From Spirochaetia bacterium (lineage in GTDB: Bacteria; Spirochaetota; Spirochaetia; CADAEX01), in NCBI GenBank assembly GCA_963662795.1, contig OY759746.1, positions 1,856,001-1,920,000 of the forward strand: a stretch of DNA of 64,000 nucleotides, written 5' to 3'. The first letter of the stretch is position 1, and each line of letters opens with the position of its first letter. Both the position numbers and the translations under genes were made by a program. Below the pieces are notes generated by a model. The model was given only the letters and a program-made list of their open reading frames with translations. It made no database searches and was not told the DNA's origin. Shown here piece by piece: positions 1 through 64,000 of this stretch.

Positions 1-124
1 CGCTCATCTTGTAATATTTTGAGACAGTTTTCCGAGAAACTTCAAGCTTTTTGCTTATTTGACGGATTCCCATACCTGCCTTCTTGTGTTTTCTGATAGT
101 TTGAAATAAGTTCATTGTAATCAT
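1..124 (-). CDS. istA: IS21 transposase IstA, N-terminal HTH (partial)
   Basis: Manual translation MITMNLFQTIRKHKKAGMGIRQISKKLEVSRKTVSKYYKMS, an IstA-type HTH. Confidence 0.7.
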   Translation of the reverse strand, partial: MITMNLFQTIRKHKKAGMGIRQISKKLEVSRKTVSKYYKMS

Positions 125-242
125 TTGAGTCCATCCTGGTTGATTGTTTCATAGCTACAACCTTATAGGATGGACTCTTTCTTTTCACTAGGTGGGGTAC
201 TTTTCCTTTCCACCTCTGGGGTAATTTAGCTTACCATTTCCA
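1..242 (-). mobile_element. IS21-family element, left end (truncated by window edge)
   Basis: Minus strand begins TGGAAATGGTAAGCTAAATTACCCCA...AAAAGTACCCCACC (TG end with repeated subterminal motif typical of IS21), followed by an IstA-like N-terminus. Confidence 0.7.
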
Positions 243-276
243 TTTATAATTTATTTTACATATTAGGAGGTAATAT

Positions 277-1092
277 ATGTCCTATTTAATGCATATTACA
301 TTTGACAACACTCGCCGCTTAAAAAAAAATATTTACTATTTTAGCTATAAAAATGTAATCTTTAAATTAATACAGAACAATCCTCGAATACATTCAGACG
401 TTTTATTAACAATTGTTTCAAAAAGTGGAAATATTGAAGAAGAAAATGCATATTCAGCAGCATCTGAATTTTTAAGTGCATTAAGTTGGGAAATTAATTC
501 GCAAATTATCATGAGCTATAGTGGTGGATATGGCTGGGATGAAAAAAAAAGTCTTAGATATGCAAAACAAGGTATTTATATTCCACCAGTATTTCCTGTT
601 GGAAGAGGTAGAATGTTGGGGTATGATTTGAATGAAATACCAGCAATTATTAATTCTGAACAAATTACTGCTTTAACTCTTTATAGAGAAGCACATAGTT
701 CAAATAATCCTTATCTTTCATTTTTATTTTATTGGCAAATATTGGATGTTTATGGGACTAAAGCTGCAACATGGACAAATAACATATTTAAAAAAAATGT
801 TTCTGAACTTCAAATAAAAGAATATTTAAGTCAAATTAATCTTCAAGATAAACCTCTTGGAGATTATTTAGAAAAAGAATGCAGAGATGCAATTGCGCAT
901 ATAAAAAGAGCACCAAATAAAACAAGAATTGATCTAGATTCAGCTAAGGATAATCAGCGAATATTAATAGCTGTAAAAATTGTTCAAAAATTAGCTGAGG
1001 TATATATAAAAAAACATCTAAATCTTAACAAATCATGTTTTTTAGTAAAGAAAAACAATTGGAGCTATCCTGAATATGTTTGTATAAATTAA
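277..1092 (+). CDS. MauJ-like / HEPN-like protein
   Basis: ALTLYREA..NNPYLSFLFYWQILD and RDAIAH (Rx4H); AGGAGG RBS. Confidence 0.55.
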   Translation: MSYLMHITFDNTRRLKKNIYYFSYKNVIFKLIQNNPRIHSDVLLTIVSKSGNIEEENAYSAASEFLSALSWEINSQIIMSYSGGYGWDEKKSLRYAKQGIYIPPVFPVGRGRMLGYDLNEIPAIINSEQITALTLYREAHSSNNPYLSFLFYWQILDVYGTKAATWTNNIFKKNVSELQIKEYLSQINLQDKPLGDYLEKECRDAIAHIKRAPNKTRIDLDSAKDNQRILIAVKIVQKLAEVYIKKHLNLNKSCFLVKKNNWSYPEYVCIN

Positions 1093-1281
1093 TTAATAAT
1101 ATTAAAAGATTATATGGCAGAAGAAAAAAGGTTAAATAATATTAGGTGGTGTTGTAGCATTAGACAAAACAATGGAAATATGAATTGTAAATAAAGATCT
1201 AACTATCGTAAAAAAATACAAATCATACGAAATATTTGCAAAAAAATATACGGGTCGAGTAATTCACTGACATTTTAAGAA

Positions 1282-1554
1282 GTCCGGCCTTGGCTTCCAG
1301 CCGTGCGGCCTGGACAAGAAGTGGGGGCACTGGTGGATAACAGAGGATAATGCGCTTCGCTCGGAGTACCTCGCTTGGGCTTCGCCACACATCGTAGGGT
1401 TTGAACAATAACTGTTAAAACAACCAGTTTTGGAAAACATATAATACAGCTTTTAAAATATCATAGTTAATCTACGATGCGTCGCTTATCCTCAGGACGT
1501 TATCCACAATGCCCCCACAAGATGCGATCGCCCGGACCTCCGGCCGACGGGCGA
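1282..1554 (+). repeat. Composite attC-like site 1
   Basis: Left hairpin + arm ending GGATAAC(1341), core, GTTATCC(1499) + arm + right hairpin TCGCCC..GGGCGA. Confidence 0.85.
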
Positions 1555-1623
1555 GGATATGCAATATGGATAATCTACTTTATAAAGTATTCTACGGTAA
1601 TTACAAATGTATGGAGTTAACTT

Positions 1624-2841
1624 ATGAAAATAGATAATGTAAATGTAGTTAAGCTAGTTAAATATATAATTACACATTCAAGAATAAGTGAGTCTGGTAT
1701 TGAATATTCAATGGACAAAGTAGATTATGCCCTTGATGAACTTTGTTTGTATTTTCCTAAATATTCTTATAATTCCATACAAAAAACTCTATTAACAATA
1801 TCAAGCAGTAAGGAAAACATTACATATGAAATGTTTGAAGATTTATTAAGAGATAATGAGGATAAAAAAACAATAAAAAGTGAATTGTATCCATACATAT
1901 TTATTATCCCAATTGGAATTACTATTGAAGAAAATACAAGTATTAAACTTTTTAAGAAAAAATTAGACTTTATTACATTTAATGATATTCAAAAAATTGT
2001 GCCAAATGAAATACTGAAGATAGAAACAATAAAAAAATCAATTCATCGAAATGAAAATATTTATATTCCAAAGACCTTTATTAAAATAAATGTTTCCGCT
2101 TTATCTCGTTCTTCAGCAGTGCTTGAATTATGGAATATTTATCAAATAATCAAAGCATTAATTGAATTACGAAAAAGTTGGGGCACGCAATACATAATTC
2201 ATAACACTCTTGATGCTCGTGGCAAGATAAATATGCCAGATTGGATAATAATAAAAGATAAAAAAAAATTTAGCATTCATCATTTTAAACTATCTATTCA
2301 GCGGCCAAAGCAAGCAATTAAATTGTCACCAGAGGATTTTAATTCAATAAAAAATATGATAAATCTCATAAAGAAAAAATCAAATGAAAAGTTATTAGAT
2401 TTTGTTATTTATAGATCTTTTTTGCTTTATAATGATGCACTTGAACAAAATGATTTCAATTATTGCTTTTTAGCTTTTTGGCAAATACTTGAAACAATTT
2501 CATTAGCAGAGAGAAATGGAGGCGATACAAAAGTAATTGTTAATCGAATTATTCCATTAACTGAAAAAATATTAGGTGACAAAATACAACTAACTCAAAT
2601 CTTAAATTTATTCGCAAAAAAAAGATGTGATTTAGTACATAGTGGAATAGGTAGTATAAGTAATGATAATATCAATAAAATAAAATATATATGTGAAATA
2701 GCTTTAGAATGGATTATTGATAATAAGGAACAATATAGAACTGTTAATACTCTTTTTCAATATTATTCTCTTCGTTCAACGGATAAAACAACAATTGACT
2801 CAATAAAATCAGCAATTAAAATATTAAAAAGAAATACGTAG
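1624..2841 (+). CDS. ApeA-like HEPN domain protein
   Basis: C-terminal FLAFWQILE...KRCDLVHSG (Rx4H). Confidence 0.55.
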   Translation: MKIDNVNVVKLVKYIITHSRISESGIEYSMDKVDYALDELCLYFPKYSYNSIQKTLLTISSSKENITYEMFEDLLRDNEDKKTIKSELYPYIFIIPIGITIEENTSIKLFKKKLDFITFNDIQKIVPNEILKIETIKKSIHRNENIYIPKTFIKINVSALSRSSAVLELWNIYQIIKALIELRKSWGTQYIIHNTLDARGKINMPDWIIIKDKKKFSIHHFKLSIQRPKQAIKLSPEDFNSIKNMINLIKKKSNEKLLDFVIYRSFLLYNDALEQNDFNYCFLAFWQILETISLAERNGGDTKVIVNRIIPLTEKILGDKIQLTQILNLFAKKRCDLVHSGIGSISNDNINKIKYICEIALEWIIDNKEQYRTVNTLFQYYSLRSTDKTTIDSIKSAIKILKRNT

Positions 2842-2902
2842 TAAAATGTGTATAAATATAATATATGTCTACAGGTATAGTTATTACTTGAAACTATAAG
2901 AA

Positions 2903-3174
2903 GTCCGGCCTTGGCTTCCAGCCGTGCGGCCTAGACAAGAAGTGGGGGCACTGGTGGATAACAGAGGATAATGCGCTTCGCTCTCTTTGGTCGCTTGGGC
3001 TTCGCCACACATCGTATGGTTTTAATTACAACATCTATAAACGACAAGTTTTAGAAGAAAATATTTTGACTTTGAAATATTAATTCTCGGACTCCGATGC
3101 GTCGCTTATCCTCGGGACGTTATCCACAATGCCCCCACAAGAGAAAATCGCCCGGACCTCCGGCCGACGGGCGA
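2903..3174 (+). repeat. Composite attC-like site 2
   Basis: AAC ends 2962; GTT at 3119; same flanking hairpins. Confidence 0.85.
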
Positions 3175-3361
3175 GAGAAAAAACAAAGAATGATTTTAAA
3201 AAATATTTGTGTAAATAAAAAAAAAGAATATAATATTAATAATGGATAAAATCAGTCTCCAATAATCTAGTTATTATTGGTTATGTTAATGTTCAAGAAT
3301 GAAGATTAAAACATAATATTCTGCTATATTAAAAAATAGATATAATGGATGATGTATTGAT

Positions 3362-4237
3362 ATGATTTTTATTAATAATAAACCTTTATTACCGTTTGAG
3401 TATAAAAGTTGTGATCTAAATACTAAAATTAAAAAATATGATGAATATTCAAAAGAAGGCTTTTTAGTAAAAAAATATAAAAAAACAGGATTTAATGAAT
3501 ATAATCAAAAAGGGTTTTTAATTAAATCCGAATACATTAACGATTTTGGTCAAAAAGTTTATCGGTCATTTACATATGACTATGATAAAGATATTATAAA
3601 CGCCATTGAAAATATTGAAATATATAATACTGCAAATGTAACAAAAAGATATAATATTATTCTATTTGAAAACATTATTAAAAAAATAGTGATTGAGGAA
3701 ATATACACTGAAAAATATATGTCTAGAAATTATTATGATGAAAAAGAATATGAATATAATAAAAAAAATATTCTCATTAAAGAAACACAAAAAAACAATT
3801 TTGATAAAATTACTATCAATTACAAATACAATAATGACAAATTAATTGAAAAAATAACATCTAGTGAAAAAGAAGTATACAATTATTCTAATAATACAAT
3901 ATCTGTTGTTGTTTATGATAACCTAAATAATATTGTCAAAAACGTTTATTATAAAATAGAATCAGATAACATAACGTATATGCTTTCTTCTAATTCAGAT
4001 AATTCAAAAAATGAAGAACAAAATGCTTATTTTTATAATGACATAATTAAAAATAAAACAATTACAAAATATTACAAATTTAATGATTGTTATTCGCATA
4101 ATAAAATAAATACAGTTGAAAACTATGATTATGATTTAAAAGGAAATTGGATTAACTATGAATGTGAGTATTTTGATAAATATAAAAATAATAAACCTTA
4201 TAAAGTAGCCATAATAAAAAGAGACATTATTTATTGA
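3362..4237 (+). CDS. Hypothetical YD-repeat-like protein
   Basis: Repeated YxY(D/N)xxG motifs, e.g. YDYDLKGNWI. Confidence 0.45.
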   Translation: MIFINNKPLLPFEYKSCDLNTKIKKYDEYSKEGFLVKKYKKTGFNEYNQKGFLIKSEYINDFGQKVYRSFTYDYDKDIINAIENIEIYNTANVTKRYNIILFENIIKKIVIEEIYTEKYMSRNYYDEKEYEYNKKNILIKETQKNNFDKITINYKYNNDKLIEKITSSEKEVYNYSNNTISVVVYDNLNNIVKNVYYKIESDNITYMLSSNSDNSKNEEQNAYFYNDIIKNKTITKYYKFNDCYSHNKINTVENYDYDLKGNWINYECEYFDKYKNNKPYKVAIIKRDIIY

Positions 4238-4279
4238 TATTTTTTACTCAGTTAGAATAATTACCTGACAGTAGAAAAA

Positions 4280-4553
4280 GTCCGGCCTTGGCTTCCAGCC
4301 GTACGGCCTGGACAAGAAGTGGGGGCACTGGTGGATAACAGAGGATAATTCGCTGCGCTCGGAGTACCTCGCTTGGCCTATGGCACACATCGCAGACTTT
4401 TAACAACAAATACAGAGAACAACCAGTTTTGAAAGAAAAATACAATAGCTTTTAAATATCAATACTTTATCTACGATGCGTCGCTTATCCTCAGGACGTT
4501 CTCCGAAATACCGCCCTAAGAGAAAATCGCCCGGGCCCCTGGCCGACGGGCGA
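4280..4553 (+). repeat. Composite attC-like site 3
   Basis: AAC ends 4339; GTT at 4498. Confidence 0.85.
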
Positions 4554-4606
4554 GGATATGCAATACTTAATGTAGTTAGAAAGAAATATAATGTATAGGA
4601 TGTTTT

Positions 4607-5833
4607 ATGAAAGATAGTAATATATTTAATAGTTATATAAATGAATATAAAGAAAAAGGTTTTTTATATTTAAAAAAAGAGGATGTAGAATATGAAAGAA
4701 TTTACAAGGAAAAGAATGATGTTTTAACGAAGAAATATAAAATGAAAATTGGTTCAAAACAACCAGAAAAATACAGTGGAGACATGTTTGTTCAACGAAT
4801 GCTTTCTGAAACAGATCCTCTTGAAAAAAGAAAATTACTATTTGAGAATGAATTAATTATCCCAAGGATAATATATTTTAAAGAAAACAAAATATTTTCT
4901 ACTCACTACAGAAAAAGAATTAATCATATATATAATAAAATTAAAAGAAATGAAGAAGATGAAATATATAAAGAACAATTTATTTACAATAAAAATAAGA
5001 TAATTATCCGCGAAATTAGAACTGTAGATGACTATTTGAAAGTGATTGAAGAATATAATGTTAATTATTTTAGAGGACATAGTAATATGAATTATAAATT
5101 GATTCCAGCAGTTTATAGAAATGGGAACATAAAAATGGAATCAAAATATTTTAAAGAAATGATTCTTAGATATCCTGAAGAATTTGAAAATATGAAATCG
5201 GCGATTGAAATACTATCTAAAATGCAGCATTATGGTTGTCCTACTAGATTACTTGATATTACAAAAAATCCGTTAGTAGCATTATATTTTGCTTGTTCAG
5301 AAAATATTGATACAATTGGAGAAATCATTTGCTTCAGTGTAAATGATGATGATATTAGATATAATGATAGTGATACTGTAAGTATTTTGGCGAATCTTGC
5401 AAAAATAGATGAAAAATTTGATATATCTAAAATTAAAAAAAGGGAAAAAAGATTCTTTAATAAACATAGAATTATAGATAGATTGCATCATGAAATAAAA
5501 CAGGAAAAATCATATTTTAGACCAATAATAAATCCTAAAGATATTGAAGAAGTATGCTTTGTTCGTCCAAAGCTCAATAATAAACGAATACTTATTCAAG
5601 ATGGGGGTTTTATTATATTTGGTATTTCTAATATAAAAGAAAAACCTGCAATAGTCAAAAATGATATAACAATCGGCAATAAAAAATTGAAGGTTTTAGT
5701 ACTAAATAATGAAGTTAAAAAGCAATTTCTTAATAAACTAGATCTTATGGGTATAAATAGAGGAACTTTATTTCCAGAGATTAATAATTACTCACAGTAT
5801 TTAAAAGCAAAATATGAAGAAAAATTGAAGTAA
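4607..5833 (+). CDS. FRG domain protein
   Basis: YFRGH..LIPAVYR, QHYGCPTRLLDITKNPLVALYFAC, RILIQDGGF. Confidence 0.85.
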   Translation: MKDSNIFNSYINEYKEKGFLYLKKEDVEYERIYKEKNDVLTKKYKMKIGSKQPEKYSGDMFVQRMLSETDPLEKRKLLFENELIIPRIIYFKENKIFSTHYRKRINHIYNKIKRNEEDEIYKEQFIYNKNKIIIREIRTVDDYLKVIEEYNVNYFRGHSNMNYKLIPAVYRNGNIKMESKYFKEMILRYPEEFENMKSAIEILSKMQHYGCPTRLLDITKNPLVALYFACSENIDTIGEIICFSVNDDDIRYNDSDTVSILANLAKIDEKFDISKIKKREKRFFNKHRIIDRLHHEIKQEKSYFRPIINPKDIEEVCFVRPKLNNKRILIQDGGFIIFGISNIKEKPAIVKNDITIGNKKLKVLVLNNEVKKQFLNKLDLMGINRGTLFPEINNYSQYLKAKYEEKLK

Positions 5834-5843
5834 TACAAGACTC

Positions 5844-6114
5844 GTCCAGACCTTGCCTCCGGCCTATCGGTCTGGACAAGAAAGGGCGGTACTTCCGAGA
5901 ACAGAGGATAATGCGCTGCGCTCGGAGTACCTCGCTTGGCCTGCGGCATATTTTGCTATCATTAAAACAGTTCATATTCTGTTTTACTCTATTTAAATAT
6001 ATTCCCCAAGACTATTACAAAATAAAAGATTTTAACAAAACATCGCTTATCCTCAGGACGTTCTACGAAATACCGCCCAAGAAGACATCGCCCGGACCTT
6101 CGGCCGACGGGCGA
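5844..6114 (+). repeat. Composite attC-like site 4
   Basis: AAC ends 5902; GTT at 6060. Confidence 0.85.
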
Positions 6115-6191
6115 GAGAAAATTAATATTAACCCCAAAAGAATATAGACAATAATTTTTATGTGTTATATGGAAATACCAGGGGGTTAAAT

Positions 6192-7229
6192 ATGTATCAT
6201 CCAAGATTTAAAGGAAACCATTATGAAATGGGAAAGAAGATGGGAAAGATCTTTAAAAACGAAAATGTTCAGTTTCCTATCAAACTTGATTCATTACAAA
6301 CTGAGTATGGCAGAGAAAGCGGAAAACTGCTAAAAAAGTATTTTCCAGAAGCAGCAGAAGAAATAAAAGGCATTACTGATGTAATAGGATATGATAATGA
6401 GCAATTCACTTCCTGGCTGATGTGTATGGGTTGTTGCATGTATAATTTAGAAGAATCAAATAGTGTAGAAGTAAGAGGTTGTACTGCGTTTAGTTTTACC
6501 CATAATGGAGGGATATTTTACGGAAGAGATAATGATTTGCCACCATTTTTAAAGAAGCCAAGTAAAAGCGTATATTATAAACCAGAGAATAAGAATAGCT
6601 TTATTCTAAACACATCATCTTTTATAAATGGTGAGGAAGGAATAAATGATTATGGATTGATTGTAGCCATGACTTTTGTTTTACCAAAAATGGAAGAAAT
6701 AAAGCCGGGTTTAAATTCTGTATTTCTTGTCCGTTATATTTTAGAAAAATGCAGGACAGTTGAAGAAGGAATTGAAGTTTTAAAAAAACTACCAATAGCT
6801 TCGAGCTGTAATATTCTTTTAGCTGATAAAAGCAAAGCAATGGTTGTAGTAGAATGCAATCCATTGGAAATGAACATAAGATATCCTGAAGAAAAAGATA
6901 ATGGTGAGAGTTTTATAGTTACAGTAAATCATTTTACTTCAGAGAAAATGTGGAAACACGATGCGAGCGATCGTAATATATACTTCTCCGAAGTCAGATA
7001 TCAAACCGCACATTATGCATTAAAGAATATAGATTTCAAAGATAGTGTCGAGCATGCTGAGAAAATACTAAGCGGAGATTATGGTTTTATGTGTCAGTAT
7101 GAAAAAAAATTGAATTTTGAGACTATATGGTCATCAGTATTCGATGTTAAAAATAAAAAGATATATAGAGCAGAAGGAAATCCTATAAAAACAAAATATA
7201 TCAAAGATGAGAGACTCATTTTTATATAA
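6192..7229 (+). CDS. C45 family Ntn-hydrolase (acyltransferase/peptidase)
   Basis: GCTAFSF nucleophile site, GRDND, EGINDYGL, VNHF; ATG 6192 chosen over upstream alternative start. Confidence 0.8.
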   Translation: MYHPRFKGNHYEMGKKMGKIFKNENVQFPIKLDSLQTEYGRESGKLLKKYFPEAAEEIKGITDVIGYDNEQFTSWLMCMGCCMYNLEESNSVEVRGCTAFSFTHNGGIFYGRDNDLPPFLKKPSKSVYYKPENKNSFILNTSSFINGEEGINDYGLIVAMTFVLPKMEEIKPGLNSVFLVRYILEKCRTVEEGIEVLKKLPIASSCNILLADKSKAMVVVECNPLEMNIRYPEEKDNGESFIVTVNHFTSEKMWKHDASDRNIYFSEVRYQTAHYALKNIDFKDSVEHAEKILSGDYGFMCQYEKKLNFETIWSSVFDVKNKKIYRAEGNPIKTKYIKDERLIFI

Positions 7230-7273
7230 ACCAAAAGTAATAAATGCATTTACTTTTCAATTAGAAAAGGATA

Positions 7274-7457
7274 GTCCAGACCTTGGCTCCGCCCTATCGG
7301 TCTGGACGGGAAGGGCGGTACTTCGTAGAACACAGCATAACCGGTTCCGGCCATTCGGCCTTCACCAAAATTGCTTCGCAACTTCGGTTATGCTGGGAAC
7401 GTTATGCTCAATACCAGCCGCAAGAGGAAATCGCCCGGACCTCCGGCCAACGGGCGA
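7274..7457 (+). repeat. Composite attC-like site 5 (short 83-bp core)
   Basis: GTAGAAC 7325-7331 ... GTTATGC 7401-7407; inner stem CAGCATAACCG/CGGTTATGCTG. Confidence 0.85.
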
Positions 7458-7528
7458 GAGAGAAGAAGAAACAATAAGTATAGATTAAACTGTAAAAGAT
7501 AAGAAATGCTTATGGAAAGTGAAAGAAC

Positions 7529-7557
7529 TTGACAATAATATGTAATAACAATATAAT
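7529..7557 (+). promoter_or_regulatory. sigma70 promoter of TA operon
   Basis: TTGACA-17 bp-TATAAT, perfect consensus. Confidence 0.8.
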
Positions 7558-7575
7558 TACAGCAAGAGGTAAAGA

Positions 7576-7824
7576 ATGATAGTTTCTGTTGTTTCCATCG
7601 GCAATTCAAAAGGAATACGTCTTCCAAAAGCATTATTAAATCAACTAAAAATATCAGATAAACTGGATTTAGAAGTAGAAGATCAGAAAATAATACTTAA
7701 ACCTGTATCTGATAATCCAAGAGCAGGATGGAATTTGGCTTTTAAAGATATGCATGAAAAAAATGAAGATCAATTATTGATAAATGAAAGTATTGATTCT
7801 AAGGATTTCAAATGGGAATGGTAA
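7576..7824 (+). CDS. mazE: AbrB/MazE family antitoxin
   Basis: IGNSKGIRLPK AbrB motif; overlaps toxin. Confidence 0.85.
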   Translation: MIVSVVSIGNSKGIRLPKALLNQLKISDKLDLEVEDQKIILKPVSDNPRAGWNLAFKDMHEKNEDQLLINESIDSKDFKWEW

Positions 7825-8141
7825 TAAATCAGTATGAAGTCTATCTGGTTGAGCTTGATCCAACAAAGGGACATGAAATACAAAAAACAAGACCATGTTT
7901 AATTATTTCCCCCGATGAAATGAATCACAATATAAGTACTGTTATTATTGCTCCAATGACAACAAAATCACATAATTATCCGACACGTGTAGAATTAAGG
8001 TTTTTAGGAAAAAAAGGATGGATAGTTTTAGATCAGATAAGAACGATAGACAAACAGAGATTATTAAAAAAAATTGGCAAGATTGAAATTAAAGAAATTC
8101 TAAAAGTTAAAGAAATCATTAAAGAAATGTTGGTTGATTGA
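7812..8141 (+). CDS. mazF: PemK/MazF family toxin
   Basis: LDPTKGHEIQKTRPCLIIS, DQIRTIDKQRL. Confidence 0.9.
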   Translation: MGMVINQYEVYLVELDPTKGHEIQKTRPCLIISPDEMNHNISTVIIAPMTTKSHNYPTRVELRFLGKKGWIVLDQIRTIDKQRLLKKIGKIEIKEILKVKEIIKEMLVD

Positions 8142-8175
8142 TAAAAAAAATTAAAATATTAATGCAAGAGAAAAA

Positions 8176-8468
8176 GTCCGGCCTTGGCGTTGCCGTGCGG
8201 CCTGGACAAGAAGCGGCTGGTACTGGAGCATAACAGCGATTATTTCGCTGCGCTCCCTGTGGTCGCTTGGGCTCCTGCCAGTTGAACTGGCAGATCGCCA
8301 TATTTTGTTTTAATAAAACAGAAACAACATGTATTTTATGCTTTTCGAGTTTTAAAAAATAAATAAAAGTATTTTAGAGTTTAGCCACAAAACATCGAAT
8401 AATCGCGAGACGTTATGCTCAATACCAGCCGCAAGAAGAAATCGCCCGGACCTCCGGCCGACGGGCGA
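8176..8468 (+). repeat. Composite attC-like site 6
   Basis: AAC ends 8234; GTT at 8412. Confidence 0.85.
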
Positions 8469-8497
8469 AGAAAAATAAATAGTAAGGAATATACTTT

Positions 8498-9517
8498 ATG
8501 AAAGAAGTTTTTATATTAGGAGCTGGTTTCTCCAAATGGTTTTCACCAGCAATGCCTTTATTAAAAGAATTAATTCCTTTATTAAGTAAAAATACTATAA
8601 ATGATATAAAGAAAAAACAGGTATTGAAAATAATAATAGAAAAGGAAAAAAATGTAGAAAAGTTGTTATCATATTTATCAATTGATTATCCATGGAAAAC
8701 AAAAGATGAAGTGTATTCTGATAAATCATTGTATATCAGAATAGTCAAAGAAATATCTGAAGGTTTACTAAAAATACAATCGCAGCAACTGTTTGATATT
8801 AAACCCGAAGATAATAAATATAAACTTTTTAGTTATTGGTATAAAAATAGATCTAAGATATTAACATTTAACTATGATAATATTTTAGAATTAACTTTTA
8901 CAAAAATGTATACATATTATGATTGGTATTATTTTTACGATATACCGATAAAAAGCTTAATTGATAGAAGCGAACCTAAAATATTTCATGGTACAATTTC
9001 TGGAACACCGACAATAGAACCAAAATTCCCAACTATTTTAAAACTGCATGGATCAATTAATTGGCTGTTTCAAGGAGATTTTGTAGATCAAAATAGTGAT
9101 ACTGTATATCACTATAATCCCCGTTTAAAATTACCTTCGATAGAGATAAATAAAAAGGGATTAACTGAGTACATTATACCTCCATTATTAGAAAAAAATA
9201 ATTATATAAATCATTATCTTATTAAATGTATTTGGCAGAGTAGTAAAAAAGAAATTAATGATGCAGATAAAATAATTATAATAGGATATTCTTTTCCGCC
9301 CTCTGATATATATATGGATTTATTTTTCAAATCAGCTATTAATAAAATGCAAGAAATAGTCATTGTAAATGTAGATGAGAAAAAGGAATATGAAAATAAA
9401 GTAAGAAAAATATTTTCACCAATGTACAAAAGAGGGAAACTAAATATAAATTTTATTACTGGTAGCAAATCTATAGATGAATATACTGATAACTTAAGAG
9501 ATAACAATTATCCTTGA
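8498..9517 (+). CDS. SIR2-like domain protein
   Basis: GAGFS, TFNYD, KLHGS, IIGYS motifs. Confidence 0.85.
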   Translation: MKEVFILGAGFSKWFSPAMPLLKELIPLLSKNTINDIKKKQVLKIIIEKEKNVEKLLSYLSIDYPWKTKDEVYSDKSLYIRIVKEISEGLLKIQSQQLFDIKPEDNKYKLFSYWYKNRSKILTFNYDNILELTFTKMYTYYDWYYFYDIPIKSLIDRSEPKIFHGTISGTPTIEPKFPTILKLHGSINWLFQGDFVDQNSDTVYHYNPRLKLPSIEINKKGLTEYIIPPLLEKNNYINHYLIKCIWQSSKKEINDADKIIIIGYSFPPSDIYMDLFFKSAINKMQEIVIVNVDEKKEYENKVRKIFSPMYKRGKLNINFITGSKSIDEYTDNLRDNNYP

Positions 9518-9524
9518 TTAGGAA

Positions 9525-9798
9525 GTCCGGCCTTGGCGTTGCCGTGCGGCCTGGACAAGAAGCGGCTGGTACTGGAGCATAACAGAGGATAAGGCGCTTC
9601 GCTCCCTTTGGTCGCTTGACCTTCGGCATATTTTGCTATCATCAAGCTTGAACAGTAAAAGATAAACCGTTTTAACATTTAACAAAAAAGACATTAATGT
9701 TTTAGAGTTTTTAACCGCAAAACATCGCTTATCCTCGAGACGTTATTTGCAATACCTCCGCGAAGAGAATACCGCCCGGACCTCTGGCCGACGGGCGA
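9525..9798 (+). repeat. Composite attC-like site 7
   Basis: AAC ends 9583; GTT at 9742. Confidence 0.85.
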
Positions 9799-9835
9799 AG
9801 AAAAATAATATATTATAATTTAAAACTGAGGAATT

Positions 9836-10993
9836 ATGAGTGAAAATAATCGATTATTGATTATAGGCGCCGGATTTTCTAAATTAGCTGGATTGCCACT
9901 TGGGAATGAACTGTTTAATCTAGTTAGAAATTATGCAAAAAAAATACATGGAAATGATAATATCTTGGAAGCAGAAATTGAAGATTATAAAAGATATAAT
10001 AAAGATTCGTTCAGAAAAGAAATTGATGATAATAATATTTCTTTAGAAGAATTATTATCATTTATGGATATTGAACATGTTCTCAGACTACGTGGAAAAG
10101 ATACATGGAGTAATGATGGTAATGAAGCTCAAGAAATGATAAAACGATTAATTGCAAAAATTATTCACAACAATACTCCTAATTTTGAAAGATTACCAAA
10201 AGAATATTTAGAATTTGCTAAGAATCTCAGAACTTGTGATATTATTATTACTTTTAATTACGATACAATAATTGAAGATATTTTAGATAACATAGGATTA
10301 CCTTATAGATTATTTCAGCATAGATTTAAAACAGTTAATGGAGATACAGGTTTTATTGATGATGAAAAGAAAGAAATTACAGTATTAAAACTTCACGGAT
10401 CAATTGATTGGTTTGATAAAACTGAGTATATCGAATTAAAAGAATCAACTTCGCAAAAATTAAAAAAAGAATATAATCCTGTTGATCCAATTTTTAATTC
10501 TAAAGAGGATTGGGGAATTGAGCCAATTCTTTCCGGGCCAAGATTGCCAATAGATTCGATGAAAAATATTTATAGAATCAGAAAATTAAATAAATATTAT
10601 TCTTATGAATATCCTCCTGCAACACCATATATTATATCTCCTTCATATTGTAAATATGTGTATACACAAAGATTAAAAGATCTTTGGGATGGAATATTAT
10701 TTGGTGGCAGCTTAAACTTTGGTCTTGCAATTATTGGATTTTCATTAACAAATCACGATGAATATATCCATAGAATTATATATACAATATCAAAAAATTA
10801 TCAAAATAATTATTGGGGTGAAGATTTATATGGGTTTAAAAAAACAAAACTTAAACTTATAGATTTTAGAGCCACAGAAGATGATATTAATAATTTAAAG
10901 AAAAGATATTGTTTCTTGGATGAAAAAAAGACTTTATATCATTTAAAAGGTTTTAATTCTGAAGCTATAGAAATTATTTTTAATAATGAATGA
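9836..10993 (+). CDS. SIR2-like domain protein
   Basis: GAGFS..AGLP, TFNYD, KLHGS, IIGFS motifs. Confidence 0.85.
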   Translation: MSENNRLLIIGAGFSKLAGLPLGNELFNLVRNYAKKIHGNDNILEAEIEDYKRYNKDSFRKEIDDNNISLEELLSFMDIEHVLRLRGKDTWSNDGNEAQEMIKRLIAKIIHNNTPNFERLPKEYLEFAKNLRTCDIIITFNYDTIIEDILDNIGLPYRLFQHRFKTVNGDTGFIDDEKKEITVLKLHGSIDWFDKTEYIELKESTSQKLKKEYNPVDPIFNSKEDWGIEPILSGPRLPIDSMKNIYRIRKLNKYYSYEYPPATPYIISPSYCKYVYTQRLKDLWDGILFGGSLNFGLAIIGFSLTNHDEYIHRIIYTISKNYQNNYWGEDLYGFKKTKLKLIDFRATEDDINNLKKRYCFLDEKKTLYHLKGFNSEAIEIIFNNE

Positions 10994-10996
10994 AAA

Positions 10997-11271
10997 GTCC
11001 AACCCTTGGCTCCGCCCTATCGGGTTGGACAAGACGCGGAGGTACTGCAAATAACAGAGGATACTGCACTACGCTCGGAGTACCTCGCTTGGCCTGACGG
11101 CATATTTTGCTATCATCAAACTTGAATAGTAAAAGTTAAACCCTTAACAAGATTAACAAAGTAGACATAAATGTTTTAGAGTTAGAACCGCAAAACATCG
11201 CGTATCCTCAGGACGTTATAGGCAATACCTCCGCGAAGAGAAAATCGCCCGGACCTCCGGCCCACGGGCGA
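10997..11271 (+). repeat. Composite attC-like site 8
   Basis: AAC ends 11055; GTT at 11215. Confidence 0.85.
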
Positions 11272-11308
11272 GAGAACCGGGGCAAAGAAAAAGTGTGAGG
11301 GAAAACTC

Positions 11309-11752
11309 ATGGACGATTTAATTATTCGAAAACTTGAAGAGAAAGATTTAGATGAATTATCACTTCTTTATAAACAGTTCTGGAATGAAGAATCAAACAT
11401 TGAAACGATGAAGAAAAAATATCAGGAGATAAAAAACAACCCAAACTATATAATATTATCAGCAGTTATTAATGGAACACTTGTAGGTTCAATTTACGGT
11501 GTGGTGTGTGAAGAATTATATGGAGCATGCAGACCCTTTCTTGTCATGGAAGATTTGATTGTAGATAAAAATATGAGAAAAAAGGGAATAGGCAAAGCAT
11601 TACTTGAAAAAATTGAAAACTTTGGAAAAGAAAAGAAATGCAGCCAGATAATATTTATTACAGAAACAAATAGAATTGATGCAGTTTCCTTTTACGAGAA
11701 AATGGGATTTAAATCAAAAACGCATACTGGCTTTAAAAAACTATTGAATTAA
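11309..11752 (+). CDS. GNAT family N-acetyltransferase
   Basis: VDKNMRKKGIGKALL acetyl-CoA motif; AVSFYEKMGF. Confidence 0.9.
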   Translation: MDDLIIRKLEEKDLDELSLLYKQFWNEESNIETMKKKYQEIKNNPNYIILSAVINGTLVGSIYGVVCEELYGACRPFLVMEDLIVDKNMRKKGIGKALLEKIENFGKEKKCSQIIFITETNRIDAVSFYEKMGFKSKTHTGFKKLLN

Positions 11753-11817
11753 ATAATGGACAAAGAAAAGAAAAAGTATTAGATTATAAAAGTACGCTAA
11801 TGCGTACGGAGGAAAAC

Positions 11818-12060
11818 ATGGGAGCAATAAACATAACAAATGCAAGGAAAGATTTGTATAATATAGTAAAAGCAGTAAATGATTCACATGAACCAGTGAT
11901 AATTACCGGAAAAAACTCATCAGCAGTAATTGTAGGGGAGAGAGACTGGAGAAATATAGAGGAAACTCTTTATCTTGTATCAATTCCAGGAATGAGACAG
12001 TCAATTCTTGATGGAATGAAAGAACCAATTAGCAAATTATCAGATAAGTTAGATTGGTAA
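11818..12060 (+). CDS. yefM: Phd/YefM family antitoxin
   Basis: ITNARKDLY..EPVIITGK; GGAGG RBS before ATG 11818; palindrome GTACGC..GCGTAC just upstream. Confidence 0.85.
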   Translation: MGAINITNARKDLYNIVKAVNDSHEPVIITGKNSSAVIVGERDWRNIEETLYLVSIPGMRQSILDGMKEPISKLSDKLDW

Positions 12061-12323
12061 TTATGTACAAAATATTATTTACCAAACAGGCACAGAAAGA
12101 TGCAAAAAAACTATCATCATCGAATTTAAAAAAACAGGCCGAGGAAATTCTTGAGATATTGAAAGAAGACCCTTTTAAAGATTACCCACCTTATGAAAGG
12201 TTGATTGGAGATTTGACAGGAGCTTTTTCAAGAAGAATAAACATCCAGCATAGAATTGTTTATCAGGTGTATGAAAAAGAGAAGATAATAAAAGTAATCA
12301 GGATGTGGACACACTACGAGTAA
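12054..12323 (+). CDS. yoeB: Txe/YoeB family toxin
   Basis: FSRRINIQHRIVY..RMWTHYE. Confidence 0.9.
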   Translation: MVIMYKILFTKQAQKDAKKLSSSNLKKQAEEILEILKEDPFKDYPPYERLIGDLTGAFSRRINIQHRIVYQVYEKEKIIKVIRMWTHYE

Positions 12324-12341
12324 TTAATAAGAAAAGAATAC

Positions 12342-12632
12342 GCCCAGCCCTTGGCGGTGCCGTGCGGGCTGGAAGACGCGGAGGTACATGCCTATAACAG
12401 CGATTATTTCGCTGCGCTCCCTGTGGTCGCTTGGGCTCCTGCCAGTTGAGCTGGCAGATCGCCATATTTTGTATTCATAAAACCGGAACAACATGTGTTT
12501 TATGCTCTTCAAGTTTGTAAAAACCAAATAAAAGTATTTTAGAGTTTAGTCACAAAACATCGAATAATCGCGAGACGTTAGCAGCAATACGTCCCCAAGA
12601 GGCAATCGCCCGGACCTCCGGCCAACGGGCGA
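12342..12632 (+). repeat. Composite attC-like site 9
   Basis: AAC ends 12398; GTT at 12577. Confidence 0.85.
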
Positions 12633-12668
12633 AGAAAATATATAAATATACACAGTTTTAAAATAGAG

Positions 12669-14066
12669 GTGATAATTATGTATGGCAAAGTTCTGTTTTA
12701 TAATTCTATCAAAGGTATAGGTAGAATATTGGGAGAGGATTCTGAATTGTATTTTGTTCATTATTCAAAAATTGTTGGAAGAGATTACAAGATTCTTTAT
12801 AAAGGAGAACGGGTATCATTTGAGGTTAAATATCTCCCGCCTAATGAAAATGATGGAGAAAAGCATCATATGGCGATAAATATTAATGTTATAGAAGAAA
12901 AAAATGATACTAAATATTTAAGATTGAATCCTTTTACACCTGATAGACCTGTGAATAGTCCAGACCGCTTTGCTGGTAGAAGAAAAATCATTATTGACAC
13001 TGTTACCGCTCTGCAAAATAATGAAAACATATTGATTACTGGTGATAGAGGAATTGGAAAAAGTTCATTAGCGAATCAATTGTATCTTTTAAGTACAGGT
13101 AATAAATGCTTATTAGAAAGGTACGATATTAAGATAGAAAATAATTTAGATTATGCCCCAATCTCAATAAGATTGTTAAAAGATTATGATATAGCTACAA
13201 TGTCAAAAAAAATTATTCATGAGTATATTCAAAAATATGAATTATTTAAAATAAAAACCGAACATGAGTTTGATTTTAAAATATATAAATTAAAAGTAAA
13301 ACATGAAGATGAAGAAAAAGATATTACGGATTTATTTAATTACGATATTATTAAAATTGCGGAAGCATTAAAAAAGAAAAATGGTTTATTGATTTTTATT
13401 GATGAGATTGAAAATATTGACCCAGAAGCTGGTTTATCTAATTTTATAAAAAATGTAACAGAATATTTCAATATTGAAAGAAAAAAAATTAACTTTATAA
13501 TGTCGGGTATTAATTCAGCATCAACAAAACATTTTTTAGTTCATAGATCGTTTAATAGGTTATTTACTTCAATACAATTAAAAGAATTATCTATGATTGA
13601 GGCCGATGAATTTTTAACTTTATATTTAGAAAATAATTCTACACATATTATGGATTCCACTAGATCAAAATTAATAAAAGCATCTCGAGGACTACCTGTT
13701 AATCTACAATTATTAGGGTTTTATTCATATCAATTGGATGATGATAATAGAATATCAAAAAATGATTTAGATGATGCAATAGAACACATATTAGAAGTCA
13801 AAAAAAATGAATATGCTAATCGACATGAAAGTATTGGTTTTGGTCTTCCTGAAGAAATATTAAAATATATTTATAAAGAAAAAAAATTCAATGAAATAAA
13901 GATTGATTTTCTTTTAGAAAAGTTTCAAACCGATGAAATAAAAGTTATAGAATCATTAAATAAATTAGAAAAGTGTGAACTTATAACAAAGTATGCTAAA
14001 GGTAGGTATTTTATAAAAGATTATTTATTCCATTTATATTTACAAAAACATTATTATACATTTTAA
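12669..14066 (+). CDS. Cold-shock domain fused to AAA+/STAND-like ATPase with probable C-terminal winged helix
   Basis: GKVLFYNSIKGIGRI..YFVHYSKI..GERVSFEV (CSD); NPF..FAGR, Walker A GDRGIGKS, Walker B IFIDEIE. Confidence 0.75.
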   Translation: MIIMYGKVLFYNSIKGIGRILGEDSELYFVHYSKIVGRDYKILYKGERVSFEVKYLPPNENDGEKHHMAININVIEEKNDTKYLRLNPFTPDRPVNSPDRFAGRRKIIIDTVTALQNNENILITGDRGIGKSSLANQLYLLSTGNKCLLERYDIKIENNLDYAPISIRLLKDYDIATMSKKIIHEYIQKYELFKIKTEHEFDFKIYKLKVKHEDEEKDITDLFNYDIIKIAEALKKKNGLLIFIDEIENIDPEAGLSNFIKNVTEYFNIERKKINFIMSGINSASTKHFLVHRSFNRLFTSIQLKELSMIEADEFLTLYLENNSTHIMDSTRSKLIKASRGLPVNLQLLGFYSYQLDDDNRISKNDLDDAIEHILEVKKNEYANRHESIGFGLPEEILKYIYKEKKFNEIKIDFLLEKFQTDEIKVIESLNKLEKCELITKYAKGRYFIKDYLFHLYLQKHYYTF

Positions 14067-14102
14067 TAAAATGTGTTATTTATTTTAATATCAATAAAAT
14101 AA

Positions 14103-14392
14103 GTCCAGCCTTGGCGTTGCCGTGCGGCTTGGACAAGAAGGGGACGTACAGCTGCTAACAGCGATTATTTCGCTTCGCTCCCTGTGGTCGCTTGGGCTCC
14201 TGCCAGTTGAGCTGGCAGATCGCCATATTTTGTTTTCATAAAACCGGAAGAACATGTGTTTTATGCTCTTCAAGTTTGTAAAAACCAAATAAAAGTATTT
14301 TAGAGTTTAGTTACAAAACATCGAATAATCGCGAGACGTTAGCAGCAATACGTCCCCAAGAGAAATCGCCCGGACCTCCGGCCGACGGGCGA
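14103..14392 (+). repeat. Composite attC-like site 10
   Basis: AAC ends 14159; GTT at 14338. Confidence 0.85.
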
Positions 14393-14442
14393 ATAGGTTT
14401 TTATCTGATTAGGAACGTTTTATAAACAAAATAGAGATAACA

Positions 14443-15180
14443 GTGAATAGTCTTAAAAAAGCCATTAAATTAGAAAAAAAAGGAAACTATAAAGCAGCTT
14501 TAGTTTCATATAAAAAGATTGAGACAGATGATTTATCTGAAAAAGAACATTTATATGTAAATAGATCGATCGCTGCCTGTTTATTCTATCTAAGAGAATA
14601 TGATAAAGCAATTCAGGAATATGAAAAAATACTCAAAGAATTCTTTTTGGATACATTTTTAAAAAATCAAATAGAAGAGAATATGCAATTATGCTTTTTA
14701 TATGGTTCTTCAGCACAGAAAGCAATAGAGTATTTTAAAAATAGAATATTGAATGAAAAAAGCAATATAGAAAAGAAATGCTGGTGGTATTGGTATACAG
14801 GACAAGGATTTCAAAGATTAAAAGAATTTAAAGCAGCTGAAATAGCTTATGAACATGCATATCAAACATCAAAAGAATTAAACAGTCCAAAGGAAGATTT
14901 TTATCTTCTTTATATAGCAGTAATAAAAATATTTCAAAAACAATTACAAAATGCTGATGAAATATTAGTTTTATATAAAGAAATATATAATCAAAAAGAT
15001 ATAACTGGGTTGTTTCAAATAATTACGGGTTTAGTTGCTATGCAAAAAGATTTTACTAAAGGACGGAAGCTTTATCATAATGGAATCAAAAAAGCCAAAA
15101 AAGGAAAGTGGATAGAAAACATTGAACTTGCCGAAGAGTTGTTAAAAGTCTGTAAAGAAGAAAGCTATGTCAAAAGATGA
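14443..15180 (+). CDS. Tetratricopeptide repeat protein
   Basis: TPR-like helices (GNYKAALVSYKK, REYDKAIQEYEK, EFKAAEIAYEHA). Confidence 0.65.
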   Translation: MNSLKKAIKLEKKGNYKAALVSYKKIETDDLSEKEHLYVNRSIAACLFYLREYDKAIQEYEKILKEFFLDTFLKNQIEENMQLCFLYGSSAQKAIEYFKNRILNEKSNIEKKCWWYWYTGQGFQRLKEFKAAEIAYEHAYQTSKELNSPKEDFYLLYIAVIKIFQKQLQNADEILVLYKEIYNQKDITGLFQIITGLVAMQKDFTKGRKLYHNGIKKAKKGKWIENIELAEELLKVCKEESYVKR

Positions 15181-15673
15181 TATAATTGTTAAAAAAATAT
15201 TTCCGCCGCTTGATGATTTATACATGCTTTTGAAAAAAATGCAAAAAGTATTGAATGTGGAAATCAATGAAGAAGATTTTGTTATAGGTAAAAAGCAATT
15301 ATTTTATATTTTTATGCATGAGACAATGCATGCCTTTATCTCTAAAAAAGCACATTGGATATATGATCTTGCTGAATATGAAACAGATTTTATTGATGAA
15401 GTAGTCGCAAGAATAATAATTGATGATTTGATAAAAGAATTAAATATCTACGAAAAGTTGGATTTATTTTATGAAAACCATATTAATCACAGAAAAGATC
15501 TTCCAAAATATGGTTACAATTTAACCCCAGAACAGTATGACGGAATCGAAAGAGAATATTATAGAAATCATTCGAAAGAAAAAGATATTAATGGCTTCTG
15601 TCATTTTGTTCATGATGAGTATAAAAGACTTGGTATTAAACGGAGAGAAGATTTTTCATATAAACAGAATTAA
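15167..15673 (+). CDS. Hypothetical protein with HExxH zincin-like motif
   Basis: FMHETMHAF followed by DEVVAR; overlaps TPR gene. Confidence 0.45.
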   Translation: MSKDDIIVKKIFPPLDDLYMLLKKMQKVLNVEINEEDFVIGKKQLFYIFMHETMHAFISKKAHWIYDLAEYETDFIDEVVARIIIDDLIKELNIYEKLDLFYENHINHRKDLPKYGYNLTPEQYDGIEREYYRNHSKEKDINGFCHFVHDEYKRLGIKRREDFSYKQN

Positions 15674-15703
15674 GAAAATATTTAATAGCTAATATATAAA
15701 GAA

Positions 15704-15996
15704 GTCCGGCCTTGGCTTCCAGCCGTACGGCCTGGACAAGAAGGGGACGTACAGCTGCTAACAGCGATTATTTCGCTGCGCTCCCTATGGTCGCTTGGGC
15801 TCCTGCCAGTTGAGCTGGCAGATCGCCATATTTTGTTTTAATAAAACTGGAACAATATGTATTCTATGCTTTTTAAGTTTAAAAAAATTAAATAAAAGTA
15901 TTTTAGAGTTTAGCCGCAAAACATCGAATAATCGCGAAACGTTAGCAGCAATACGTCCCCAAGAGGAAATCGCCCGGACCTCCGGCCGACGGGCGA
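15704..15996 (+). repeat. Composite attC-like site 11
   Basis: AAC ends 15762; GTT at 15941. Confidence 0.85.
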
Positions 15997-16174
15997 GAAA
16001 ATATAGTTAACAGTGTATGTACAAAAAGTAAAGCTTTCATATTAAATCATTACTTGGATAGATGCTACCTGCGTTGCGTCCAAAACTATTATACTTGGAT
16101 TAAATCATTACATATGCTACTATGTTGTTTCATAATATCTTCGAGGGAAATATCCATTTAAGGGAAAATAATAG

Positions 16175-17665
16175 ATGATTCAAGGCACACTTTTTGACAT
16201 AGAATCAAAGACAATTGAAAGCATTTCAAACCCTGAAACCTATAAAGGAATTTATGCATTCCATAAATATTGGGGTAAAAAACCTTCTGAAAGCCTTTGC
16301 TACTTTATTCAAACTTGTACAAAAGCAGGAGATTTAGTTCTTGATCCATTTCTGGGATCAGGTCTTATAAGTATTGAAACCAATGCATTATCAAGAAGAT
16401 TTATAGGTATAGATATTAATCCTTTCTCGATAGAGCATACATCTTTTTTATTATCATTGCCAAAACCTAATGATTATATTTCAGCAGTACAAGAAATTAA
16501 AAAGAATACACAACAGAAAATATTAGAAACATATAAAATGACTGATGGTAAATATGCATCTCATTATTTATGGGAAAAAGAAGATTTAATTAAAGTATGG
16601 AGAAAACCAGAAACTGGAAAAAATAGAATTGAATATAATCCTACAAAACATGATCTTGAAGTGATCAAAAGTTTTGAGGATTATAAAATACGCAATATAA
16701 ATAAAGGAACTTTTTTTGAAAATGCAAGAATAAATGCAAAAAAAGATATGAGCATTTATGATTTATTTACAAAAAGAGCACTTCATAATATTGATCTATT
16801 ATTAGATGAAATTAAAAAATATCCAGAAATAATTCAAAGAGCATTACTATTAACCCTTACCTCTTCTTCAGGCCAAATGTCATCTATGGTATTTGCGATA
16901 ACTGGTCGTGGAAAAACAAAAAATGAAGAGTCTACAAAAATTGAAGTTGGAAGCTGGGTGATTGGATTGTGGCGTCCTGAATTACATTTTGAGATAAATG
17001 TATGGAATTGTTTTGAAAATCGAACGAAAAAATTGTATAAGGCTTTATCTGAGACTGAAAATCGGAATATACCTTTTACAAAAGATGTACTGAGTGTTTT
17101 TTCTAAAAAGACAAATATCGCTATAGTTCAAGGAAATTCATTAAAAGTTTTATCCGCCTTCCCTGAAAAATCTATAATGTTAATCATTACTGATCCACCA
17201 CATAGTGACAGAATACCTTATCTTGAATTAAGTGAAATGTGGAATTGCTTACTAAACAAAGAGTCCGATTTTTCAGAAGAAATTGTTGTTTCCAATGCAA
17301 AAGAACGTAATAAAAATAAACAAAAGTATTCAGAAGATATGAGTGAAATATTAATTGAATCAAGTAGGATACTTCATGAAGATGGTTTTCTATTAATGTA
17401 TTTCAACGCTCGCGATAAGCAAAGTTGGGATTTTTTTAATGTAATTAATAGTAAAACAGATTTAGTATTTATTGGAGCTTTTCCTATGGAATATTCCGCC
17501 AATTCTGTAGTTCAAGATAATAGAAAAGGCTCAATGAAAACAGACTTTCTATTAGTTTTTAAGCATAATAATGGTAAAAACAATTTACATGCTCTCCGTA
17601 AGATACCTGGATGGATTCAAGAGCTGCCAAAACAAGCAACTATATTAGGAGAAATAAATGAGTAA
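16175..17665 (+). CDS. DNA amino-methyltransferase (type II R-M)
   Basis: HKYWGKKP, motif I LDPFLGSG, motif IV ITDPPH. Confidence 0.8.
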   Translation: MIQGTLFDIESKTIESISNPETYKGIYAFHKYWGKKPSESLCYFIQTCTKAGDLVLDPFLGSGLISIETNALSRRFIGIDINPFSIEHTSFLLSLPKPNDYISAVQEIKKNTQQKILETYKMTDGKYASHYLWEKEDLIKVWRKPETGKNRIEYNPTKHDLEVIKSFEDYKIRNINKGTFFENARINAKKDMSIYDLFTKRALHNIDLLLDEIKKYPEIIQRALLLTLTSSSGQMSSMVFAITGRGKTKNEESTKIEVGSWVIGLWRPELHFEINVWNCFENRTKKLYKALSETENRNIPFTKDVLSVFSKKTNIAIVQGNSLKVLSAFPEKSIMLIITDPPHSDRIPYLELSEMWNCLLNKESDFSEEIVVSNAKERNKNKQKYSEDMSEILIESSRILHEDGFLLMYFNARDKQSWDFFNVINSKTDLVFIGAFPMEYSANSVVQDNRKGSMKTDFLLVFKHNNGKNNLHALRKIPGWIQELPKQATILGEINE

Positions 17666-18767
17666 GTCATTCAGAACATGGAAAAAACAACACGATAGTA
17701 AAGATCTTCAACCGTTTAGTTATGATAAAGAAGGCCTTTTATGGCTAAAAATTAAATCGATTGTAAGAAAAGAAATAATTTCAGAGTTTCTTACAACAAC
17801 CGGAATTACATTATCATCAACTACTTTAACAAAGCAATTTGAAGAATTATATAATCTTCTTTCAAATGATGTTGAAGGTTCTCATGAAATCATTAATCAT
17901 TATATACTTAAAAAAAATATAGAAATTATTGGAAATCTTGATCAAGAGCAACTCGTTTCTGAACTTTACAAGTTAAAAGTATTTGAATGGGGTGGTGATT
18001 ATCAAAATTCTCTTGATAAATACTTAGTCAGCCGTTATGTAAAAGCAATTTCTTCTTATGATTTATTATTGACAAAGTTTGATACTGAAATCAATAGAGC
18101 AGTACAAGGGTATGTATTAAATAGCTGGTATAATCATTGGTCAAGCATATTGATTGAACATTTATTTAAGTCGCATTCTTCAGTACTTCCTACTGTCGGA
18201 CAAATAAAAAGTGTTGATTTTTTCATTAATGATGTACCATTTGATCTCAAAGTAACTTATTTCCCCACTGAATATCTAAAGCAAAAAAGAAAAGAAAAAG
18301 GGTTCCCTGTTGAGTTAACATTTTTAAAATCAAAAGCTCGTGAACTTGGAATCCCATTTAATTCAGATAATTCTCCTTCAAATATTTATTATGAAATAAC
18401 TGAGAAACTTAAAGATCGTGGAGATAAAAAAAGTCTAAACGTATTAAAAGAAATTAAAGAGAGTAATCTTTTAATTGTTAAAGAGACAATTGAATCTCCG
18501 AAAATACTTGCCAAATGGCTCTATGAAAATCAAGGAGAAATGAGATTTGGCTCAGAAAATAGGTTGTTTCTTGTTCTAATAGATATTAATGATTTTTCTA
18601 GCTCTTGGAAGCTTAAGCGAAATATTGATTTACTTAGACCTTCAATATATTCTTTTCTCGATGAATTTTGCAACAAAGATATTCAAGATTTGAAAATTGA
18701 ATTTACATATCCTGGACGCCCACAAATATTTAATACGTTAGCAGATGTAATATTTATTATAAAATAA
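17658..18767 (+). CDS. Putative type II restriction endonuclease
   Basis: Overlaps MTase gene; E..VDFFINDVPFDLKVT PD-(D/E)xK-like core. Confidence 0.55.
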   Translation: MSKSFRTWKKQHDSKDLQPFSYDKEGLLWLKIKSIVRKEIISEFLTTTGITLSSTTLTKQFEELYNLLSNDVEGSHEIINHYILKKNIEIIGNLDQEQLVSELYKLKVFEWGGDYQNSLDKYLVSRYVKAISSYDLLLTKFDTEINRAVQGYVLNSWYNHWSSILIEHLFKSHSSVLPTVGQIKSVDFFINDVPFDLKVTYFPTEYLKQKRKEKGFPVELTFLKSKARELGIPFNSDNSPSNIYYEITEKLKDRGDKKSLNVLKEIKESNLLIVKETIESPKILAKWLYENQGEMRFGSENRLFLVLIDINDFSSSWKLKRNIDLLRPSIYSFLDEFCNKDIQDLKIEFTYPGRPQIFNTLADVIFIIK

Positions 18768-18771
18768 AAAA

Positions 18772-19026
18772 GTCCAGCCTTGGCTTCCAGCCGTGCGGCC
18801 TGGACAAGAAGGGGACGTACTGCTGCTAACAGCGAATGACCGGTTCCGGCTGTTTCTAAGGAAGCAGCCTCCACCCAAATTGCCTAAATAATACATGTTA
18901 AGAATAATGGAATAGAGTATAAACTTCTGGAATGAAAAGCATAATCGGCAACTTCGGTCATTCGCGGGACGTTATAAGCAATGTTCCCGCAAGAGGACAC
19001 CGCCCGGACCTCCGGCCGACGGGCGA
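18772..19026 (+). repeat. Composite attC-like site 12
   Basis: AAC ends 18830; GTT at 18971. Confidence 0.85.
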
Positions 19027-19073
19027 GGATATGAAGTATAATATATAAGAACACTAAACTTTACGAGGGGAGA

Positions 19074-19910
19074 ATGATGTATTGTTACAATTGTAGAAAA
19101 GAGTTTTTTATTGAAGATGAATTAATAAAAGCAAAAAAAATTGTGAAATATTTCCAATCCATGTCAATGCCAATAGGTGATATCAATAATATTGAATATA
19201 TAAAGAAAGAATTATCTAAAAAATTTTTTAACAATATAATTTCTGATATTAGTTTCATTGATAAATATGAAGATTTTGCTAAATCTTTAAATAACGATGA
19301 AGTTATATGTCCTGAATGCGAAAATAGAGTTCATTATAATATTTTAGATAAGATTGAATCTCACTTATATTCAGAACTTAGCGATTTAGAGTTTAAATAT
19401 ATTGAAGAATACTTTCAAAAAAAATGCGGAAAAAATGTTACGAAATTATTTTCTTTACCAAAAGAATATTCTGGAACAATAACTTACTACCATAAAATGC
19501 TAAAAGAATATTTTCCTGATGATTATCAGAACTTTATGAAAATGCATGACTTTATCTATAGGTTTAATCCATGTGGCGGGCGTGGTGGTGATGGAGAATA
19601 CCAAATATTTTCAATTATTTATAATTTCCTTACCGACGAATTTGTTAAAAACGTGTTTTATGATCTTTTAAAAGGTTCCTCCGTTTTTCTATTTACAAAA
19701 TATTGTATCCATCTTAAGAATAAGAAAGTAATTGAAAAGGCTAAATTAAAAGCTGAACAATTGATTGAAGACACAGAAACAAGAGAATATTATTATGAAG
19801 GGTTATTGTTTTCCTTTCTTACGAAGAAAGAGAAAAAGAAGCTTATAAATACAGTGTCAAAAAAAATGAGTAAAGAAATAATAAAGAAAATAAAAAAGGC
19901 ACTTATGTAG
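19074..19910 (+). CDS. Hypothetical protein with split CxxC...CxxC zinc ribbon
   Basis: CYNC and CPEC; ORF track. Confidence 0.5.
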   Translation: MMYCYNCRKEFFIEDELIKAKKIVKYFQSMSMPIGDINNIEYIKKELSKKFFNNIISDISFIDKYEDFAKSLNNDEVICPECENRVHYNILDKIESHLYSELSDLEFKYIEEYFQKKCGKNVTKLFSLPKEYSGTITYYHKMLKEYFPDDYQNFMKMHDFIYRFNPCGGRGGDGEYQIFSIIYNFLTDEFVKNVFYDLLKGSSVFLFTKYCIHLKNKKVIEKAKLKAEQLIEDTETREYYYEGLLFSFLTKKEKKKLINTVSKKMSKEIIKKIKKALM

Positions 19911-20557
19911 TGAATATACTTGATATTGATGTTGATTTTTTTCAAGATAAAATAATTAGAAATCCAGAATATGAACTAGAAAATATTGCTGATATAAATT
20001 TATGGGAATTATCTGAAATAGAAATCTTCCTAACAAATAGGTGTAATATTATAAAGAGTAAAAATATCTCTTTTTTTAAGGAGCATTTTGAAGTTTATTA
20101 TCAAATAGAAACCATTCATAGAAATATTACTAATAAACGAAATTTAATTATAACTCATATAGATGCCCATAGTGATCTTGGATATGAAAAAGAATTAAAC
20201 ACTACTTACTACCATAATTCTATAAAATCGAGTAATTTTTTATTCTTTGTATTAAAAAACTATCAGGTTATTAAGATGAATATTGTTTTTCCTGAATATT
20301 CTACATTAGATATCCCAGAATACTTATTAGGTCAATTTTATAAATTATCCAATAAGAGAATTAGTAAAATCAAACAGAGAAATATATATCTCAATATCTA
20401 CGACAAGATAATTCCTGTTGATTTATATACCAAAAATACTTTTAACAATAAAACCATATATGACTATGTTTTTATTACGCAATCACCTAAATTCACTTCA
20501 AAAAAATCAGAAGATTTAATTAAATCATTAAGAAAATTATATAGTTTCAAGTGCTGA
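19910..20557 (+). CDS. UPF0489 / arginase-deacetylase-fold protein
   Basis: ILDIDVDFF and HIDAHSDL metal-binding motifs. Confidence 0.6.
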   Translation: MNILDIDVDFFQDKIIRNPEYELENIADINLWELSEIEIFLTNRCNIIKSKNISFFKEHFEVYYQIETIHRNITNKRNLIITHIDAHSDLGYEKELNTTYYHNSIKSSNFLFFVLKNYQVIKMNIVFPEYSTLDIPEYLLGQFYKLSNKRISKIKQRNIYLNIYDKIIPVDLYTKNTFNNKTIYDYVFITQSPKFTSKKSEDLIKSLRKLYSFKC

Positions 20558-20595
20558 CAATATTTTAAAATATTAATGACATTTGATAAAAGAAA

Positions 20596-20840
20596 GTCCA
20601 GCCTTGGCTCCGCCGTGCGGCTTGGACAAGAAGCGGGAACACTGCTTATAACAGCGAATGACCGGTTCCGGCTGTTTCTAAGGAAGCAGCCTCCACCCAA
20701 ATTGCCGAAATAATACATGTTAAGAATAATGGAATAGATTATAAACTTTTGAAGTGAAAAAAACCAACGGCAACTTCGGTCATTCGCGGGACGTTATCCA
20801 CAATGCCCCGCCAAGAGAAGCGCGTGCCGTCCTGGCACGC
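20596..20840 (+). repeat. Composite attC-like site 13
   Basis: AAC ends 20652; GTT at 20793; right hairpin GCGTGCCGTCCTGGCACGC. Confidence 0.85.
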
Positions 20841-20887
20841 AAGAATATAGGAAGCAATTATTCAAAAAGTAAACAAAAGGACTCAAA

Positions 20888-21379
20888 ATGAAAACATTAA
20901 ATGACTATGTAGACGAATATAAGAATCAACTTGAGAAAGGCGATATCCAAATAGCTTATAGATCAATCATGAATTTCATGATGAGTCTAAGGGCATATTT
21001 TGAAAAAAAATATAGTGAATATTATATTTCCGGAAGTATTTATTATGGGTATATGGATATGACATATTTTTCATTCACTCCGGAAGTATTAAAAGAAAAA
21101 AAGTTAAAAATAGCAATTGTTTTTATCCATGAGAGTGTAAGTTTTGAAGTCTGGCTTTCAGGATATAATAAAAGTATTCAGGATAAATACTGGAAGTATT
21201 TTAAAGAAAAGAAATTGAAAAAATACCATGTACCAGAAGATATAAAAGGAAAGGATTCTATAGTTGAATATAAAATAAAAGAAAAAGCTGATTTTAATGA
21301 TTTAAACAAGTTAACAAGTAAAATAGAGAAAGAAATACTTTTATTTATTGAAGATATAACAGCTTATCTTGAAAATTAG
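20888..21379 (+). CDS. Hypothetical protein
   Basis: 163-aa ORF with RBS; GYMDMTYFSF / FEVWLSG; no function recognised. Confidence 0.6.
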   Translation: MKTLNDYVDEYKNQLEKGDIQIAYRSIMNFMMSLRAYFEKKYSEYYISGSIYYGYMDMTYFSFTPEVLKEKKLKIAIVFIHESVSFEVWLSGYNKSIQDKYWKYFKEKKLKKYHVPEDIKGKDSIVEYKIKEKADFNDLNKLTSKIEKEILLFIEDITAYLEN

Positions 21380-21446
21380 AAATGTTTAAAGAAAACTTGA
21401 TTTATAGTATAAACATAGTATATACTATGGATAGAGGTTAATTTAT

Positions 21447-21683
21447 ATGCAAACTGTAATAAAGAAATGGGGAAACAGCCTTGGAATAAGAATCCCAAGC
21501 CTTATAGCTAAAGATTTATCTCTTAAAGAAGGATCTTGTGTTGATATTGAAGATGAGAGAGGGAGAATAGTAATAAAACCCAAGAAAAAGAATGATTTAA
21601 AGGAAATGCTTAAAAATATCAGTGATAATAACCTCCATGGCGAATTTGAAACAGAAAGTCCTGTAGGAAATGAGGCATGGTAA
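21447..21683 (+). CDS. mazE: AbrB/MazE family antitoxin
   Basis: KWGNSLGIRIP; C-terminal PVGNEAW. Confidence 0.9.
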   Translation: MQTVIKKWGNSLGIRIPSLIAKDLSLKEGSCVDIEDERGRIVIKPKKKNDLKEMLKNISDNNLHGEFETESPVGNEAW

Positions 21684-22021
21684 AGAAAGATTATGTACCA
21701 GAAAGGGGTGATATAATCTGGTTAAACTTTACCCCGCAATCAGGACACGAGCAGATGGGAAAAAGACCTGCGATAGTAATATCTCCTAAAGAATATAATG
21801 AAAAGGTAGGTCTTGGAATATTTTGTCCCATAACCAGTAAAGAGAAAGGCTATCCATTTGAGATTAAAATAAAAAGTAAGAAAATAGATGGGGTAGTATT
21901 ATCAGATCAGGTAAAAAGTCTTGACTGGAAGGCTCGGGATGCAGAGTTTATAGTTAAAGCAAGTAAAGAAGAGATAAAAGAAGTAATAGAGAAAATAACT
22001 GTTTTAATACTTGAAGAATAG
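21677..22021 (+). CDS. mazF: MazF endoribonuclease toxin
   Basis: YVPERGDIIWLNFTPQSGHEQMGKRPA; DQVKSLDW. Confidence 0.9.
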   Translation: MVKKDYVPERGDIIWLNFTPQSGHEQMGKRPAIVISPKEYNEKVGLGIFCPITSKEKGYPFEIKIKSKKIDGVVLSDQVKSLDWKARDAEFIVKASKEEIKEVIEKITVLILEE

Positions 22022-22030
22022 GAAAAGGAG

Positions 22031-22296
22031 AATCAAGCTGCCGTCCATGGCAGCTTGATTAAGGCGGGGCACTGGTGGATAACAGAGGATAATGCGCTTC
22101 GCTCCCTTTGGTCGCTTGGGCTTCGCCACACATCGTAGGGTTTGAACTACAACTTTTAGAATCAACAGGGTTTGGAAGAGAAATACTACAGCTTTTAGAT
22201 ATACATGCATATTCTGCGATGCGTCGCTTATCCTCGAGACGTTATATGCAATACGACCCCAAGAGGACATCGCCCGGACCTCCGGCCCACGGGCGA
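22031..22296 (+). repeat. Composite attC-like site 14
   Basis: Left hairpin AATCAAGCTGCC-GTCCAT-GGCAGCTTGATT; AAC ends 22083; GTT at 22241. Confidence 0.85.
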
Positions 22297-22309
22297 AGAA
22301 AATGGTATC

Positions 22310-22376
22310 TGCTGTATAATATACTTTTACTTTATACATAAGATATATAGTTTTCTAGTTATTTAATATGTTATGT
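22310..22376 (+). promoter_or_regulatory. Cassette-internal TATAAT box plus attI-like insertion site (copy 1)
   Basis: CTGTATAAT ... TAGTTTTCTAGTTATTTAATATG|TT, crossover G22370; motif recurs at 31759, 35919, 61628. Confidence 0.7.
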
Positions 22377-22390
22377 GTATATAGGGTAAA

Positions 22391-24331
22391 ATGAAAAGAA
22401 AATTTACATTAGATGATATGAAATTACTCGCTAAAAAGCATGGAGGAGAATGCCTTTCAAAAGAATATAAAAATAAGAAAACTAAGTTGACCTGGAAGTG
22501 TGGAAAAGGACACATATGGGAAGCTGCTCCAAATTCTTTGTTATATACGGATACGTGGTGCCCAGTCTGTGGAAGGGAGAAAAGTATTGAGGGTAGACGT
22601 TTAGGGATAGAAAAAGTAAGAGATATTGGTAAAAAGAGAGGATTTATTCTAATAACAAAATTGTATATAAACTCTGAGCAAAAACTTGACTGGCAATGTA
22701 TAAATGGCCATATTTTTAAAGCTAATATAACCACAATAAAAAATGGAAAGTATCCTTGTCCAGATTGTAGAAAAGAACAAAGAACAGCTCATAATAAGAA
22801 GAAAATAGATTATTTCTATAAATATGTAAAAAACCGTAATGGTAAATTAGTTAAGGTAATAAGTGATAATGAATTTCTTTTTGAATGTGATCAAGGACAT
22901 CAATGGATTGGAACTAGAACAAGTGTAATTTCTGGTAGCTGGTGTGTAAAATGTTCATATAAAAAAAGAGGTATAGAGAAAAGAAATAAAATAGATGAAT
23001 ATCAGCTTATAGCAAAGGAACGTGGTGGTAAACTTTTATCAACGGAATATAAAAGAATATCAGATAAATTAAAATGGGAATGCAAACAGGGGCATGTTTG
23101 GGAAGCTTCGGCAGGAAGTGTTAAAGCAGGGAGTTGGTGTCCTCAGTGTTCGTCAGGTTTAGGTGAAAGAATATGTAGATTATATTTTAATAAAATATTT
23201 AGTGAAAAATTTATAAGGGCATATCCTGAATGGTTTAGAAATGAACGTGGGAATTTGATGGAGCTTGATGGATATTCAAAGAAATTGAGTATAGCTTTTG
23301 AACATCAGGGTGAGCAACATTATTCTTTAAAGACAAGATATATTAATGATAAAGAAAATTTAAAAAAAAGGATTATGGATGATGAATTAAAAGCTGAGCT
23401 TTGTAATAAACATAATGTTGCTTTATTCATAATACCATCGATAAATCATATAATCCAAATCTCTGAAATGATTGGGGTTATAAAAGATGAAGCTAAAAGA
23501 TTGAATATACAATTACCAAGTAATATTGATGATATAGAAGTTGATATTAATTCAGCATATAAAGTAGATTTCCATCGTGAAAAATATATGGAGTTAAAGG
23601 AAATTGCGCATAAAAAAGGTGGAGAAATCATATCTGAAATTTATGAAAGCGATAGAAAGAAATTAAAATTTAAATGTAAAGAAGGTCATATCTGGGAAAC
23701 AATTCCAAAAGATGTTTTTAGAGGGCATTGGTGCAGGAAATGTGCTGCAAAAGAAAGAGCAGAAAAACAAAGAATTACAATTTCTGAAATTAATGACTTG
23801 GTAAAGAATAAAGGTAGATGTCTTTCTGAAGAATATCTTGGATATGATGAGCCTTTATTATTTATTTGTAATGAAGGACATAAATTTAAATTAACTCCAA
23901 AAGCCATTAAAAGAAGAACTTGGTGCCCTGAATGTATGAAAATTGATAAAAGTAAATTATCAAAGCCTAAATTTAAAGAATATAATGAAATTGCAAAAGC
24001 AAGAGGTGGAAAATTACTTTCAAAAGATTATATCAATGATAAGAAGGATTTATTATGGGAATGTTCAAAAGGGCATACATGGCAGGCAAATGGTTACAAT
24101 ATAAAAAATAGTAAAACATGGTGTCCTATATGTGCAAAAAATCAACCCTTTACAATTGAATATATAAAAGAATATATATCTAAATATGAAGGTGAGTGTT
24201 TAAGTACAGAATATAAAAATTATAGAACAGTTTTGAAATTTAGATGTAAAAATGGTCATGTTTTTGAAAATAGCTTTATTAATATAAAACGTGGTGTCTG
24301 GTGTCCTAAATGTAAAGAAAATAACACATAA
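22391..24331 (+). CDS. Zinc-ribbon repeat protein with central PD-(D/E)xK-like nuclease
   Basis: 8 CxxGHx(W/F)...CxxC repeats (4+4) around ELDGY..AFEHQGEQHY. Confidence 0.7.
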   Translation: MKRKFTLDDMKLLAKKHGGECLSKEYKNKKTKLTWKCGKGHIWEAAPNSLLYTDTWCPVCGREKSIEGRRLGIEKVRDIGKKRGFILITKLYINSEQKLDWQCINGHIFKANITTIKNGKYPCPDCRKEQRTAHNKKKIDYFYKYVKNRNGKLVKVISDNEFLFECDQGHQWIGTRTSVISGSWCVKCSYKKRGIEKRNKIDEYQLIAKERGGKLLSTEYKRISDKLKWECKQGHVWEASAGSVKAGSWCPQCSSGLGERICRLYFNKIFSEKFIRAYPEWFRNERGNLMELDGYSKKLSIAFEHQGEQHYSLKTRYINDKENLKKRIMDDELKAELCNKHNVALFIIPSINHIIQISEMIGVIKDEAKRLNIQLPSNIDDIEVDINSAYKVDFHREKYMELKEIAHKKGGEIISEIYESDRKKLKFKCKEGHIWETIPKDVFRGHWCRKCAAKERAEKQRITISEINDLVKNKGRCLSEEYLGYDEPLLFICNEGHKFKLTPKAIKRRTWCPECMKIDKSKLSKPKFKEYNEIAKARGGKLLSKDYINDKKDLLWECSKGHTWQANGYNIKNSKTWCPICAKNQPFTIEYIKEYISKYEGECLSTEYKNYRTVLKFRCKNGHVFENSFINIKRGVWCPKCKENNT

Positions 24332-24473
24332 CAAAAAAAATGCAGTTGTCGCCGTCTATTGTCACGATTCTGGCAGAGACGTTCCGCGCTGATCGCGCTC
24401 CACTCCAGAATCGCGCCAATTCCTTCAGCCTACGGCTTCAGGATCGAGGGCGCAACTGATTTTGTCGTTATAC
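24326..24473 (+). repeat. Canonical (foreign-type) attC nested in wrapper cassette
   Basis: ACATAAC overlaps the stop codon and complements cassette start GTTATGTG (22370); CAGTTG/CAACTG stem; ends G|TTATAC. Confidence 0.8.
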
Positions 24474-24497
24474 TGGAATATTTAGAAAAGAGGAAAA

Positions 24498-24769
24498 GTC
24501 CGGCCTTGGCGGTGCCGTGCGGCCTGGACAAGAAGGGGTCGTACTGCATATAACAGAGGATAATTCGCTTCGCTCGGATTACCTCGCTTGGCCTTCGGCA
24601 TATTTTGCTATCATCAAACTTGAACAGTAAAAGTTGAACCCTTTTCAAGATTAACAAAGTAGACATAAATGTTTTAGAGTTTTAACCGCAAAACATCGCT
24701 TATCCTCGGGACGTTATGCTCAATACCAGCCGCAAGAGGAAATCGCCCGGACCTCCGGCCAACGGGCGA
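24498..24769 (+). repeat. Composite attC-like site 15
   Basis: AAC ends 24554; GTT at 24713. Confidence 0.85.
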
Positions 24770-24840
24770 GAGAGAAGAAGAAACAATAAGTATAGATTAA
24801 ACTGTAAAAGATAAGAAATGCTTATGGAAAGTGAAAGAAC

Positions 24841-24869
24841 TTGACAATAATATGTAATAACAATATAAT
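24841..24869 (+). promoter_or_regulatory. sigma70 promoter of TA operon
   Basis: TTGACA-17 bp-TATAAT, same as 7529-7557. Confidence 0.8.
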
Positions 24870-24887
24870 TACAGCAAGAGGTAAAGA

Positions 24888-25136
24888 ATGATAGTTTCTG
24901 TTGTTCCAATTGGAAATTCGAAAGGAATACGTCTTCCAAAAGCATTATTAAATCAACTAAAAATATCAGATAAACTGGATTTAGAAGTAGAAGATCAGAA
25001 AATAATACTTAAACCTGTATCTGATAATCCAAGAGCAGGATGGAATTTGGCTTTTAAAGATATGCATGAAAAAAATGAAGATCAATTATTGATAAATGAA
25101 AGTATTGATTCTAAGGATTTCAAATGGGAATGGTAA
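24888..25136 (+). CDS. mazE: AbrB/MazE family antitoxin (near-duplicate of 7576-7824)
   Basis: Protein differs from copy 1 at one residue. Confidence 0.85.
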   Translation: MIVSVVPIGNSKGIRLPKALLNQLKISDKLDLEVEDQKIILKPVSDNPRAGWNLAFKDMHEKNEDQLLINESIDSKDFKWEW

Positions 25137-25453
25137 TAAATCAGTATGAAGTCTATCTGGTTGAGCTTGATCCAACAAAGGGACATGAAATACAAAAAAC
25201 GAGACCTTGTTTAATTATTTCCCCTGATGAAATGAATCATAATATAAGTACTGTCATTATTGCTCCAATGACAACAAAATCACATAATTATCCAACACGG
25301 ATAGAATTAAAGTTTTTAGGAAAAAAGGGATGGATAGTATTAGACCAAATAAGAACGATAGACAAACAAAGATTAATAAAAAAAATTGGTAAAATTGAAA
25401 TTAATGAAGTAAGAAAAGTAAAAGAAACTATTAAAGAAATGTTGGTTGATTAA
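25124..25453 (+). CDS. mazF: PemK/MazF family toxin (near-duplicate of 7812-8141)
   Basis: Same motifs; a few C-terminal substitutions. Confidence 0.9.
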   Translation: MGMVINQYEVYLVELDPTKGHEIQKTRPCLIISPDEMNHNISTVIIAPMTTKSHNYPTRIELKFLGKKGWIVLDQIRTIDKQRLIKKIGKIEINEVRKVKETIKEMLVD

Positions 25454-25507
25454 TAAGTCAAATTACATATAGAAAAGAGATTAAATATTTTAAAAATAAA
25501 GAAAAGC

Positions 25508-25690
25508 AGTCGTACAACTTGGAGAAGAAGTAAGGCAATTGTGGATAATTGCGATTAGTTCACAGCATTCCCTGTGGTCGCTTAGATTTAGCTAAACATC
25601 ATAATTAAAAATATTAAGCAAATTTAAAAATACCCCCATGATTTGCAATTTTTCAATTCTCAACAAACGCTAAGCGGTAATCTGCCATAT
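25508..25690 (+). repeat. Degenerate composite attC remnant
   Basis: GGCAATTGTGGATAATTGCGATTAGTTC..TCCCTGTGGTCGCTT resembles native GGCACTGGTGGATAACAGCGATTATTTC..TCCCTGTGGTCGCTT; no intact AAC/GTT. Confidence 0.55.
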
Positions 25691-25691
25691 T

Positions 25692-26575
25692 TTATGAGGC
25701 AAGTGGTAATTCTAATTGTTTCATGACGCTTATTTTGGGAATATCAACTTCGATTGAATCAATTGGACTTTTAATATTCAAAAGATCAAACCTTTGTGCA
25801 TGCAAGTATATCATTGTAGAGTTTATTGAAGAGTGCCCTAAGAGTCGCATAATATAAAATATATTTACATTATGCTCTAATAGATGTGTTGCAAAACTAT
25901 GCCTTAATGTGTGAACATGTGCAGATTTATTTATATTTGTTTTACTAAAATATTTCTGAAAAACCTCCTGAACACGCCTTATTTTCATAGGTATAGCTTT
26001 ATTTCGAAGATTAAAAAATAAATAATTAATAGGAACATAATTCTTTATATATTCTTTTAATAATTTAATTGTATTGTCACCAATTATCGCATATCTTTCT
26101 TTTCTATTTTTTGATTCTGACACAAAAATAAGTTTTCTGTTAAAATCTATATCAGATATTTTAATGTTTAAGCCTTCTGATATACGAAGCCCTGAAGAAT
26201 ATAGTAATGTGAACAAAGTTTTATATCTAAAATCATAACAGTTGTCTAAAAACAGTTTTACTTCTTCTTTTGTCAGAATAGTTGGAACTTTAAAACTTTT
26301 TTTGGTCTTGGGATGGAAATAATATATTCTCTCATATTGTGAAGAGAAAAGAAAAATAAAAGAGCATGATAATAACAATGAATTATGGAGGGACTATTAC
26401 CTGAATCATATAAATAAAAGAAAAATCGTCTTAATTCCTGTTTTGTTATATCTGTGGGTTTTTTATTGAAAAATAAAGCAAGTTTATTAACATAAAAGAC
26501 ATATTGATTTATAGTTCTTTGGCTATATCCTTGTAAAGTCATTTCTTCAATCATGTGTTCACGTAAATATCCCAT
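25692..26575 (-). pseudogene. Tyrosine recombinase/integrase (SAM-like N-terminus + catalytic domain), split by one frameshift
   Basis: ORFs 26273-26575 and 25692-26378 join at an A7 run (26297-26303); catalytic R (SGLRISE), K, HxxR (HTLRH), H (LLGH), Y (TMIY) intact; ~294 aa if restored. Confidence 0.8.
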
Positions 26576-26911
26576 AATTATCTCCTATAAAAAATAAGTA
26601 TTTCAGTATGGAAAATATTTGAAAATGTTTAAAGCTATTATTTTATACTTTTAGAATTATATAATAAAAAATGTAAAGCAAGATAGATAATAACCGCTTA
26701 AAACAGCACCTCAAGCTGGGGAAGTTAAAATTAAAAAAGATACTGTAAATATATTGCTTTAGAAGAATTTATTAAATGAAGGGACATAGAAAATATTTTT
26801 GTGATCAAAAAAATAAGAGATTCCAGTAGATGGTTTTAGAAAGAAAAAATATTTTTAACAACATCTGAAATAACAGAAATTGATTATGTCATTTTAAAGA
26901 ATAAGAATTGA

Positions 26912-27183
26912 GTCCGGCCTTGGCGGTGCCGTGCGGCCTGGACAAGAAGCGGCTGGTACTGGAGCATAACAGAGGATAATTCGCTGCGCTCGGAGTACCT
27001 CGCTTGGCCTGCGGCATATTTTGCTATCATCAAAACAGTTCAAATTATGTTTATACTCTATTTAAATATATTTCTTAAGACTATTCGTTGAAAAAGGTTT
27101 TAGCAAAACATCGCTTATCCTCGGGACGTTATAAGCAATGTTCCCGCAAGAGAAAATCGCCCGGACCTCCGGCCGACGGGCGA
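26912..27183 (+). repeat. Composite attC-like site 16
   Basis: AAC ends 26970; GTT at 27128. Confidence 0.85.
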
Positions 27184-27327
27184 GGAATAATGATAAAAAT
27201 TCTATATTATGAATATCTTCTGCATATATGAAGGTTTTTAATGAAAGTAAATTGTCAATACCAGAGAATACAGAATATAAAAACCAAATATTTATTGTAG
27301 ATTATAAAAATGATTTGATATATCTGC

Positions 27328-27356
27328 TTGACAGATATATCTGTATGGCATATATT
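27328..27356 (+). promoter_or_regulatory. higBA promoter with palindromic operator
   Basis: TTGACA-17 bp-TATATT overlapping palindrome ACAGATATATCTGT. Confidence 0.7.
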
Positions 27357-27362
27357 ATTTGT

Positions 27363-27644
27363 ATGATTCGATCTTTTGGGGATGAGGAGACAGAAAAGAT
27401 TTTTAGGCAAGAAAAATCAAAGAAATTGCCTCCAGAGATACAAAAGAGAGCTTTAATAAAATTATTGCTCCTTGAAGCTGCAACAACAGAAGATGATTTA
27501 AAGGTTCCACCATCGAATCGTTTTGAACATCTAAAGGGTAAATTAAAAGAATATTGTTCAGTGAGAATCAATAATCAGTGGCGTGTACAATTCAAAATGA
27601 AAAATGGGGAATTATATGATGTTTCAATTGTGGATTATCACTGA
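27363..27644 (+). CDS. higB: HigB (RelE-like) toxin
   Basis: MIRSFGDEETEKIF..PPSNRFEHLKG..SVRINNQWR..VDYH; start reassigned downstream of the promoter. Confidence 0.9.
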   Translation: MIRSFGDEETEKIFRQEKSKKLPPEIQKRALIKLLLLEAATTEDDLKVPPSNRFEHLKGKLKEYCSVRINNQWRVQFKMKNGELYDVSIVDYH

Positions 27645-27657
27645 GAGGAAGGATTAA

Positions 27658-27960
27658 ATGAGAAAAGATACTATCGAAACACCAAAAATTGGAGATATTC
27701 TAAAAGAAGAATTTCTCGAACCATTAGATATTTCTGCATACCGGCTTGCAAAAGAAATAAATGTTTCAACAAGTTCTATACTGGATATACTACATAATAA
27801 ACGGAAGATATCTGTGGAAATGGCATTAAGATTAGCTAAGTATTTTGGTACATCATCAAAATTTTGGTTAAATTTGCAAAACGAATTAGATCTTAGAGAA
27901 ACAAAACACAAAATAGAAAAGGAATTAGAAAAAATCACATTACATGCACATATTGCATAA
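27658..27960 (+). CDS. higA: HigA antitoxin (XRE HTH)
   Basis: GDILKEEFLEPL..MALRLAKYFGTSSKFWLNLQ. Confidence 0.9.
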   Translation: MRKDTIETPKIGDILKEEFLEPLDISAYRLAKEINVSTSSILDILHNKRKISVEMALRLAKYFGTSSKFWLNLQNELDLRETKHKIEKELEKITLHAHIA

Positions 27961-28020
27961 ATCAAATACACCTTATAAAAATAGCTTTATCTGATAGGTT
28001 TGTAATTACTTTATAATAAA

Positions 28021-28292
28021 GTCCGGCCTTGGCTTCCAGCCGTACGGCCTGGACAAGAAGCGGGAACACTGCTTATAACAGAGGATACTGCGCTACGCTC
28101 GGAGGACCTCGCTTGGCCTGCGGCATATTTTGCATTTTGATAATCAACACAATTAAGAATATCTTGTTTTCAGTATTGATAACCACAAAATATTAAATCT
28201 TTTAGTATTTTGCAAAACATCGCGTATCCTCAGGACGTTATAAGCAATGTTCCCGCAAGAGGAAATCGCCCGGACCTCCGGCCGACGGGCGA
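28021..28292 (+). repeat. Composite attC-like site 17
   Basis: AAC ends 28079; GTT at 28237. Confidence 0.85.
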
Positions 28293-28438
28293 AGATATAT
28301 GAATCAGAATATCTCTTTGAGAAAGACTCAGAAGTTAATTCAATAACAAAGGTAAAAATATTTACATAAGTATACAGTTTTTAAAAATAATTCAGAAAAA
28401 GCTTGTTAAATACGATATATTATCGTATATTTCATCTT

Positions 28439-28648
28439 ATGAAAGTAACTGCAATAATCGCTGATGAACTAATAAATGAAGTTAAACACTATTCAAATAG
28501 TACCACAACAACAGAGGCCATAACTATAGCCTTGAGAGATTGGCTTGATATTCATCATATTAAAGAATTAAATGCGCAAATATCAAAAACCCCTATTACT
28601 TTTAATTATTCTGCAAAAAAGATAAGAGAAGTAAATAGAAAATCATGA
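28439..28648 (+). CDS. vapB: VapB-like ribbon-helix-helix antitoxin
   Basis: MKVTAIIADELINEV..TTTEAITIAL; ATGA overlap with PIN toxin. Confidence 0.7.
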   Translation: MKVTAIIADELINEVKHYSNSTTTTEAITIALRDWLDIHHIKELNAQISKTPITFNYSAKKIREVNRKS

Positions 28649-29019
28649 TAATTCTTGATACTTCTGTTTGGATAGAGTTTTTAAAAGCAAATACGGAATA
28701 TTACAATCAAATTGCACAATTATTAGAAAAAAAGGAAGTACTTGCGGTAGAATGTGTATTTGGAGAATTATTTCAGGGAATAAAGAGTGAAAGAGAAAAA
28801 TCTTTAATATCAGAATACTGGAAATACCTTCCTAAAATTGACAGTTCAGGATTATTTATAGAGGCAGGAATATATTCGAATAAAAACAAATTATTGGATA
28901 AAGGAGTGGGTCTTATTGATTCATTAATTTTGGTACATGCATTGAAATTAAAAATATCAATATGGACTCTCGATAAAAAATTACTAAAAATAATACCAAA
29001 AGAACTTATTTATAAATAA
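28645..29019 (+). CDS. vapC: VapC PIN-domain toxin
   Basis: ILDTSVWIEF, GEL, DSLI, WTLDK. Confidence 0.85.
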   Translation: MIILDTSVWIEFLKANTEYYNQIAQLLEKKEVLAVECVFGELFQGIKSEREKSLISEYWKYLPKIDSSGLFIEAGIYSNKNKLLDKGVGLIDSLILVHALKLKISIWTLDKKLLKIIPKELIYK

Positions 29020-29058
29020 TTAATTACAAATAAAAATATAACAAAAAAAACAATATTA

Positions 29059-29345
29059 GTCCGGCCTTGGCTCCGCCGTACGGCCAGGACAAGAAGCGGG
29101 AACACTGCTTATAACAGCGGATGACCAGTTCCGGCTGGTGGAAAGTAAAATATAAGGGAAAGACCAGCCTTCACCCAAATTGCCTATTTTGGAAATCCTT
29201 TTGAATAATATAAAATATTAGGGAAGAGTTTAAACAGTTGTTGTACAATTCAATTGAATAATCCGGCAACTTCGGTCATCCGCGGGACGTTAGCAGCAAT
29301 ACGTCCCCAAGAAGACAATCGCCCGGACCTCCGGCCAACGGGCGA
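29059..29345 (+). repeat. Composite attC-like site 18
   Basis: AAC ends 29115; GTT at 29289. Confidence 0.85.
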
Positions 29346-29414
29346 GGATAGGTGGTAATAATATTTTTTCAAAAACAGTTGAAATTAAAAATATGAGAAA
29401 TAACTGATAAAATT

Positions 29415-30128
29415 ATGAAAATATTAACATGGAATTGTAATATGGCATTTCGAAGAAAATATGAAATCTTAAAAGATTTTCAACCGGATATTGCTGTAAT
29501 ACAAGAATGTGAAAACAGCAGTGTCTTAGAAAAGTTTAAAAATGAAATAAATTATTCAGATATATTATGGTATGGTCATAATAAAAATAAAGGCTTATGT
29601 ATCCTGACTTTTGATAAATACTACATAAAAGATATAATTCAAAAAGAAGATTTCAAGTATGTCCTTCCTGTTAAAATTGGTAATGATATATTTTCGATGA
29701 AATTAATAGCTGTATGGACACAATTTGTAAATAAAAATATTTATGAAAGCTATGTTGTTCAGGCTACAAGAGCATTTCAATATTACAGAAAAGCATTGGA
29801 GCAGGAAGATATTTTTATAATAGGAGATTTTAACAGTAATTCGATCTGGGATAATGAATCTCCAAAAGAATACACACATTCACAAATGGTAGATTTGCTG
29901 AAACAAGAAAAAATTGAAAGTATTTATCATTTTTTAAAAAAAGAAAAACACGGAAAAGAAACAATTCCTACATTATTTTTTCAGAAGAATATAAATAAAA
30001 CATATCATATCGATTATTGTTTTTGTAAAATATCGAGAATGAATAAAATTAGAGATTTCAGAATTGGAGAATATGACAAATATATCACCAAAAGTGATCA
30101 TATGCCTCTGTTTATTGAAATAGAATAG
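29415..30128 (+). CDS. Endonuclease/exonuclease/phosphatase (EEP) family protein
   Basis: LTWNC, IQEC, IGDFNS, HIDYCF, SDHMP. Confidence 0.9.
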   Translation: MKILTWNCNMAFRRKYEILKDFQPDIAVIQECENSSVLEKFKNEINYSDILWYGHNKNKGLCILTFDKYYIKDIIQKEDFKYVLPVKIGNDIFSMKLIAVWTQFVNKNIYESYVVQATRAFQYYRKALEQEDIFIIGDFNSNSIWDNESPKEYTHSQMVDLLKQEKIESIYHFLKKEKHGKETIPTLFFQKNINKTYHIDYCFCKISRMNKIRDFRIGEYDKYITKSDHMPLFIEIE

Positions 30129-30133
30129 AAATA

Positions 30134-30166
30134 TTGACAATTCTCACGAAGTACAATATATTGTAC
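30134..30166 (+). promoter_or_regulatory. yefM-yoeB promoter/operator
   Basis: TTGACA-17 bp-TATATT; palindrome GTACAATATATTGTAC. Confidence 0.7.
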
Positions 30167-30182
30167 AATAAGGAGAAAGGAA

Positions 30183-30440
30183 ATGGATGCTGTAACATAT
30201 TCGGATTTAAGACAAAATCTGAAATCTTATTTAGACAGAGTTTACCATGATCATGATCCGATGATTATAACAAGAAAAAATAATGAAAATCTTGTTTTAC
30301 TTTCAATTGCAGAATATAACAGTCTGATTGAAACAAGTTACTTATTAAGCAATGAGGCTAATGCAATGCACCTTAAAAAATCAATAGAGCAGCTTAATGC
30401 CGGAAAGGTTGAAGAAAAGGAATTACTGGCAGATGAATAA
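30183..30440 (+). CDS. yefM: YefM antitoxin
   Basis: TYSDLRQNLK..ETSYLLSNEANAMHL. Confidence 0.9.
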   Translation: MDAVTYSDLRQNLKSYLDRVYHDHDPMIITRKNNENLVLLSIAEYNSLIETSYLLSNEANAMHLKKSIEQLNAGKVEEKELLADE

Positions 30441-30693
30441 ACTATTCACAGATGAGGCATGGAAAGACTATTTATATTGGTTTGAAAATGATAAGAAGCA
30501 ATTAAAAAAGATTAATGATCTTATAAAAGAGATTGAAAGGTCTCCATTTTCTGGAATAGGCAAGCCGGAATCATTAAAATTTAATCTAAAAGGATTTTGG
30601 TCAAGAAGAATAGATCATGAACATAGAATAGTGTATCAGGTAGAAGGATCTCAGCTTAGAATAATATCTTTAAGATATCATTACGAAAAATAA
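30433..30693 (+). CDS. yoeB: Txe/YoeB toxin
   Basis: AWKDYLYW..GIGKPESLK..WSRRIDHEHRIVY..RYHY. Confidence 0.9.
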   Translation: MNKLFTDEAWKDYLYWFENDKKQLKKINDLIKEIERSPFSGIGKPESLKFNLKGFWSRRIDHEHRIVYQVEGSQLRIISLRYHYEK

Positions 30694-30721
30694 TAAAGCA
30701 AATAATTAAAAAAAGGAAGAA

Positions 30722-30988
30722 GTCCGGCCTTGGCGTTGCCGTGCGGCCTGGACAAGAAGGGGACGTACTGCTGCTAACAGAGGATAATTCGCTACGCTCG
30801 GAGTACCTCGCTTGGCCTACGGCACACATCGTAGGTTTGATCTGCAATTTTTAAAAACAATAAGTTTTGGATAAAAAATATTGTAACTTTGAAATACTAG
30901 TTCTTTGGCTACGATGCGTCGCTTATCCTCAAGACGTTAGCAGCAATGCCCCCGCCAGGAGGAGAGCTGCGTGCCGTCCTGGCACGCA
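30722..30988 (+). repeat. Composite attC-like site 19
   Basis: AAC ends 30778; GTT at 30936; right hairpin TGCGTGCCGTCCTGGCACGCA. Confidence 0.85.
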
Positions 30989-31047
30989 AAGAAAAAAATA
31001 AGTGTTTGATATCTATTGAAAGTGTGAACATGTAAAAATCTTACTTT

Positions 31048-31420
31048 TTGAAAAAAGGTTTAAATTCAGTATTTCATAAATCCAAAATAATTGTAGAAAT
31101 TGAGGAAGAACGGGTTAAAATAGTTATAAAGCAAAAGAACAAGGCTAATTTAGAAAAGATGCTTAAGAACATAGATATTAATATTCTTCATGGCGAAATA
31201 GAAACAGAAAGCCCAGAGGGGAAAGAAATATGGTAAAGAAAGACTATGGTACAGAAAGAAAGGAAGGTTGTATCCATTAGAATTGAAGAAATAAAATAAG
31301 AAAATTGATGGAGTAATATTGTCAGAACAGTTTAAAATCTTTAATTAGAAAAAGAGTAAAACTTAGTTTATAGAAAAACCAAAAAGAAGAAGAAATAGAT
31401 AAAAAGTGTATTGATATGTG
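31048..31420 (+). pseudogene. Decayed mazEF pair
   Basis: LHGEIETESPEGKEIW and MVKKDY / KKIDGVILSEQFKSL fragments resemble 21447-22021, with deletions and stops. Confidence 0.7.
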
Positions 31421-31441
31421 AGTAGAAATCCCTGAATAAGA

Positions 31442-31691
31442 AATCAATCTGCCGTCCATGGCAGCTTGATTGAGGCGGGGGACACTGCAGCTAACAGCGA
31501 ATGGCCGGTTTCGACTGTTTCTAAGGAAACAGCCTCCACCCAAATTGCCGAAATAAATCATGGTAAGAATAATGTTATAGAGTATAAACTTTTAGAGTTA
31601 AAAACACCATCGGCAACTTCGGTCATTCGCGGGACGTTATCCACAATATCATCGCAAGAGAAAATCGCCCGGACCTCCGGCCAACGTGCGA
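31442..31691 (+). repeat. Composite attC-like site 20
   Basis: AAC ends 31495; GTT at 31636. Confidence 0.85.
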
Positions 31692-31704
31692 AGAAAATAA
31701 AATC

Positions 31705-31765
31705 TGCTGTATAATATATTTTATACATACCATATATAGTTTTCTAGTTATTTAATATATTAAAT
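31705..31765 (+). promoter_or_regulatory. Cassette-internal TATAAT box plus attI-like site (copy 2, crossover G>A)
   Basis: CTGTATAAT..TAGTTTTCTAGTTATTTAATATA|TT, with A at 31759 where the other copies have G. Confidence 0.65.
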
Positions 31766-31798
31766 GCGCAGAAATATTATCATGTGGTGAGGTGAAAA

Positions 31799-34774
31799 AT
31801 GATAGTAAGTAATGAAACTGGTGAAAATCAATATCCTAAAGGTTCCGAATGGCGTAAGTGGGATTTACATATTCATTCAAACGCATCAGATGGTAATATG
31901 ACATGTGAAGAAATTATTGAAGAAGCAAAAAGAAAAGATATATCAGTCATTGGTCTAACTGACCATCATACTTCAAAAAATATTGATATAATTAAAAAAA
32001 TAGCAAATGAAAATGAGATATGTGCAATTGGTGGCGTGGAATTTAGAACAGAATATGGTGAAAAATCTGTTCATTTAATTGGTTTATTTCCTAATAAATA
32101 TGAGCAATATGAAATGAATAGTAAAAATATAGAAGATTTAATACTTAATCCATTAGGTTTAACTGAGGTCAAAATTGTTGAAAAAGGAAAACAAAAAATA
32201 ATTGATGAAGGGAAAAAAAATACATCAAATGAAAAAGCATTTAAAGAGGGAATGTTTCTAGTACAGGTTGATTTTAAAAAGGCTGCAAATTTAATCCACA
32301 AATATGGTGGAATTGTGATTGTTCATGCAGGAACAAAAGAAAATAGTCTAGATAAAGAAGTTAAACATATTGGAAAACAAGGAGTTTCTATTGAAAACTG
32401 TTTAGGCTCATTAAAAACTGAACTATTTACAGAAGGATATATTGATATCTGTGAAATTAGAAAAGAAAATGATGATGAGTTATTCTATTTAAAAAAATTT
32501 GGAAAAGCTTCAATTGTAGCTTCTGATGCACATGAAATAAAAGAAATTGGTAGTAAATACTCGTGGATAAAAGGGGATCCAAGTTTTGATGGATTACGTT
32601 ATTTATTAAATGAACCAGAAACTAGAGTAAATTTATCTGAAAAACCAGAGTTGTTTGAACGTGTACTTCAAAATGAAACAAAATATATTGAAGGATTATC
32701 AATAAAATCTGAAGAATATTATGATAAAAGTAATGGAAAATGGTTTGATAATACAAAAATAGTATTTGGAAAAGAATTAACAGCAATAATAGGGAATAAG
32801 GGTAGTGGTAAAAGTGCTGTTACAGATATTATTGGATTATGTTCAAACAGTAAGCATAGTCAGTATTTTTCATTTTTAAGAAAAGATAGATTTTTAGAAA
32901 ATGGATATAGTGAAAATTATAAAGCAAAATTATATTGGGTAAGCAATATTAATAAGGATTGGAAAAGCTTAAGTCAAAAAGTTGATATAACAGAACCTGA
33001 TGAAGTTCAGTATTTGCCACAAGGGTATTTTGAAAAAATATGTAATGAAGTAGGAAATATAGATGAATTTAAAAAGGAAATAAATACTGTAGTTTTTCAG
33101 CATATACCCGAAGAAGACAAACACGGAATGAGTTCTTTTGATGATTTTATAGAATCTAAAAAAAAGTATATTCAAAAGATATTAATATCTAAAAAACAAA
33201 TATTAAATGAAATAAATATTGAAATAGTTAAATTGGAAGAAATGAGAAATCCAAAAACTAAATTGGAGATACTAAATAAAATAAAAAAGAAAGAAAATGA
33301 ATTAGAGGCATTGAAAAAACCAATTAAAGTAAATAAACCAAAAAAAAATACTGTAAATGAGTTAACTGATACTGCAGAAATGACAAAGTTAGCAAAGAAT
33401 ATTGAAAAATTAAAAGAACAACTTGAAGATATCAGAGATAGAATAAAAATAAATAATGATAAACATGAATTATTAAAACAATTTAAAAGGGAGGTCGAGG
33501 AAAAACAGGAAGATATCGATCATTTTATTAAATCTTATGAAAATAAATTCAAATTAATTAAAGAAATTAAAGTTAAAGAAATAATTAAATATGAAATAAA
33601 TGAAGAACCAATTATAAAGTTATTAGCAGAAATAAGGAAAAATATAGATTTAGACAAGAAATATATAAATGAAGAAAGTATAAAAGATAAAAATGAAAAA
33701 GAGATTAGTCTGGTTGTTAAATTAAAAGATAATGAGAAAAAATATTCAAAGTTACGATTAAAGTTAGATGAACCAAGCCGAAAATATGAAGACTATAAAA
33801 ATGCATTAAAAATATGGGAAGAAAAAAGTAAAAGAATACTAGGAAGTGTTAAAATACCAGATACATTAAATTATTATAAAGATAAAATAAATTATATAGA
33901 AAATATATTAGAAAAGGATATTGAAAAAAAGAGACAAAAACGAATAGAAATAGTAAAGGAAATATATAATGTAAAATGTGAAATAATTGATATATATTTA
34001 GAAATAAAAAAGTATATTGACAGAGTAATAAAAAGCAATCAAGACCATCTTGGTGATTATAATATTAATATAATATCTGAATTCATTTTACAGAATAGTA
34101 CCATAAAAAATATAATAAATTATATTAGTAAAAATGTTGTTGGAACTTATTATGGAATAGAATCTGCGGAAAATAAAATTAATACTTTATTCTCTACAAC
34201 TGATATAAATAATATTGATAGTATTATAAATTGTTTAAATAAAATAATAAAATCATTGGAAAGAGATGAAAGAAACGATTCTATGGAAATACGATATATT
34301 AATGATCAAATAATAAACTCACTTGAATTCTATAATTATATTTTTTCATTAGATTATTTAGATGAAAATTATGAATTAAAACTAGGAGAAAAAAAATTAG
34401 AAAAATTATCACCTGGAGAAAAGGGGGCTCTTTTAATAGTATTTTATTTATTATTGGATAAAAGTGAAAAACCATTAATATTAGATCAACCTGAAGATAA
34501 TCTTGATAATGAAAGTGTTTCAACGATACTTGTTCCATTTATAAAAGAAGCAAAAAAGCGAAGACAAATAATTATGGTTACTCATAACCCCAATTTGGCA
34601 GTATATGCAGATGCTGAGCAAGTAATACGAGTTTTTATTAATAAAGATATAGAAAATGAATTTAGTCATTCATCTGGCGGAATTGAAAATGAATATATTA
34701 AAGATCATATTATAAATGTTCTTGAAGGAACAATGCCGGCCTTTAGTAATAGAAGTAAAAAATATTCTAAATAA
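31799..34774 (+). CDS. PHP phosphoesterase fused to SMC/ABC-type ATPase (TrlF/Ppl-like)
   Basis: WDLHIHS, TDHH, SDAH; GNKGSGKS; LSPGE; LDQPEDNLD; VTHNPN. Confidence 0.85.
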   Translation: MIVSNETGENQYPKGSEWRKWDLHIHSNASDGNMTCEEIIEEAKRKDISVIGLTDHHTSKNIDIIKKIANENEICAIGGVEFRTEYGEKSVHLIGLFPNKYEQYEMNSKNIEDLILNPLGLTEVKIVEKGKQKIIDEGKKNTSNEKAFKEGMFLVQVDFKKAANLIHKYGGIVIVHAGTKENSLDKEVKHIGKQGVSIENCLGSLKTELFTEGYIDICEIRKENDDELFYLKKFGKASIVASDAHEIKEIGSKYSWIKGDPSFDGLRYLLNEPETRVNLSEKPELFERVLQNETKYIEGLSIKSEEYYDKSNGKWFDNTKIVFGKELTAIIGNKGSGKSAVTDIIGLCSNSKHSQYFSFLRKDRFLENGYSENYKAKLYWVSNINKDWKSLSQKVDITEPDEVQYLPQGYFEKICNEVGNIDEFKKEINTVVFQHIPEEDKHGMSSFDDFIESKKKYIQKILISKKQILNEINIEIVKLEEMRNPKTKLEILNKIKKKENELEALKKPIKVNKPKKNTVNELTDTAEMTKLAKNIEKLKEQLEDIRDRIKINNDKHELLKQFKREVEEKQEDIDHFIKSYENKFKLIKEIKVKEIIKYEINEEPIIKLLAEIRKNIDLDKKYINEESIKDKNEKEISLVVKLKDNEKKYSKLRLKLDEPSRKYEDYKNALKIWEEKSKRILGSVKIPDTLNYYKDKINYIENILEKDIEKKRQKRIEIVKEIYNVKCEIIDIYLEIKKYIDRVIKSNQDHLGDYNINIISEFILQNSTIKNIINYISKNVVGTYYGIESAENKINTLFSTTDINNIDSIINCLNKIIKSLERDERNDSMEIRYINDQIINSLEFYNYIFSLDYLDENYELKLGEKKLEKLSPGEKGALLIVFYLLLDKSEKPLILDQPEDNLDNESVSTILVPFIKEAKKRRQIIMVTHNPNLAVYADAEQVIRVFINKDIENEFSHSSGGIENEYIKDHIINVLEGTMPAFSNRSKKYSK

Positions 34775-34956
34775 AATGATACTGAAATTAATAAAGTATA
34801 AATTATTAAAAATATATTATGAATAGCATACGTATGTTACCTTCTGCTAAAACTTTTCGTGATACAATTTGAGCAAGGTAAAAATTGAAAATATTTTAGG
34901 GAATGCGGCGTTGTATCTGATACATGTGTTATAAAAAGAAAAATAGAAACGGGGGA

Positions 34957-35191
34957 AGTCCGGCCTTGGCGTTGCCGTGCGGCCCTGGACAAGAAGCGAT
35001 GATACTGGTGGATAACAGAGGATAAAGCGCTTCACTCGGGGTACCTCGCTTGGGCTTCGCCACACATCGTAGGGTTTGAATTACAACTTCTAAAAAAAAC
35101 AAGTCTAGAGGGAAATAATACAGCTTTTTAACTTTCATAGTTATTTACGATGCGTCGCTTATCCTCAGGACGTTATGCGAAAGGCTGGCCG
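34957..35191 (+). repeat. Composite attC-like site 21
   Basis: AAC ends 35016; GTT at 35172. Confidence 0.85.
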
Positions 35192-35655
35192 AAGAGGAAT
35201 AGGCTGGGGGCGGGGGAGAGGAAGACGCCGCCGTACATCGTGTGCGCCGAAGAAAAATTAATAAACTGTGATTTTTATAATCTGTAAGAGTGTTTGTATA
35301 AATTACCATTATAAAAGCAGAAAAAATGAAAATATAATTTTATTTTAGCAGTTCCTTCCGTTTCATTTGATTATGGCTTGGTTAATAAACAAAAAAAAAT
35401 AAATCGCATAAAATGTAATATATTTTTGTAAGTGAAAATTATTTGGGATAAAGGTGAAAATAAAACTCTTAAGCTTGAAAGATATATTTCTTTCAAGATA
35501 TTTGTGGATTTGATTCTGGGGCTAGTTATAAAGTTAATTTGCAAAATATTAACCTTGGAATATAGCTGATTATGATAATTTTCACCGTCTCACACTTCCA
35601 TGTGTTCGACGAAGACCGCCCCAGCCAAGAAGAGCCGGCCAGCCCATCGCATAAC
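35172..35655 (+). other. ORF-less cassette
   Basis: Ends GTTATGCGAAAGGCTGGCCG / CGGCCAGCCCATCGCATAAC; AT-rich interior with no credible ORF. Confidence 0.7.
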
Positions 35656-35851
35656 AGCGAATGGCCGGTTCCGGCTGTTTCTAAGGAAACAGCCTCCACC
35701 CAAATTGCCGAAGTAATACATGTTAAGAATAATGGAATAGAGTATAAACTTTTGGAGTGAAAAACACCATCGGCAACTTCGGTCATTCGCGAGACGTTAT
35801 ATGCAATACGACCCCAAGAGGACGCCGCCCGGACCTCCGGCCCACGGGCGA
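35586..35851 (+). repeat. Composite attC-like site 22
   Basis: AAC ends 35655; GTT at 35796. Confidence 0.8.
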
Positions 35852-35864
35852 AGAAAATGGTATC

Positions 35865-35925
35865 TGCTGTATAATATACTTTATACATAAGATATATAGT
35901 TTTCTAGTTATTTAATATGTTATGA
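35865..35925 (+). promoter_or_regulatory. Cassette-internal TATAAT box plus attI-like site (copy 3)
   Basis: Near-identical to 22310-22370; crossover G35919. Confidence 0.7.
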
Positions 35926-35990
35926 GTCTAAGACGCGTCGATAGTTTTTTATATGAAGCAATTAAATTGATCTAAGGAGGGTCTGAAAAT

Positions 35991-37259
35991 ATGTATTTCA
36001 AAGCGGGAACTAGGAATATTGTTTTTGTGGTTGCATTTGTTCTATTGGCAGGCTGTACCACTATTGATACGAAGCCATTCGAACAGTTTAACTCCTCGTT
36101 AACAGAGTTAAATAAAGGGGCAACATCATCGCTTGATGTGACCATTCCTTTAGCGGAAGGGCGTTACCGGAAAGAAGTCGAGAGTGAATTAAAGCAAGGG
36201 AATGACGAGTTGTTACAGGAGCTTTATATACTGGCTAAAGCAGAGAATCCATTTTTCATATCTAAGCCACCAGTATTTTTAAAGGCGAAAAAATTTAAAT
36301 TAGGAATTTCGAAAGCCAACCTAGTTTGGTTGGAATACTCTAATCTTTTGTTACAACTTTCATCGAAAGATCTTGTCGATGATGAAAAGTTTTTGAAGCT
36401 ATCAGAAGAACTTAATAAAAATGCGTTCGACGCGGTTCAGTCGCTCAAAGATGAACCCAGCGATACATCTGCAAAAAATACGGCACTTTTTTCAGAGATA
36501 GCTATTGCAATGGCGAAAGAGTACATAAGAACAAAGCAGAAGAAAAAGCTTATGGAGTCTCTCGCTAACAATCAAGACAGCATTAGTGCCTATGTAGAGC
36601 ATATGCAAAGTGCGATAGTAACAATGGCGCAAAGCAGTACTCAGGAACACTCAGAAAAGCAGGAAAATTTAGCTAGAGATCTTTTAGGTTTGGTGGTTAG
36701 TAACGAAAACGGTAAGAACGATGCAAAAATACAAAAAATTATCGGGGATATGATTGATATCAAAACTACACATTCAGACCAAATGGTGTCTCTCCAGGCG
36801 TTGCATACAGCATATGGAAAAATACCTGGTGCCCATGAAGCGTTGGCAACGCGGTTGGCTAAATCAGATTCATCTATAGCTGCCATTAATGACCTGTTAG
36901 AAAAAGGAGTTCAGCTTCATACTTCTTACGAAGCGAAGGTAAAAGTTAATAAAGTAGAATTGGTGCAAGCTAAAGCAGATGCAGCGAGTAGTGAAGCTAC
37001 AACAGCTGAAATCACATATCAGCAAGCCAAGCTAAAATACACGCAAGCCCAATTTGAATATACCTTGGCACAAAATACTTCAGATGCAGATCCCGATAAC
37101 GAAATCAAAAAGAAAGATGCTGAAGATAAAAAGAAAATAGCTGAAGAGCTTAAATTAGAGGCTGATGGTCTAAAAAAATCTTCCGAAGCCCTAAGAGCGG
37201 CTGCGACGGCTATACAAGAAAGTGCTAACGAAATCAAAAACAGTATTATCAACAATTAA
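35991..37259 (+). CDS. Alpha-helical/coiled-coil lipoprotein
   Basis: Signal peptide with LAGC lipobox; GGAGG RBS; visibly more GC-rich than its neighbours. Confidence 0.7.
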   Translation: MYFKAGTRNIVFVVAFVLLAGCTTIDTKPFEQFNSSLTELNKGATSSLDVTIPLAEGRYRKEVESELKQGNDELLQELYILAKAENPFFISKPPVFLKAKKFKLGISKANLVWLEYSNLLLQLSSKDLVDDEKFLKLSEELNKNAFDAVQSLKDEPSDTSAKNTALFSEIAIAMAKEYIRTKQKKKLMESLANNQDSISAYVEHMQSAIVTMAQSSTQEHSEKQENLARDLLGLVVSNENGKNDAKIQKIIGDMIDIKTTHSDQMVSLQALHTAYGKIPGAHEALATRLAKSDSSIAAINDLLEKGVQLHTSYEAKVKVNKVELVQAKADAASSEATTAEITYQQAKLKYTQAQFEYTLAQNTSDADPDNEIKKKDAEDKKKIAEELKLEADGLKKSSEALRAAATAIQESANEIKNSIINN

Positions 37260-37270
37260 GGAGCTAAGAG

Positions 37271-37621
37271 ATGCCTATTTCCATGACAAAAAAACAAGAA
37301 ATAATACAGCAATTATTGGTTTTAAAAACAAAAGCGTATCAAGCGGAAGTTAAATTGTTGTTAAAACAAAAGCCTAACGAGGCCAACGATGTAAAGAATC
37401 ATGGTAAAGAGCTGTCCAGAAAGATTGATAACTTAATAGCAGAAACAATGAGTGACTGGATAGGAAATGCCGACAAACTTATTAGTGATGTAAAGTTGAT
37501 TAACAAAAAAGTACAACGTTCTATTAATGATATAAATAACAATGCAAATGTAGCTGGAAACGTTGTTAAGTTAGTCGGTTTCATTGATGAGGTAGTTGAA
37601 ATTGTTGACGGGATTACTTAA
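37271..37621 (+). CDS. Small helical hypothetical protein
   Basis: AAGGAG RBS; same nested cassette as the lipoprotein. Confidence 0.65.
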   Translation: MPISMTKKQEIIQQLLVLKTKAYQAEVKLLLKQKPNEANDVKNHGKELSRKIDNLIAETMSDWIGNADKLISDVKLINKKVQRSINDINNNANVAGNVVKLVGFIDEVVEIVDGIT

Positions 37622-37628
37622 TTACGAC

Positions 37629-37761
37629 TCATAACATGTCGCTCGAGTAGTCCGCGCGGCATGCTATCACCAGCCGAGATTTTTGCTAGCTGCATCTTGC
37701 TTTTCATTAGAATATTAATCTTTTCAGCAGCACCACGCGGCAACTCAGCTCTGCGTTATGT
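37629..37761 (+). repeat. Canonical (foreign-type) attC nested in wrapper
   Basis: GACTCATAAC complements cassette start GTTATGAGTC (35919); ends AACTCAGCTCTGCG|TTATGT. Confidence 0.8.
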
Positions 37762-37826
37762 TTATCAAAATTAGATAAATTGAGAGTGTTAGTTGAAATG
37801 GGTAAAAAGTAGTAGAAGGAAAAGTT

Positions 37827-39032
37827 ATGGGATGTAATCATGAAGAAATTGAATTATTAAATCCTTATGAGATAGTATGGAAGTATAGGTGTAAAAAATG
37901 TAAAGAAGTATTTATGTGTAGCTGTGAAGAAGATGTTGCAAGGTTTTATGTACCACATCAATTAGATAAAGGATGTAACTTAGAAACCCAAGAGCGAATT
38001 CCTGTTACATTGGGGTTTGTAGATAATATTTGCGATTCTTGTAGGGGGAATAAAAAGAAGCCTTTTCCCAAAGCGCCAATGATGGGTGCAACCAGCAAAA
38101 TACGAAGATATTATTGGAAAGAGATTTTATATATAAAAATAAGAAAAACTATTGAATTCGCTAAGAATAATAATTGTGATTCGTATGATGCTGTATTAAA
38201 AAAATATCCTGAGAAAATAGAACAATTTGAAAATGAGGCACTAAATGAAATAAAGGAATTACATGCTAAACATCCATTATATGAATATGAAGATATTTCA
38301 CAACAGGAAATAATTGAAAAATACAATATTGATATGATAGAATTTGAAGCTAATTATATAAAATCAGAAGAAAAAAAAGTAATCATTGAATATAAAAATG
38401 AAAAATATAATGTTGAGGAATTTATTAGAAGGAAGTATGAAGAAAAAGGCTTTAAAACACTTATATTAGAAAGTATTCCTTTTCATGTTTTGTTTGCTAC
38501 AATATTTAATAATATTATTCAAAATATTGATGATGAAAAAGTTAGACGTACAAGTTTTGGCGATCGAGAATATAGAGGAATAATGATAAGTGCATTACTT
38601 CCTTCTGACTTTGGGACGTCAGGGTATTACAAAAGAAAAAGAGAAATAATTGATAACTTTTTGAAGAAATTCACATCAAAAGAATTATTAATTGAAGAAT
38701 TTACTCAAAATTTAAATAATCCCATTAGTGAGAATTTAAGACAATATTTATGGGCAATAGATATTGAAAAAATAGAAATAGCCAGAAAACTTCTTGATAT
38801 CATAGATCATAATATCATGAAAAATATTTTACTTTATTTAATAAAGGATTACTGGAAGAATTATTGTGGATGGCCGGATTTGATTTGTTATACAGATGAA
38901 AAAGTATTATTTGTTGAAGTTAAATCAAGTACTGATAAACTAAGTGAAGATCAAAAAAACTGGATTGAGGGAAATTATAAAGAATTATCTATAGATTTTG
39001 AGATAGCGAAAGTTATAAGATTGAAAACATAA
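37827..39032 (+). CDS. VRR-NUC domain nuclease with Cys-rich N-terminus
   Basis: GWPDLI..FVEVKS..DKLSEDQKNW; CxH, CxxC, CxC, CxxC. Confidence 0.85.
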   Translation: MGCNHEEIELLNPYEIVWKYRCKKCKEVFMCSCEEDVARFYVPHQLDKGCNLETQERIPVTLGFVDNICDSCRGNKKKPFPKAPMMGATSKIRRYYWKEILYIKIRKTIEFAKNNNCDSYDAVLKKYPEKIEQFENEALNEIKELHAKHPLYEYEDISQQEIIEKYNIDMIEFEANYIKSEEKKVIIEYKNEKYNVEEFIRRKYEEKGFKTLILESIPFHVLFATIFNNIIQNIDDEKVRRTSFGDREYRGIMISALLPSDFGTSGYYKRKREIIDNFLKKFTSKELLIEEFTQNLNNPISENLRQYLWAIDIEKIEIARKLLDIIDHNIMKNILLYLIKDYWKNYCGWPDLICYTDEKVLFVEVKSSTDKLSEDQKNWIEGNYKELSIDFEIAKVIRLKT

Positions 39033-39180
39033 CAAGCAAATCGAGCAGTCCTGACTATTGTCACGGTTTCTGCTAAAGCCGTTCCGGCTCCCTGCGTGAT
39101 CACCCTCCGCCTGCACTCAGGAACAGCGTCAATGCCATCGGATGGCTTTGACTGTCAGGCAGCTCATCTGGTAGTTATAC
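39027..39180 (+). repeat. Canonical (foreign-type) attC nested in wrapper
   Basis: AAACATAAC (overlaps stop) complements GTTATGTTT (37755); CCTGAC/GTCAGG stem; ends G|TTATAC. Confidence 0.8.
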
Positions 39181-39204
39181 TGGAATATTTAGAAAAGAGG
39201 AAAA

Positions 39205-39487
39205 GTCCGGCCTTGGCGGTGCCGTGCGGCCTGGACAAGAAGGGGTCGTACTGCATATAACAGCGATTATTTCGCTGCGCTCCCTGTGGTCGCTTGGGCT
39301 CCTGCCAGTTGAGCTGGCAGATCGCCATATTTTGTTTTCATAAAACCGGAACAACATGTGTTTTATGCTCTTCAAGTTTGTAAAAACCAAATAAAAATAT
39401 TTTAGAGTTTAGTCACAAAACATCGAATAATCGCGAGACGTTATCTGTAATACCGCCCAAGAAAATAGTGCGCCATCCTTGGCGCAC
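39205..39487 (+). repeat. Composite attC-like site 23
   Basis: AAC ends 39261; GTT at 39440; right hairpin GTGCGCCATCCTTGGCGCAC. Confidence 0.85.
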
Positions 39488-39531
39488 AAGATATATAATA
39501 TTATTAAAGTGATAGTCAAAAGGAAAAAATT

Positions 39532-40431
39532 ATGAGGAAATTTATTTTATATTTAATTGTTTTTATTACAATAATTTCATGTAATAGTAATATAAGACCA
39601 GAGTTATATATGGAAAGTATTAACATTAATAATGATGAAAACAAATTAGTTATTACCCCGACAATTAAGTTTGAATACGATAGTGAAAAAAAGATGATTA
39701 AATGGTTAAATAAAGCCAGTGAAGAGAAATTTACTTTTCAAGTAGGGAATAAATACTTTTTTATTTTTAAAAGTATGAAATTCAATTTAAAGGATCATGA
39801 ACAATCAATTATAAAAACAAATAGGATACAATTAAGTTTTTTCATTGATGATGAAGAATTATATAAGAATATATTACCAACGATGTTAGAAAATAATAAG
39901 ATGATTGATTCAAATCAAGCTCCTCTTGAAATGGTTAATATTTCATTAGATGTTGATGGTAAGTGGATATTTTATGATTTAAACGAAAATATAGATCATG
40001 ATATGATTTATGAAAAATTATATGCTAAAATGATAAAATATTTAAAAAAAAATAAAAGTAGCGCATTGGCTATTTCAATACCAAAAATTAAAAAAGAATA
40101 TGAGAATAATCCTGCTACAGCAAATTATGTTTATAAATATCAGTTTATTAAATTTACTTCTGCAATCGAAAGTATTATATCGGAATTAAATCCAATTCTT
40201 GGAAATGGCTATATGATTGTCCTTAGTAATGGTGTTAAGTTATATGATAATTCTAGCGATATAATGTATTATAAAAATGGTGATTTAATTAATGTTTTTG
40301 GCATACTAAATGATGTTGAAAATTATACTGAAACAAAAAGCAAGTTTGTTGAGGCTAATATATTGAATACCCATAAAAACACTTTTTATCGAAATATGTA
40401 CTTTCAATTTTTTGAAAAAGGTGATATTTGA
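39532..40431 (+). CDS. Hypothetical lipoprotein
   Basis: MRK + hydrophobic stretch + IISC spirochaete-style lipobox. Confidence 0.6.
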   Translation: MRKFILYLIVFITIISCNSNIRPELYMESININNDENKLVITPTIKFEYDSEKKMIKWLNKASEEKFTFQVGNKYFFIFKSMKFNLKDHEQSIIKTNRIQLSFFIDDEELYKNILPTMLENNKMIDSNQAPLEMVNISLDVDGKWIFYDLNENIDHDMIYEKLYAKMIKYLKKNKSSALAISIPKIKKEYENNPATANYVYKYQFIKFTSAIESIISELNPILGNGYMIVLSNGVKLYDNSSDIMYYKNGDLINVFGILNDVENYTETKSKFVEANILNTHKNTFYRNMYFQFFEKGDI

Positions 40432-40904
40432 TGAAAAAAAATATTCTATTGATTATTTTTATATTGATTTCGTCTAAAATATTTATTTATGCAATTGAAG
40501 GCACGTGGACTTTTACAAATTTATTTAGTCAAACAATCAAAGATGGTAAAGCAACTTTAGAACCACTGGATACTGAAATTATTAAGAGAATAGTATTTAT
40601 AGATAACAAATCAGATAATAATTTAACTATACAAAAGGCAGAAATTGAAATATTAAGTATTGAGAATGAATACAAAAAATATAATGCAAATTATATCGAT
40701 TTTAACACTCTGATACAAATATATATACAGGATATTGAAAAAATTATTTTAACTATATTTGTTTTTAAAGAAAACGATAACAAAATCTGGTATTCATATG
40801 CAATATCTCCTGATTATATATTAAAAGGAAAAATATCTGGAACACAAGAACATGATAGTATTTTTTTGAATATGATAGGGTTTATGTCAAAAACATTTTT
40901 TTGA
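40428..40904 (+). CDS. Hypothetical exported protein
   Basis: MKK + hydrophobic signal; IEGTW. Confidence 0.55.
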   Translation: MMKKNILLIIFILISSKIFIYAIEGTWTFTNLFSQTIKDGKATLEPLDTEIIKRIVFIDNKSDNNLTIQKAEIEILSIENEYKKYNANYIDFNTLIQIYIQDIEKIILTIFVFKENDNKIWYSYAISPDYILKGKISGTQEHDSIFLNMIGFMSKTFF

Positions 40905-40910
40905 CATAAA

Positions 40911-41193
40911 TCACAATCGCCATCCATGGCGATTGTGATAGGAAAGGGCGGTACTACAGATAACAGCGATTATTTCGCTGCGCTCCCTTTGGTCGCTTGG
41001 GCTCCTGCCAGTTGAGCTGGCAGATCGCCATATTTTGTTTTCATAAAACCTGAACGATATGTGTTTTATGCTTTTCAAGTCTGAAAAAACCAAATAAAAG
41101 TATTTTAGAGTTTAGTCACAAAACATCGAATAATCGCGAGACGTTATTTGCAATAAACGCGCAAGAAAGGTGAAGCTCGCCGTCCTGGCTCGC
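40911..41193 (+). repeat. Composite attC-like site 24
   Basis: Left hairpin TCACAATCGCCATCCATGGCGATTGTGA; AAC ends 40964; GTT at 41143. Confidence 0.85.
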
Positions 41194-41203
41194 AGGAAAT
41201 ATA

Positions 41204-42154
41204 ATGAAACAAAAACCATATATTTATCTTGATGAAAATATTATACAATATGTTCACGAGAAAAAAATAAAACTAGATGAAATTGAAAATGTTGAATGGA
41301 TATTTTCAGATGAACATTTAATAGAAATAGAGCGATCAAGAAATCTAGATATTTTAGATGTTTTAAAAGAGCTTAGAGCTAGAAGAATTAAAATTAAATT
41401 AAACGATAAATTTCAAATACTTAATGAAGCAATAATTGATGAATATAAAAATCCAAAAGAGATATATAAAGAATATAAGGATAATACTGCTTTTGCTGAA
41501 GAAATAAATATGGATTTTGCAGCACTTCAAGTTTTTATATTTGGAAATAAAGAAATAATTGATATTGAGCAATACGTTGACAAATATATCCTTTCAATAA
41601 AAAAGTTGATAAAACCAACATTTGAGTTTATTAATAATAAAAAATATGAATTCTCCTACGAATTAATGATAAATAAGTTAAAAAAAGATTTATTGAATAG
41701 TTTGAAAACTGCCTCAAAACAACTTAAACCTGTTGAAGAAATTAGAAAAAAAATAGTTAAGCTACCTCTATCAAATCTTGACGAAAAAAATGGGTTAATT
41801 ATTGATCAAATATGGGAAAAAATAATTGAAAATAATAATTTAATATTCACTAAAGATCAATTTTTCGGGAAGGAAAAGATGCCTTTTTATAATGGATGTG
41901 ATATATGGTCAACATTTTTAGGAATATCACAGTGTCATTCTGCTTTAAACTATTTGGGATATTGGCCTGATAAAGGATTGAAAAAAATAAGTAAAATACA
42001 TGGTATCAATAGTGATTCATCACATATTGGACATGCTGCATTTTGTGCAGGGATAATAAGTGCTGATGATAGATTATGTAAAAAAGCAAAAGCAATTTAT
42101 CAATATTTTAATTTACCAGTTGTAGTCATAAAAGTAGATATACTTAAGAAATAA
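41204..42154 (+). CDS. PIN-like domain hypothetical protein
   Basis: IYLDENI, SDEHLIE, DSSH, ISADDRL acidic pattern. Confidence 0.5.
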   Translation: MKQKPYIYLDENIIQYVHEKKIKLDEIENVEWIFSDEHLIEIERSRNLDILDVLKELRARRIKIKLNDKFQILNEAIIDEYKNPKEIYKEYKDNTAFAEEINMDFAALQVFIFGNKEIIDIEQYVDKYILSIKKLIKPTFEFINNKKYEFSYELMINKLKKDLLNSLKTASKQLKPVEEIRKKIVKLPLSNLDEKNGLIIDQIWEKIIENNNLIFTKDQFFGKEKMPFYNGCDIWSTFLGISQCHSALNYLGYWPDKGLKKISKIHGINSDSSHIGHAAFCAGIISADDRLCKKAKAIYQYFNLPVVVIKVDILKK

Positions 42155-42157
42155 TAA

Positions 42158-42413
42158 TCAAGCTCAACTTCCATGTTTCGCTTGAGGAAGCGCGTTTACT
42201 GCAAATAACAGAGGATAATTCGCTTCGCTCGGAGTACCTCGCTTGGCCTGCGGCATATTTTGCTATCATTAAAGCAGTTCATATTCTGTTTTACGCTGTT
42301 TAAATATATTTCCCAATATTATTACGTTGAAAAAGGATTTAGCAAAACATCGCTTATCCTCAAGACGTTAGATGCAATGTTCGGCTTGTAAAGCCTCGCC
42401 GTCCTGGCGAGGC
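42158..42413 (+). repeat. Composite attC-like site 25
   Basis: AAC ends 42209; GTT at 42367; right hairpin GCCTCGCCGTCCTGGCGAGGC. Confidence 0.85.
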
Positions 42414-42426
42414 AAGAGGAGGAAAT

Positions 42427-44223
42427 ATGAGATTACATTCACTAATTATAAAAGGGTTAAGGAGAATATCAAATATTAAGATAAGATTTGGAGACGCCAC
42501 TTTTTTAATTGGACCGAATAATTCTGGTAAAAGTACAATATTATTAGCAATAGAGTATTTATTACAAGCAAGTAAAAGGTTAGATGATAAAGAGTATTTT
42601 TCTATAATTGATGAAGAAACAGGAGAACAAAAAACAGCCACAAATACTATTATTTTAGAAGCTGAATTTCGTAATCTACCTCATGAATCTAAAGAATGGA
42701 GAGGGTTTAAAGGACGCCTTTTTAATTATGACCCAGAAGATACTAGTGAATCAGGAATTTCAATACAATATAGAAAGACTTATGAATTAGGTAATGATGT
42801 TGTGATTGAATTAAAAACTAAAAAAAGAATATTAAATGAAAAGTTTAAAAATTGTAAAAAGCCCCAAGATTACATTAATTTAGGTATAGATACTAAAAAA
42901 GTAAATGAATTGTTTTCTGATCTTGATAAAAATATAACAGTAAAAGAGCAAAAATTATTAGATGAATTAGATGATATTTGGGAGCTTGGAGAGGAAGATG
43001 AATGGTTTAAAAATCCTGGGGGGATTCCAGGTAATGTTTTAAGCCGTTTACCAAGATTTTTATTAATTCCCGCTGATACTGCAGCAAATAATTTAGAAGG
43101 ATCTGGAACAGGTGTTTTAAGTAAAATGTTGACAGAATTATTTGAGGATGTAAGAACAAAATCAGTTAATTATGAAAAAGCACAACATTTCTTGAATGAA
43201 TTAGCAAAAGAATTAGATCCAAACGATAATAATTCTGAATTTGGAAAAATGATTCTGGAATTAAATGATATATTAAAGAATATATTTCCAGAATCAAAAT
43301 TGTATGCTGATACTGATCTAAGTGATCCCGATAAAGTTTTAAAACCAACTTTTAGCGTTGAAATGTCAAGTAATGTAAGAACGACAGTTAATCGACAAGG
43401 AACAGGTATGATTAGATCTGCGGCTTTTGGTATTCTGCGCTATAGGCAAAAATGGATATCAAAAAGAAATTGTGATGAGTATAGATCCTTGATAGTTGCA
43501 TTTGAAGAGCCTGAATTATATCTTCACCCAAGTGCGGCAAATCAAATGAGAAATACAATTTATACTTTAAGTGGGTGCGATTCTCAAATAGTGGCAACAA
43601 CTCATTCTCCATATATGATAGATCTTTCAAGAAAGCCAAGACAAATACTCAATAGATTATTTTTTAAAAATGGTAATATAGAATGTATTCCATTTAATGT
43701 AAGTCGCGCATTTAAAATCTTACATGAAAATGATAAAACTTATGTTAAATTACTTTTAAAAATAGATGATTATCTTTCAAGAGTTTTTTTTACTAATAAA
43801 GTTGTTGTTGTTGAAGGAGATACAGAAGATATAGTAATTAGAGAAGCATTATCACGTCTCCCAGAAGATATTAGGACATCGATTTATGTTAATTATGAAG
43901 TAGTTAAAGCAAGAGGTAAAGCAACAATAATTGGATTGATTAAATACCTAAATGCTTTAGATATCCATCCTATAATTATTCATGATAGAGACAAAGGTGT
44001 TGAAGGTGCTGAAAAATATAATAAGGTAATATCAGAATTAATTAATGAAAAAAGCAAAATATTTGTTTTAGAAGAGTGTATAGAAGATATTCTTGGATAT
44101 AGTGCTCCATCAACAGAAAAACCTTATACTGCGTTTGAGTATTTAATTAAAAGAGGTAATGAATGGGAAAAATTACCTGAAAAATTAAAAGAATTATTAA
44201 AAAATGTATTTAATGAAATATGA
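42427..44223 (+). CDS. OLD family ATP-dependent nuclease (ABC ATPase + TOPRIM)
   Basis: GPNNSGKS, FEEPELYLHP, TTHSP, VVEGDTE, HDRD. Confidence 0.85.
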   Translation: MRLHSLIIKGLRRISNIKIRFGDATFLIGPNNSGKSTILLAIEYLLQASKRLDDKEYFSIIDEETGEQKTATNTIILEAEFRNLPHESKEWRGFKGRLFNYDPEDTSESGISIQYRKTYELGNDVVIELKTKKRILNEKFKNCKKPQDYINLGIDTKKVNELFSDLDKNITVKEQKLLDELDDIWELGEEDEWFKNPGGIPGNVLSRLPRFLLIPADTAANNLEGSGTGVLSKMLTELFEDVRTKSVNYEKAQHFLNELAKELDPNDNNSEFGKMILELNDILKNIFPESKLYADTDLSDPDKVLKPTFSVEMSSNVRTTVNRQGTGMIRSAAFGILRYRQKWISKRNCDEYRSLIVAFEEPELYLHPSAANQMRNTIYTLSGCDSQIVATTHSPYMIDLSRKPRQILNRLFFKNGNIECIPFNVSRAFKILHENDKTYVKLLLKIDDYLSRVFFTNKVVVVEGDTEDIVIREALSRLPEDIRTSIYVNYEVVKARGKATIIGLIKYLNALDIHPIIIHDRDKGVEGAEKYNKVISELINEKSKIFVLEECIEDILGYSAPSTEKPYTAFEYLIKRGNEWEKLPEKLKELLKNVFNEI

Positions 44224-44225
44224 AA

Positions 44226-44512
44226 TCGTAAAAGTACATCCTTGTACTTTTACGAAAGCCGAACACAGCATCTAACAGCGATTATTTCGCTGCGCTCCCT
44301 ATGGTCGCTTGGGCTCCTGCCAGTCGAACTGGCAGATCGCCATATTTTGTTTTCATAAAACTGAAACAACATGTATTTTATGCTTTTCAAGATTTAAAAA
44401 AAACTAAATAAAAGTATTTTATAGTTTAGCCACAAAACATCGAATAATCGCGGGACGTTATCCACAATGCCCCCACAAGATGCGATCGCCCGGACCTCCG
44501 GCCGACGGGCGA
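44226..44512 (+). repeat. Composite attC-like site 26
   Basis: Left hairpin TCGTAAAAGTACATCCTTGTACTTTTACGA; AAC ends 44276; GTT at 44457. Confidence 0.85.
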
Positions 44513-44581
44513 GGATATGCAGTAGGAGTAATATACAGTATAATAGTATATGTTAGAAGAACCATTCGGGCAGAAGAAAAA

Positions 44582-45139
44582 ATGAAAAGAGGACAATTTT
44601 TTATATTGATTTTGTCAATATTACTTATTTCCTGCACAAAGATGGAAAACGATGTAATTCTATTAGTTCCATATAGTCAACAAGAAAAATTAATTAACTA
44701 TTTTACTAAAGCCAGTATTAAAGTAAAAATTGATAATTCTTTGATGACAATTTCTTCTCCTACTGATAATGTATTATTAAACCTTCTTGATTTTCTATTT
44801 ACCAATATATATTTGAATAAAAGTAATTTAAATAATTCAACTACCACAAGAACTCAAGATGGATCATATTATAAAAGAAAATATCTTGAAATACTTCCTA
44901 ATTTAAAATACATAATAAGGGATGATTTGAGTAGCCCAAAGGCAGTATATGACCCAACACATCCGGATGCAATTAAAGAAGGTAAAGACAAAGGATATGT
45001 ATATTATCCAAATATAAATATTGATGATGAGGAAAATGATCTTATCAATAATGTATTTTTATATAATTCAATTCTTGAATACTTAAAAAGTAGAAACATA
45101 CCAGTTATGTCTATAGAAATTGATCCAAATAATATATGA
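44582..45139 (+). CDS. Lipoprotein with FlgC-like (flagellar rod) domain
   Basis: LISC lipobox; TTRTQDGSYYKRK and VYDPTHPDAI..GYVYYPNIN resemble FlgC; start reassigned to ATG 44582. Confidence 0.65.
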   Translation: MKRGQFFILILSILLISCTKMENDVILLVPYSQQEKLINYFTKASIKVKIDNSLMTISSPTDNVLLNLLDFLFTNIYLNKSNLNNSTTTRTQDGSYYKRKYLEILPNLKYIIRDDLSSPKAVYDPTHPDAIKEGKDKGYVYYPNINIDDEENDLINNVFLYNSILEYLKSRNIPVMSIEIDPNNI

Positions 45140-45200
45140 CGAGTATCATAAATATTTCTGAAACTGATAGGAATTAATGTTTTTTCAAATACTAAAAGAC

Positions 45201-45319
45201 TTCTAACTACTTTTACCTGATGTTTTCTTTATCACATTTTGTACTGTCGCTTCGCTTCTGACGCACAAAATGCGCCAAGCCCTTCGGGCACGAAAATACA
45301 GATTAAGCAAATGTAAAAT
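45201..45319 (+). repeat. Treponema-type attC nested in wrapper (right core degenerate)
   Basis: CTTCTAAC complements GTTAGAAG (44552); ends TTAAGCAAATG|TAAAAT. Confidence 0.65.
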
Positions 45320-45352
45320 ACCAATTACTTAAACAAGGAAATAAGGGAAGAA

Positions 45353-45607
45353 GTCCGGCCTTGGCTTCCAGCCGTGCGGCCCGGACAAGAAGTGGGGGCA
45401 CTGGTGGATAACAGCGGATAATGCGCTACGCTCCCTGCGGTCGCTTGGGCTTCGCCATAAAGCTGTATTTTGTTCTGGTGCAATATGAAAACAACCAGAA
45501 AAGCTGTTTATTGAAAATGATTCGACAGCTTCATCGCTTATCCGCGGGACGTTATCGGCAATGGCTGGGCGAAGAGAACACCGCCCGGACCTCCGGCCCA
45601 CGGGCGA
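45353..45607 (+). repeat. Composite attC-like site 27
   Basis: AAC ends 45412; GTT at 45551. Confidence 0.85.
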
Positions 45608-45652
45608 AGAAAATATTCAAACCAAAACAATTATTAAATTAAAGGAAGTAGA

Positions 45653-46063
45653 ATGATGATTAAGAATTATTATTATTTTGTAGTAGGATTACTTTCAATA
45701 CTTTTTGCGATTACACATGCACTAAATGGACAAGCTGTAATTTTACCTTCTCTTGAAATTGAATTAATAAGTATAGAAATTAAAACTATATTCTTTTATG
45801 TGTGGCATATAATATCAGCTGAAAACATTTTGTTTGGAATAACTTTTTTAATTATGGCATTTTATAAGAAACAGGGAAAAGTCAGATTTACAGCATTTGT
45901 TATAGCTGGTTTAATGGTTTTACGATGGATTGTAATATTTTATGGAACTTTTATGTATAATCGTTCAGGACTAGGTAATATTACAATCGATACTATCGCA
46001 ATTATAATATTTACTGCCCTTATTCTTCTGGGAACAAGAGTTAAAGATAAAATAAAATCTTAA
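45653..46063 (+). CDS. Small membrane protein (about 4 TM)
   Basis: Four hydrophobic segments; HA..G and WH motifs. Confidence 0.65.
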   Translation: MMIKNYYYFVVGLLSILFAITHALNGQAVILPSLEIELISIEIKTIFFYVWHIISAENILFGITFLIMAFYKKQGKVRFTAFVIAGLMVLRWIVIFYGTFMYNRSGLGNITIDTIAIIIFTALILLGTRVKDKIKS

Positions 46064-46132
46064 AAAACTGGATACGCAAGAGCTGAAAATAAATAGAGGT
46101 ATATTTATTATTATGTCAGAGAAGAGGATAAA

Positions 46133-46684
46133 ATGAATACAGCATTGGTAATAATTGATGTTCAAAATGATTATTTTCCTGACGGGAGAAAAGAACTAAA
46201 AGGCAGTCTGGAAGCTTTAGAAAATATTCAAAAAGTTATTAAAAATTGCAGGGAAAAAGGTTATAAAATCATATTTATAAAACATATAGCAGTTAAACTA
46301 AATGCAACTTTTTTTATAAATGGAACAAGTGGAGTTGAAATTCATAAAGGAATAGAGCCCGAAGAAAATGATGAGATCATAATAAAAAATTATCCTAATA
46401 GTTTTCGGGAGACAGATTTAAAAGAAGTTTTAAATAGAAATCAGATCACAGATTTAGTATTTACCGGCATGATGACTCATATGTGTGTAGATACTACAGT
46501 TAGAGCAGCTTTTGATTTAGGATATAGCAGTATTTTAATTTCAGATTGCTGTGCAACTTTAGATTTAGCCTATGGAAATGAAATTATTAAAGCAAAAGAA
46601 GTTCAAAATGTATTTCTTGCAGCTTTGAATGGAACTTTTTGTAAAATAATGACAACAGAAGATTTTATAAAAGAAAAAGAATAA
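46133..46684 (+). CDS. Isochorismatase-family cysteine hydrolase
   Basis: IIDVQNDYF, KNYPNSF, GMMTHMCVDTT. Confidence 0.9.
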   Translation: MNTALVIIDVQNDYFPDGRKELKGSLEALENIQKVIKNCREKGYKIIFIKHIAVKLNATFFINGTSGVEIHKGIEPEENDEIIIKNYPNSFRETDLKEVLNRNQITDLVFTGMMTHMCVDTTVRAAFDLGYSSILISDCCATLDLAYGNEIIKAKEVQNVFLAALNGTFCKIMTTEDFIKEKE

Positions 46685-46718
46685 ACTCTGGTACAACAAA
46701 GAATTTGTAATAAAAGAA

Positions 46719-46988
46719 GTCCGGCCTTGGCGGTGCCGTGCGGCCTGGACAAGACGCCCAGCCACAGCCGATAACAGAGGATAATGCGCTTCGCTCCCTT
46801 TGGTCGCTTGGGCTTCGCCACACATCGTAGGTTTTGAATTACAACTTCTATAAAAAACAAGTTTTTGAAGCAAAATATTATAACTTCGAAATAATAATTC
46901 TTAGGCTCCGATGCGTCGCTTATCCTCAGGACGTTATACGTAATGGCCAGGCAAGAGAAAACCGCCCGGACCTCCGGCCGACGGGCGA
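46719..46988 (+). repeat. Composite attC-like site 28
   Basis: AAC ends 46775; GTT at 46933. Confidence 0.85.
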
Positions 46989-47009
46989 GGATATGCAAAC
47001 TATTATTAA

Positions 47010-47525
47010 ATGAGGCTAAATATGCATGAATTATTATTAGAAATCATGATGGTTGAATATCAGAGAGAAATAGAGCGAAAAGCAAAACTTGAAGCTAAAG
47101 CTTTATCTTATGTAACGATTATTTCAATAATAATTTCTACTTCTCTAGTGTTAATGCTTTATTTTACATCTACATCTACATCTACATATACTGGTAAAAT
47201 AGTAAAAGTTTTATATTTTATAATGTTTTTGGGTGTTTTGGATTATTCAGTTTTTACAATAATATTTTCCTTAATCTCTATGAAAATGAGTAAAATGAAT
47301 ATTTTGGATATCAATGAAATAGAATTACTATGGAATAAAGATAAAGCTGATATTGAAGGGTCCGTTTTTAAAACAATAAAAAAAATAATTAAAGAAAATA
47401 GTGATTTTAATAAAAGAATAGAAAATAATAATGAGCTGTCATATATTTATTTATGGATAACAATGGTTTTTTATTTATTACAAATTGGATTTTCATTGCT
47501 TATAATTTTTGGAGGAATTAAATGA
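47010..47525 (+). CDS. Membrane protein (2 TM + loop + 1 TM)
   Basis: LEAKA then two hydrophobic helices, a soluble loop and a C-terminal hydrophobic helix. Confidence 0.6.
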   Translation: MRLNMHELLLEIMMVEYQREIERKAKLEAKALSYVTIISIIISTSLVLMLYFTSTSTSTYTGKIVKVLYFIMFLGVLDYSVFTIIFSLISMKMSKMNILDINEIELLWNKDKADIEGSVFKTIKKIIKENSDFNKRIENNNELSYIYLWITMVFYLLQIGFSLLIIFGGIK

Positions 47526-47677
47526 AAGATGTAAAAGAAAGTGTTTCTCAAGAAAAAGAAAAGAAACTGACAGAAGAAGAAAAGAAAACTGAAATACCTG
47601 GAAAAATTATGAAGACAGAATTTGTAAATTACAGTGAAAAAAATGATGACAATAATCATGACAATAATGAAATGTAA
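47522..47677 (+). CDS. Small charged peptide (51 aa)
   Basis: Manual translation MKDVKESVSQEKEKK...NDDNNHDNNEM; GGAGG RBS; ATGA overlap with upstream stop. Confidence 0.45.
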   Translation: MKDVKESVSQEKEKKLTEEEKKTEIPGKIMKTEFVNYSEKNDDNNHDNNEM

Positions 47678-47842
47678 ATAATAATTGTTCTTGCATTTTG
47701 AATTAAAAAAGAATAGAAAGCGTTTAAAATATGAGCATTCAATATTTAATACCGCAAGATAGAATCATATTTTTAAAAATAATATGATGTATAAAACAAT
47801 TAAATTGCAGATATCATTAATAGATTATTATGTACCTGATAT

Positions 47843-49117
47843 CATAGGTGTCCAAAACAAGGACTATTAATTGCCTGAAATCCCAACTATAATGAATTAA
47901 GCTTGGACGGCTAATTCTTTACAGGAAAAGGAAATCAGGCAATGAGTTACAATAATACCATTTTAAAACAAATTCTACAAATAATTCCGAGACATGAATT
48001 TGAAAAATCTGTAAAAAAACATAAAGGGGACTTTGCTTCCAAAGGTTTTACCTGTTGGCAGCATTTTGTCTCCATGCTCTTTGCACAACTTTCAGGACAG
48101 ACCGGGTTAAGAGGCATTGAAAACTCTTTTGAATCAATCAGTAACCACCTTTATCATATGGGTGTAAAAAAGGTAAAACGCTCTACATTATCTTACGCAA
48201 ATAATAATAGAAGCTGTGAAGTTTATGAAAATGTTTTCACTGATCTTCTTGATAAGATATTATCCATGAAGAGAGCGCATAAACATAAATTTAAAAATCC
48301 TCTTTACAGTGTTGATGCATCAACTATTGACTTGTGTTTAAATCTCTTTCCATGGGCAAATTTCAGAAAATATAAAGGCGGAATAAAACTTAATGTAAAA
48401 CTTGACCATAGTGGATATATTCCAGCTTTTGTATCAGTTACAACTGCAAAAACACATGAAGTCAATTCCTTGAAAAAAATGGCTTTCAACAAAGGCGATG
48501 TCATCACGTTTGATCGTGGTTATACTGACTTTAAATTATTCGCAAATTATTGTAATACCGGTATTTATTTTGTTACCAGGTTAAAAAAGAATGCTGATTA
48601 TAAAATTGTCCAGAGAAAAGATACCTCCTCCTTTAAAAATATTACATCTGATCAGATCATAGAAATGAAAGGATTTTACACCAGTAAAAAATGCCCGTTA
48701 AAATTAAGACGAATCAGAAGCAGAGATCCTGAAACCGGTAAATATATTGTAATTCTTACCAATAATTTCCTTTGGTCTCCAACAACAATTGCTGCTGTTT
48801 ACAAAGACAGATGGCAGATTGAAATATTTTTTAAAACTATCAAACAGAACCTCAAGATCAAGAAATTCTTTGGTACTTCCAGAAATGCTGTAATGACACA
48901 AATCTGGATTGCCCTAATTGCTTTTCTGTTACTTCAGTTCCTTAAAATGTTTTCATGTAGAAAATGGACTCATTTTTCACTGATGAAATTGATTCCTGTA
49001 ATACTGACATCAAGAAAAGATATCTGGACTGTTCTCAATAAACCGCCTTCAGAACAGACTAAAAAAACTAGTTTCAATCTTCAACTGGAGCTGTTATGAT
49101 TGTTTTGGACACCTATG
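47843..49117 (+). mobile_element. IS4-family insertion sequence, complete
   Basis: 18-bp TIR CATAGGTGTCCAAAACAA / TTGTTTTGGACACCTATG; 9-bp target duplication ACCTGATAT (47834-47842, 49118-49126). Confidence 0.9.
47942..49099 (+). CDS. IS4 family DDE transposase
   Basis: VDASTI, FDRGY, YKDRWQIEIFFKTIKQ (YREK-type motif). Confidence 0.9.
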   Translation: MSYNNTILKQILQIIPRHEFEKSVKKHKGDFASKGFTCWQHFVSMLFAQLSGQTGLRGIENSFESISNHLYHMGVKKVKRSTLSYANNNRSCEVYENVFTDLLDKILSMKRAHKHKFKNPLYSVDASTIDLCLNLFPWANFRKYKGGIKLNVKLDHSGYIPAFVSVTTAKTHEVNSLKKMAFNKGDVITFDRGYTDFKLFANYCNTGIYFVTRLKKNADYKIVQRKDTSSFKNITSDQIIEMKGFYTSKKCPLKLRRIRSRDPETGKYIVILTNNFLWSPTTIAAVYKDRWQIEIFFKTIKQNLKIKKFFGTSRNAVMTQIWIALIAFLLLQFLKMFSCRKWTHFSLMKLIPVILTSRKDIWTVLNKPPSEQTKKTSFNLQLELL

Positions 49118-49152
49118 ACCTGATATAATAATTAAATCTAAGTTAATAAAAA

Positions 49153-49442
49153 GTCCAGCCTTGGCTCCGCCGTGCGGCCTGGACAAGAAGCCTGGCCACT
49201 ACGTATAACAGCGATTATTTCGCTGCGCTCCTGATGGTCGCTTGGGCTCCTGCCAGTTGAGCTGGCAGATCGCCATATTTTGTTTTCTTAAAACCGGAAC
49301 AACATGTGTTTTTACTTTTCAAGATTGATAAAACCAAATAAAAATATTTTAGAGTTTCGCCACAAAACATCGAATAATCGCGGGACGTTATACGTAATGG
49401 CCAGGCAAGAGAAAATCGCCCGGACCTCCGGCCGACGGGCGA
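49153..49442 (+). repeat. Composite attC-like site 29
   Basis: AAC ends 49209; GTT at 49387. Confidence 0.85.
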
Positions 49443-49505
49443 GGAAGAATTAGATGCTTTGTAATTTAATGAATACTTAAGAATTATTTTAAGGAGTATT
49501 TAAAT

Positions 49506-50372
49506 ATGCTATCTGCAGAAATACCCGATATTTTTAAAAGTGATGATAATTTGTTCCATTATACTACGAATGAAGTAGTTCTAGAACATATACTTAATGA
49601 AAAAGTAATTAATATGTCGCCAAGAATAAAATCTATTGATCCAATAGAATCTATCCAAACATCACCTTCAATGCAATTTGCTGATAAAGGGATAAGTGGT
49701 GAAAGACATAAATTATATATGGAAACAAAGTTAAAATTAATTAAAGAAATTGACACCGTTAAGCAAGTTTGTTTTTGCACGAATAATAAATACTTACATA
49801 AGCCTAAGCAGCCTGAATTGGAGTATTATGGATTTTTAAAACCAAGAATGTGGGATCAGTATGGAGAAAAATATAAAGGAGCTTGTATTTCATTTTCATT
49901 AAAAAAAATTAAAGAAAAAACTACCTATCCAAATAAACCTGTAGAGTATATTACCTTTAACGATTTATCTTTGAATAACAAATTGCGTCTTGACGGAAAT
50001 GAATTAGAAAAAATAGGTCAAGAAGCTTATATAAATAAATATATGAAAAATATTGAATCCATGTTTTTTAGAAAACATATTGACTACATTATGGAAGACG
50101 AATATCGTTTTATTTCTTACTTAAAAGATGAAGAAGATTTCATTAATATCGATAATTGTATAAATGGAATAATTGTATCAACAAATGATTTAACTAATTT
50201 TAAAATCAATGCATATAAAGAATATGCAAAGAAATTAAATATTGAAGTACTATTTTTATCTTGGAATGCAAAGGGTATAATAATACAGGATTTAAATGAA
50301 AAAATTAAAAATATAAATGTTTTTGAAGAAATACTTAGTAAAATATCTACTGATAAAAATACAAAAGAGTAG
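49506..50372 (+). CDS. DUF2971-like protein
   Basis: LFHYT, CFC, MWDQYG..GACISF, K...EDEYRF. Confidence 0.7.
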   Translation: MLSAEIPDIFKSDDNLFHYTTNEVVLEHILNEKVINMSPRIKSIDPIESIQTSPSMQFADKGISGERHKLYMETKLKLIKEIDTVKQVCFCTNNKYLHKPKQPELEYYGFLKPRMWDQYGEKYKGACISFSLKKIKEKTTYPNKPVEYITFNDLSLNNKLRLDGNELEKIGQEAYINKYMKNIESMFFRKHIDYIMEDEYRFISYLKDEEDFINIDNCINGIIVSTNDLTNFKINAYKEYAKKLNIEVLFLSWNAKGIIIQDLNEKIKNINVFEEILSKISTDKNTKE

Positions 50373-50402
50373 AATTGTAACTATTACTCGATAGTTTTTA
50401 AA

Positions 50403-50655
50403 GTCCAGCCTTGGCTCCGCCGTACGGCTTGGACAAGAAGCCTGGCCACTACGTATAACAGCGAATGGCCGGTTCCGGCTGTTTCTAAGGAAGCAGCCTC
50501 CACCCAAATTGCCGAAATAATAAATGTTAAGAATAATGGAATAGAGTATAAACTTTTGAAGTGAAAGACACCATCGGCAACTTCGGTCATTCGCGGGACG
50601 TTATCCACAATGCCCCCACAAGAGGACACCGCCCGGACCTCCGGCCGACGGGCGA
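50403..50655 (+). repeat. Composite attC-like site 30
   Basis: AAC ends 50459; GTT at 50600. Confidence 0.85.
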
Positions 50656-50702
50656 GGATTTTAAATACAAAATAAATACTATTAAAATTATGGAGAATTG
50701 AA

Positions 50703-51560
50703 ATGACAGCTTCTGAAAGAATAAGTATTATTCGTAGTATTTCAACAAAGCTTGGTAAAGAAAATTATGCATTAATTGATTTAACCTTGAAAGAATTTAA
50801 TCTGCCCTATACTAATAATTGGCAAGGATCAGGTACAGATAATTATATAATTGATATGATAAGCGAGGCATCAGATGAAGCTTTGCTAAATATTGCTAAA
50901 CATTTAGGGTTAGCAAATGAATTGCAAAATACTGTTGTGCCAAGTTTTTGGTCTCCAAATGAAGTAAGAATATTTATTAGCCATATCGTAGAAATAAAAG
51001 ATAAAACAAGTAAGTTATCAAAAGAAATTGAAAAATATCATATAAAAACATTTGTTGCACATGTGGATATTGAGCCATCAAAGGAATGGTTGGAAGAAAT
51101 TGAAACAGCTTTATCAACAATGGATGGCATGATTGCAATTTTTTCTGATAATTTTATTAATAGTAAATGGTGTGATCAAGAAGTTGGTTATGCTATTGGT
51201 AGACGTGTTCCAATTGTTCCATTAAAAATAGAAAAAGATCCACATGGATTTGCAGGTAAATATCAAGCATTGCCAATTAAGGGGAAGCCGCATTCAGAGA
51301 TTGCTAATGAAATATTCCAAATAATTTTAAAAAATCCTGTAGTTGGACTTAAATTAACAAGTGTATTAATTAGAAAATTAAAAACATCACAATCCTGGTC
51401 TGAAACAAAGAATCTGTTGAGTCTAATTGAGCTTTCAAAATATATAACAGAAGATCATATTTCTTTATTGAAAGAAGCTATTAATGAGAATTCACAGGTT
51501 AAGGAAGCTTGGGGTGTCCCAGAAAGAATTTTAGAATTAGAATCGAGGTTGAAATCATAA
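50703..51560 (+). CDS. TIR domain protein
   Basis: RIFISH, FVAHVDIEP, SKWCDQEVGYA (catalytic Glu). Confidence 0.85.
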   Translation: MTASERISIIRSISTKLGKENYALIDLTLKEFNLPYTNNWQGSGTDNYIIDMISEASDEALLNIAKHLGLANELQNTVVPSFWSPNEVRIFISHIVEIKDKTSKLSKEIEKYHIKTFVAHVDIEPSKEWLEEIETALSTMDGMIAIFSDNFINSKWCDQEVGYAIGRRVPIVPLKIEKDPHGFAGKYQALPIKGKPHSEIANEIFQIILKNPVVGLKLTSVLIRKLKTSQSWSETKNLLSLIELSKYITEDHISLLKEAINENSQVKEAWGVPERILELESRLKS

Positions 51561-51651
51561 AGGTAATTAAATATTTGCAAATAAATTAGAATATTATAAA
51601 TGTTTTTTAAAGAATACAAGTGAGTAATTTCATGATATTCAAGAGGTTTTA

Positions 51652-51901
51652 GTCCGGCCTTGGCTCCGCCGTACGGCCGGACAAGAAGTGGGGGCACTGG
51701 TGGATAACAGCGGTTAAAGCGCTGCGCTCGCAAGCTCGCTTGGGCTTCGCCATAAAAGCGCTAATAAATACAGATTAGGTTTGAGATAATCAGTAGAACC
51801 TATTTATTTTAAAGAAAATGCGCCTTCATCGCTTAACCGCGGAACGTTCTCCGAAATACCGCCCTAAGAGAACATCGCCCGGACCTTCGGCCGACGGGCG
51901 A
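51652..51901 (+). repeat. Composite attC-like site 31
   Basis: AAC ends 51708; GTT at 51846. Confidence 0.85.
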
Positions 51902-51993
51902 GAGAATGATTACTTGAATAAAATTATTCAAACTTTTGTATAAATATAATTTTGTTATGATATGAATGATTTTTTAAGGAAAAAGGAATATTA

Positions 51994-52887
51994 ATGAATA
52001 ATCTTGAAAGATTAAGATTAGTATCACAAATTGCTTTAAAATTACAAGAAAATTATACTACATCGCAAATCAATATTTTCTTAACCGGTTTTGGCATTCA
52101 AAATACTGGCGAAACAATAGTACCGTCAAAAAGAGTTTATGTTGAAAATAAGCTTTCGAATATATCAGAAAAAATAATATTATCAATTGCAAAAGAACTG
52201 GAAATAGAAATTAAAAACAAAGTTGATAATAATTCTAAACATGAATTATTAGATGTTAAAGAGAGAATTGTTGAATATCTTTTGATTTTGGATGTACCAA
52301 CAATTGATTTAATTTTAGATGAATATAAAGCACCAACTCATTATTATGGTGATTTTGATGATAAAAAAAGTTATTGTAAATTTAAAATATCCGAGTTAGA
52401 AACAATTGAATTAAATGATTTATTAGAATATTTGCAAAAAAGAAAAAACAAAGTAAACAATCCTGGATTTTGGGTAGAAAATAAAATTAGAATATTTATT
52501 AGTCATTTAGCTAAAGATAAAAAGAAAGCAAGTATGTTGGCTTCAGAATTATTAAAATATGATTTAACATCATTTGTTGCTCATGAAGATATTGAACCAA
52601 ACGAAGAATGGTTGGTAAAAATTGAAGAAGCATTAATGACAATGGATGTATTATTAGTTTTAATAACTGAAGGATTTAAAGAAAGTAATTGGACTGCACA
52701 AGAAATTGGATTTGCCTTAGGACGTGGTGTTCCTGTAATTTCAATTAAAAATGGAATGGATTCATTTGGATTTTTTGGAAAAAGGCAAGCTGTAGTCGGA
52801 ACCGGAAGAATTGCTAAAGATATTATAAGAGATGTTGTAGAAATAATAAAAAAACTTCCAGAATTTCAAGATAGAATATCAAGATGA
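51994..52887 (+). CDS. TIR domain protein
   Basis: RIFISH, FVAHEDIEP, SNWTAQEIGFA. Confidence 0.85.
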   Translation: MNNLERLRLVSQIALKLQENYTTSQINIFLTGFGIQNTGETIVPSKRVYVENKLSNISEKIILSIAKELEIEIKNKVDNNSKHELLDVKERIVEYLLILDVPTIDLILDEYKAPTHYYGDFDDKKSYCKFKISELETIELNDLLEYLQKRKNKVNNPGFWVENKIRIFISHLAKDKKKASMLASELLKYDLTSFVAHEDIEPNEEWLVKIEEALMTMDVLLVLITEGFKESNWTAQEIGFALGRGVPVISIKNGMDSFGFFGKRQAVVGTGRIAKDIIRDVVEIIKKLPEFQDRISR

Positions 52888-52894
52888 AAGATTA

Positions 52895-53222
52895 GTCCAG
52901 CCCTTGCCTCCGGCCTATCGGTCTGGACAAGAAAGGGCGGTACTTCCGAGAACAGAGGATAATGCGCTTCGCTCCCTTTGGTCGCTCGGGCTTCGCCACA
53001 CATCGTAGGCTTTGAACCACAATTTCTATAAACAACAAGTTTTGGAAGAAATTATTACAACTTCGAAATATTCATTCTTGGGCTACGATGCGTCGCTTAT
53101 CCTCAGGACGTTATATGCAATTAGGGCGCAACACCTCCCTCCCCAATAAACCTATTGATGATATTTTGGTAAGAGAATAAAATCCTCATGCCCCCTAAGA
53201 AAGCCCGGCGTCCTGCCGGGCT
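52895..53222 (+). repeat. Composite attC-like site 32 (extended right arm)
   Basis: AAC ends 52953; GTT at 53110; hairpin AGCCCGGCGTCCTGCCGGGCT at 53202-53222. Confidence 0.8.
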
Positions 53223-53245
53223 AAAAAAAAGATTAGGAAAGTATA

Positions 53246-56221
53246 ATGAAAAAAGAAGAAGGCAAAAAATTAATCGCTGAAAGAGTTGAAGATTTTGAGA
53301 AAAATAAGGCGATTTTAACAAAAAAAGGCCACGGAGAGACAAATATTCGCTCAAATTTCATAGATATTATGTATAAAGCCTTAGGGTGGGACATGAAAAG
53401 CCATTATGAAGTAGTTAGAGAGTATTCTCAAAGAGATAAATCTTCTTCTGGCGGGACAAAAAAAGTAGATTATGCCTTTAAAATAAATGGAAAACTTAAA
53501 TTTTTTATAGAAGCAAAAGAAGCAAGTGTAGATTTAGAAAAAGATAAAAATGCTATTTACCAGGCAAAAAGATATGCCTATTCTTCAAATGGAAAAGCAC
53601 CAATAGTAATTTTAACAGATTTTGAAGAATTCAGAGTTTTTAATGTTTTAAAAGCTCCAATAATTGATAATCCAGATAGAGATTTATTGCAAAGCCACTG
53701 TATGAGATATACAGATTATCTAGAAAAATGGGATTTGCTCTGGGATACATTTTCAAGAGAAGCTGTTGAGAAAGGAAGTTTAGATAAGTTAAGAGGAAAA
53801 ATTGATAAAAATACCAGAACAATGGATGTTGAATTCCTTGCACAGATTACAGAGTGGCGGGAGATTTTAGCAAAAAATATTGCAGTTAGAAATGAAAATC
53901 TTGAAGTTGACGAAATAAATGAAGCAGTTCAAAGAATCCTTGACAGGCTTGTTTTTATTAGAAACCTTGAAGACAGGGAAATTGAACCAGAAAATATGCT
54001 TTTTGAAAAAGCACATAAATCAGACAATGTTTATAAATCACTTATTCCTTTATTTAACTCATTAGATAAAACCTATAACGGACTACTTTTCAAAAAACAT
54101 TTTTCTGAAGAGATTGAAGTCGATGATAAGGCAATAAAAGATATAATTCGCCAAATGTGTTACCCTGTTTCTCCATTCCAGTTTGATGTTATTGAACCAG
54201 AAATACTTGGGAGAATATATGAAAAGTTTCTTGGAAGTAAAATCAGGTTGACAGATTCACACAGAGTAAAAATAGAAGAAAAAATAGAAGTAAGAAAAGC
54301 TGGTGGTGTTTATTATACACCTGAATACATAGTTGAATACATTGTAAAAAATACTGTAGGTAAAAAAATTGAAGGACTTAACCCGGAAGAAATTAAAGAA
54401 ATTAAAATTGTTGATCCTGCCTGTGGTTCTGGTAGTTTCCTACTTGGAGCTTATTCATATTTACTTGATTATCATCAGAAATGGTACTTGGCAAACCAGA
54501 AAGATAAAACATATCAAGCAAATTGGTATAAAACAAAAGATGGGGAAATAAAAGTAAAGCTCGATAAACGAGCTGATATACTTAGAAATAATATTTTTGG
54601 AGTAGATATTGATAAAGAAGCAACTGAAGTTGCAATAATGAGCCTTTATCTTAAAATGCTTGATGATGGTTTTGATAAAGGTCAACGAGATTTATTTTTC
54701 TTGAAGGGTTCTATACTTCCAGATATGAAAGAAAATATAAAATGTGGAAATAGTTTAATAGGTACAGATCTTTTTGATGATAGATTTGATTTTGACAGTA
54801 ATGATTTTAAAATAATAAAACCATTTGATTGGAATGTTCAGTTTTTTGAAATATTTTCAAATGGAGGGTTTGATTGCATAATTGGCAATCCCCCCTATGT
54901 TGATGTTAAAATATTACCGGACTCAATAAAAAAAATATTGATTGATAAATATAAATCTGCTTCTAATCGCTTTGACTTATATATTCCATTTATTGAAAGA
55001 TCCTTTTCATTAATTAATCAAAATGGAATAATTTCTTTTATTATGCCAACAATGTTTTTAATACGCGATTATGGTATTGGTATAAGAAACGTTATAAAAA
55101 ACAAATCTTATATTAAAGAAATTATACATTTTGGTACAAATCAAATATTTGAAAATGCGATGAATTACGTTGGTATTTTTTCTTTTATTAAAAATGAATT
55201 AGAAAATACGAATATTATAAAATATATAGATTGTAATTTTTCTCCTGATGAAATAGCCAAAGTATTAAACGGAGAACATGTCTTTGATAAAAAATATCTA
55301 AAGTATACAAATAATAAAGAAAACTATAATAATAAGGAATGGCATTTATTAAGTAAGCCTGAAGAAAAAATATTTTGCACTTTCAATAAATATAAACCAT
55401 TAGTGGAATATTTAGAATTTGCAAGTGAGGGCATTCATAGTGGAAAAGATGAAGTGTTTTTTATTAATGATAATAGTTTGTTCAGTGAAGGTATTGTATA
55501 TAAACTTGCAAAAGGTAAAGATGTTCATCGATATGAAAATGTCGATGTTAAAGAATTTAAACAGTATGTTATTTATCCTTATGATTTAAATACTGGTGAA
55601 GTAATATCTGAAAATGAATTGAAAAATAATTATAGACTCGTTTATGAATATTTAAAAAATTCTAGAGAAAAACTCAAGGGTAGGCCGTACTTTGATAGAT
55701 CATCAAAAAAATGGTATGAATTGTGGTGTCCAAGAAATCCATCATTATATATAAAGCCAAAAATAATTGGCCCAGAAATTACAAATTGTGGTAATTTTAC
55801 ACTTAGTTTAACACCTCTTTTTATAAATAATAAATTAAAATCATTAGTATTAAAGAATAATGTTAATGAAAAAATTGAATATATACTTGGATTATTAAAT
55901 TCAAAACTATTAGTATATTTACATAAATTGATTGCACCTCCCAAAGGGAATAATTATTTTGAAGTTAAAACTACGATATTAAGTAAATTGCCTATTAAAT
56001 CAATAGATTTTAAAGATTCAAATGAAAAAGAAAAACATGATAATATTGTTCTTTTAGTTAATCAGATGATTAATGTAAAAAAAGAACTATCTCTATCTAA
56101 AAGTGAAGCAGACAAATCAATCAACAACCAAAAAATAGCAATAATAGATAATAAAATTGATGAGCTTGTTTATGAACTTTATGAAATTTCTGATGAAGAA
56201 ATAAAATTTATTGACTCCTGA
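53246..56221 (+). CDS. Type IIG fused restriction-modification enzyme (Eco57I-like)
   Basis: N-terminal VDYAF..IEAK nuclease; GVYYTP, DPACGSGSFL, IGNPPY; C-terminal TRD and IDELVYELY. Confidence 0.9.
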   Translation: MKKEEGKKLIAERVEDFEKNKAILTKKGHGETNIRSNFIDIMYKALGWDMKSHYEVVREYSQRDKSSSGGTKKVDYAFKINGKLKFFIEAKEASVDLEKDKNAIYQAKRYAYSSNGKAPIVILTDFEEFRVFNVLKAPIIDNPDRDLLQSHCMRYTDYLEKWDLLWDTFSREAVEKGSLDKLRGKIDKNTRTMDVEFLAQITEWREILAKNIAVRNENLEVDEINEAVQRILDRLVFIRNLEDREIEPENMLFEKAHKSDNVYKSLIPLFNSLDKTYNGLLFKKHFSEEIEVDDKAIKDIIRQMCYPVSPFQFDVIEPEILGRIYEKFLGSKIRLTDSHRVKIEEKIEVRKAGGVYYTPEYIVEYIVKNTVGKKIEGLNPEEIKEIKIVDPACGSGSFLLGAYSYLLDYHQKWYLANQKDKTYQANWYKTKDGEIKVKLDKRADILRNNIFGVDIDKEATEVAIMSLYLKMLDDGFDKGQRDLFFLKGSILPDMKENIKCGNSLIGTDLFDDRFDFDSNDFKIIKPFDWNVQFFEIFSNGGFDCIIGNPPYVDVKILPDSIKKILIDKYKSASNRFDLYIPFIERSFSLINQNGIISFIMPTMFLIRDYGIGIRNVIKNKSYIKEIIHFGTNQIFENAMNYVGIFSFIKNELENTNIIKYIDCNFSPDEIAKVLNGEHVFDKKYLKYTNNKENYNNKEWHLLSKPEEKIFCTFNKYKPLVEYLEFASEGIHSGKDEVFFINDNSLFSEGIVYKLAKGKDVHRYENVDVKEFKQYVIYPYDLNTGEVISENELKNNYRLVYEYLKNSREKLKGRPYFDRSSKKWYELWCPRNPSLYIKPKIIGPEITNCGNFTLSLTPLFINNKLKSLVLKNNVNEKIEYILGLLNSKLLVYLHKLIAPPKGNNYFEVKTTILSKLPIKSIDFKDSNEKEKHDNIVLLVNQMINVKKELSLSKSEADKSINNQKIAIIDNKIDELVYELYEISDEEIKFIDS

Positions 56222-56226
56222 CAATA

Positions 56227-56553
56227 CGCCTCCGCACGTCCTGTGCTGCGGCGAGAAAGGGGGGCATGAGGATTTTATTAATAAAAAGATGATAAATTAT
56301 GCGCCCTAACTGCATATAACAGCGATTATTTCGCTGCGCTCCCGATGGTCGCTTGGGCTCCTGCCAGTTGAGCTGGCAGATCGCCATATTTTGTTTTAAT
56401 TATACCAGAATAATTATTGTTAGATTCTTTTAAAGTTTGAAAACCCAAATAAACGTATTTTAGAGTTTAAGCACAAAACATCGAATAATCGCGGGACGTT
56501 AGCAGCAATACGTCCCCAAGATGCAATCGCCCGGACCTCCGGCCGACGGGCGA
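56227..56553 (+). repeat. Composite attC-like site 33 (extended left arm)
   Basis: AAC ends 56320; GTT at 56498. Confidence 0.8.
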
Positions 56554-56666
56554 GGGAAATATATAGTAAAATCCTTAATATTTTAAGCAAAAAAGACAGT
56601 TTTTATATAATTCTATTTTAAAAATGTAGAGTTGATTTGATAAGTACAAAGTAGTAAAATTAGCCT

Positions 56667-58136
56667 ATGGTCATTACAAGTACAGTAGAGATGAATAGAA
56701 CTCAGAGGATATTGCATAGCTCAGATACTCATAAATCATTATTTGGACAATATTTAACACCTAGTGTAATTGCTTCATTTATGTCTAAAATGGCCTTGCG
56801 CTATGGAATAAACACTGATGAATATGACATTTTAGATCCAGGTGCTGGGCAAGGTATATTAGGAATATCATTAGTTGAAGAATTATATAAAGATAATAAA
56901 AACAACTGTATTTCTTTAGATGCTTACGAAATAGATAATACAATAATTCATGATCTATCTAATCATTTAGAGTATCTTTCAACTAAAACAAATACACAAT
57001 ATAAACTTATTAAAGAAGATTTTATTAATTACGTATCTCATGAATTAAGTTGGAATATAAATAAAAAATACAATTATGTTATAATGAATCCTCCTTACAA
57101 AAAAATGAATGTAAACTCAATTCATCACAAGTTATTGAAAAATATTGGAATTGATACAGTAAACTTATATTCTGCATTTGTTGCTCTGGGATTAAAACTA
57201 TTAAAAACCGATGGAGTGCTCGTTGCGATAATACCAAGAAGTTTTTGCAACGGCAAATATTTTTTACCATTTAGAAAATTAATAATGGATTTATCAGAAA
57301 TTGTCCATATCCATTCATTTCATTCAAGAACTGAATCTTTTAAAGAAGAAAATGTATTGCAAGAAAATGTTATTATAGTTTTAAAAAAAGTTACACATAA
57401 AAAAAATATAGTAACCGTGAGTTTATCTAGCAATAGAGAATTATTAGATTATTCAGAAAAACAATTTCAAATTGGCAGTATTATTAAAAATGACGATGAA
57501 GAACGTTATATTAATATTCCTAACAAATTTTACAACAATGCTATTCAGTTAAATACAACAATTACTGAATTAGATATTAATATTTCTACAGGCCCTATTG
57601 TTGATTTTCGGATGCGCGATAAACTTTTATACGATTTTGAAGCAGAGTCAACACCTCTTGTTTATTCTGGACATCTTAAAACTAATTATGTAGAATGGCC
57701 AATTGCTTCTAAGAAACCAAATGCAATAATATTAAACGAAGTAGAAAGAAATAAAAATATTTTTAAATCTGGCTTTTATGTAATAATTAAACGTTTTTCA
57801 TCAAAAGAGGAAAAACGACGAATATGGCCAACTCTTATTAAAGATACTGATTTTAATGGAATGGATTTTACAGCAGAGAATCATTTAAATATTTTACATA
57901 ATAATAAAAATGGGCTTGATAGAAAAACTGCAATTGGATTATTTGTTTTTTTTAATACTAAATTTATTGATAACGTTTTTCGTGAATTTAGTGGGCATAC
58001 TCAAGTTAATGCAACAGATTTAAAAAATATAAAATATCCTAATATTCAGCAATTAAAAAGTATGGCTGAAATATATTTAAATGAACAAAACATTGATTAT
58101 GATAATATATTTGAAATGGTGATGAAAAGTGGCTGA
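56667..58136 (+). CDS. BsuBI/PstI-type adenine methyltransferase
   Basis: GQYLTP, LDPGAGQG, MNPPYKK, FSGHTQVNATDL. Confidence 0.9.
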   Translation: MVITSTVEMNRTQRILHSSDTHKSLFGQYLTPSVIASFMSKMALRYGINTDEYDILDPGAGQGILGISLVEELYKDNKNNCISLDAYEIDNTIIHDLSNHLEYLSTKTNTQYKLIKEDFINYVSHELSWNINKKYNYVIMNPPYKKMNVNSIHHKLLKNIGIDTVNLYSAFVALGLKLLKTDGVLVAIIPRSFCNGKYFLPFRKLIMDLSEIVHIHSFHSRTESFKEENVLQENVIIVLKKVTHKKNIVTVSLSSNRELLDYSEKQFQIGSIIKNDDEERYINIPNKFYNNAIQLNTTITELDINISTGPIVDFRMRDKLLYDFEAESTPLVYSGHLKTNYVEWPIASKKPNAIILNEVERNKNIFKSGFYVIIKRFSSKEEKRRIWPTLIKDTDFNGMDFTAENHLNILHNNKNGLDRKTAIGLFVFFNTKFIDNVFREFSGHTQVNATDLKNIKYPNIQQLKSMAEIYLNEQNIDYDNIFEMVMKSG

Positions 58137-59064
58137 TAAAATAAATGAAGCATTGAATATTTTAATATCTCTTGGAGTACCAAGAGAGCAACAGAATGAA
58201 CGAACAGCACTTTGTCTTTTAGCATTAACTAATATAAAAGAAAATACTGAATGGGTTAATGCTTCTAATCCATTAATTGGAATTACTCCAATGATGGAAT
58301 ATGCTAAAAATAATTTTAACCGTAAATATGCACCAAATAGCCGCGAAACTTTTCGTAGGTTTAGTATGCATCAACTGGTACATGCTGGTATTGCTTTATA
58401 CAATCCGGATAATCCTTCAAGACCTGTTAATAGTCCAAAAGCTGTTTACCAAATATCTCCAAAAGCTCTTGAGGTTATCAAAAAATATAAAACACCAGAA
58501 TATGAAGACAAATTAAAAGATTATTATATGGTTATTGGTTCTTTGTCAGAAAAATATGCCAAAGAAAGAAATATGTTAATGGTGCCAGTGTTAATTAATA
58601 ATAAAAAAGAAATACATTTATCTTCTGGTGAACATAGTATACTTATTAAAGAAATTATTGAGAATATGGCACCGCGTTTTTTACATAATTCAGAATTAGT
58701 TTATGTCGGAGATACTGGTGAAAAATGGGGTTATTTTGATAAAGTACTTGCAACCGAATTAAAAATAAATGTTGATGAACATGGAAAAATGCCAGATGTA
58801 ATATTCTATATACGTAATAAAAATTGGTTAATACTTGTTGAATCGGTAACCAGCCATGGTCCAGTAGACAGTAAACGCTTAATTGAACTTGAACAGCTTT
58901 TTAATGATATTTCAATTTATAAAATATTTATATCAGCATTTCCCACTAAACAAATATTAGCAAAATATTCAACTCAAATTGCATGGGAAACTGAGGTATG
59001 GATTGCGGATAACCCATCTCATATGATTCATTTTAATGGTAACAAATTTCTTGGGCCTTATTAA
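58129..59064 (+). CDS. BsuBI/PstI family restriction endonuclease
   Basis: YAPNSRETFR, HGKMPDV, ESVTSHGP, IAWETEVW, HFNG.KFLGPY. Confidence 0.9.
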   Translation: MADKINEALNILISLGVPREQQNERTALCLLALTNIKENTEWVNASNPLIGITPMMEYAKNNFNRKYAPNSRETFRRFSMHQLVHAGIALYNPDNPSRPVNSPKAVYQISPKALEVIKKYKTPEYEDKLKDYYMVIGSLSEKYAKERNMLMVPVLINNKKEIHLSSGEHSILIKEIIENMAPRFLHNSELVYVGDTGEKWGYFDKVLATELKINVDEHGKMPDVIFYIRNKNWLILVESVTSHGPVDSKRLIELEQLFNDISIYKIFISAFPTKQILAKYSTQIAWETEVWIADNPSHMIHFNGNKFLGPY

Positions 59065-59082
59065 ATTAATTTGATTTTTTCA

Positions 59083-59374
59083 GTCCGGCCTTGGCTTCCA
59101 GCCGTGCGGCTTGGACAAGAAGGGGACGTACAGCTGCTAACAGCGATTATTTCGCTGCGCTCCCTGCGGTAGCTTGGGCTCCTGCCAGTTGAGCTGGCAG
59201 ATCGCCATATTTTGTTTTAATTAAACCAGAATAATTATTGTTAGATTCTTTTCAAGTTTGAAAACACAAATAAACGTATTTTAGAGTTTAAGCACAAAAC
59301 ATCGAATAATCGCGGGACGTTATGCACAATATCCACGCCAAGAAAAAACGCCCGGACCTCCGGCCGACGGGCGA
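59083..59374 (+). repeat. Composite attC-like site 34
   Basis: AAC ends 59141; GTT at 59319. Confidence 0.85.
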
Positions 59375-59438
59375 GGAAGTTTATTTTAAATAAAAATATT
59401 TAATATAATTTAATAAAACTTTAATTGGAGGGAAAATA

Positions 59439-61244
59439 ATGAAACTAGAATTAAATCCTCGATTATTAACAGATATAATTGGTAAGGGGCAATATACACA
59501 GTTTAGATCAGTAATTGCCGAATATGTTGCAAATGCTTGGGATGCTGAAGCTAATTATATTAAAATTGAATTACCAGAAGATTTTACTAATAATCCAATA
59601 GTAATACAAGACAATGGAAAAGGAGTCGTAGTAGAAAAATTCTCAAGAGTTGGGTTTAACCAAAAAAGTGATTATTCAGTTACATTAGATTATAGACGTC
59701 CTCTTATGGGAATGAAAGGAATTGGAAGATTTGCTGGATTTGCTTTAGCAGAAAAAATAAAATACATTAGCAATAATGGCTTAGAAGAAATAGAATGCAT
59801 TTTTGAGCGTAAGCATTTATTAGAATTTAAAGATATTACAGAAGTTGATATACCTTTTAAAAAACGTGAACCGCTAGATGATAATATAGGAACAATAGTC
59901 GAATTATCAATAATTGATCAACAATATAAAATACCAACTCCAGAACAAGTAATAAGAGATTTACTACTAGATTTCGGAGCGGTTAAAGATTTTCAAATTG
60001 AAGTAAACGGAGAATTGTGCAAATATGATAAAGTTGAAGGAAATATAATTGAAATAGACGAAACTAATAGTATATTTGGGCACGTAAGTGGAAATATTAT
60101 AATTTCAAAAGCTAAAAGTAAAAAACTAGATCCTGGGATAATAATCCGTGTTAATGCAAGAAGAGTAGAAGGTCCAACTTTATTTAATATTGATAAAGAT
60201 GTTTCTAGCAAAATAATAAATCGTATATATGGCGATATCAATGCAGATGGATTAGAAGATATAATTACTTCTGGTAGAGAGGCTTTTATTCAACATGATG
60301 AAAGGTATGAAAACCTAGTTTATTTTATTAAAAATAAGCTCTCAGAAACTATTGATAAATATATAGATGATCCTGAAGAAAGTATTGAAGATATAATTTA
60401 TAATATTGATCGGTTTAAGAAAAGGTTAGATAGTAGTCCTCAACATATAAGAGACATTTGCCAAAGATATATAAAAAAAATATCTCCAAGGTTAGCAAGA
60501 GTTCGACATGATAGAGGTTTGTTAGAAATAATAGCTTTATTAATATTACGAGCAAGTGAAAATGCTGATATGTACACAATTTTAAATGAATTAGAAAAAA
60601 CAGAAAATACTGATATTAATGGTTTATCTAAAGTACTTTCCCATTGGGGATTTGGAGAAATTGTACATGCTACTTCTATGATTCAACATCGTTTAAAAAT
60701 ATTAACTCATTTTTCAAAAATTATTAATGATAAAAATACATTGGAATTACAGGAATTGCATAGAGTTTTAGAAAACAATATATGGATCATAGATGATAAA
60801 TATTCTTTATTCACAAGTAATCAAAGCCTTAATACAATAGCTAAAAAACTAGGAAAAGAATATGCCGGAGAATATCCTAGAAAACGACCAGATTTAATTC
60901 TAAAGCGAGATAGAAATGATATAATTCTTATAGAGTTAAAAGCTCCTAATGTAGAAGTAAAAATGATTGAAGTTACTCAGGCTTTGGAATATAGAACTGA
61001 ATTGAAAAAATTGTGTCCTGACGTCAGAGATATTCATGTTTTTTTAATTGGTAAAGATTATGATGAAACTAGTAGAGATAATTTTAAGGCAGGCAATAAT
61101 CAAAATGTTAATTTGCTTTCTTTAGATAGTTTGTCCCAAGATGCTGAAGCTAGATTAAGATGGTTAGCAGAAGCTTTTGAATTGCAATATTTAGAATTTA
61201 AAAATCAATATGACTATGATTTAAAAAAAGTTGAAGCATTATAG
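59439..61244 (+). CDS. GHKL (MORC/HSP90-like) ATPase fused to PD-(D/E)xK nuclease
   Basis: EYVANAWDA, DNGKG, GMKGIGR, GTIVEL; C-terminal RPDLI..IELK..QALEY. Confidence 0.8.
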   Translation: MKLELNPRLLTDIIGKGQYTQFRSVIAEYVANAWDAEANYIKIELPEDFTNNPIVIQDNGKGVVVEKFSRVGFNQKSDYSVTLDYRRPLMGMKGIGRFAGFALAEKIKYISNNGLEEIECIFERKHLLEFKDITEVDIPFKKREPLDDNIGTIVELSIIDQQYKIPTPEQVIRDLLLDFGAVKDFQIEVNGELCKYDKVEGNIIEIDETNSIFGHVSGNIIISKAKSKKLDPGIIIRVNARRVEGPTLFNIDKDVSSKIINRIYGDINADGLEDIITSGREAFIQHDERYENLVYFIKNKLSETIDKYIDDPEESIEDIIYNIDRFKKRLDSSPQHIRDICQRYIKKISPRLARVRHDRGLLEIIALLILRASENADMYTILNELEKTENTDINGLSKVLSHWGFGEIVHATSMIQHRLKILTHFSKIINDKNTLELQELHRVLENNIWIIDDKYSLFTSNQSLNTIAKKLGKEYAGEYPRKRPDLILKRDRNDIILIELKAPNVEVKMIEVTQALEYRTELKKLCPDVRDIHVFLIGKDYDETSRDNFKAGNNQNVNLLSLDSLSQDAEARLRWLAEAFELQYLEFKNQYDYDLKKVEAL

Positions 61245-61266
61245 ATAAAAGTCTATAAAATAATTA

Positions 61267-61559
61267 GTTAAGCCCTTGGCTCCGCCGTGCGGCCTTAACA
61301 ATAGGCGTGGATACTGGTGCATAACAGCGATTATTTCGCTGCGCTCCCTGTGGTCGCTTGGGCTCCTGCCAGTTGAGCTGGCAGATCGCCATATTTTGTA
61401 TTCATAAAACCGGAACAACATGTGTTTTGTGCTCTTCAAGTTTGTAAAAACCAAATAAAAGTATTTTAGAGTTTAGTCACAAAACATCGAATAATCGCGA
61501 GACGTTAGCAGCAATACGTCCCCAAGAGAACACCGCCCGGACCTCCGGCCCACGGGCGA
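61267..61559 (+). repeat. Composite attC-like site 35
   Basis: AAC ends 61325; GTT at 61504; left hairpin base covaries (GTTAAG/CTTAAC). Confidence 0.85.
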
Positions 61560-61572
61560 AGAAAATAGTAAC

Positions 61573-61634
61573 TGCTGTATAATATACTTTAAAAATAGAT
61601 ATAAATAGTTTTCTAGTTATTTAATATGTTAGGA
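61573..61634 (+). promoter_or_regulatory. Cassette-internal TATAAT box plus attI-like site (copy 4)
   Basis: CTGTATAAT..TAGTTTTCTAGTTATTTAATATG|TTAGG; crossover G61628. Confidence 0.7.
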
Positions 61635-62365
61635 TGACTCTTAGGGTCAATGAAAATTATAAAATGAAAGACATAATAGAAATAACGAATAGTTTTAATA
61701 ACACTTTTACTGAATATGGCTGGATAGCAACAGATGATTTCTCTGTTTCAATTATGGAAAAGGCTTTAGAAACATATCGTAATAAAGGAATTGCTTCAGC
61801 CGAAGACTACTTTTGTTCAGTATTTAATGATCAATATTTTAGTACTTGTATACACCGAATGAAAGCAATATTGATTTTTAAGGGTAGAGAACGTCTGGTA
61901 GAATTTGCATATATTGATCATAAAGAAAAAAGATTTCATGCATCAATTCCTGTTGTACTAAGTCAAATTGATGGACTTGTTCATGATATTGCAAAACAAA
62001 GTTTCTATGAAAGATATGAGAGAACAAAAATATTTCAATATACAAGTAAGATTACAGGTTTAGTCTCGACCTTAGATAAAGTAGCTCAAAATATGAATCA
62101 ATGTAGAAAGCAAACAAATTTTACACCATTAAACTTTCCGTATCGAAATGGAATATTACACGGACGTGATATCAATTACGATTCAGAAATAGTATCTACA
62201 AAATGTTTTTTTAATTTATTTGCTCTTAGAACCTGGGGATTGTTTATACAAAATAATGAGTTCGATAAAATATTAAATCCAAAACAATATATTAAAATAC
62301 CTGGTTTCGTAGTTGGGGATAAAATGAAACTTTATATGGAAGAGGCATTTAAAGAAAAAGTTTAA
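61634..62365 (+). CDS. HEPN-like hypothetical protein
   Basis: SQIDG and RNGILHG (Rx4H). Confidence 0.5.
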   Translation: MTLRVNENYKMKDIIEITNSFNNTFTEYGWIATDDFSVSIMEKALETYRNKGIASAEDYFCSVFNDQYFSTCIHRMKAILIFKGRERLVEFAYIDHKEKRFHASIPVVLSQIDGLVHDIAKQSFYERYERTKIFQYTSKITGLVSTLDKVAQNMNQCRKQTNFTPLNFPYRNGILHGRDINYDSEIVSTKCFFNLFALRTWGLFIQNNEFDKILNPKQYIKIPGFVVGDKMKLYMEEAFKEKV

Positions 62366-62478
62366 CAACTGCTTAATTTTGATATTTTCTTTGTCGCATT
62401 TAGTGCAGTCGCTGCGCATACGCATAAAATGTAACAAGTTTTAAAAGTACTAAAATACAGGTTAAGTAAATGTTAGAA
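62360..62478 (+). repeat. Treponema-type attC nested in wrapper
   Basis: TTTAAC (overlaps stop)..GCTTAA ... GGTTAAGTAAATG|TTAGAA; related to 45201-45319. Confidence 0.7.
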
Positions 62479-62504
62479 AGACGTTCCGTACAGGAAGGAA
62501 AGAG

Positions 62505-63104
62505 ATGGATCAAGTATTAATAATTATTTCTATAATAGGTGCAATAGTTACAGTAATTACATTCTCAGAAAAAATTACTAAAATTAAAAGTTTTCTGGTT
62601 AATTCATTTTCAAAAAAGAAAAATATTGAAATAAAAATAGTAAATAAAATGATTGAATACTATAATTTCTTTACCGAAAATATGGACAAAGAAAACTGTG
62701 AATTAAAATATTCAAAAATGGAAGATGAAATAGATTTTATTTTAAAAAATATTAAATACAAAATGGTTTTAAAATTTGATAACAAATTTATTGATAAATA
62801 TATGAAATATATAGGTTATAAAAAAGAATTTAGAACAACAGAAAATTTTTATAAATACAGTCATCTATATTTCAAAAATACAGACCTAATATTGGAATTA
62901 TCAAAAAGTACTTATAAAATTAAAATTGATAGATTAAATTTTCCATTAAAAGATATTTGGGGACAATTTCGAGCTAATCGTTTTATATTTTGTTCTCAAT
63001 ATAAAAAAAGGTGGGAAGGCGTACCTGAAATTGATAAAATATTTTTACAAGATATTGAAATGCCTATAAAATTATTAAAGATATACTATAATATAATTAT
63101 ATAA
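62505..63104 (+). CDS. Hypothetical protein with N-terminal TM helix
   Basis: ORF track; hydrophobic N-terminus. Confidence 0.55.
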   Translation: MDQVLIIISIIGAIVTVITFSEKITKIKSFLVNSFSKKKNIEIKIVNKMIEYYNFFTENMDKENCELKYSKMEDEIDFILKNIKYKMVLKFDNKFIDKYMKYIGYKKEFRTTENFYKYSHLYFKNTDLILELSKSTYKIKIDRLNFPLKDIWGQFRANRFIFCSQYKKRWEGVPEIDKIFLQDIEMPIKLLKIYYNIII

Positions 63105-63108
63105 GAAT

Positions 63109-63167
63109 TTTTAACAAATTGTTCAACTTGATTAGTCATTGCTTCATGAGTTAATAAAATGTTATAA
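63109..63167 (+). repeat. Short (59 bp) canonical-type attC nested in wrapper
   Basis: TTTTAAC..TCAACTTGA..TCATGAGTTAA..AATG|TTATAA. Confidence 0.55.
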
Positions 63168-63186
63168 AATTAAAATAGGGAAAGAA

Positions 63187-63459
63187 GTCCAGCCTTGGCT
63201 CCGCCGGGCGGCTTGGACAAGAAGCGGCTGGTACTGGAGCATAACAGCGGGTAAGAAACTGCGCTCGGAGTACCTCGCTTGGGCTTCGCCATATTTTGCT
63301 TTTAAACAACAAAAATAATTATTGTAATGTTCTTTTCAAGTTTTAAAAAAAGGACAAATGAGTATTATAGTTTTAACCGCAAAACATCTTTTACCCGCGG
63401 GACGTTCTCCGAAATACCGCCCCAAGATGCGATCGCCCGGACCTCCGGCCCACGGGCGA
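63187..63459 (+). repeat. Composite attC-like site 36
   Basis: AAC ends 63245; GTT at 63404. Confidence 0.85.
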
Positions 63460-63652
63460 GGGAAGACGGGCAAACAATTGTGTCTAATTTTAAATCAAAA
63501 GTATCTTATCAGCATTAAAGGATTAGAATAATTAATCTAATGTAAAGAATGCTAAATAAATCTCAATAAATTATATTGAAATTAAAAAGATGTATTGTAT
63601 ATTAAGAGTTTTAAGTGTATACTGTTGAGTGTATACTTAAAGAGGTTGAATT

Positions 63653-63898
63653 ATGGAAATAAGCACAAAAGAGCTCAGAATAAAACCTGGTAGAATTATT
63701 GAAAAAGTCTCACATGGACAGGAAGTTGTGGTAACTTTTAGAGGAAAAGCATTAGCTAGAATAGTTCCTATGGCTAATCATAACAAAAGTATTGACGAGA
63801 AAGAAAAAGAAGAACTTTTTGGATTATGGAAAAACCATAAAGATATTGAGAATGTTGATAATTATGTAAGAAAGATGAGAAAAGGAAGAGAATTTTGA
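63653..63898 (+). CDS. Phd/YefM family antitoxin
   Basis: ISTKELR..GQEVVVTFRGKALARIVP..LFGLWK. Confidence 0.85.
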   Translation: MEISTKELRIKPGRIIEKVSHGQEVVVTFRGKALARIVPMANHNKSIDEKEKEELFGLWKNHKDIENVDNYVRKMRKGREF

Positions 63899-64000
63899 TA
63901 ATCGATACAGATGTTATAATATGGTATCTAAGAGGAAATGAAAAAGCAAAAGAATTAATATATAAAAATATACCATTTAAAATGTCAGTAATAACTTATA
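63895..64000 (+). CDS. vapC: VapC PIN toxin (partial)
   Basis: TTG start overlapping the antitoxin stop; IIDTDVIIWYLRG. Confidence 0.75.
   Translation, partial: MIIDTDVIIWYLRGNEKAKELIYKNIPFKMSVITY

Follow-up and report, generated by a model that had tools for sequence, protein, structure and literature searches.

Paired cassette ends in an attC-like array headed by a Xer-type recombinase in a Spirochaetia genome

Classical integrons (IntI/attI/attC), such as class 1 integrons and the sedentary chromosomal integrons of Vibrio, hold a co-oriented array of mostly promoterless cassettes, and their sites are imperfect palindromes built of outer boxes AAC...GTT and inner L arms, together with an asymmetric spacer that stays unpaired and a variable loop. 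The crossover is at G|TT, so that each cassette begins with bases complementary to its own R'', and the complementarity of R'' and R' is confined to a 7-bp core. Recombination in integrons is held to depend on an IntI-specific domain (PMC4792948), and a 2016 census (PMC4889954) came to the conclusion that tyrosine recombinases lacking this domain near attC sites are no integron integrases and lie beside fewer than three sites. The nearest published relative of the locus described here, compared by description alone, is the rAID-1 cluster of Bacteroidales, which is defined by a 5' XerD-like recombinase with >44% identity to the B. fragilis reference, followed by at least two co-directional low-G+C genes with repetitive intergenic sequences 'reminiscent of integrons' (Ross et al. 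2019, 10.1101/471110). What is accessible of that paper presents motif logos only and describes neither the anatomy of hairpins nor a point of crossover nor pairing between cassette ends, and the rAID-1 cargo consists of immunity genes.

The present locus was studied from a window of 64 kb, that is, the whole stretch of DNA analysed, taken from a Spirochaetia genome (G000 below). It shares with classical integrons the cassette array, the site anatomy and the crossover given above, except for the 7-bp limit, and also a defence-type cargo. The differences are a recombinase without the IntI insertion, sites of ~150-195 nt, a stem of ~20 bp between the ends of the same cassette, a fixed wobble at position 11, an inner hairpin that is not co-inherited with R'', and a recombinase gene that is co-oriented with the cassettes in G000 and in the related genomes G011 and G020. 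As in rAID-1, the units are all co-directional with the recombinase gene, are low in G+C and have repetitive intergenic sequences; the cargo here differs in being restriction-modification and other defence-type genes. With the Xer/dif systems (XerC/D, XerA) the locus has in common that the best family scores of its recombinase are Xer-type. However, folded hairpins here bound cassettes in place of one 28-bp chromosomal site, and the enzyme heads an array of 193 sites. The 11-nt arm TTAT-N4-AAT of these sites may resemble dif arms.

The array and its cassette ends

The window is one part of a 331-kb cassette array with 193 attC-like hairpin sites of ~150-195 nt on a single strand and 192 complete units, which makes up 8% of the genome and has a G+C content of 31.4%, compared with 39.7% genome-wide. 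R'' (..AAC) and R' (GTT..) were located by nhmmer with HMMs built from junctions, in which the end tags (the short sequences at the two ends of each unit) were not used, and the two alternate strictly across all 193 sites. The strict alternation of units with hairpin modules, together with the single orientation and the adjoining recombinase, rules out terminal repeats of transposon type. By GC skew, the bottom strand of the sites is the leading-strand template, the orientation described for sedentary integrons in PMC13108822. The array end has been cut and displaced by IS elements. A gathering-threshold Rfam scan of the 64-kb window gave no match, and no conserved unit order was found in comparison with G002 or G011. 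The features on which the description of the ends relies are as follows.

1..64000, + strand: array segment with 36 attC-like sites and 35 complete units, all co-oriented; the array spans genome positions 1,848,848-2,180,724 (nhmmer with junction HMMs)
6060..6079, + strand: start tag (R' GTT plus extension) of unit 6060-7331
7312..7331, + strand: end tag (extension plus R'' ..AAC) of unit 6060-7331, the reverse complement of the start tag except at position 11
42367..42386, + strand: start tag of unit 42367-44276
44257..44276, + strand: end tag of unit 42367-44276
46933..46952, + strand: start tag of unit 46933-49209
49190..49209, + strand: end tag of unit 46933-49209
49387..49406, + strand: start tag of the following unit, of like type, giving a natural junction at which the full 21-bp stem forms within the array
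61504..63245, + strand: the sole unit of the window with tags of two types

A preliminary description of this DNA had proposed that each unit starts with GTT-N6-AA and some further bases and ends with the near reverse complement, and the three units it quoted (6060/7331, 42367/44276 and 46933/49209) were all found as described. The pattern, GTT-N6-AA-N9 at the start and its reverse complement at the end, is present in 178 of the 192 units of the array and in 34 of the 35 units of the window, the same count that had been given before. The latter count was made by eye; under a strict threshold (at least 8/9 for GTT+6 and at least 8/9 for the outer 9) 33 of 35 units match, with unit 30936-31495 missing it only through an indel and unit 61504-63245 being a true tag mismatch. 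The start tag is followed by AAGA in 178 of 193 sites. The estimate of about 20 tag sequences also agrees with our count of 20 distinct tags in the window, and the whole array has 41 types. Contrary to what had been thought, the tags are not specific to single cassettes: these 41 types serve 192 units in 140 cargo families, and the commonest flanks 33 unrelated cargos.

Pairing is maintained while the sequence changes, as was claimed from the window. In ungapped comparison, a unit's own ends match at 15.7 of 22 positions, while neighbouring junction pairs match at 11.9 and random pairs at 11.2. For 104 unique end pairs, in which the units of relatives were pre-selected for matching and those of G000 were not, the agreement is 17.0 of 18 positions, where shuffling of partners gives 9.9 (sd 0.19); all four bases are seen at 13 of the 18 positions, with the partner arm following. 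The unit pairs and related genomes counted in this analysis are not independent. The pair counts are register-aware, and a MAFFT alignment of eight natural same-tag junctions misregistered the types with a 2-nt and a 3-nt bulge. The invariant AA opposite C, read earlier as a G.T wobble on the bottom strand, is borne out as well. AA stands on the start side of 191 of the 192 units. When the end side is reverse-complemented, the base facing the second of these A residues is G in 185 of 192, so that position 11 holds a constant A.C on the top strand and G.T on the bottom strand. A one-sided bulge is kept beside it, with CAG, AG or TG opposite AA.

The arrangement of the tags also places the crossover. 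Since the ends of the same unit pair in 178 of 192 cases while like tags meet at only 47 of 191 junctions, the crossover lies between the tags, and a crossover outside them is ruled out by the 144 junctions that join different tags while the units themselves match. The left homology break between near-identical unit copies falls exactly at ^GTT in 8 of 8 inspected pairs. The data thus support a G|TT crossover that splits the stem, with the whole stem restored only in the excised circle or between same-tag neighbours. In the assembled contigs of sequencing runs, which break at the repeats, neither circle junctions nor excision joints are seen. Folded with DNA parameters, the circle form reaches -42.3 kcal/mol for the bottom strand and -38.4 for the top strand, compared with -32.1 for the bottom strand of the array form. 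This difference of ~10 kcal/mol is in accordance with the proposal that a longer stem can fold in the excised circle. For 180 of the 192 circle-form sites the computed fold is more stable on the bottom strand; PMC5027507 likewise reports better folding of the bottom strand and a G.T bias for attC sites. At the natural same-tag junction 49186-49410 the values are -48.9 kcal/mol (z -7.1) for the bottom strand and -41.4 for the top strand. The proposal that the stem exceeds the canonical R'/R'' pairing holds too: ~20 bp here compare with 1-9 bp between own ends in 12 cassettes of true IntI arrays in G005, G011 and G020, with 9 bp in the 2 cassettes of G020.

Between the end tag of one unit and the start tag of the next lies an inner hairpin.

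7332..7400, + strand: inner hairpin module of the short kind (69 nt), of which the array has two; GTTATGC from the R arm of the following unit recurs in the L arms of the module
49210..49386, + strand: inner module composed of A, L'' arm, long AT-rich variable part, L' arm and GGGAC spacer
46962..46988, + strand: hp2, a conserved 5' hairpin of CGCCCGGACCTCCGGCCGACGGGCG type, cassette-internal and outside the recombination stem
49153..49184, + strand: hp1, a conserved 3' hairpin followed by AAGAA, within unit 46933-49209

The first reading had missed that this hairpin behaves as a module of its own, assorting without regard to the tags. Its L arms are paired in all three main families, and which family a site carries shows no dependence on the tag at either side (mutual information z 1.6 and -0.2). 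Among 30 unit pairs with at least 95% identity, the downstream inner module is common to both members in 13 and the upstream one in none (best 0.92), and 15 have neither in common. In the 8 inspected pairs homology ends at AAC^ and ^GTT, within ~4 nt conserved at each end of the inner modules. Half of the recent duplicates break at AAC^ on the right, a pattern unlike that of classical integrons. As for the cassette-internal hairpins, hp2 has 158 copies, all on the + strand and all within the array; hairpins of the hp1 and hp2 type also occur within cassettes of the true IntI array of G020, at other distances from the ends, which rules them out as parts of the site.

The recombinase and its relatives

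The recombinase adjoining the array is a Xer-type tyrosine recombinase and not an integron integrase. It has 339 aa and no insertion where the IntI of G011 has ~38 residues, that is, no integrase with the IntI insertion (~35 residues near patch III) stands beside the array. Against TIGR02249 (IntI) it scores 200 bits with a cut-off of 265, the match being interrupted at model positions 172-230; its Xer scores are 214.5 for XerA (cut-off 220), 175.4 for XerC (335) and 173.2 for XerD (330), all of them below the curated cut-offs. For a HARP-like N-terminal domain, two orthologues reach 18.8 and 16.7 bits in Pfam (cut-off 25), with no hit for the G000 protein; for the predicted model (pLDDT 74), Foldseek gave SMARCAL1 HARP at E 0.16, and the VIA structure comparison gave Z of at most 5.4, to unrelated folds. 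The first junctions after the recombinase gene resemble short double-stranded cores.

Orthologues of this gene adjoin arrays of like type in G011, G020, G005 and G008, and a search seeded with the recombinase alone found the like site design directly beside the gene in 7 of 80 loci from other phyla. The A/G at position 11 is kept in the arrays beside homologous recombinases of one MAG each from Spirochaetota, Ignavibacteriota, Flavobacteriales and Patescibacteria and of two Firmicutes MAGs. The preliminary description had offered two suggestions for the long arms, a distinct class of recombination site or a trace of how cassettes are made. The former is favoured by the recombinase without IntI insertion and by the recurrence of the design beside its homologues in other genera and phyla, while the asymmetric position 11 and bulge, kept across phyla, speak against the latter. 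In the Xer-type array of G020, for which two units were read, the 9-bp arm pairs and the outer part matches at only 3-5 of 9 positions; the outer clamp is therefore not universal in this recombinase class.

Readings of the paired ends

The explanation we prefer, at a probability of roughly 0.6, is that the two tags of a unit together make up an extended R-arm stem of ~20-21 bp in the attC-like sites of an integron-like array run by a Xer-type enzyme. Observed here, and the basis of this explanation, are the site anatomy, the covariation of the ends, the association with one recombinase family and the computed folding energies. Outward from the crossover, the stem consists of a 9-bp arm, G|TTA(T)N4-5, then an element of 2-3 nt closing with an invariant A that faces C on the top strand (T.G on the bottom strand), and at the outside an 8-9 bp G+C-rich clamp in which the sequence is free and the pairing is maintained. 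Because the crossover is at the inner end of the stem (G|TT), the 3' half is carried at the 5' end of a cassette and the 5' half at its 3' end. What concerns protein binding, choice of strand and effect on rates we infer from these observations. Lacking the domain by which IntI grips extrahelical bases, the enzyme may need a full-length duplex arm, the wobble could mark the bottom strand as the one that folds cleanly, and the poorer folding of mismatched junctions would favour hoarding of cassettes over their excision. If the full duplex arm were required, the 144 junctions of unlike tags would be poor substrates, which counts against this explanation, as do the poor outer pairing in the Xer-type array of G020 and a possible past action of the true IntI of G000 on this array.

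An extension of this explanation, which we put forward tentatively, is that the tags also steer the choice of partner: the arms of a circle would pair in trans with a like-tagged junction arm, so that cassettes land by like-tagged units, and a full two-step exchange between hairpins would swap the inner modules only. The 47 same-tag immediate neighbours are a threefold excess over the 15.2 (sd 3.5) obtained after shuffling, and in 46 of these 47 pairs the cargo is unrelated. The excess declines with distance (z 9.1, 3.7, 0.8) and is gone by distance 3, and same-tag units that adjoin resemble each other in leader, trailer or inner module no more than distant ones do, which together speak against inheritance in blocks as the source of the runs. 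The independence of inner modules from flanking tags, the sharing of only the downstream module between near-identical units and the breaks at AAC^ and ^GTT, seen also in an inspected pair whose tag type has two copies only, point in the same direction. However, this extension is purely inferential; the runs could also come from local generation of cassettes on copied chassis, and homologous recombination in the common 60-bp region of hp1 plus tag is possible for common tag types. Two-unit block duplicates, the direct test of an inner-only swap, number 0 among the 56 homologous pairs of the array. The fuller proposition, that the tags act as address labels beyond the clamp in a single-stranded hairpin system of Xer type, whose enzyme, unlike IntI, completes both strand exchanges, appears a little less probable again.

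It is improbable that the long arms are a neutral relic, with cassettes born with a perfect palindrome (for example by snap-back copying at a hairpin) and arms yet to diverge. The arms are indeed near-perfect, and tag types are common to many cargos, as if a few founder chassis had been reused. But copying back would give a perfect complement, yet the asymmetric A.C/G.T and the one-sided bulge are kept in 185-191 of 192 units and across phyla; moreover, arms of different types differ at most positions yet stay paired, and the IntI cassettes of sister genomes, with like internal hairpins, lack the extension. Least likely, to a degree that we regard as slight, is an ordinary integron remnant (CALIN) built by a true IntI now broken, with the Xer-type gene a bystander: a frameshifted TIGR02249-type gene does lie in G000 at 412 kb, 1.4 Mb from the array, and may have acted on the array in the past, and the IS elements at the array end make rearrangement plausible, but the Xer-type gene is the neighbour of such arrays in G000 and four relatives, the search from the recombinase alone recovered the design in other phyla, and where IntI is intact, in G011, G005 and G008, it stands at the head of separate arrays with classical sites, with no Xer-type array site within 20 kb.

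Neither a split 20-bp stem nor arrays of this kind are described in the literature covered, on which the supplementary figures of PMC4889954 and figure S4 of 10.1101/471110 may bear. Detection tools keyed to IntI and a 7-bp core would class such arrays as orphan clusters. If the tags do direct cassettes to like-tagged partners, pairing of like-tagged arms in trans would give rise to the excess of same-tag neighbours, and if both strand exchanges are completed, hairpin tips would be swapped alone, leaving independent inner modules and breakpoints at AAC and GTT; the system would then be a living picture of the transition from Xer to integron. As it stands, a recombinase without the IntI domain heads 193 sites that differ from known ones in testable ways, by the 20-bp split stem, the fixed wobble and the exchangeable inner hairpin, and this offers a handle on how folded sites are recognised without that domain, on the origin of integrons from Xer-type enzymes, and on the balance between hoarding and shuffling of cassettes.

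Extent of the array and layout of its junctions

The junctions served to build a pair of HMMs, covering respectively the R' (GTT) and the R'' (AAC) outer arms, and both were run against the whole genome of the Spirochaetia bacterium (G000). Each gives 195 matches on the + strand within genome positions 1,848,848-2,180,724, and the two kinds stand in strict alternation, so that they could be paired into 193 sites. On the whole, the array is 331 kb long, with just a few solitary site copies elsewhere in the genome, and 36 of the sites, with 35 complete units (cassettes with both of their ~20-base end tags), lie in the window (genome 1,856,001-1,920,000). All sites but two have an AAC-to-GTT distance of 133-181 nt (191 of 193); in the two exceptions it is 69 nt. 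Read from left to right, a junction has six parts, for which the two hairpins are located in one unit of the window.

Parts of a junction
1: hp1, a conserved hairpin, the 3' hairpin of the unit (window 49153-49184)
2: AAGAA, following hp1
3: the end tag, whose last bases are AAC
4: A, the inner arm L'', a long AT-rich stretch, the inner arm L' and a 5-nt spacer
5: the start tag, whose first bases are GTT
6: AAGA, then hp2, a second conserved hairpin, the 5' hairpin of the unit (window 46962-46988; ~158 copies in the array), then the gene

The 5-nt spacer is GGGAC in 98, GAGAC in 47 and AGGAC in 29 of the 193 sites. The array has a G+C content of 31.4% against 39.7% for the genome, and the cumulative GC skew identifies the bottom strand of the array as the leading-strand template, an orientation reported as restraining excision in sedentary integrons (PMC13108822). 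Encoded in the cargo are type IIG restriction-modification enzymes (Eco57I/MmeI-like), an OLD-family nuclease (AAA_15/TOPRIM), a STAND NTPase, DNA methylases and a PHP plus AAA_21 protein, and such defence-type cargo is abundant (window 31799-34774, 42427-44223, 53246-56221 and 12669-14066, among others). The first cassette after the recombinase gene (genome 1,848,150-1,848,789; 2321-2746 of locus L003) carries a small gene pair, by eye antitoxin-like and PIN-type toxin-like, and has an end tag while its start tag is not recognisable. At the other extremity, an IS element (genome 2,180,706-2,181,500) cuts the array end, leaving the last start tag incomplete. Elsewhere (genome 2,489,480-2,489,960), an isolated cassette end, its site complete, borders the same end of the IS, suggesting that an IS-mediated rearrangement displaced the array terminus.

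The two hairpins hp1 and hp2 are ruled out as parts of the site, being found also inside the cassettes of the IntI array of the related genome G020 (locus L029), at other distances from the ends. The hp2 loop contains the anti-Shine-Dalgarno-like ACCTCC. Since the loops of both hairpins have the same reading sense on the coding strand, a role at the RNA level seems more likely, and they look like transcript-level elements common to the cassettes of both array types.

Pairing of the end tags and the point of exchange

The preliminary description had proposed that every unit starts and ends with near reverse-complementary tags, and its three example pairs are indeed present where it placed them. 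Its count of 34 end-to-end matches among the 35 units of the window is borne out by eye, with 33 of 35 under a strict threshold, as is its estimate of about 20 tag types (20 are found). Over the whole array, with 41 tag types, 178 of 192 units match in at least 8/9 positions of the GTT arm and at least 8/9 of the outer nine. The start side reads AA in 191/192 units, the end side (as reverse complement) CAG in 79, AG in 71 and TG in 27, and a G stands opposite the second A of the start side in 185/192. The wobble described earlier is thus A.C (top strand) or T.G (bottom strand), and the R'' arm is often one base longer. In a set of 104 unique end pairs (12 genomes or loci), matching positions number 17.0 of 18, compared with 9.9 for shuffled partners, and all four bases are seen at 13 of the 18 positions; the relatives' units were selected by matching, so that only the figure for G000 is unbiased. 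The split stem is real, conserved and selected for pairing. No description of a split 20-bp stem was found in the literature searched, supplements lying outside its scope.

The tags are not cassette-specific, as had been supposed: the 192 units represent 140 cargo families yet have no more than 41 tags between them, and the most frequent of these flanks 39 units, among which there are 33 unrelated cargos. Where cargos are related, one tag is kept in 24 of 29 families.

Like tags are joined at only 47 of 191 junctions, whereas the two ends of a unit match, which places the exchange point between the tags. As in integrons, the homology between copies of one unit stops on the left at ^GTT (8 of 8 pairs inspected). 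With the exchange point between the tags, the full stem is present only in the excised circle or where two units with the same tag meet. The circle form, folded with DNA parameters, reaches -42.3 kcal/mol (bottom strand) and -38.4 kcal/mol (top strand), the array form -32.1 kcal/mol (bottom strand); in 180 of 192 units it is the bottom strand that has the greater stability. At window 49186-49410, a natural same-tag junction attains -48.9 kcal/mol (z -7.1) with an uninterrupted 21-bp outer stem, against -41.4 for its top strand and -30 for a mixed junction. The manner in which the stem is used is inferred. In attC sites, strand choice via unpaired features and a bottom-strand G:T bias have been reported (Nivina et al. 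2016, PMC5027507).

In addition, immediate neighbours carry the same tag in 47 of 191 cases, where 15.2 (sd 3.5) are expected, and the cargos are unrelated in 46 of these 47 pairs. At distance 2 the excess is down to z 3.7, from distance 3 on it is absent, and same-tag units standing side by side resemble each other elsewhere no more than distant ones do. This excess hints that the tags influence where cassettes land.

The inner hairpin as a separate module

The inner hairpin, between AAC and GTT, is a separate module whose family shows no statistical dependence on either flanking tag. Two inner modules reach a likeness of at least 90% in 27.6% of pairs with homologous upstream cargos, against 7.2% of background pairs, 2.6% of pairs with homologous downstream cargos and 4.3% of pairs with the same tag and unrelated cargo. 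Among 30 unit pairs of at least 95% identity, the downstream inner module is shared in 13, the upstream one in 0 (best 0.92) and neither in 15. In 8 inspected pairs, one of them of a tag type with only two copies, the homology stops at AAC^, a breakpoint resolved to ~4 nt because all inner modules start with AG(C/A)G. In the classical bottom-strand exchange at G|TT, R'' and L'' are inseparable. A Xer-type enzyme might instead complete both exchanges, and a double exchange between two folded hairpins would swap the hairpin tips only, the units staying put.

One of the two 69-nt inner modules lies at window 7332-7400. The R-arm sequence found in the tag of the next unit recurs in the L arms of this module (CAGCATAACCG / CGGTTATGCTG), as if both were binding sites for a single protein.

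The adjoining recombinase and its relatives

A 339-aa tyrosine recombinase is encoded ~1 kb before the first site, upstream of the array and co-oriented with it. Its top scores are to Xer-type models, every one below cut-off; to the IntI model it scores 200 bits (cut-off 265), in a match that skips the IntI-specific region, and alignment with the true IntI of the sister genome G011 shows that it and its relatives lack the ~38-residue insertion. The only IntI-type gene of G000 (genome 412,371-413,302; loci L001/L002) carries a frameshift and internal stops (two TIGR02249 pieces, 175.8 and 195.7 bits) and lies 1.4 Mb from the array; the HMM scan of the genome finds no sites of the array type near it. 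This gene adjoins transposase-like ORFs. Two further recombinase genes lie within the array: a 228-aa tyrosine-recombinase ORF (window 25692-26378, minus strand; XerA-type score 169.6 bits), which looks short at its N-terminus, and one near an orphan R'' site (genome 2,050,776-2,051,576).

Xer-type orthologues adjoin like arrays in four related genomes, co-oriented in G011 and G020 and divergent in G005 and G008. In G011, G005 and G008, each intact IntI gene heads an array of its own with classical sites of ~95 nt, and no site of the Xer-type array kind is found within 20 kb of these genes. Used as internal controls, the IntI arrays of the sister genomes show an own-end pairing of 1-9 bp (10 cassettes), and it is 9 bp beside the IntI-type gene of G020 (2 cassettes).

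A search seeded with the recombinase alone gave 80 loci from several phyla, and in at least 7 of them units built like those of G000 start right beside the recombinase gene, position 11 once more being A against G; by our own estimate ~0.03-0.06 such pairs are expected by chance per 20-kb strand at 17/20. The 7 loci belong to a Spirochaetota, an Ignavibacteriota, a Flavobacteriales, a Patescibacteria, two Firmicutes and one further MAG; the other 73, many of them short contigs or more distant Xer paralogues, were not read singly. A counter-example is the Xer-type array of G020, where the 9-bp arm is kept and the outer part pairs in 3-5 of 9 positions (two units read). In the Flavobacteriales MAG, a 40-nt 'empty' unit (locus L072, ~13923-13962) comprises nothing but a start tag and the matching end tag, five bases apart, and is possibly a cargo-less chassis. 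In the Spirochaetota MAG, a two-unit array (locus L059, ~15240-15262) stops at the AAC of its last unit with no inner hairpin beyond, so that hairpins number one fewer than units, while a classical array closes with a full attC.

Recombinases without the IntI domain near attC sites were reported by Cury et al. 2016 (PMC4889954) as few, beside fewer than 3 sites, and judged not to be IntI. Ross et al. 2019 (10.1101/471110) described the rAID-1 clusters of Bacteroidales, which have a recombinase of the XerD family and intergenic repeats resembling those of integrons; the text covered gives no site anatomy. Our analysis presents the tagged site as the signature of an integron-like system, putatively operated by a recombinase that lacks the IntI domain.

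Follow-up and report, generated by a model that had tools for sequence, protein, structure and literature searches.

Introduction

The platform of class 1 to 3 integrons and the Vibrio superintegron, attI with Pc, is a double-stranded, non-hairpin recipient where new cassettes enter at a single G|TT with a likely promoter upstream, where several can stack, and where the start of each cassette matches the R'' of its own attC. The docking site described here shares these features, but it adjoins no integrase gene, occurs 27 times within the cassettes of a different array, and shows no detectable similarity to attI from the integrons of the lineage itself; any IntI-binding repeats in it would be putative. 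Integron integrases (IntI) also insert cassettes at secondary GWT or GTTRRRY sites (attG), where these can be expressed near a resident promoter; such sites are described as very numerous and as defined by a 3-nt consensus only (10.1101/2022.09.11.507474, PMC10127599). Similarly, our cassettes sit at GTT outside attI and attC in a potentially expressible position, but compared to attG as portrayed there they repeatedly use a single motif, conserved over at least 23 nt and between genera, that lies on a putatively mobile unit. Promoter-bearing gene-less cassettes of Vibrionaceae superintegrons are likewise short non-coding modules with a possible promoter in a long array, but the abstract of that report does not present them as insertion sites for other cassettes or as nested (10.1101/2023.11.21.568050). 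Sedentary chromosomal integrons, finally, comprise large arrays that contain homogeneous attCs as well as toxin-antitoxin cassettes. We found no published description of a nested two-tier cassette architecture.

A large cassette array with long attC-like junctions

The analysed window, a stretch of 64,000 nt from the genome of an uncultured spirochaete (G000), is surrounded by a cassette array of about 333 kb with some 155 to 160 units on a single strand, which starts 150 nt past the stop codon of the gene for a XerA-like tyrosine recombinase. An earlier note on this DNA had attributed a different site architecture to the array, but its junctions are long attC-like hairpins (140 to 180 nt from R'' to R') with a G|TT crossover, and this system (system B, composed of type-B cassettes) behaves like an integron. 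Each type-B cassette begins with 20 nt that pair with its own end and carries two conserved GC hairpins, H2 past the start and H1 ahead of the end, while the junction hairpins bear cassette-specific stem extensions of 20 nt. L'' and L' are complementary at 7 to 9 of 9 positions in every one of the 150 junctions, which include at least 6 covarying types. The spacer type tracks the upstream end (0/2000 permutations) but does not depend on the start downstream of it (p 0.25). Together with the cassette's own start, the junctions fold with a median z of -6.5 (24 cassettes, every sixth of the parsed ones). The single orientation, the number of cassettes, the repeated hairpin junctions, G|TT, and the toxin-antitoxin cassettes (MazEF, PIN) are all shared with sedentary chromosomal integrons. 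Unlike in those, the recombinase beside the array is without the IntI insertion and is located upstream, oriented like the array; the array reaches about 333 kb; and the 140- to 180-nt junctions combine an asymmetric 1x5 bulge with cassette-specific stem extensions of 20 bp and a further two conserved hairpins. The recombinases of system B are devoid of both the 28-aa and the 11-aa IntI insertions and have the XerA-like NF040815 as their best NCBIfam model (214.5 and 217.2 bits; cut-off 220). At least 2 of their genes are intact in G000 (1846782-1847801 and 2050716-2051597, the latter within the array).

Large cassettes with a common docking site

Twenty-seven type-B cassettes, 4 of them in the window, are what we call wrappers: they have a conserved 5' module, AT-rich, located downstream of H2 and usually with a TATAAT box, which ends in a docking motif (...TAGTTTTCTAGTTATTTAATATG|TT) followed, in 26 of the 27, by one or two canonical short-attC cassettes. 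The relevant features of the window are:

22241-22370, + strand: 5' shell of wrapper 1 (IR-L 22241-22260; H2 about 22270-22296; TATAAT 22315-22320)
22348-22370, + strand: docking motif of wrapper 1, crossover G at 22370
22371-24467, + strand: inner canonical cassette of wrapper 1, a single cassette
22391-24331, + strand: cargo gene of wrapper 1 (646 aa; four treble-clef zinc-finger DUF4379 repeats and a CapR homology domain)
24326-24473, + strand: inner attC of wrapper 1, matched by the covariance model at 24323-24476 (E<1e-6), R'' ACACATAAC complementary to the cassette start; its bottom strand folds (-36 kcal/mol, z -5.6)
24468-24554, + strand: 3' shell of wrapper 1, TTATACTGGAATATTTAGAAAAGAGGAAA (H1 24497-24529; IR-R 24535-24554)
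24550-24717, + strand: type-B attC-like junction (R'' ATAAC, L'' GAGGATAAT ... L' TTATCCTC, R' G|TTAT; 5-nt bulge GGGAC); the following cassette begins at 24714
25692-26575, - strand: XerA-like tyrosine recombinase gene, frameshifted into two ORFs, within the type-B cassette at 24713-26970 that also holds MazE/MazF (24888-25453)
31636-35016, + strand: wrapper 2, IR type CCAC/ATCATCGC; 3' shell TTATAAAAAGAAAAATAGAAACGGGGGA, then H1 at 34957; attC not detected by the covariance model
31737-31759, + strand: docking motif of wrapper 2, ending A|TT
31799-34774, + strand: cargo gene of wrapper 2 (991 aa; PHP and AAA domains; matches the PADLOC Ppl model)
35796-35919, + strand: 5' shell of wrapper 3 (IR-L, H2, TATAAT 35870-35875, docking motif 35897-35919)
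35920-37755, + strand: inner cassette A of wrapper 3, genes 35991-37259 and 37271-37621 (no Pfam family for either), attC 37629-37761 (model match 37626-37764, E<1e-6)
37756-39174, + strand: inner cassette B of wrapper 3, gene 37827-39032 (VRR-NUC domain), attC 39027-39180 (model match 39024-39183, E<1e-6)
39175-39261, + strand: 3' shell of wrapper 3, identical to that of wrapper 1, with H1 and IR-R
44457-45412, + strand: wrapper whose shell is of a second type (...CAGTATAATAGTATATG|TTAGAAG), with its junction G at 44552; 3' junction mutated to G|TA
45198-45322, + strand: canonical attC of the preceding unit, R'' CTTCTAAC complements the cargo start (E<1e-6)
61504-63245, + strand: wrapper 4, a chimera with discordant outer repeats (IR-L type AGCAGC/ACGTCCCC, IR-R type GCTC/ACCAGCCG); H1 at 63186
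61606-61628, + strand: docking motif of wrapper 4
61629-62472, + strand: cassette A of wrapper 4, attC 62357-62481 (E<1e-6)
62473-63161, + strand: cassette B of wrapper 4, weak attC 63106-63170 (E 0.054)

All strings quoted in the earlier note lie where it had placed them, and its description of near-identical shells in the units 22241-24554 and 35796-39261 is accurate: their 3' shells are identical, the 20-nt inverted repeats at both ends match at 19/20 positions, and they hold one and two canonical cassettes, respectively, whose starts complement their own R'' perfectly over 9 to 10 nt. The 23-nt 5' motif has 4 matches in the window at up to 3 mismatches (22348, 31737, 35897, and 61606; 0.00 expected by chance, 0/100 shuffles) and the 30-nt 3' shell has 2 (24468 and 39175; 0 expected). 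The additional copies reported at 31759 and 61628 are present, but the one at 31759 ends ATATA|TT instead of G|TT. Across G000, the docking motif (up to 4 mismatches) has 27 copies on the + strand, all within the array, and the sole further 4-mismatch match is on the - strand elsewhere in the genome. In 26 of the 27, the motif is followed by TT at an unchanged position (ATATG|TT in 22, ATATA|TT in 3, ATAGG|TT in 1), while unit 152443 has GT there and no attC. Shells are clearly homologous across outer-repeat types; the cargo differs in 27/27 wrappers, with two IS-like elements as the only segments in common. The docking region shows no folding (z +0.37, -0.84, and -0.40), as expected for a double-stranded recipient site. 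The earlier note had read the TATAAT box as a promoter, which our data do not bear out: a consensus scan gave no acceptable -35, and one metagenome wrapper copy keeps the docking motif while the TATAAT part is absent. From sequence, we regard a promoter in the module as probable, and the box may drive expression; the wrappers themselves may be mobile.

Twelve wrappers resolve fully into one or two cassettes and a thirteenth partly, and the 15 cassettes obtained in this way each have a start perfectly complementary to their own R'' over 7 to 11 nt. Perfect 9-nt matches were found in 3 further wrappers, while in several others (including 61504 and 31636) the start of the first cargo matches no R''. 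Contrary to the claim that the inner attCs are unrelated, they form one canonical family with compensatory changes in 12 of 19 predicted pairs (15 sites). A covariance model built from these 15 inner attCs detected six sites in the window, five at E<1e-6 and one weak; all six sit in units with a promoter-like 5' shell, which for one of them (45198) is of the different type. All 30 matches in G000 at E<=0.01 fall within the array (1,852,040-2,173,462), and canonical attCs were found inside the type-B array only. At E<=1, 27 units have a + strand match, and 22 of these have the docking motif. In turn, 5 of the 27 motif units have no attC detectable by the model, though one of them (299581) shows a very short attC-like hairpin past a perfect R''. 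At array position 312765-312894, a canonical-looking attC of another family directly abuts a type-B start, so that mixing is not limited strictly to wrappers.

Classical integrons and loaded wrappers in related genomes

This bacterial family has two cassette systems, A and B. The first of them, system A, is a classical integron with an IntI that has the IntI-specific insertion, attCs of 76 to 160 nt, and an attI crossover at ...TTGAATATGTAATG|TTAT. Three relatives in sister genera (G005, G008, and G011) encode intact IntI (384 to 400 bits; cut-off 265) adjoined by attC arrays of the same family (20, 47, and 54 model matches, respectively) and have separate small H2-type (type-B) arrays beside XerA-like recombinases. 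The two-tier, two-recombinase system proposed earlier thus holds insofar as both an IntI integron and a separate XerA-like array exist in the family, while the acting enzyme would probably be an IntI-type integrase. The G000 intI is a pseudogene in two pieces with 3 stops whose attI side is interrupted by an IS30-like insertion; the system-A platform is dead in this genome, with system-A cassettes found only inside wrappers. Rather than foreign, as first supposed, the cargo belongs to the lineage's own pool of canonical cassettes: the inner attCs are 75-97% identical to those of the relatives' classical integron arrays, and the cargo of the wrapper at 285175 has 77.5% identity over 1072 nt to a cassette in the classical array of G008.

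The left arm of the docking site has no significant similarity to the relatives' attI (9 comparisons, p 0.03-0.58; attI versus attI among relatives, p<0.0005) or to the remnant beside the G000 intI pseudogene (p 0.32-0.96). Because the site is non-folding and not significantly similar to the relatives' attI, the earlier term "attI-like" seems to hold in function only, not by detectable homology.

The insertion point common to 26/27 copies in G000 recurs in other genomes. G008 has a loaded wrapper (C5) whose 37-nt shell core is identical and whose R'' matches over 9 nt, another in the type-B array of G011 has an 11-nt R'' match, and 3 of 28 metagenome matches (L080, L094, and L095) are loaded wrappers, each with other cargo; all have the junction at the same place and a matching R''. 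Contigs from other samples' runs have the shells without the window's cargo. Wrappers with other cargos exist elsewhere, but no empty one was found in G000, the relatives, or the metagenome matches. Their number is 27 in G000 with its dead IntI versus 1 to 2 in genomes with intact IntI.

Origin of the nested architecture

The two-tier nested cassette architecture is confirmed in its anatomy, the precision of its junctions, the family relations of its sites and integrases, and its occurrence in other genomes. We consider it fairly probable that it arises by IntI-type insertion into a portable site. Circular system-A cassettes would be inserted at the docking G|TT by integrase-type site-specific recombination of a folded attC against a double-stranded recipient, yielding left arm-G|TT-cassette(s) with their own attC-G|TT-right arm. 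With insertion exactly at its G|TT, the wrapper module would serve as an attI-like site of integration that is portable and probably includes a promoter. Several findings count against this reading: empty wrappers did not turn up in the genomes and metagenome matches covered, the left arm lacks significant similarity to attI, wrapper numbers peak in the genome with the dead IntI, some motif units show no model-detectable attC or a first cargo start that fits no R'', an acceptable -35 is missing, and one canonical-looking attC abuts a type-B start directly.

Alternatively, in a historical accident without dedicated function, a canonical cassette may have inserted on one or a few occasions at an ordinary, attG-like GTT/GWT site, downstream of a promoter in a single ancestral type-B cassette, and the wrapper then multiplied in the array, with the left arm conserved by common descent and selection for expression and not as a recombination signal. 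This agrees with the known secondary-site insertion by IntI and expression near a promoter (10.1101/2022.09.11.507474, PMC10127599), with the lack of detectable attI similarity, with the homology of shells of different outer-repeat types, and with the second, different shell (...TATAATAGTATATG|TTAG) that also holds a canonical cassette. However, the junction-adjacent cassette differs in all 27 copies, and the junction must therefore have recombined many times; moreover, 22 of 27 canonical-attC units use one motif although the AT-rich array has very many GTT sites, the motif is retained in the metagenome copy that lost the TATAAT part, and another genus shares the 37-nt core without change. We regard such an accident as unlikely.

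Somewhat less plausible still, the XerA-like enzyme of system B might handle both long type-B hairpins and canonical attCs and load the docking site without IntI. That 27 wrappers with different cargo coexist with a mere intI pseudogene and at least 2 intact system-B recombinase genes in G000 would fit this idea, as would the AAC...GTT logic and G|TT crossover common to both site classes and the one hybrid junction of a canonical-type attC with a type-B start. Yet the classical arrays of the three two-system genomes contain canonical attCs only and adjoin IntI, while H2-type arrays sit elsewhere beside the XerA-like gene, so the pools are largely separate. The first junction of the type-B array (...CAACTACTAGGAG|TTATACG) is also unlike the docking site, and the IntI insertion is reported as needed for attC recombination.

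It is very improbable that the mobile block is instead 3' shell, H1, outer junction, H2, and 5' shell, inserted at G|TT between the cassettes of an originally canonical array. This block starts with TT and ends with G like a cassette, but this polarity is already contradicted by the outer 20-nt repeats that pair across the cargo within one unit (19/20 in both wrappers 1 and 3), by canonical attCs in only 27 of about 155 units, and by the spacer type tracking the upstream end only; neighbouring ends across a junction are also often of different types. Chance resemblance or misassembly has a negligible probability, since, though repeats abound in the region and the genome is a single assembled contig, zero matches are expected by chance, independent assemblies (G008, G011, and three metagenome contigs) have the same architecture, and contigs from other samples' runs hold the shells without the window's cargo.

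Under IntI-type insertion into a portable site, a loaded wrapper would remain a system-B cassette that can be stored and shuffled by system B. With dozens of large cassettes sharing a common docking site, the observation is far larger than first noted: since ordinary integron cassettes are slotted into the docking site of larger cassettes, two gene-capture systems appear to be nested in this lineage.

The outer array is integron-like

The whole window lies inside an array of about 333 kb and about 155 to 160 cassettes that runs from G000:C1:1,847,952 (contig C1 of the genome under study, G000) to at least 2,180,706 and is larger than any integron array known to us. Its units, here called type-B cassettes, follow a constant order of start repeat (IR-L), conserved GC hairpin H2, one or more genes, hairpin H1, end repeat (IR-R), and spacer. 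The H2 core occurs in 160 copies at up to 2 mismatches in the 3.93-Mb genome, all on the + strand and all between 1,850,162 and 2,180,034. Parsing gave 155 unit starts with the pattern ..ACG|TTAT-4 nt-CAAT-8 nt, and most of these units have a matching end of the form 8 nt-ACTG-4 nt-ATAAC. A 3' motif, ACAGGTAGAGTAATTACCTGACA (up to 4 mismatches), forms a small stem-loop just 5' of H1 in 24 array units with unrelated genes (e.g., at window 1250, 2871, and 4248), and five more copies lie outside the array.

The earlier note had credited this main array with a different site architecture, which its junctions do not bear out. Cassettes are separated by attC-type hairpins with the crossover at the G|TT of R', as in integrons; the distance from R'' to R' is 140 to 180 nt, and the 9 nt after AAC-A (L'') pair at 7 to 9 positions with the 9 nt preceding a 5-nt bulge and GTT (L') in 150 of 150 parsed junctions. 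At least 6 covarying types of L''/L' pairs are present (e.g., GAGGATAA/TTATCCTC, GCGATTAT/ATAATCGC, and GCGAATGAC/GTCATTCGC). By type, spacers go with the end repeat on their upstream side (mutual information 0.93 versus 0.69 under permutation; 0/2000) and show no association with the downstream start repeat (p 0.25), as predicted by crossover at the G|TT of R'. Linked to the start of their own cassette, the arrangement of an excised circle, the junctions fold with a median z of -6.5 against shuffles (24 cassettes, every sixth parsed), and one junction folded as it stands in the array, between flanks of unlike type, does no better than shuffles (z +0.19). Junction pairing and covariation, spacer linkage, and circle-form folding together make the outer array integron-like and not a foreign architecture.

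The array begins 150 nt past the stop codon of a tyrosine recombinase gene on the same strand, and the first type-B junction after this gene reads ...CAACTACTAGGAG|TTATACG. A perfect hairpin, TGCAGATA..TATCTGCA, with flanks ATAAC and GTTG lies between the stop codon and the first cassette (L001:9815-9870, in an extracted locus) and may be a terminator or part of a type-B attI. Three copies of the recombinase belong to this system (system B):

Genome 1846782-1847801, same strand as the array: 339-aa recombinase at the array start
Genome 2050716-2051597: intact 294-aa paralogue within the array
Window 25692-26575, - strand: frameshifted third copy inside cassette 24713-26970, beside a MazE/MazF pair (24888-25453)

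The third copy is the broken local integrase of the earlier note, which is indeed present and turns out to be XerA-like. Both intact proteins have NF040815 (XerA-like) as their best model, at 214.5 and 217.2 bits for a cut-off of 220. Both match the integron-integrase model TIGR02249 only piecewise, the recombinase at the array start over positions 3-172 and 230-313 with 200 bits for a cut-off of 265, and alignment with a relative's IntI shows that IntI insertions of 28 aa and 11 aa (..AGVEMPHALGRKYPNAGKEWGWF..) are absent from both system-B recombinases. The missing domain is regarded as defining IntI, and the adjacent IntI with this additional domain that marks a classical integron is lacking at the outer array. 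Atlas neighbours of the recombinase are mostly from Bacteroidota, and a T9SS-tail search gave one match.

Wrappers share a recurrent docking junction

Some type-B cassettes, which we call wrappers, carry a 5' module that ends in a docking motif, with one or two canonical cassettes behind it. All strings quoted for them in the earlier note were recovered in place: its 23-nt 5' motif matches the window four times at up to 3 mismatches (0.00 expected; 0/100 shuffles) and its 30-nt 3' shell twice (0 expected). The two units whose 5' and 3' arms (shells) had been called near-identical both start with GTTATATGCAATACGACCCC and end with its near-complement (19/20), and in both the first 9 to 10 nt of the inner cassettes are perfectly complementary to R'' of their own attC. 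Wrapper features in the window are as follows:

22241-24554: wrapper with one cassette between ...AATATG| and |TTATACTGG...
35796-39261: wrapper with two cassettes between the same borders
44457-44552: second type of 5' shell
61504-63245: chimeric wrapper, start and end repeats of different outer types

Across the array, the docking motif occurs in 27 copies at up to 4 mismatches, with one other 4-mismatch match elsewhere in the genome on the opposite strand. The junction reads ATATG|TT in 22 of the 27 copies, ATATA|TT in three, and ATAGG|TT and ATATG|GT in one each, so that TT stands at the same position in 26/27; a TATAAT box precedes the motif in 18/27. These docking sites sit within cassettes, 30 to 320 kb from the array's recombinase gene, and the 3' shells form families that track the outer-repeat type.

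Families of 3' shells by outer-repeat type
3' shell TTATACTGGAATATTTAGAAAAGAGGAAA; outer-repeat type ATGC/ACGACCCC; 7/7 units
3' shell TTATAAAAA..TAGAAACGGGGGA; outer-repeat type CCAC/ATCATCGC; wrappers are 9/18 units of the type
3' shell of A-rich form; outer-repeat type GCTC/ACCAGCCG; wrappers are 6/19 units of the type

The second type of 5' shell, ...[C/G]A[G/A]TATAAT[A]ATATATG|TTA..., was also seen at array positions -4700, 66339, 77038, and 130102, and an R'' complementary to the post-junction bases is present in 3 of the 5 units found. A second chimeric wrapper lies at array position 267233-269457. Recombination between the inner sites of two wrappers would fit both chimeras, as would homologous recombination between their shells.

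Inner cassettes belong to the lineage's own canonical pool

Walking along the chain of cassettes behind each docking site fully resolved 12 wrappers and partly a thirteenth, yielding 15 cassettes with a perfect start/R'' match of 7 to 11 nt; three further wrappers have a perfect 9-nt match, and in some the first cassette start has no matching R''. The inner attCs had been described as unrelated to each other, yet the 15 sites align as one family with R''/L''/L'/R' boxes, invariant AAC and GTT, conserved internal blocks, and compensatory changes at 12 of 19 predicted pairs, and the hairpin folds with a z of -5.6. The inner units thus have the anatomy of integron cassettes: an attC hairpin, G|TT boundaries with start/R'' complementarity, and an attC family that is also found beside IntI.

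A covariance model built from these 15 sites gave at least 30 matches at E<=0.01 over the whole genome, every one inside the array (150 of 905 first-look candidates scored), and no match to the outer junctions at E<=1. Within the array loci, 33 sites on the + strand match the model at E<=1; they fall in 27 units, comprising 22 with the docking motif, 2 second-shell paralogues (...TATATG|TTA), 1 with a degenerate motif, and 2 unclear cases. Five motif units lack a model match; in unit 299581, one of the five, a perfect R'' is followed by an attC-like hairpin that is very short. A canonical-type attC of another family (array position 312765-312894) directly abuts a type-B start (..CTAACCG|TTATGCTC); at 311998-312894 (genome about 2,167,998-2,168,894), a gene and this 130-nt attC-like hairpin stand in place of the right half of a type-B junction.

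No two of the 27 motif copies have the same cargo, and apart from two IS-like elements, which have terminal inverted repeats, they share no stretch. The larger one, of 1785 nt, encodes a 512-aa DDE transposase, has inverted ends GAGGCTGTAGA, and occurs with 99.9% identity in two wrappers:

L022:17923-19691 (extracted locus; genome 2,146,923-2,148,691): 1785-nt element
Array position 218684-220468: 1785-nt element

In one wrapper, a mapped canonical attC has the element directly behind its G|TT, and the same 16-nt left flank is found in both; the element may target attCs. The other element is 1276 nt long, its 16-nt inverted ends (CATAGGTGTCCAAAAC) are perfect, and two wrappers carry it (array positions 216709-217984 and 267351-268626); it is also found at about 303480, where it truncates the 5' shell of unit 303450. 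Two 991-aa ORFs were seen in the window, one at 31799-34774 with PHP and AAA domains and a match to the PADLOC Ppl model (E 6.6e-29) and another at 53246-56221.

The relatives G005, G008, and G011 each have an intact IntI (388, 384, and 400 bits; TIGR02249 cut-off 265) that is divergent and adjoins a classical array, with 20, 47, and 54 matches to the inner attC model, respectively, at up to 104 bits. All three genomes also have a XerA-like gene near an H2 array. Their attI crossovers, placed by matching the start of the first cassette to the complementary R'' of the first attC, are as follows:

G005: ...GATTGAATATGTAATG|TTATC
G008: ...TATTGAATATGTAATG|TTATA
G011: ...GTTGAATATTATATG|TTATA

The canonical intI of G000 is a pseudogene in two pieces with three stops (2 TGA and 1 TAG) at G000:C1:412371-413302; on its attI side an IS30-like element (transposase gene) is reached after about 100 nt, and no canonical attC was found nearby. 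The inner attCs of G000 are 75% to 97% identical to those of the relatives' classical arrays. Furthermore, the wrapper cargo at array position 285175 shares 77.5% identity over 1072 nt with a cassette in the classical array of G008, and a second cargo (126470) shows 68.6% over 602 nt in the comparison with relatives' cassettes. Because of these identities, the cargo, which the earlier note took for foreign DNA, is the lineage's own canonical pool.

Wrappers occur beyond the genome under study

Of 19 further genomes in the family, four (G002, G005, G008, and G011) have the H2 motif, with 4 to 11 copies each, and a second family of the class (f2) has H2 arrays in 8 of 11 genomes, the largest with 12 to 15 copies. 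In the H2 array of G008, one unit has a 37-nt shell core identical to that of G000, the junction ...TTATTTTATTTG|TTCTAAAG, and an attC whose R'' (CTTTAGAAC) matches the cassette start. The array of G011 similarly has a unit in which the junction reads ...CTTATATG|TTATATGATC and R'' matches over 11 nt, and this genome also carries a decayed solitary wrapper; for the shell-bearing unit of G005, no matching attC R'' was found. Among 28 metagenome stretches with degenerate-motif matches, three are true wrappers with other cargo at the same junction, and one metagenome wrapper has kept the docking motif and lost the TATAAT part. At up to 2 mismatches, the docking motif was found in none of forty relatives apart from G000, and at up to 3 mismatches in none of five f2 genomes with H2 arrays; 21 single matches from a scan of genome contigs belong to unrelated taxa by their titles and were judged to be chance. 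Wrappers are commonest where IntI is dead.

The search for other wrappers found alternatively loaded ones (in G008, G011, and the three metagenome stretches) and no empty ones, neither in the relatives' type-B arrays or the metagenome matches nor among the 27 units of G000, in which even the shortest post-junction residue contains cargo. Sequencing runs of other samples (X4, X5, and X6) have the shells at high depth and miss the window's cargo; X5 and X6 contigs join 22373 to 24467, which would fit an empty wrapper and one with other cargo alike.

The docking site is attI-like in apparent function

Integrons are thought to have one attI per platform, fixed beside intI. The docking sites do not lie between intI and a first cassette, and the attI-like site proposed in the earlier note holds up in its recurrent junction, with apparent insertion at one G|TT of a non-folding site, and fails in its sequence kinship: the left arm has no significant similarity to the relatives' attIs (p 0.03-0.58 in 9 comparisons, versus p<0.0005 for these attIs among each other) or to the intI-proximal remnant of G000 (p 0.32-0.96). 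That the module is a copy of the canonical attI is thus not supported. Since its left arm resembles no attI compared, the docking site is attI-like only in apparent function.

Secondary or attG sites are the closest published behaviour, with cassettes inserting at GWT or GTTRRRY and being expressed from nearby promoters (10.1101/2022.09.11.507474, PMC10127599). As far as these sources describe them, such sites are minimal and scattered, whereas the docking site spans 23 nt or more of conserved motif and has been in repeated use. A GTT core is present here too, but 22 of the 27 attC-bearing units use one motif, which sets the site apart from a bare GWT core with no conservation around it. The docking motif contains three AGTT(T/A)T repeats, candidates for repeats bound by an integrase. 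A copy of the type-B attI is not supported, as we saw no likeness by eye. Folding does not support a mini-attC hairpin (ACATAA[G/C]ATAT...ATATGTTAT) either, as neither strand of the docking region is more stable than shuffled sequence (z +0.37, -0.84, and -0.40, versus -5.6 for the inner attC).

The TATAAT box upstream of the motif would be a promoter. A consensus promoter scan, whose consensus may not be the host's, did not call it and found no -35 element; on DNA as AT-rich as this, the scan performs close to background (17 promoters called versus 11.9 +/- 3.5 expected).

Two recombination systems and their proposed coupling

Overall, the sites fall into two classes and so do the recombinases, the junctions are precise and recur, the cassette pool is shared, and several genera have wrappers. 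Wrappers would be loaded by IntI and moved by system B. We tentatively propose, with a little less than even confidence, that a portable, cassette-borne attI with its own promoter couples a classical IntI integron (system A) to an integron-like system not described before, which works with a XerA-like recombinase that lacks the IntI domain and can build a 333-kb array, one enzyme loading the wrappers and the other storing them, moving them, and exchanging them between genera. If this reading is true, the cassette pool outlives the loss of IntI. Full-text literature searches brought up no account of cassettes nested in one another, of an attI carried on a cassette, or of an array with this type of recombinase; the array might still be listed as an attC cluster in supplementary tables of integron surveys.

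The observations point to an integron-like system whose recombinase lacks the IntI-defining domain. An insertion site that is apparently borne on a mobile cassette in dozens of copies means more entry and expression points per array, and it would allow cassettes to cross between two recombination systems. It is also a natural case of cassette recruitment into a new type of array, which bears on the open question of cassette origin. With nuclease and defence-like genes among the cargo, the arrangement may also be relevant to the assembly of defence islands.
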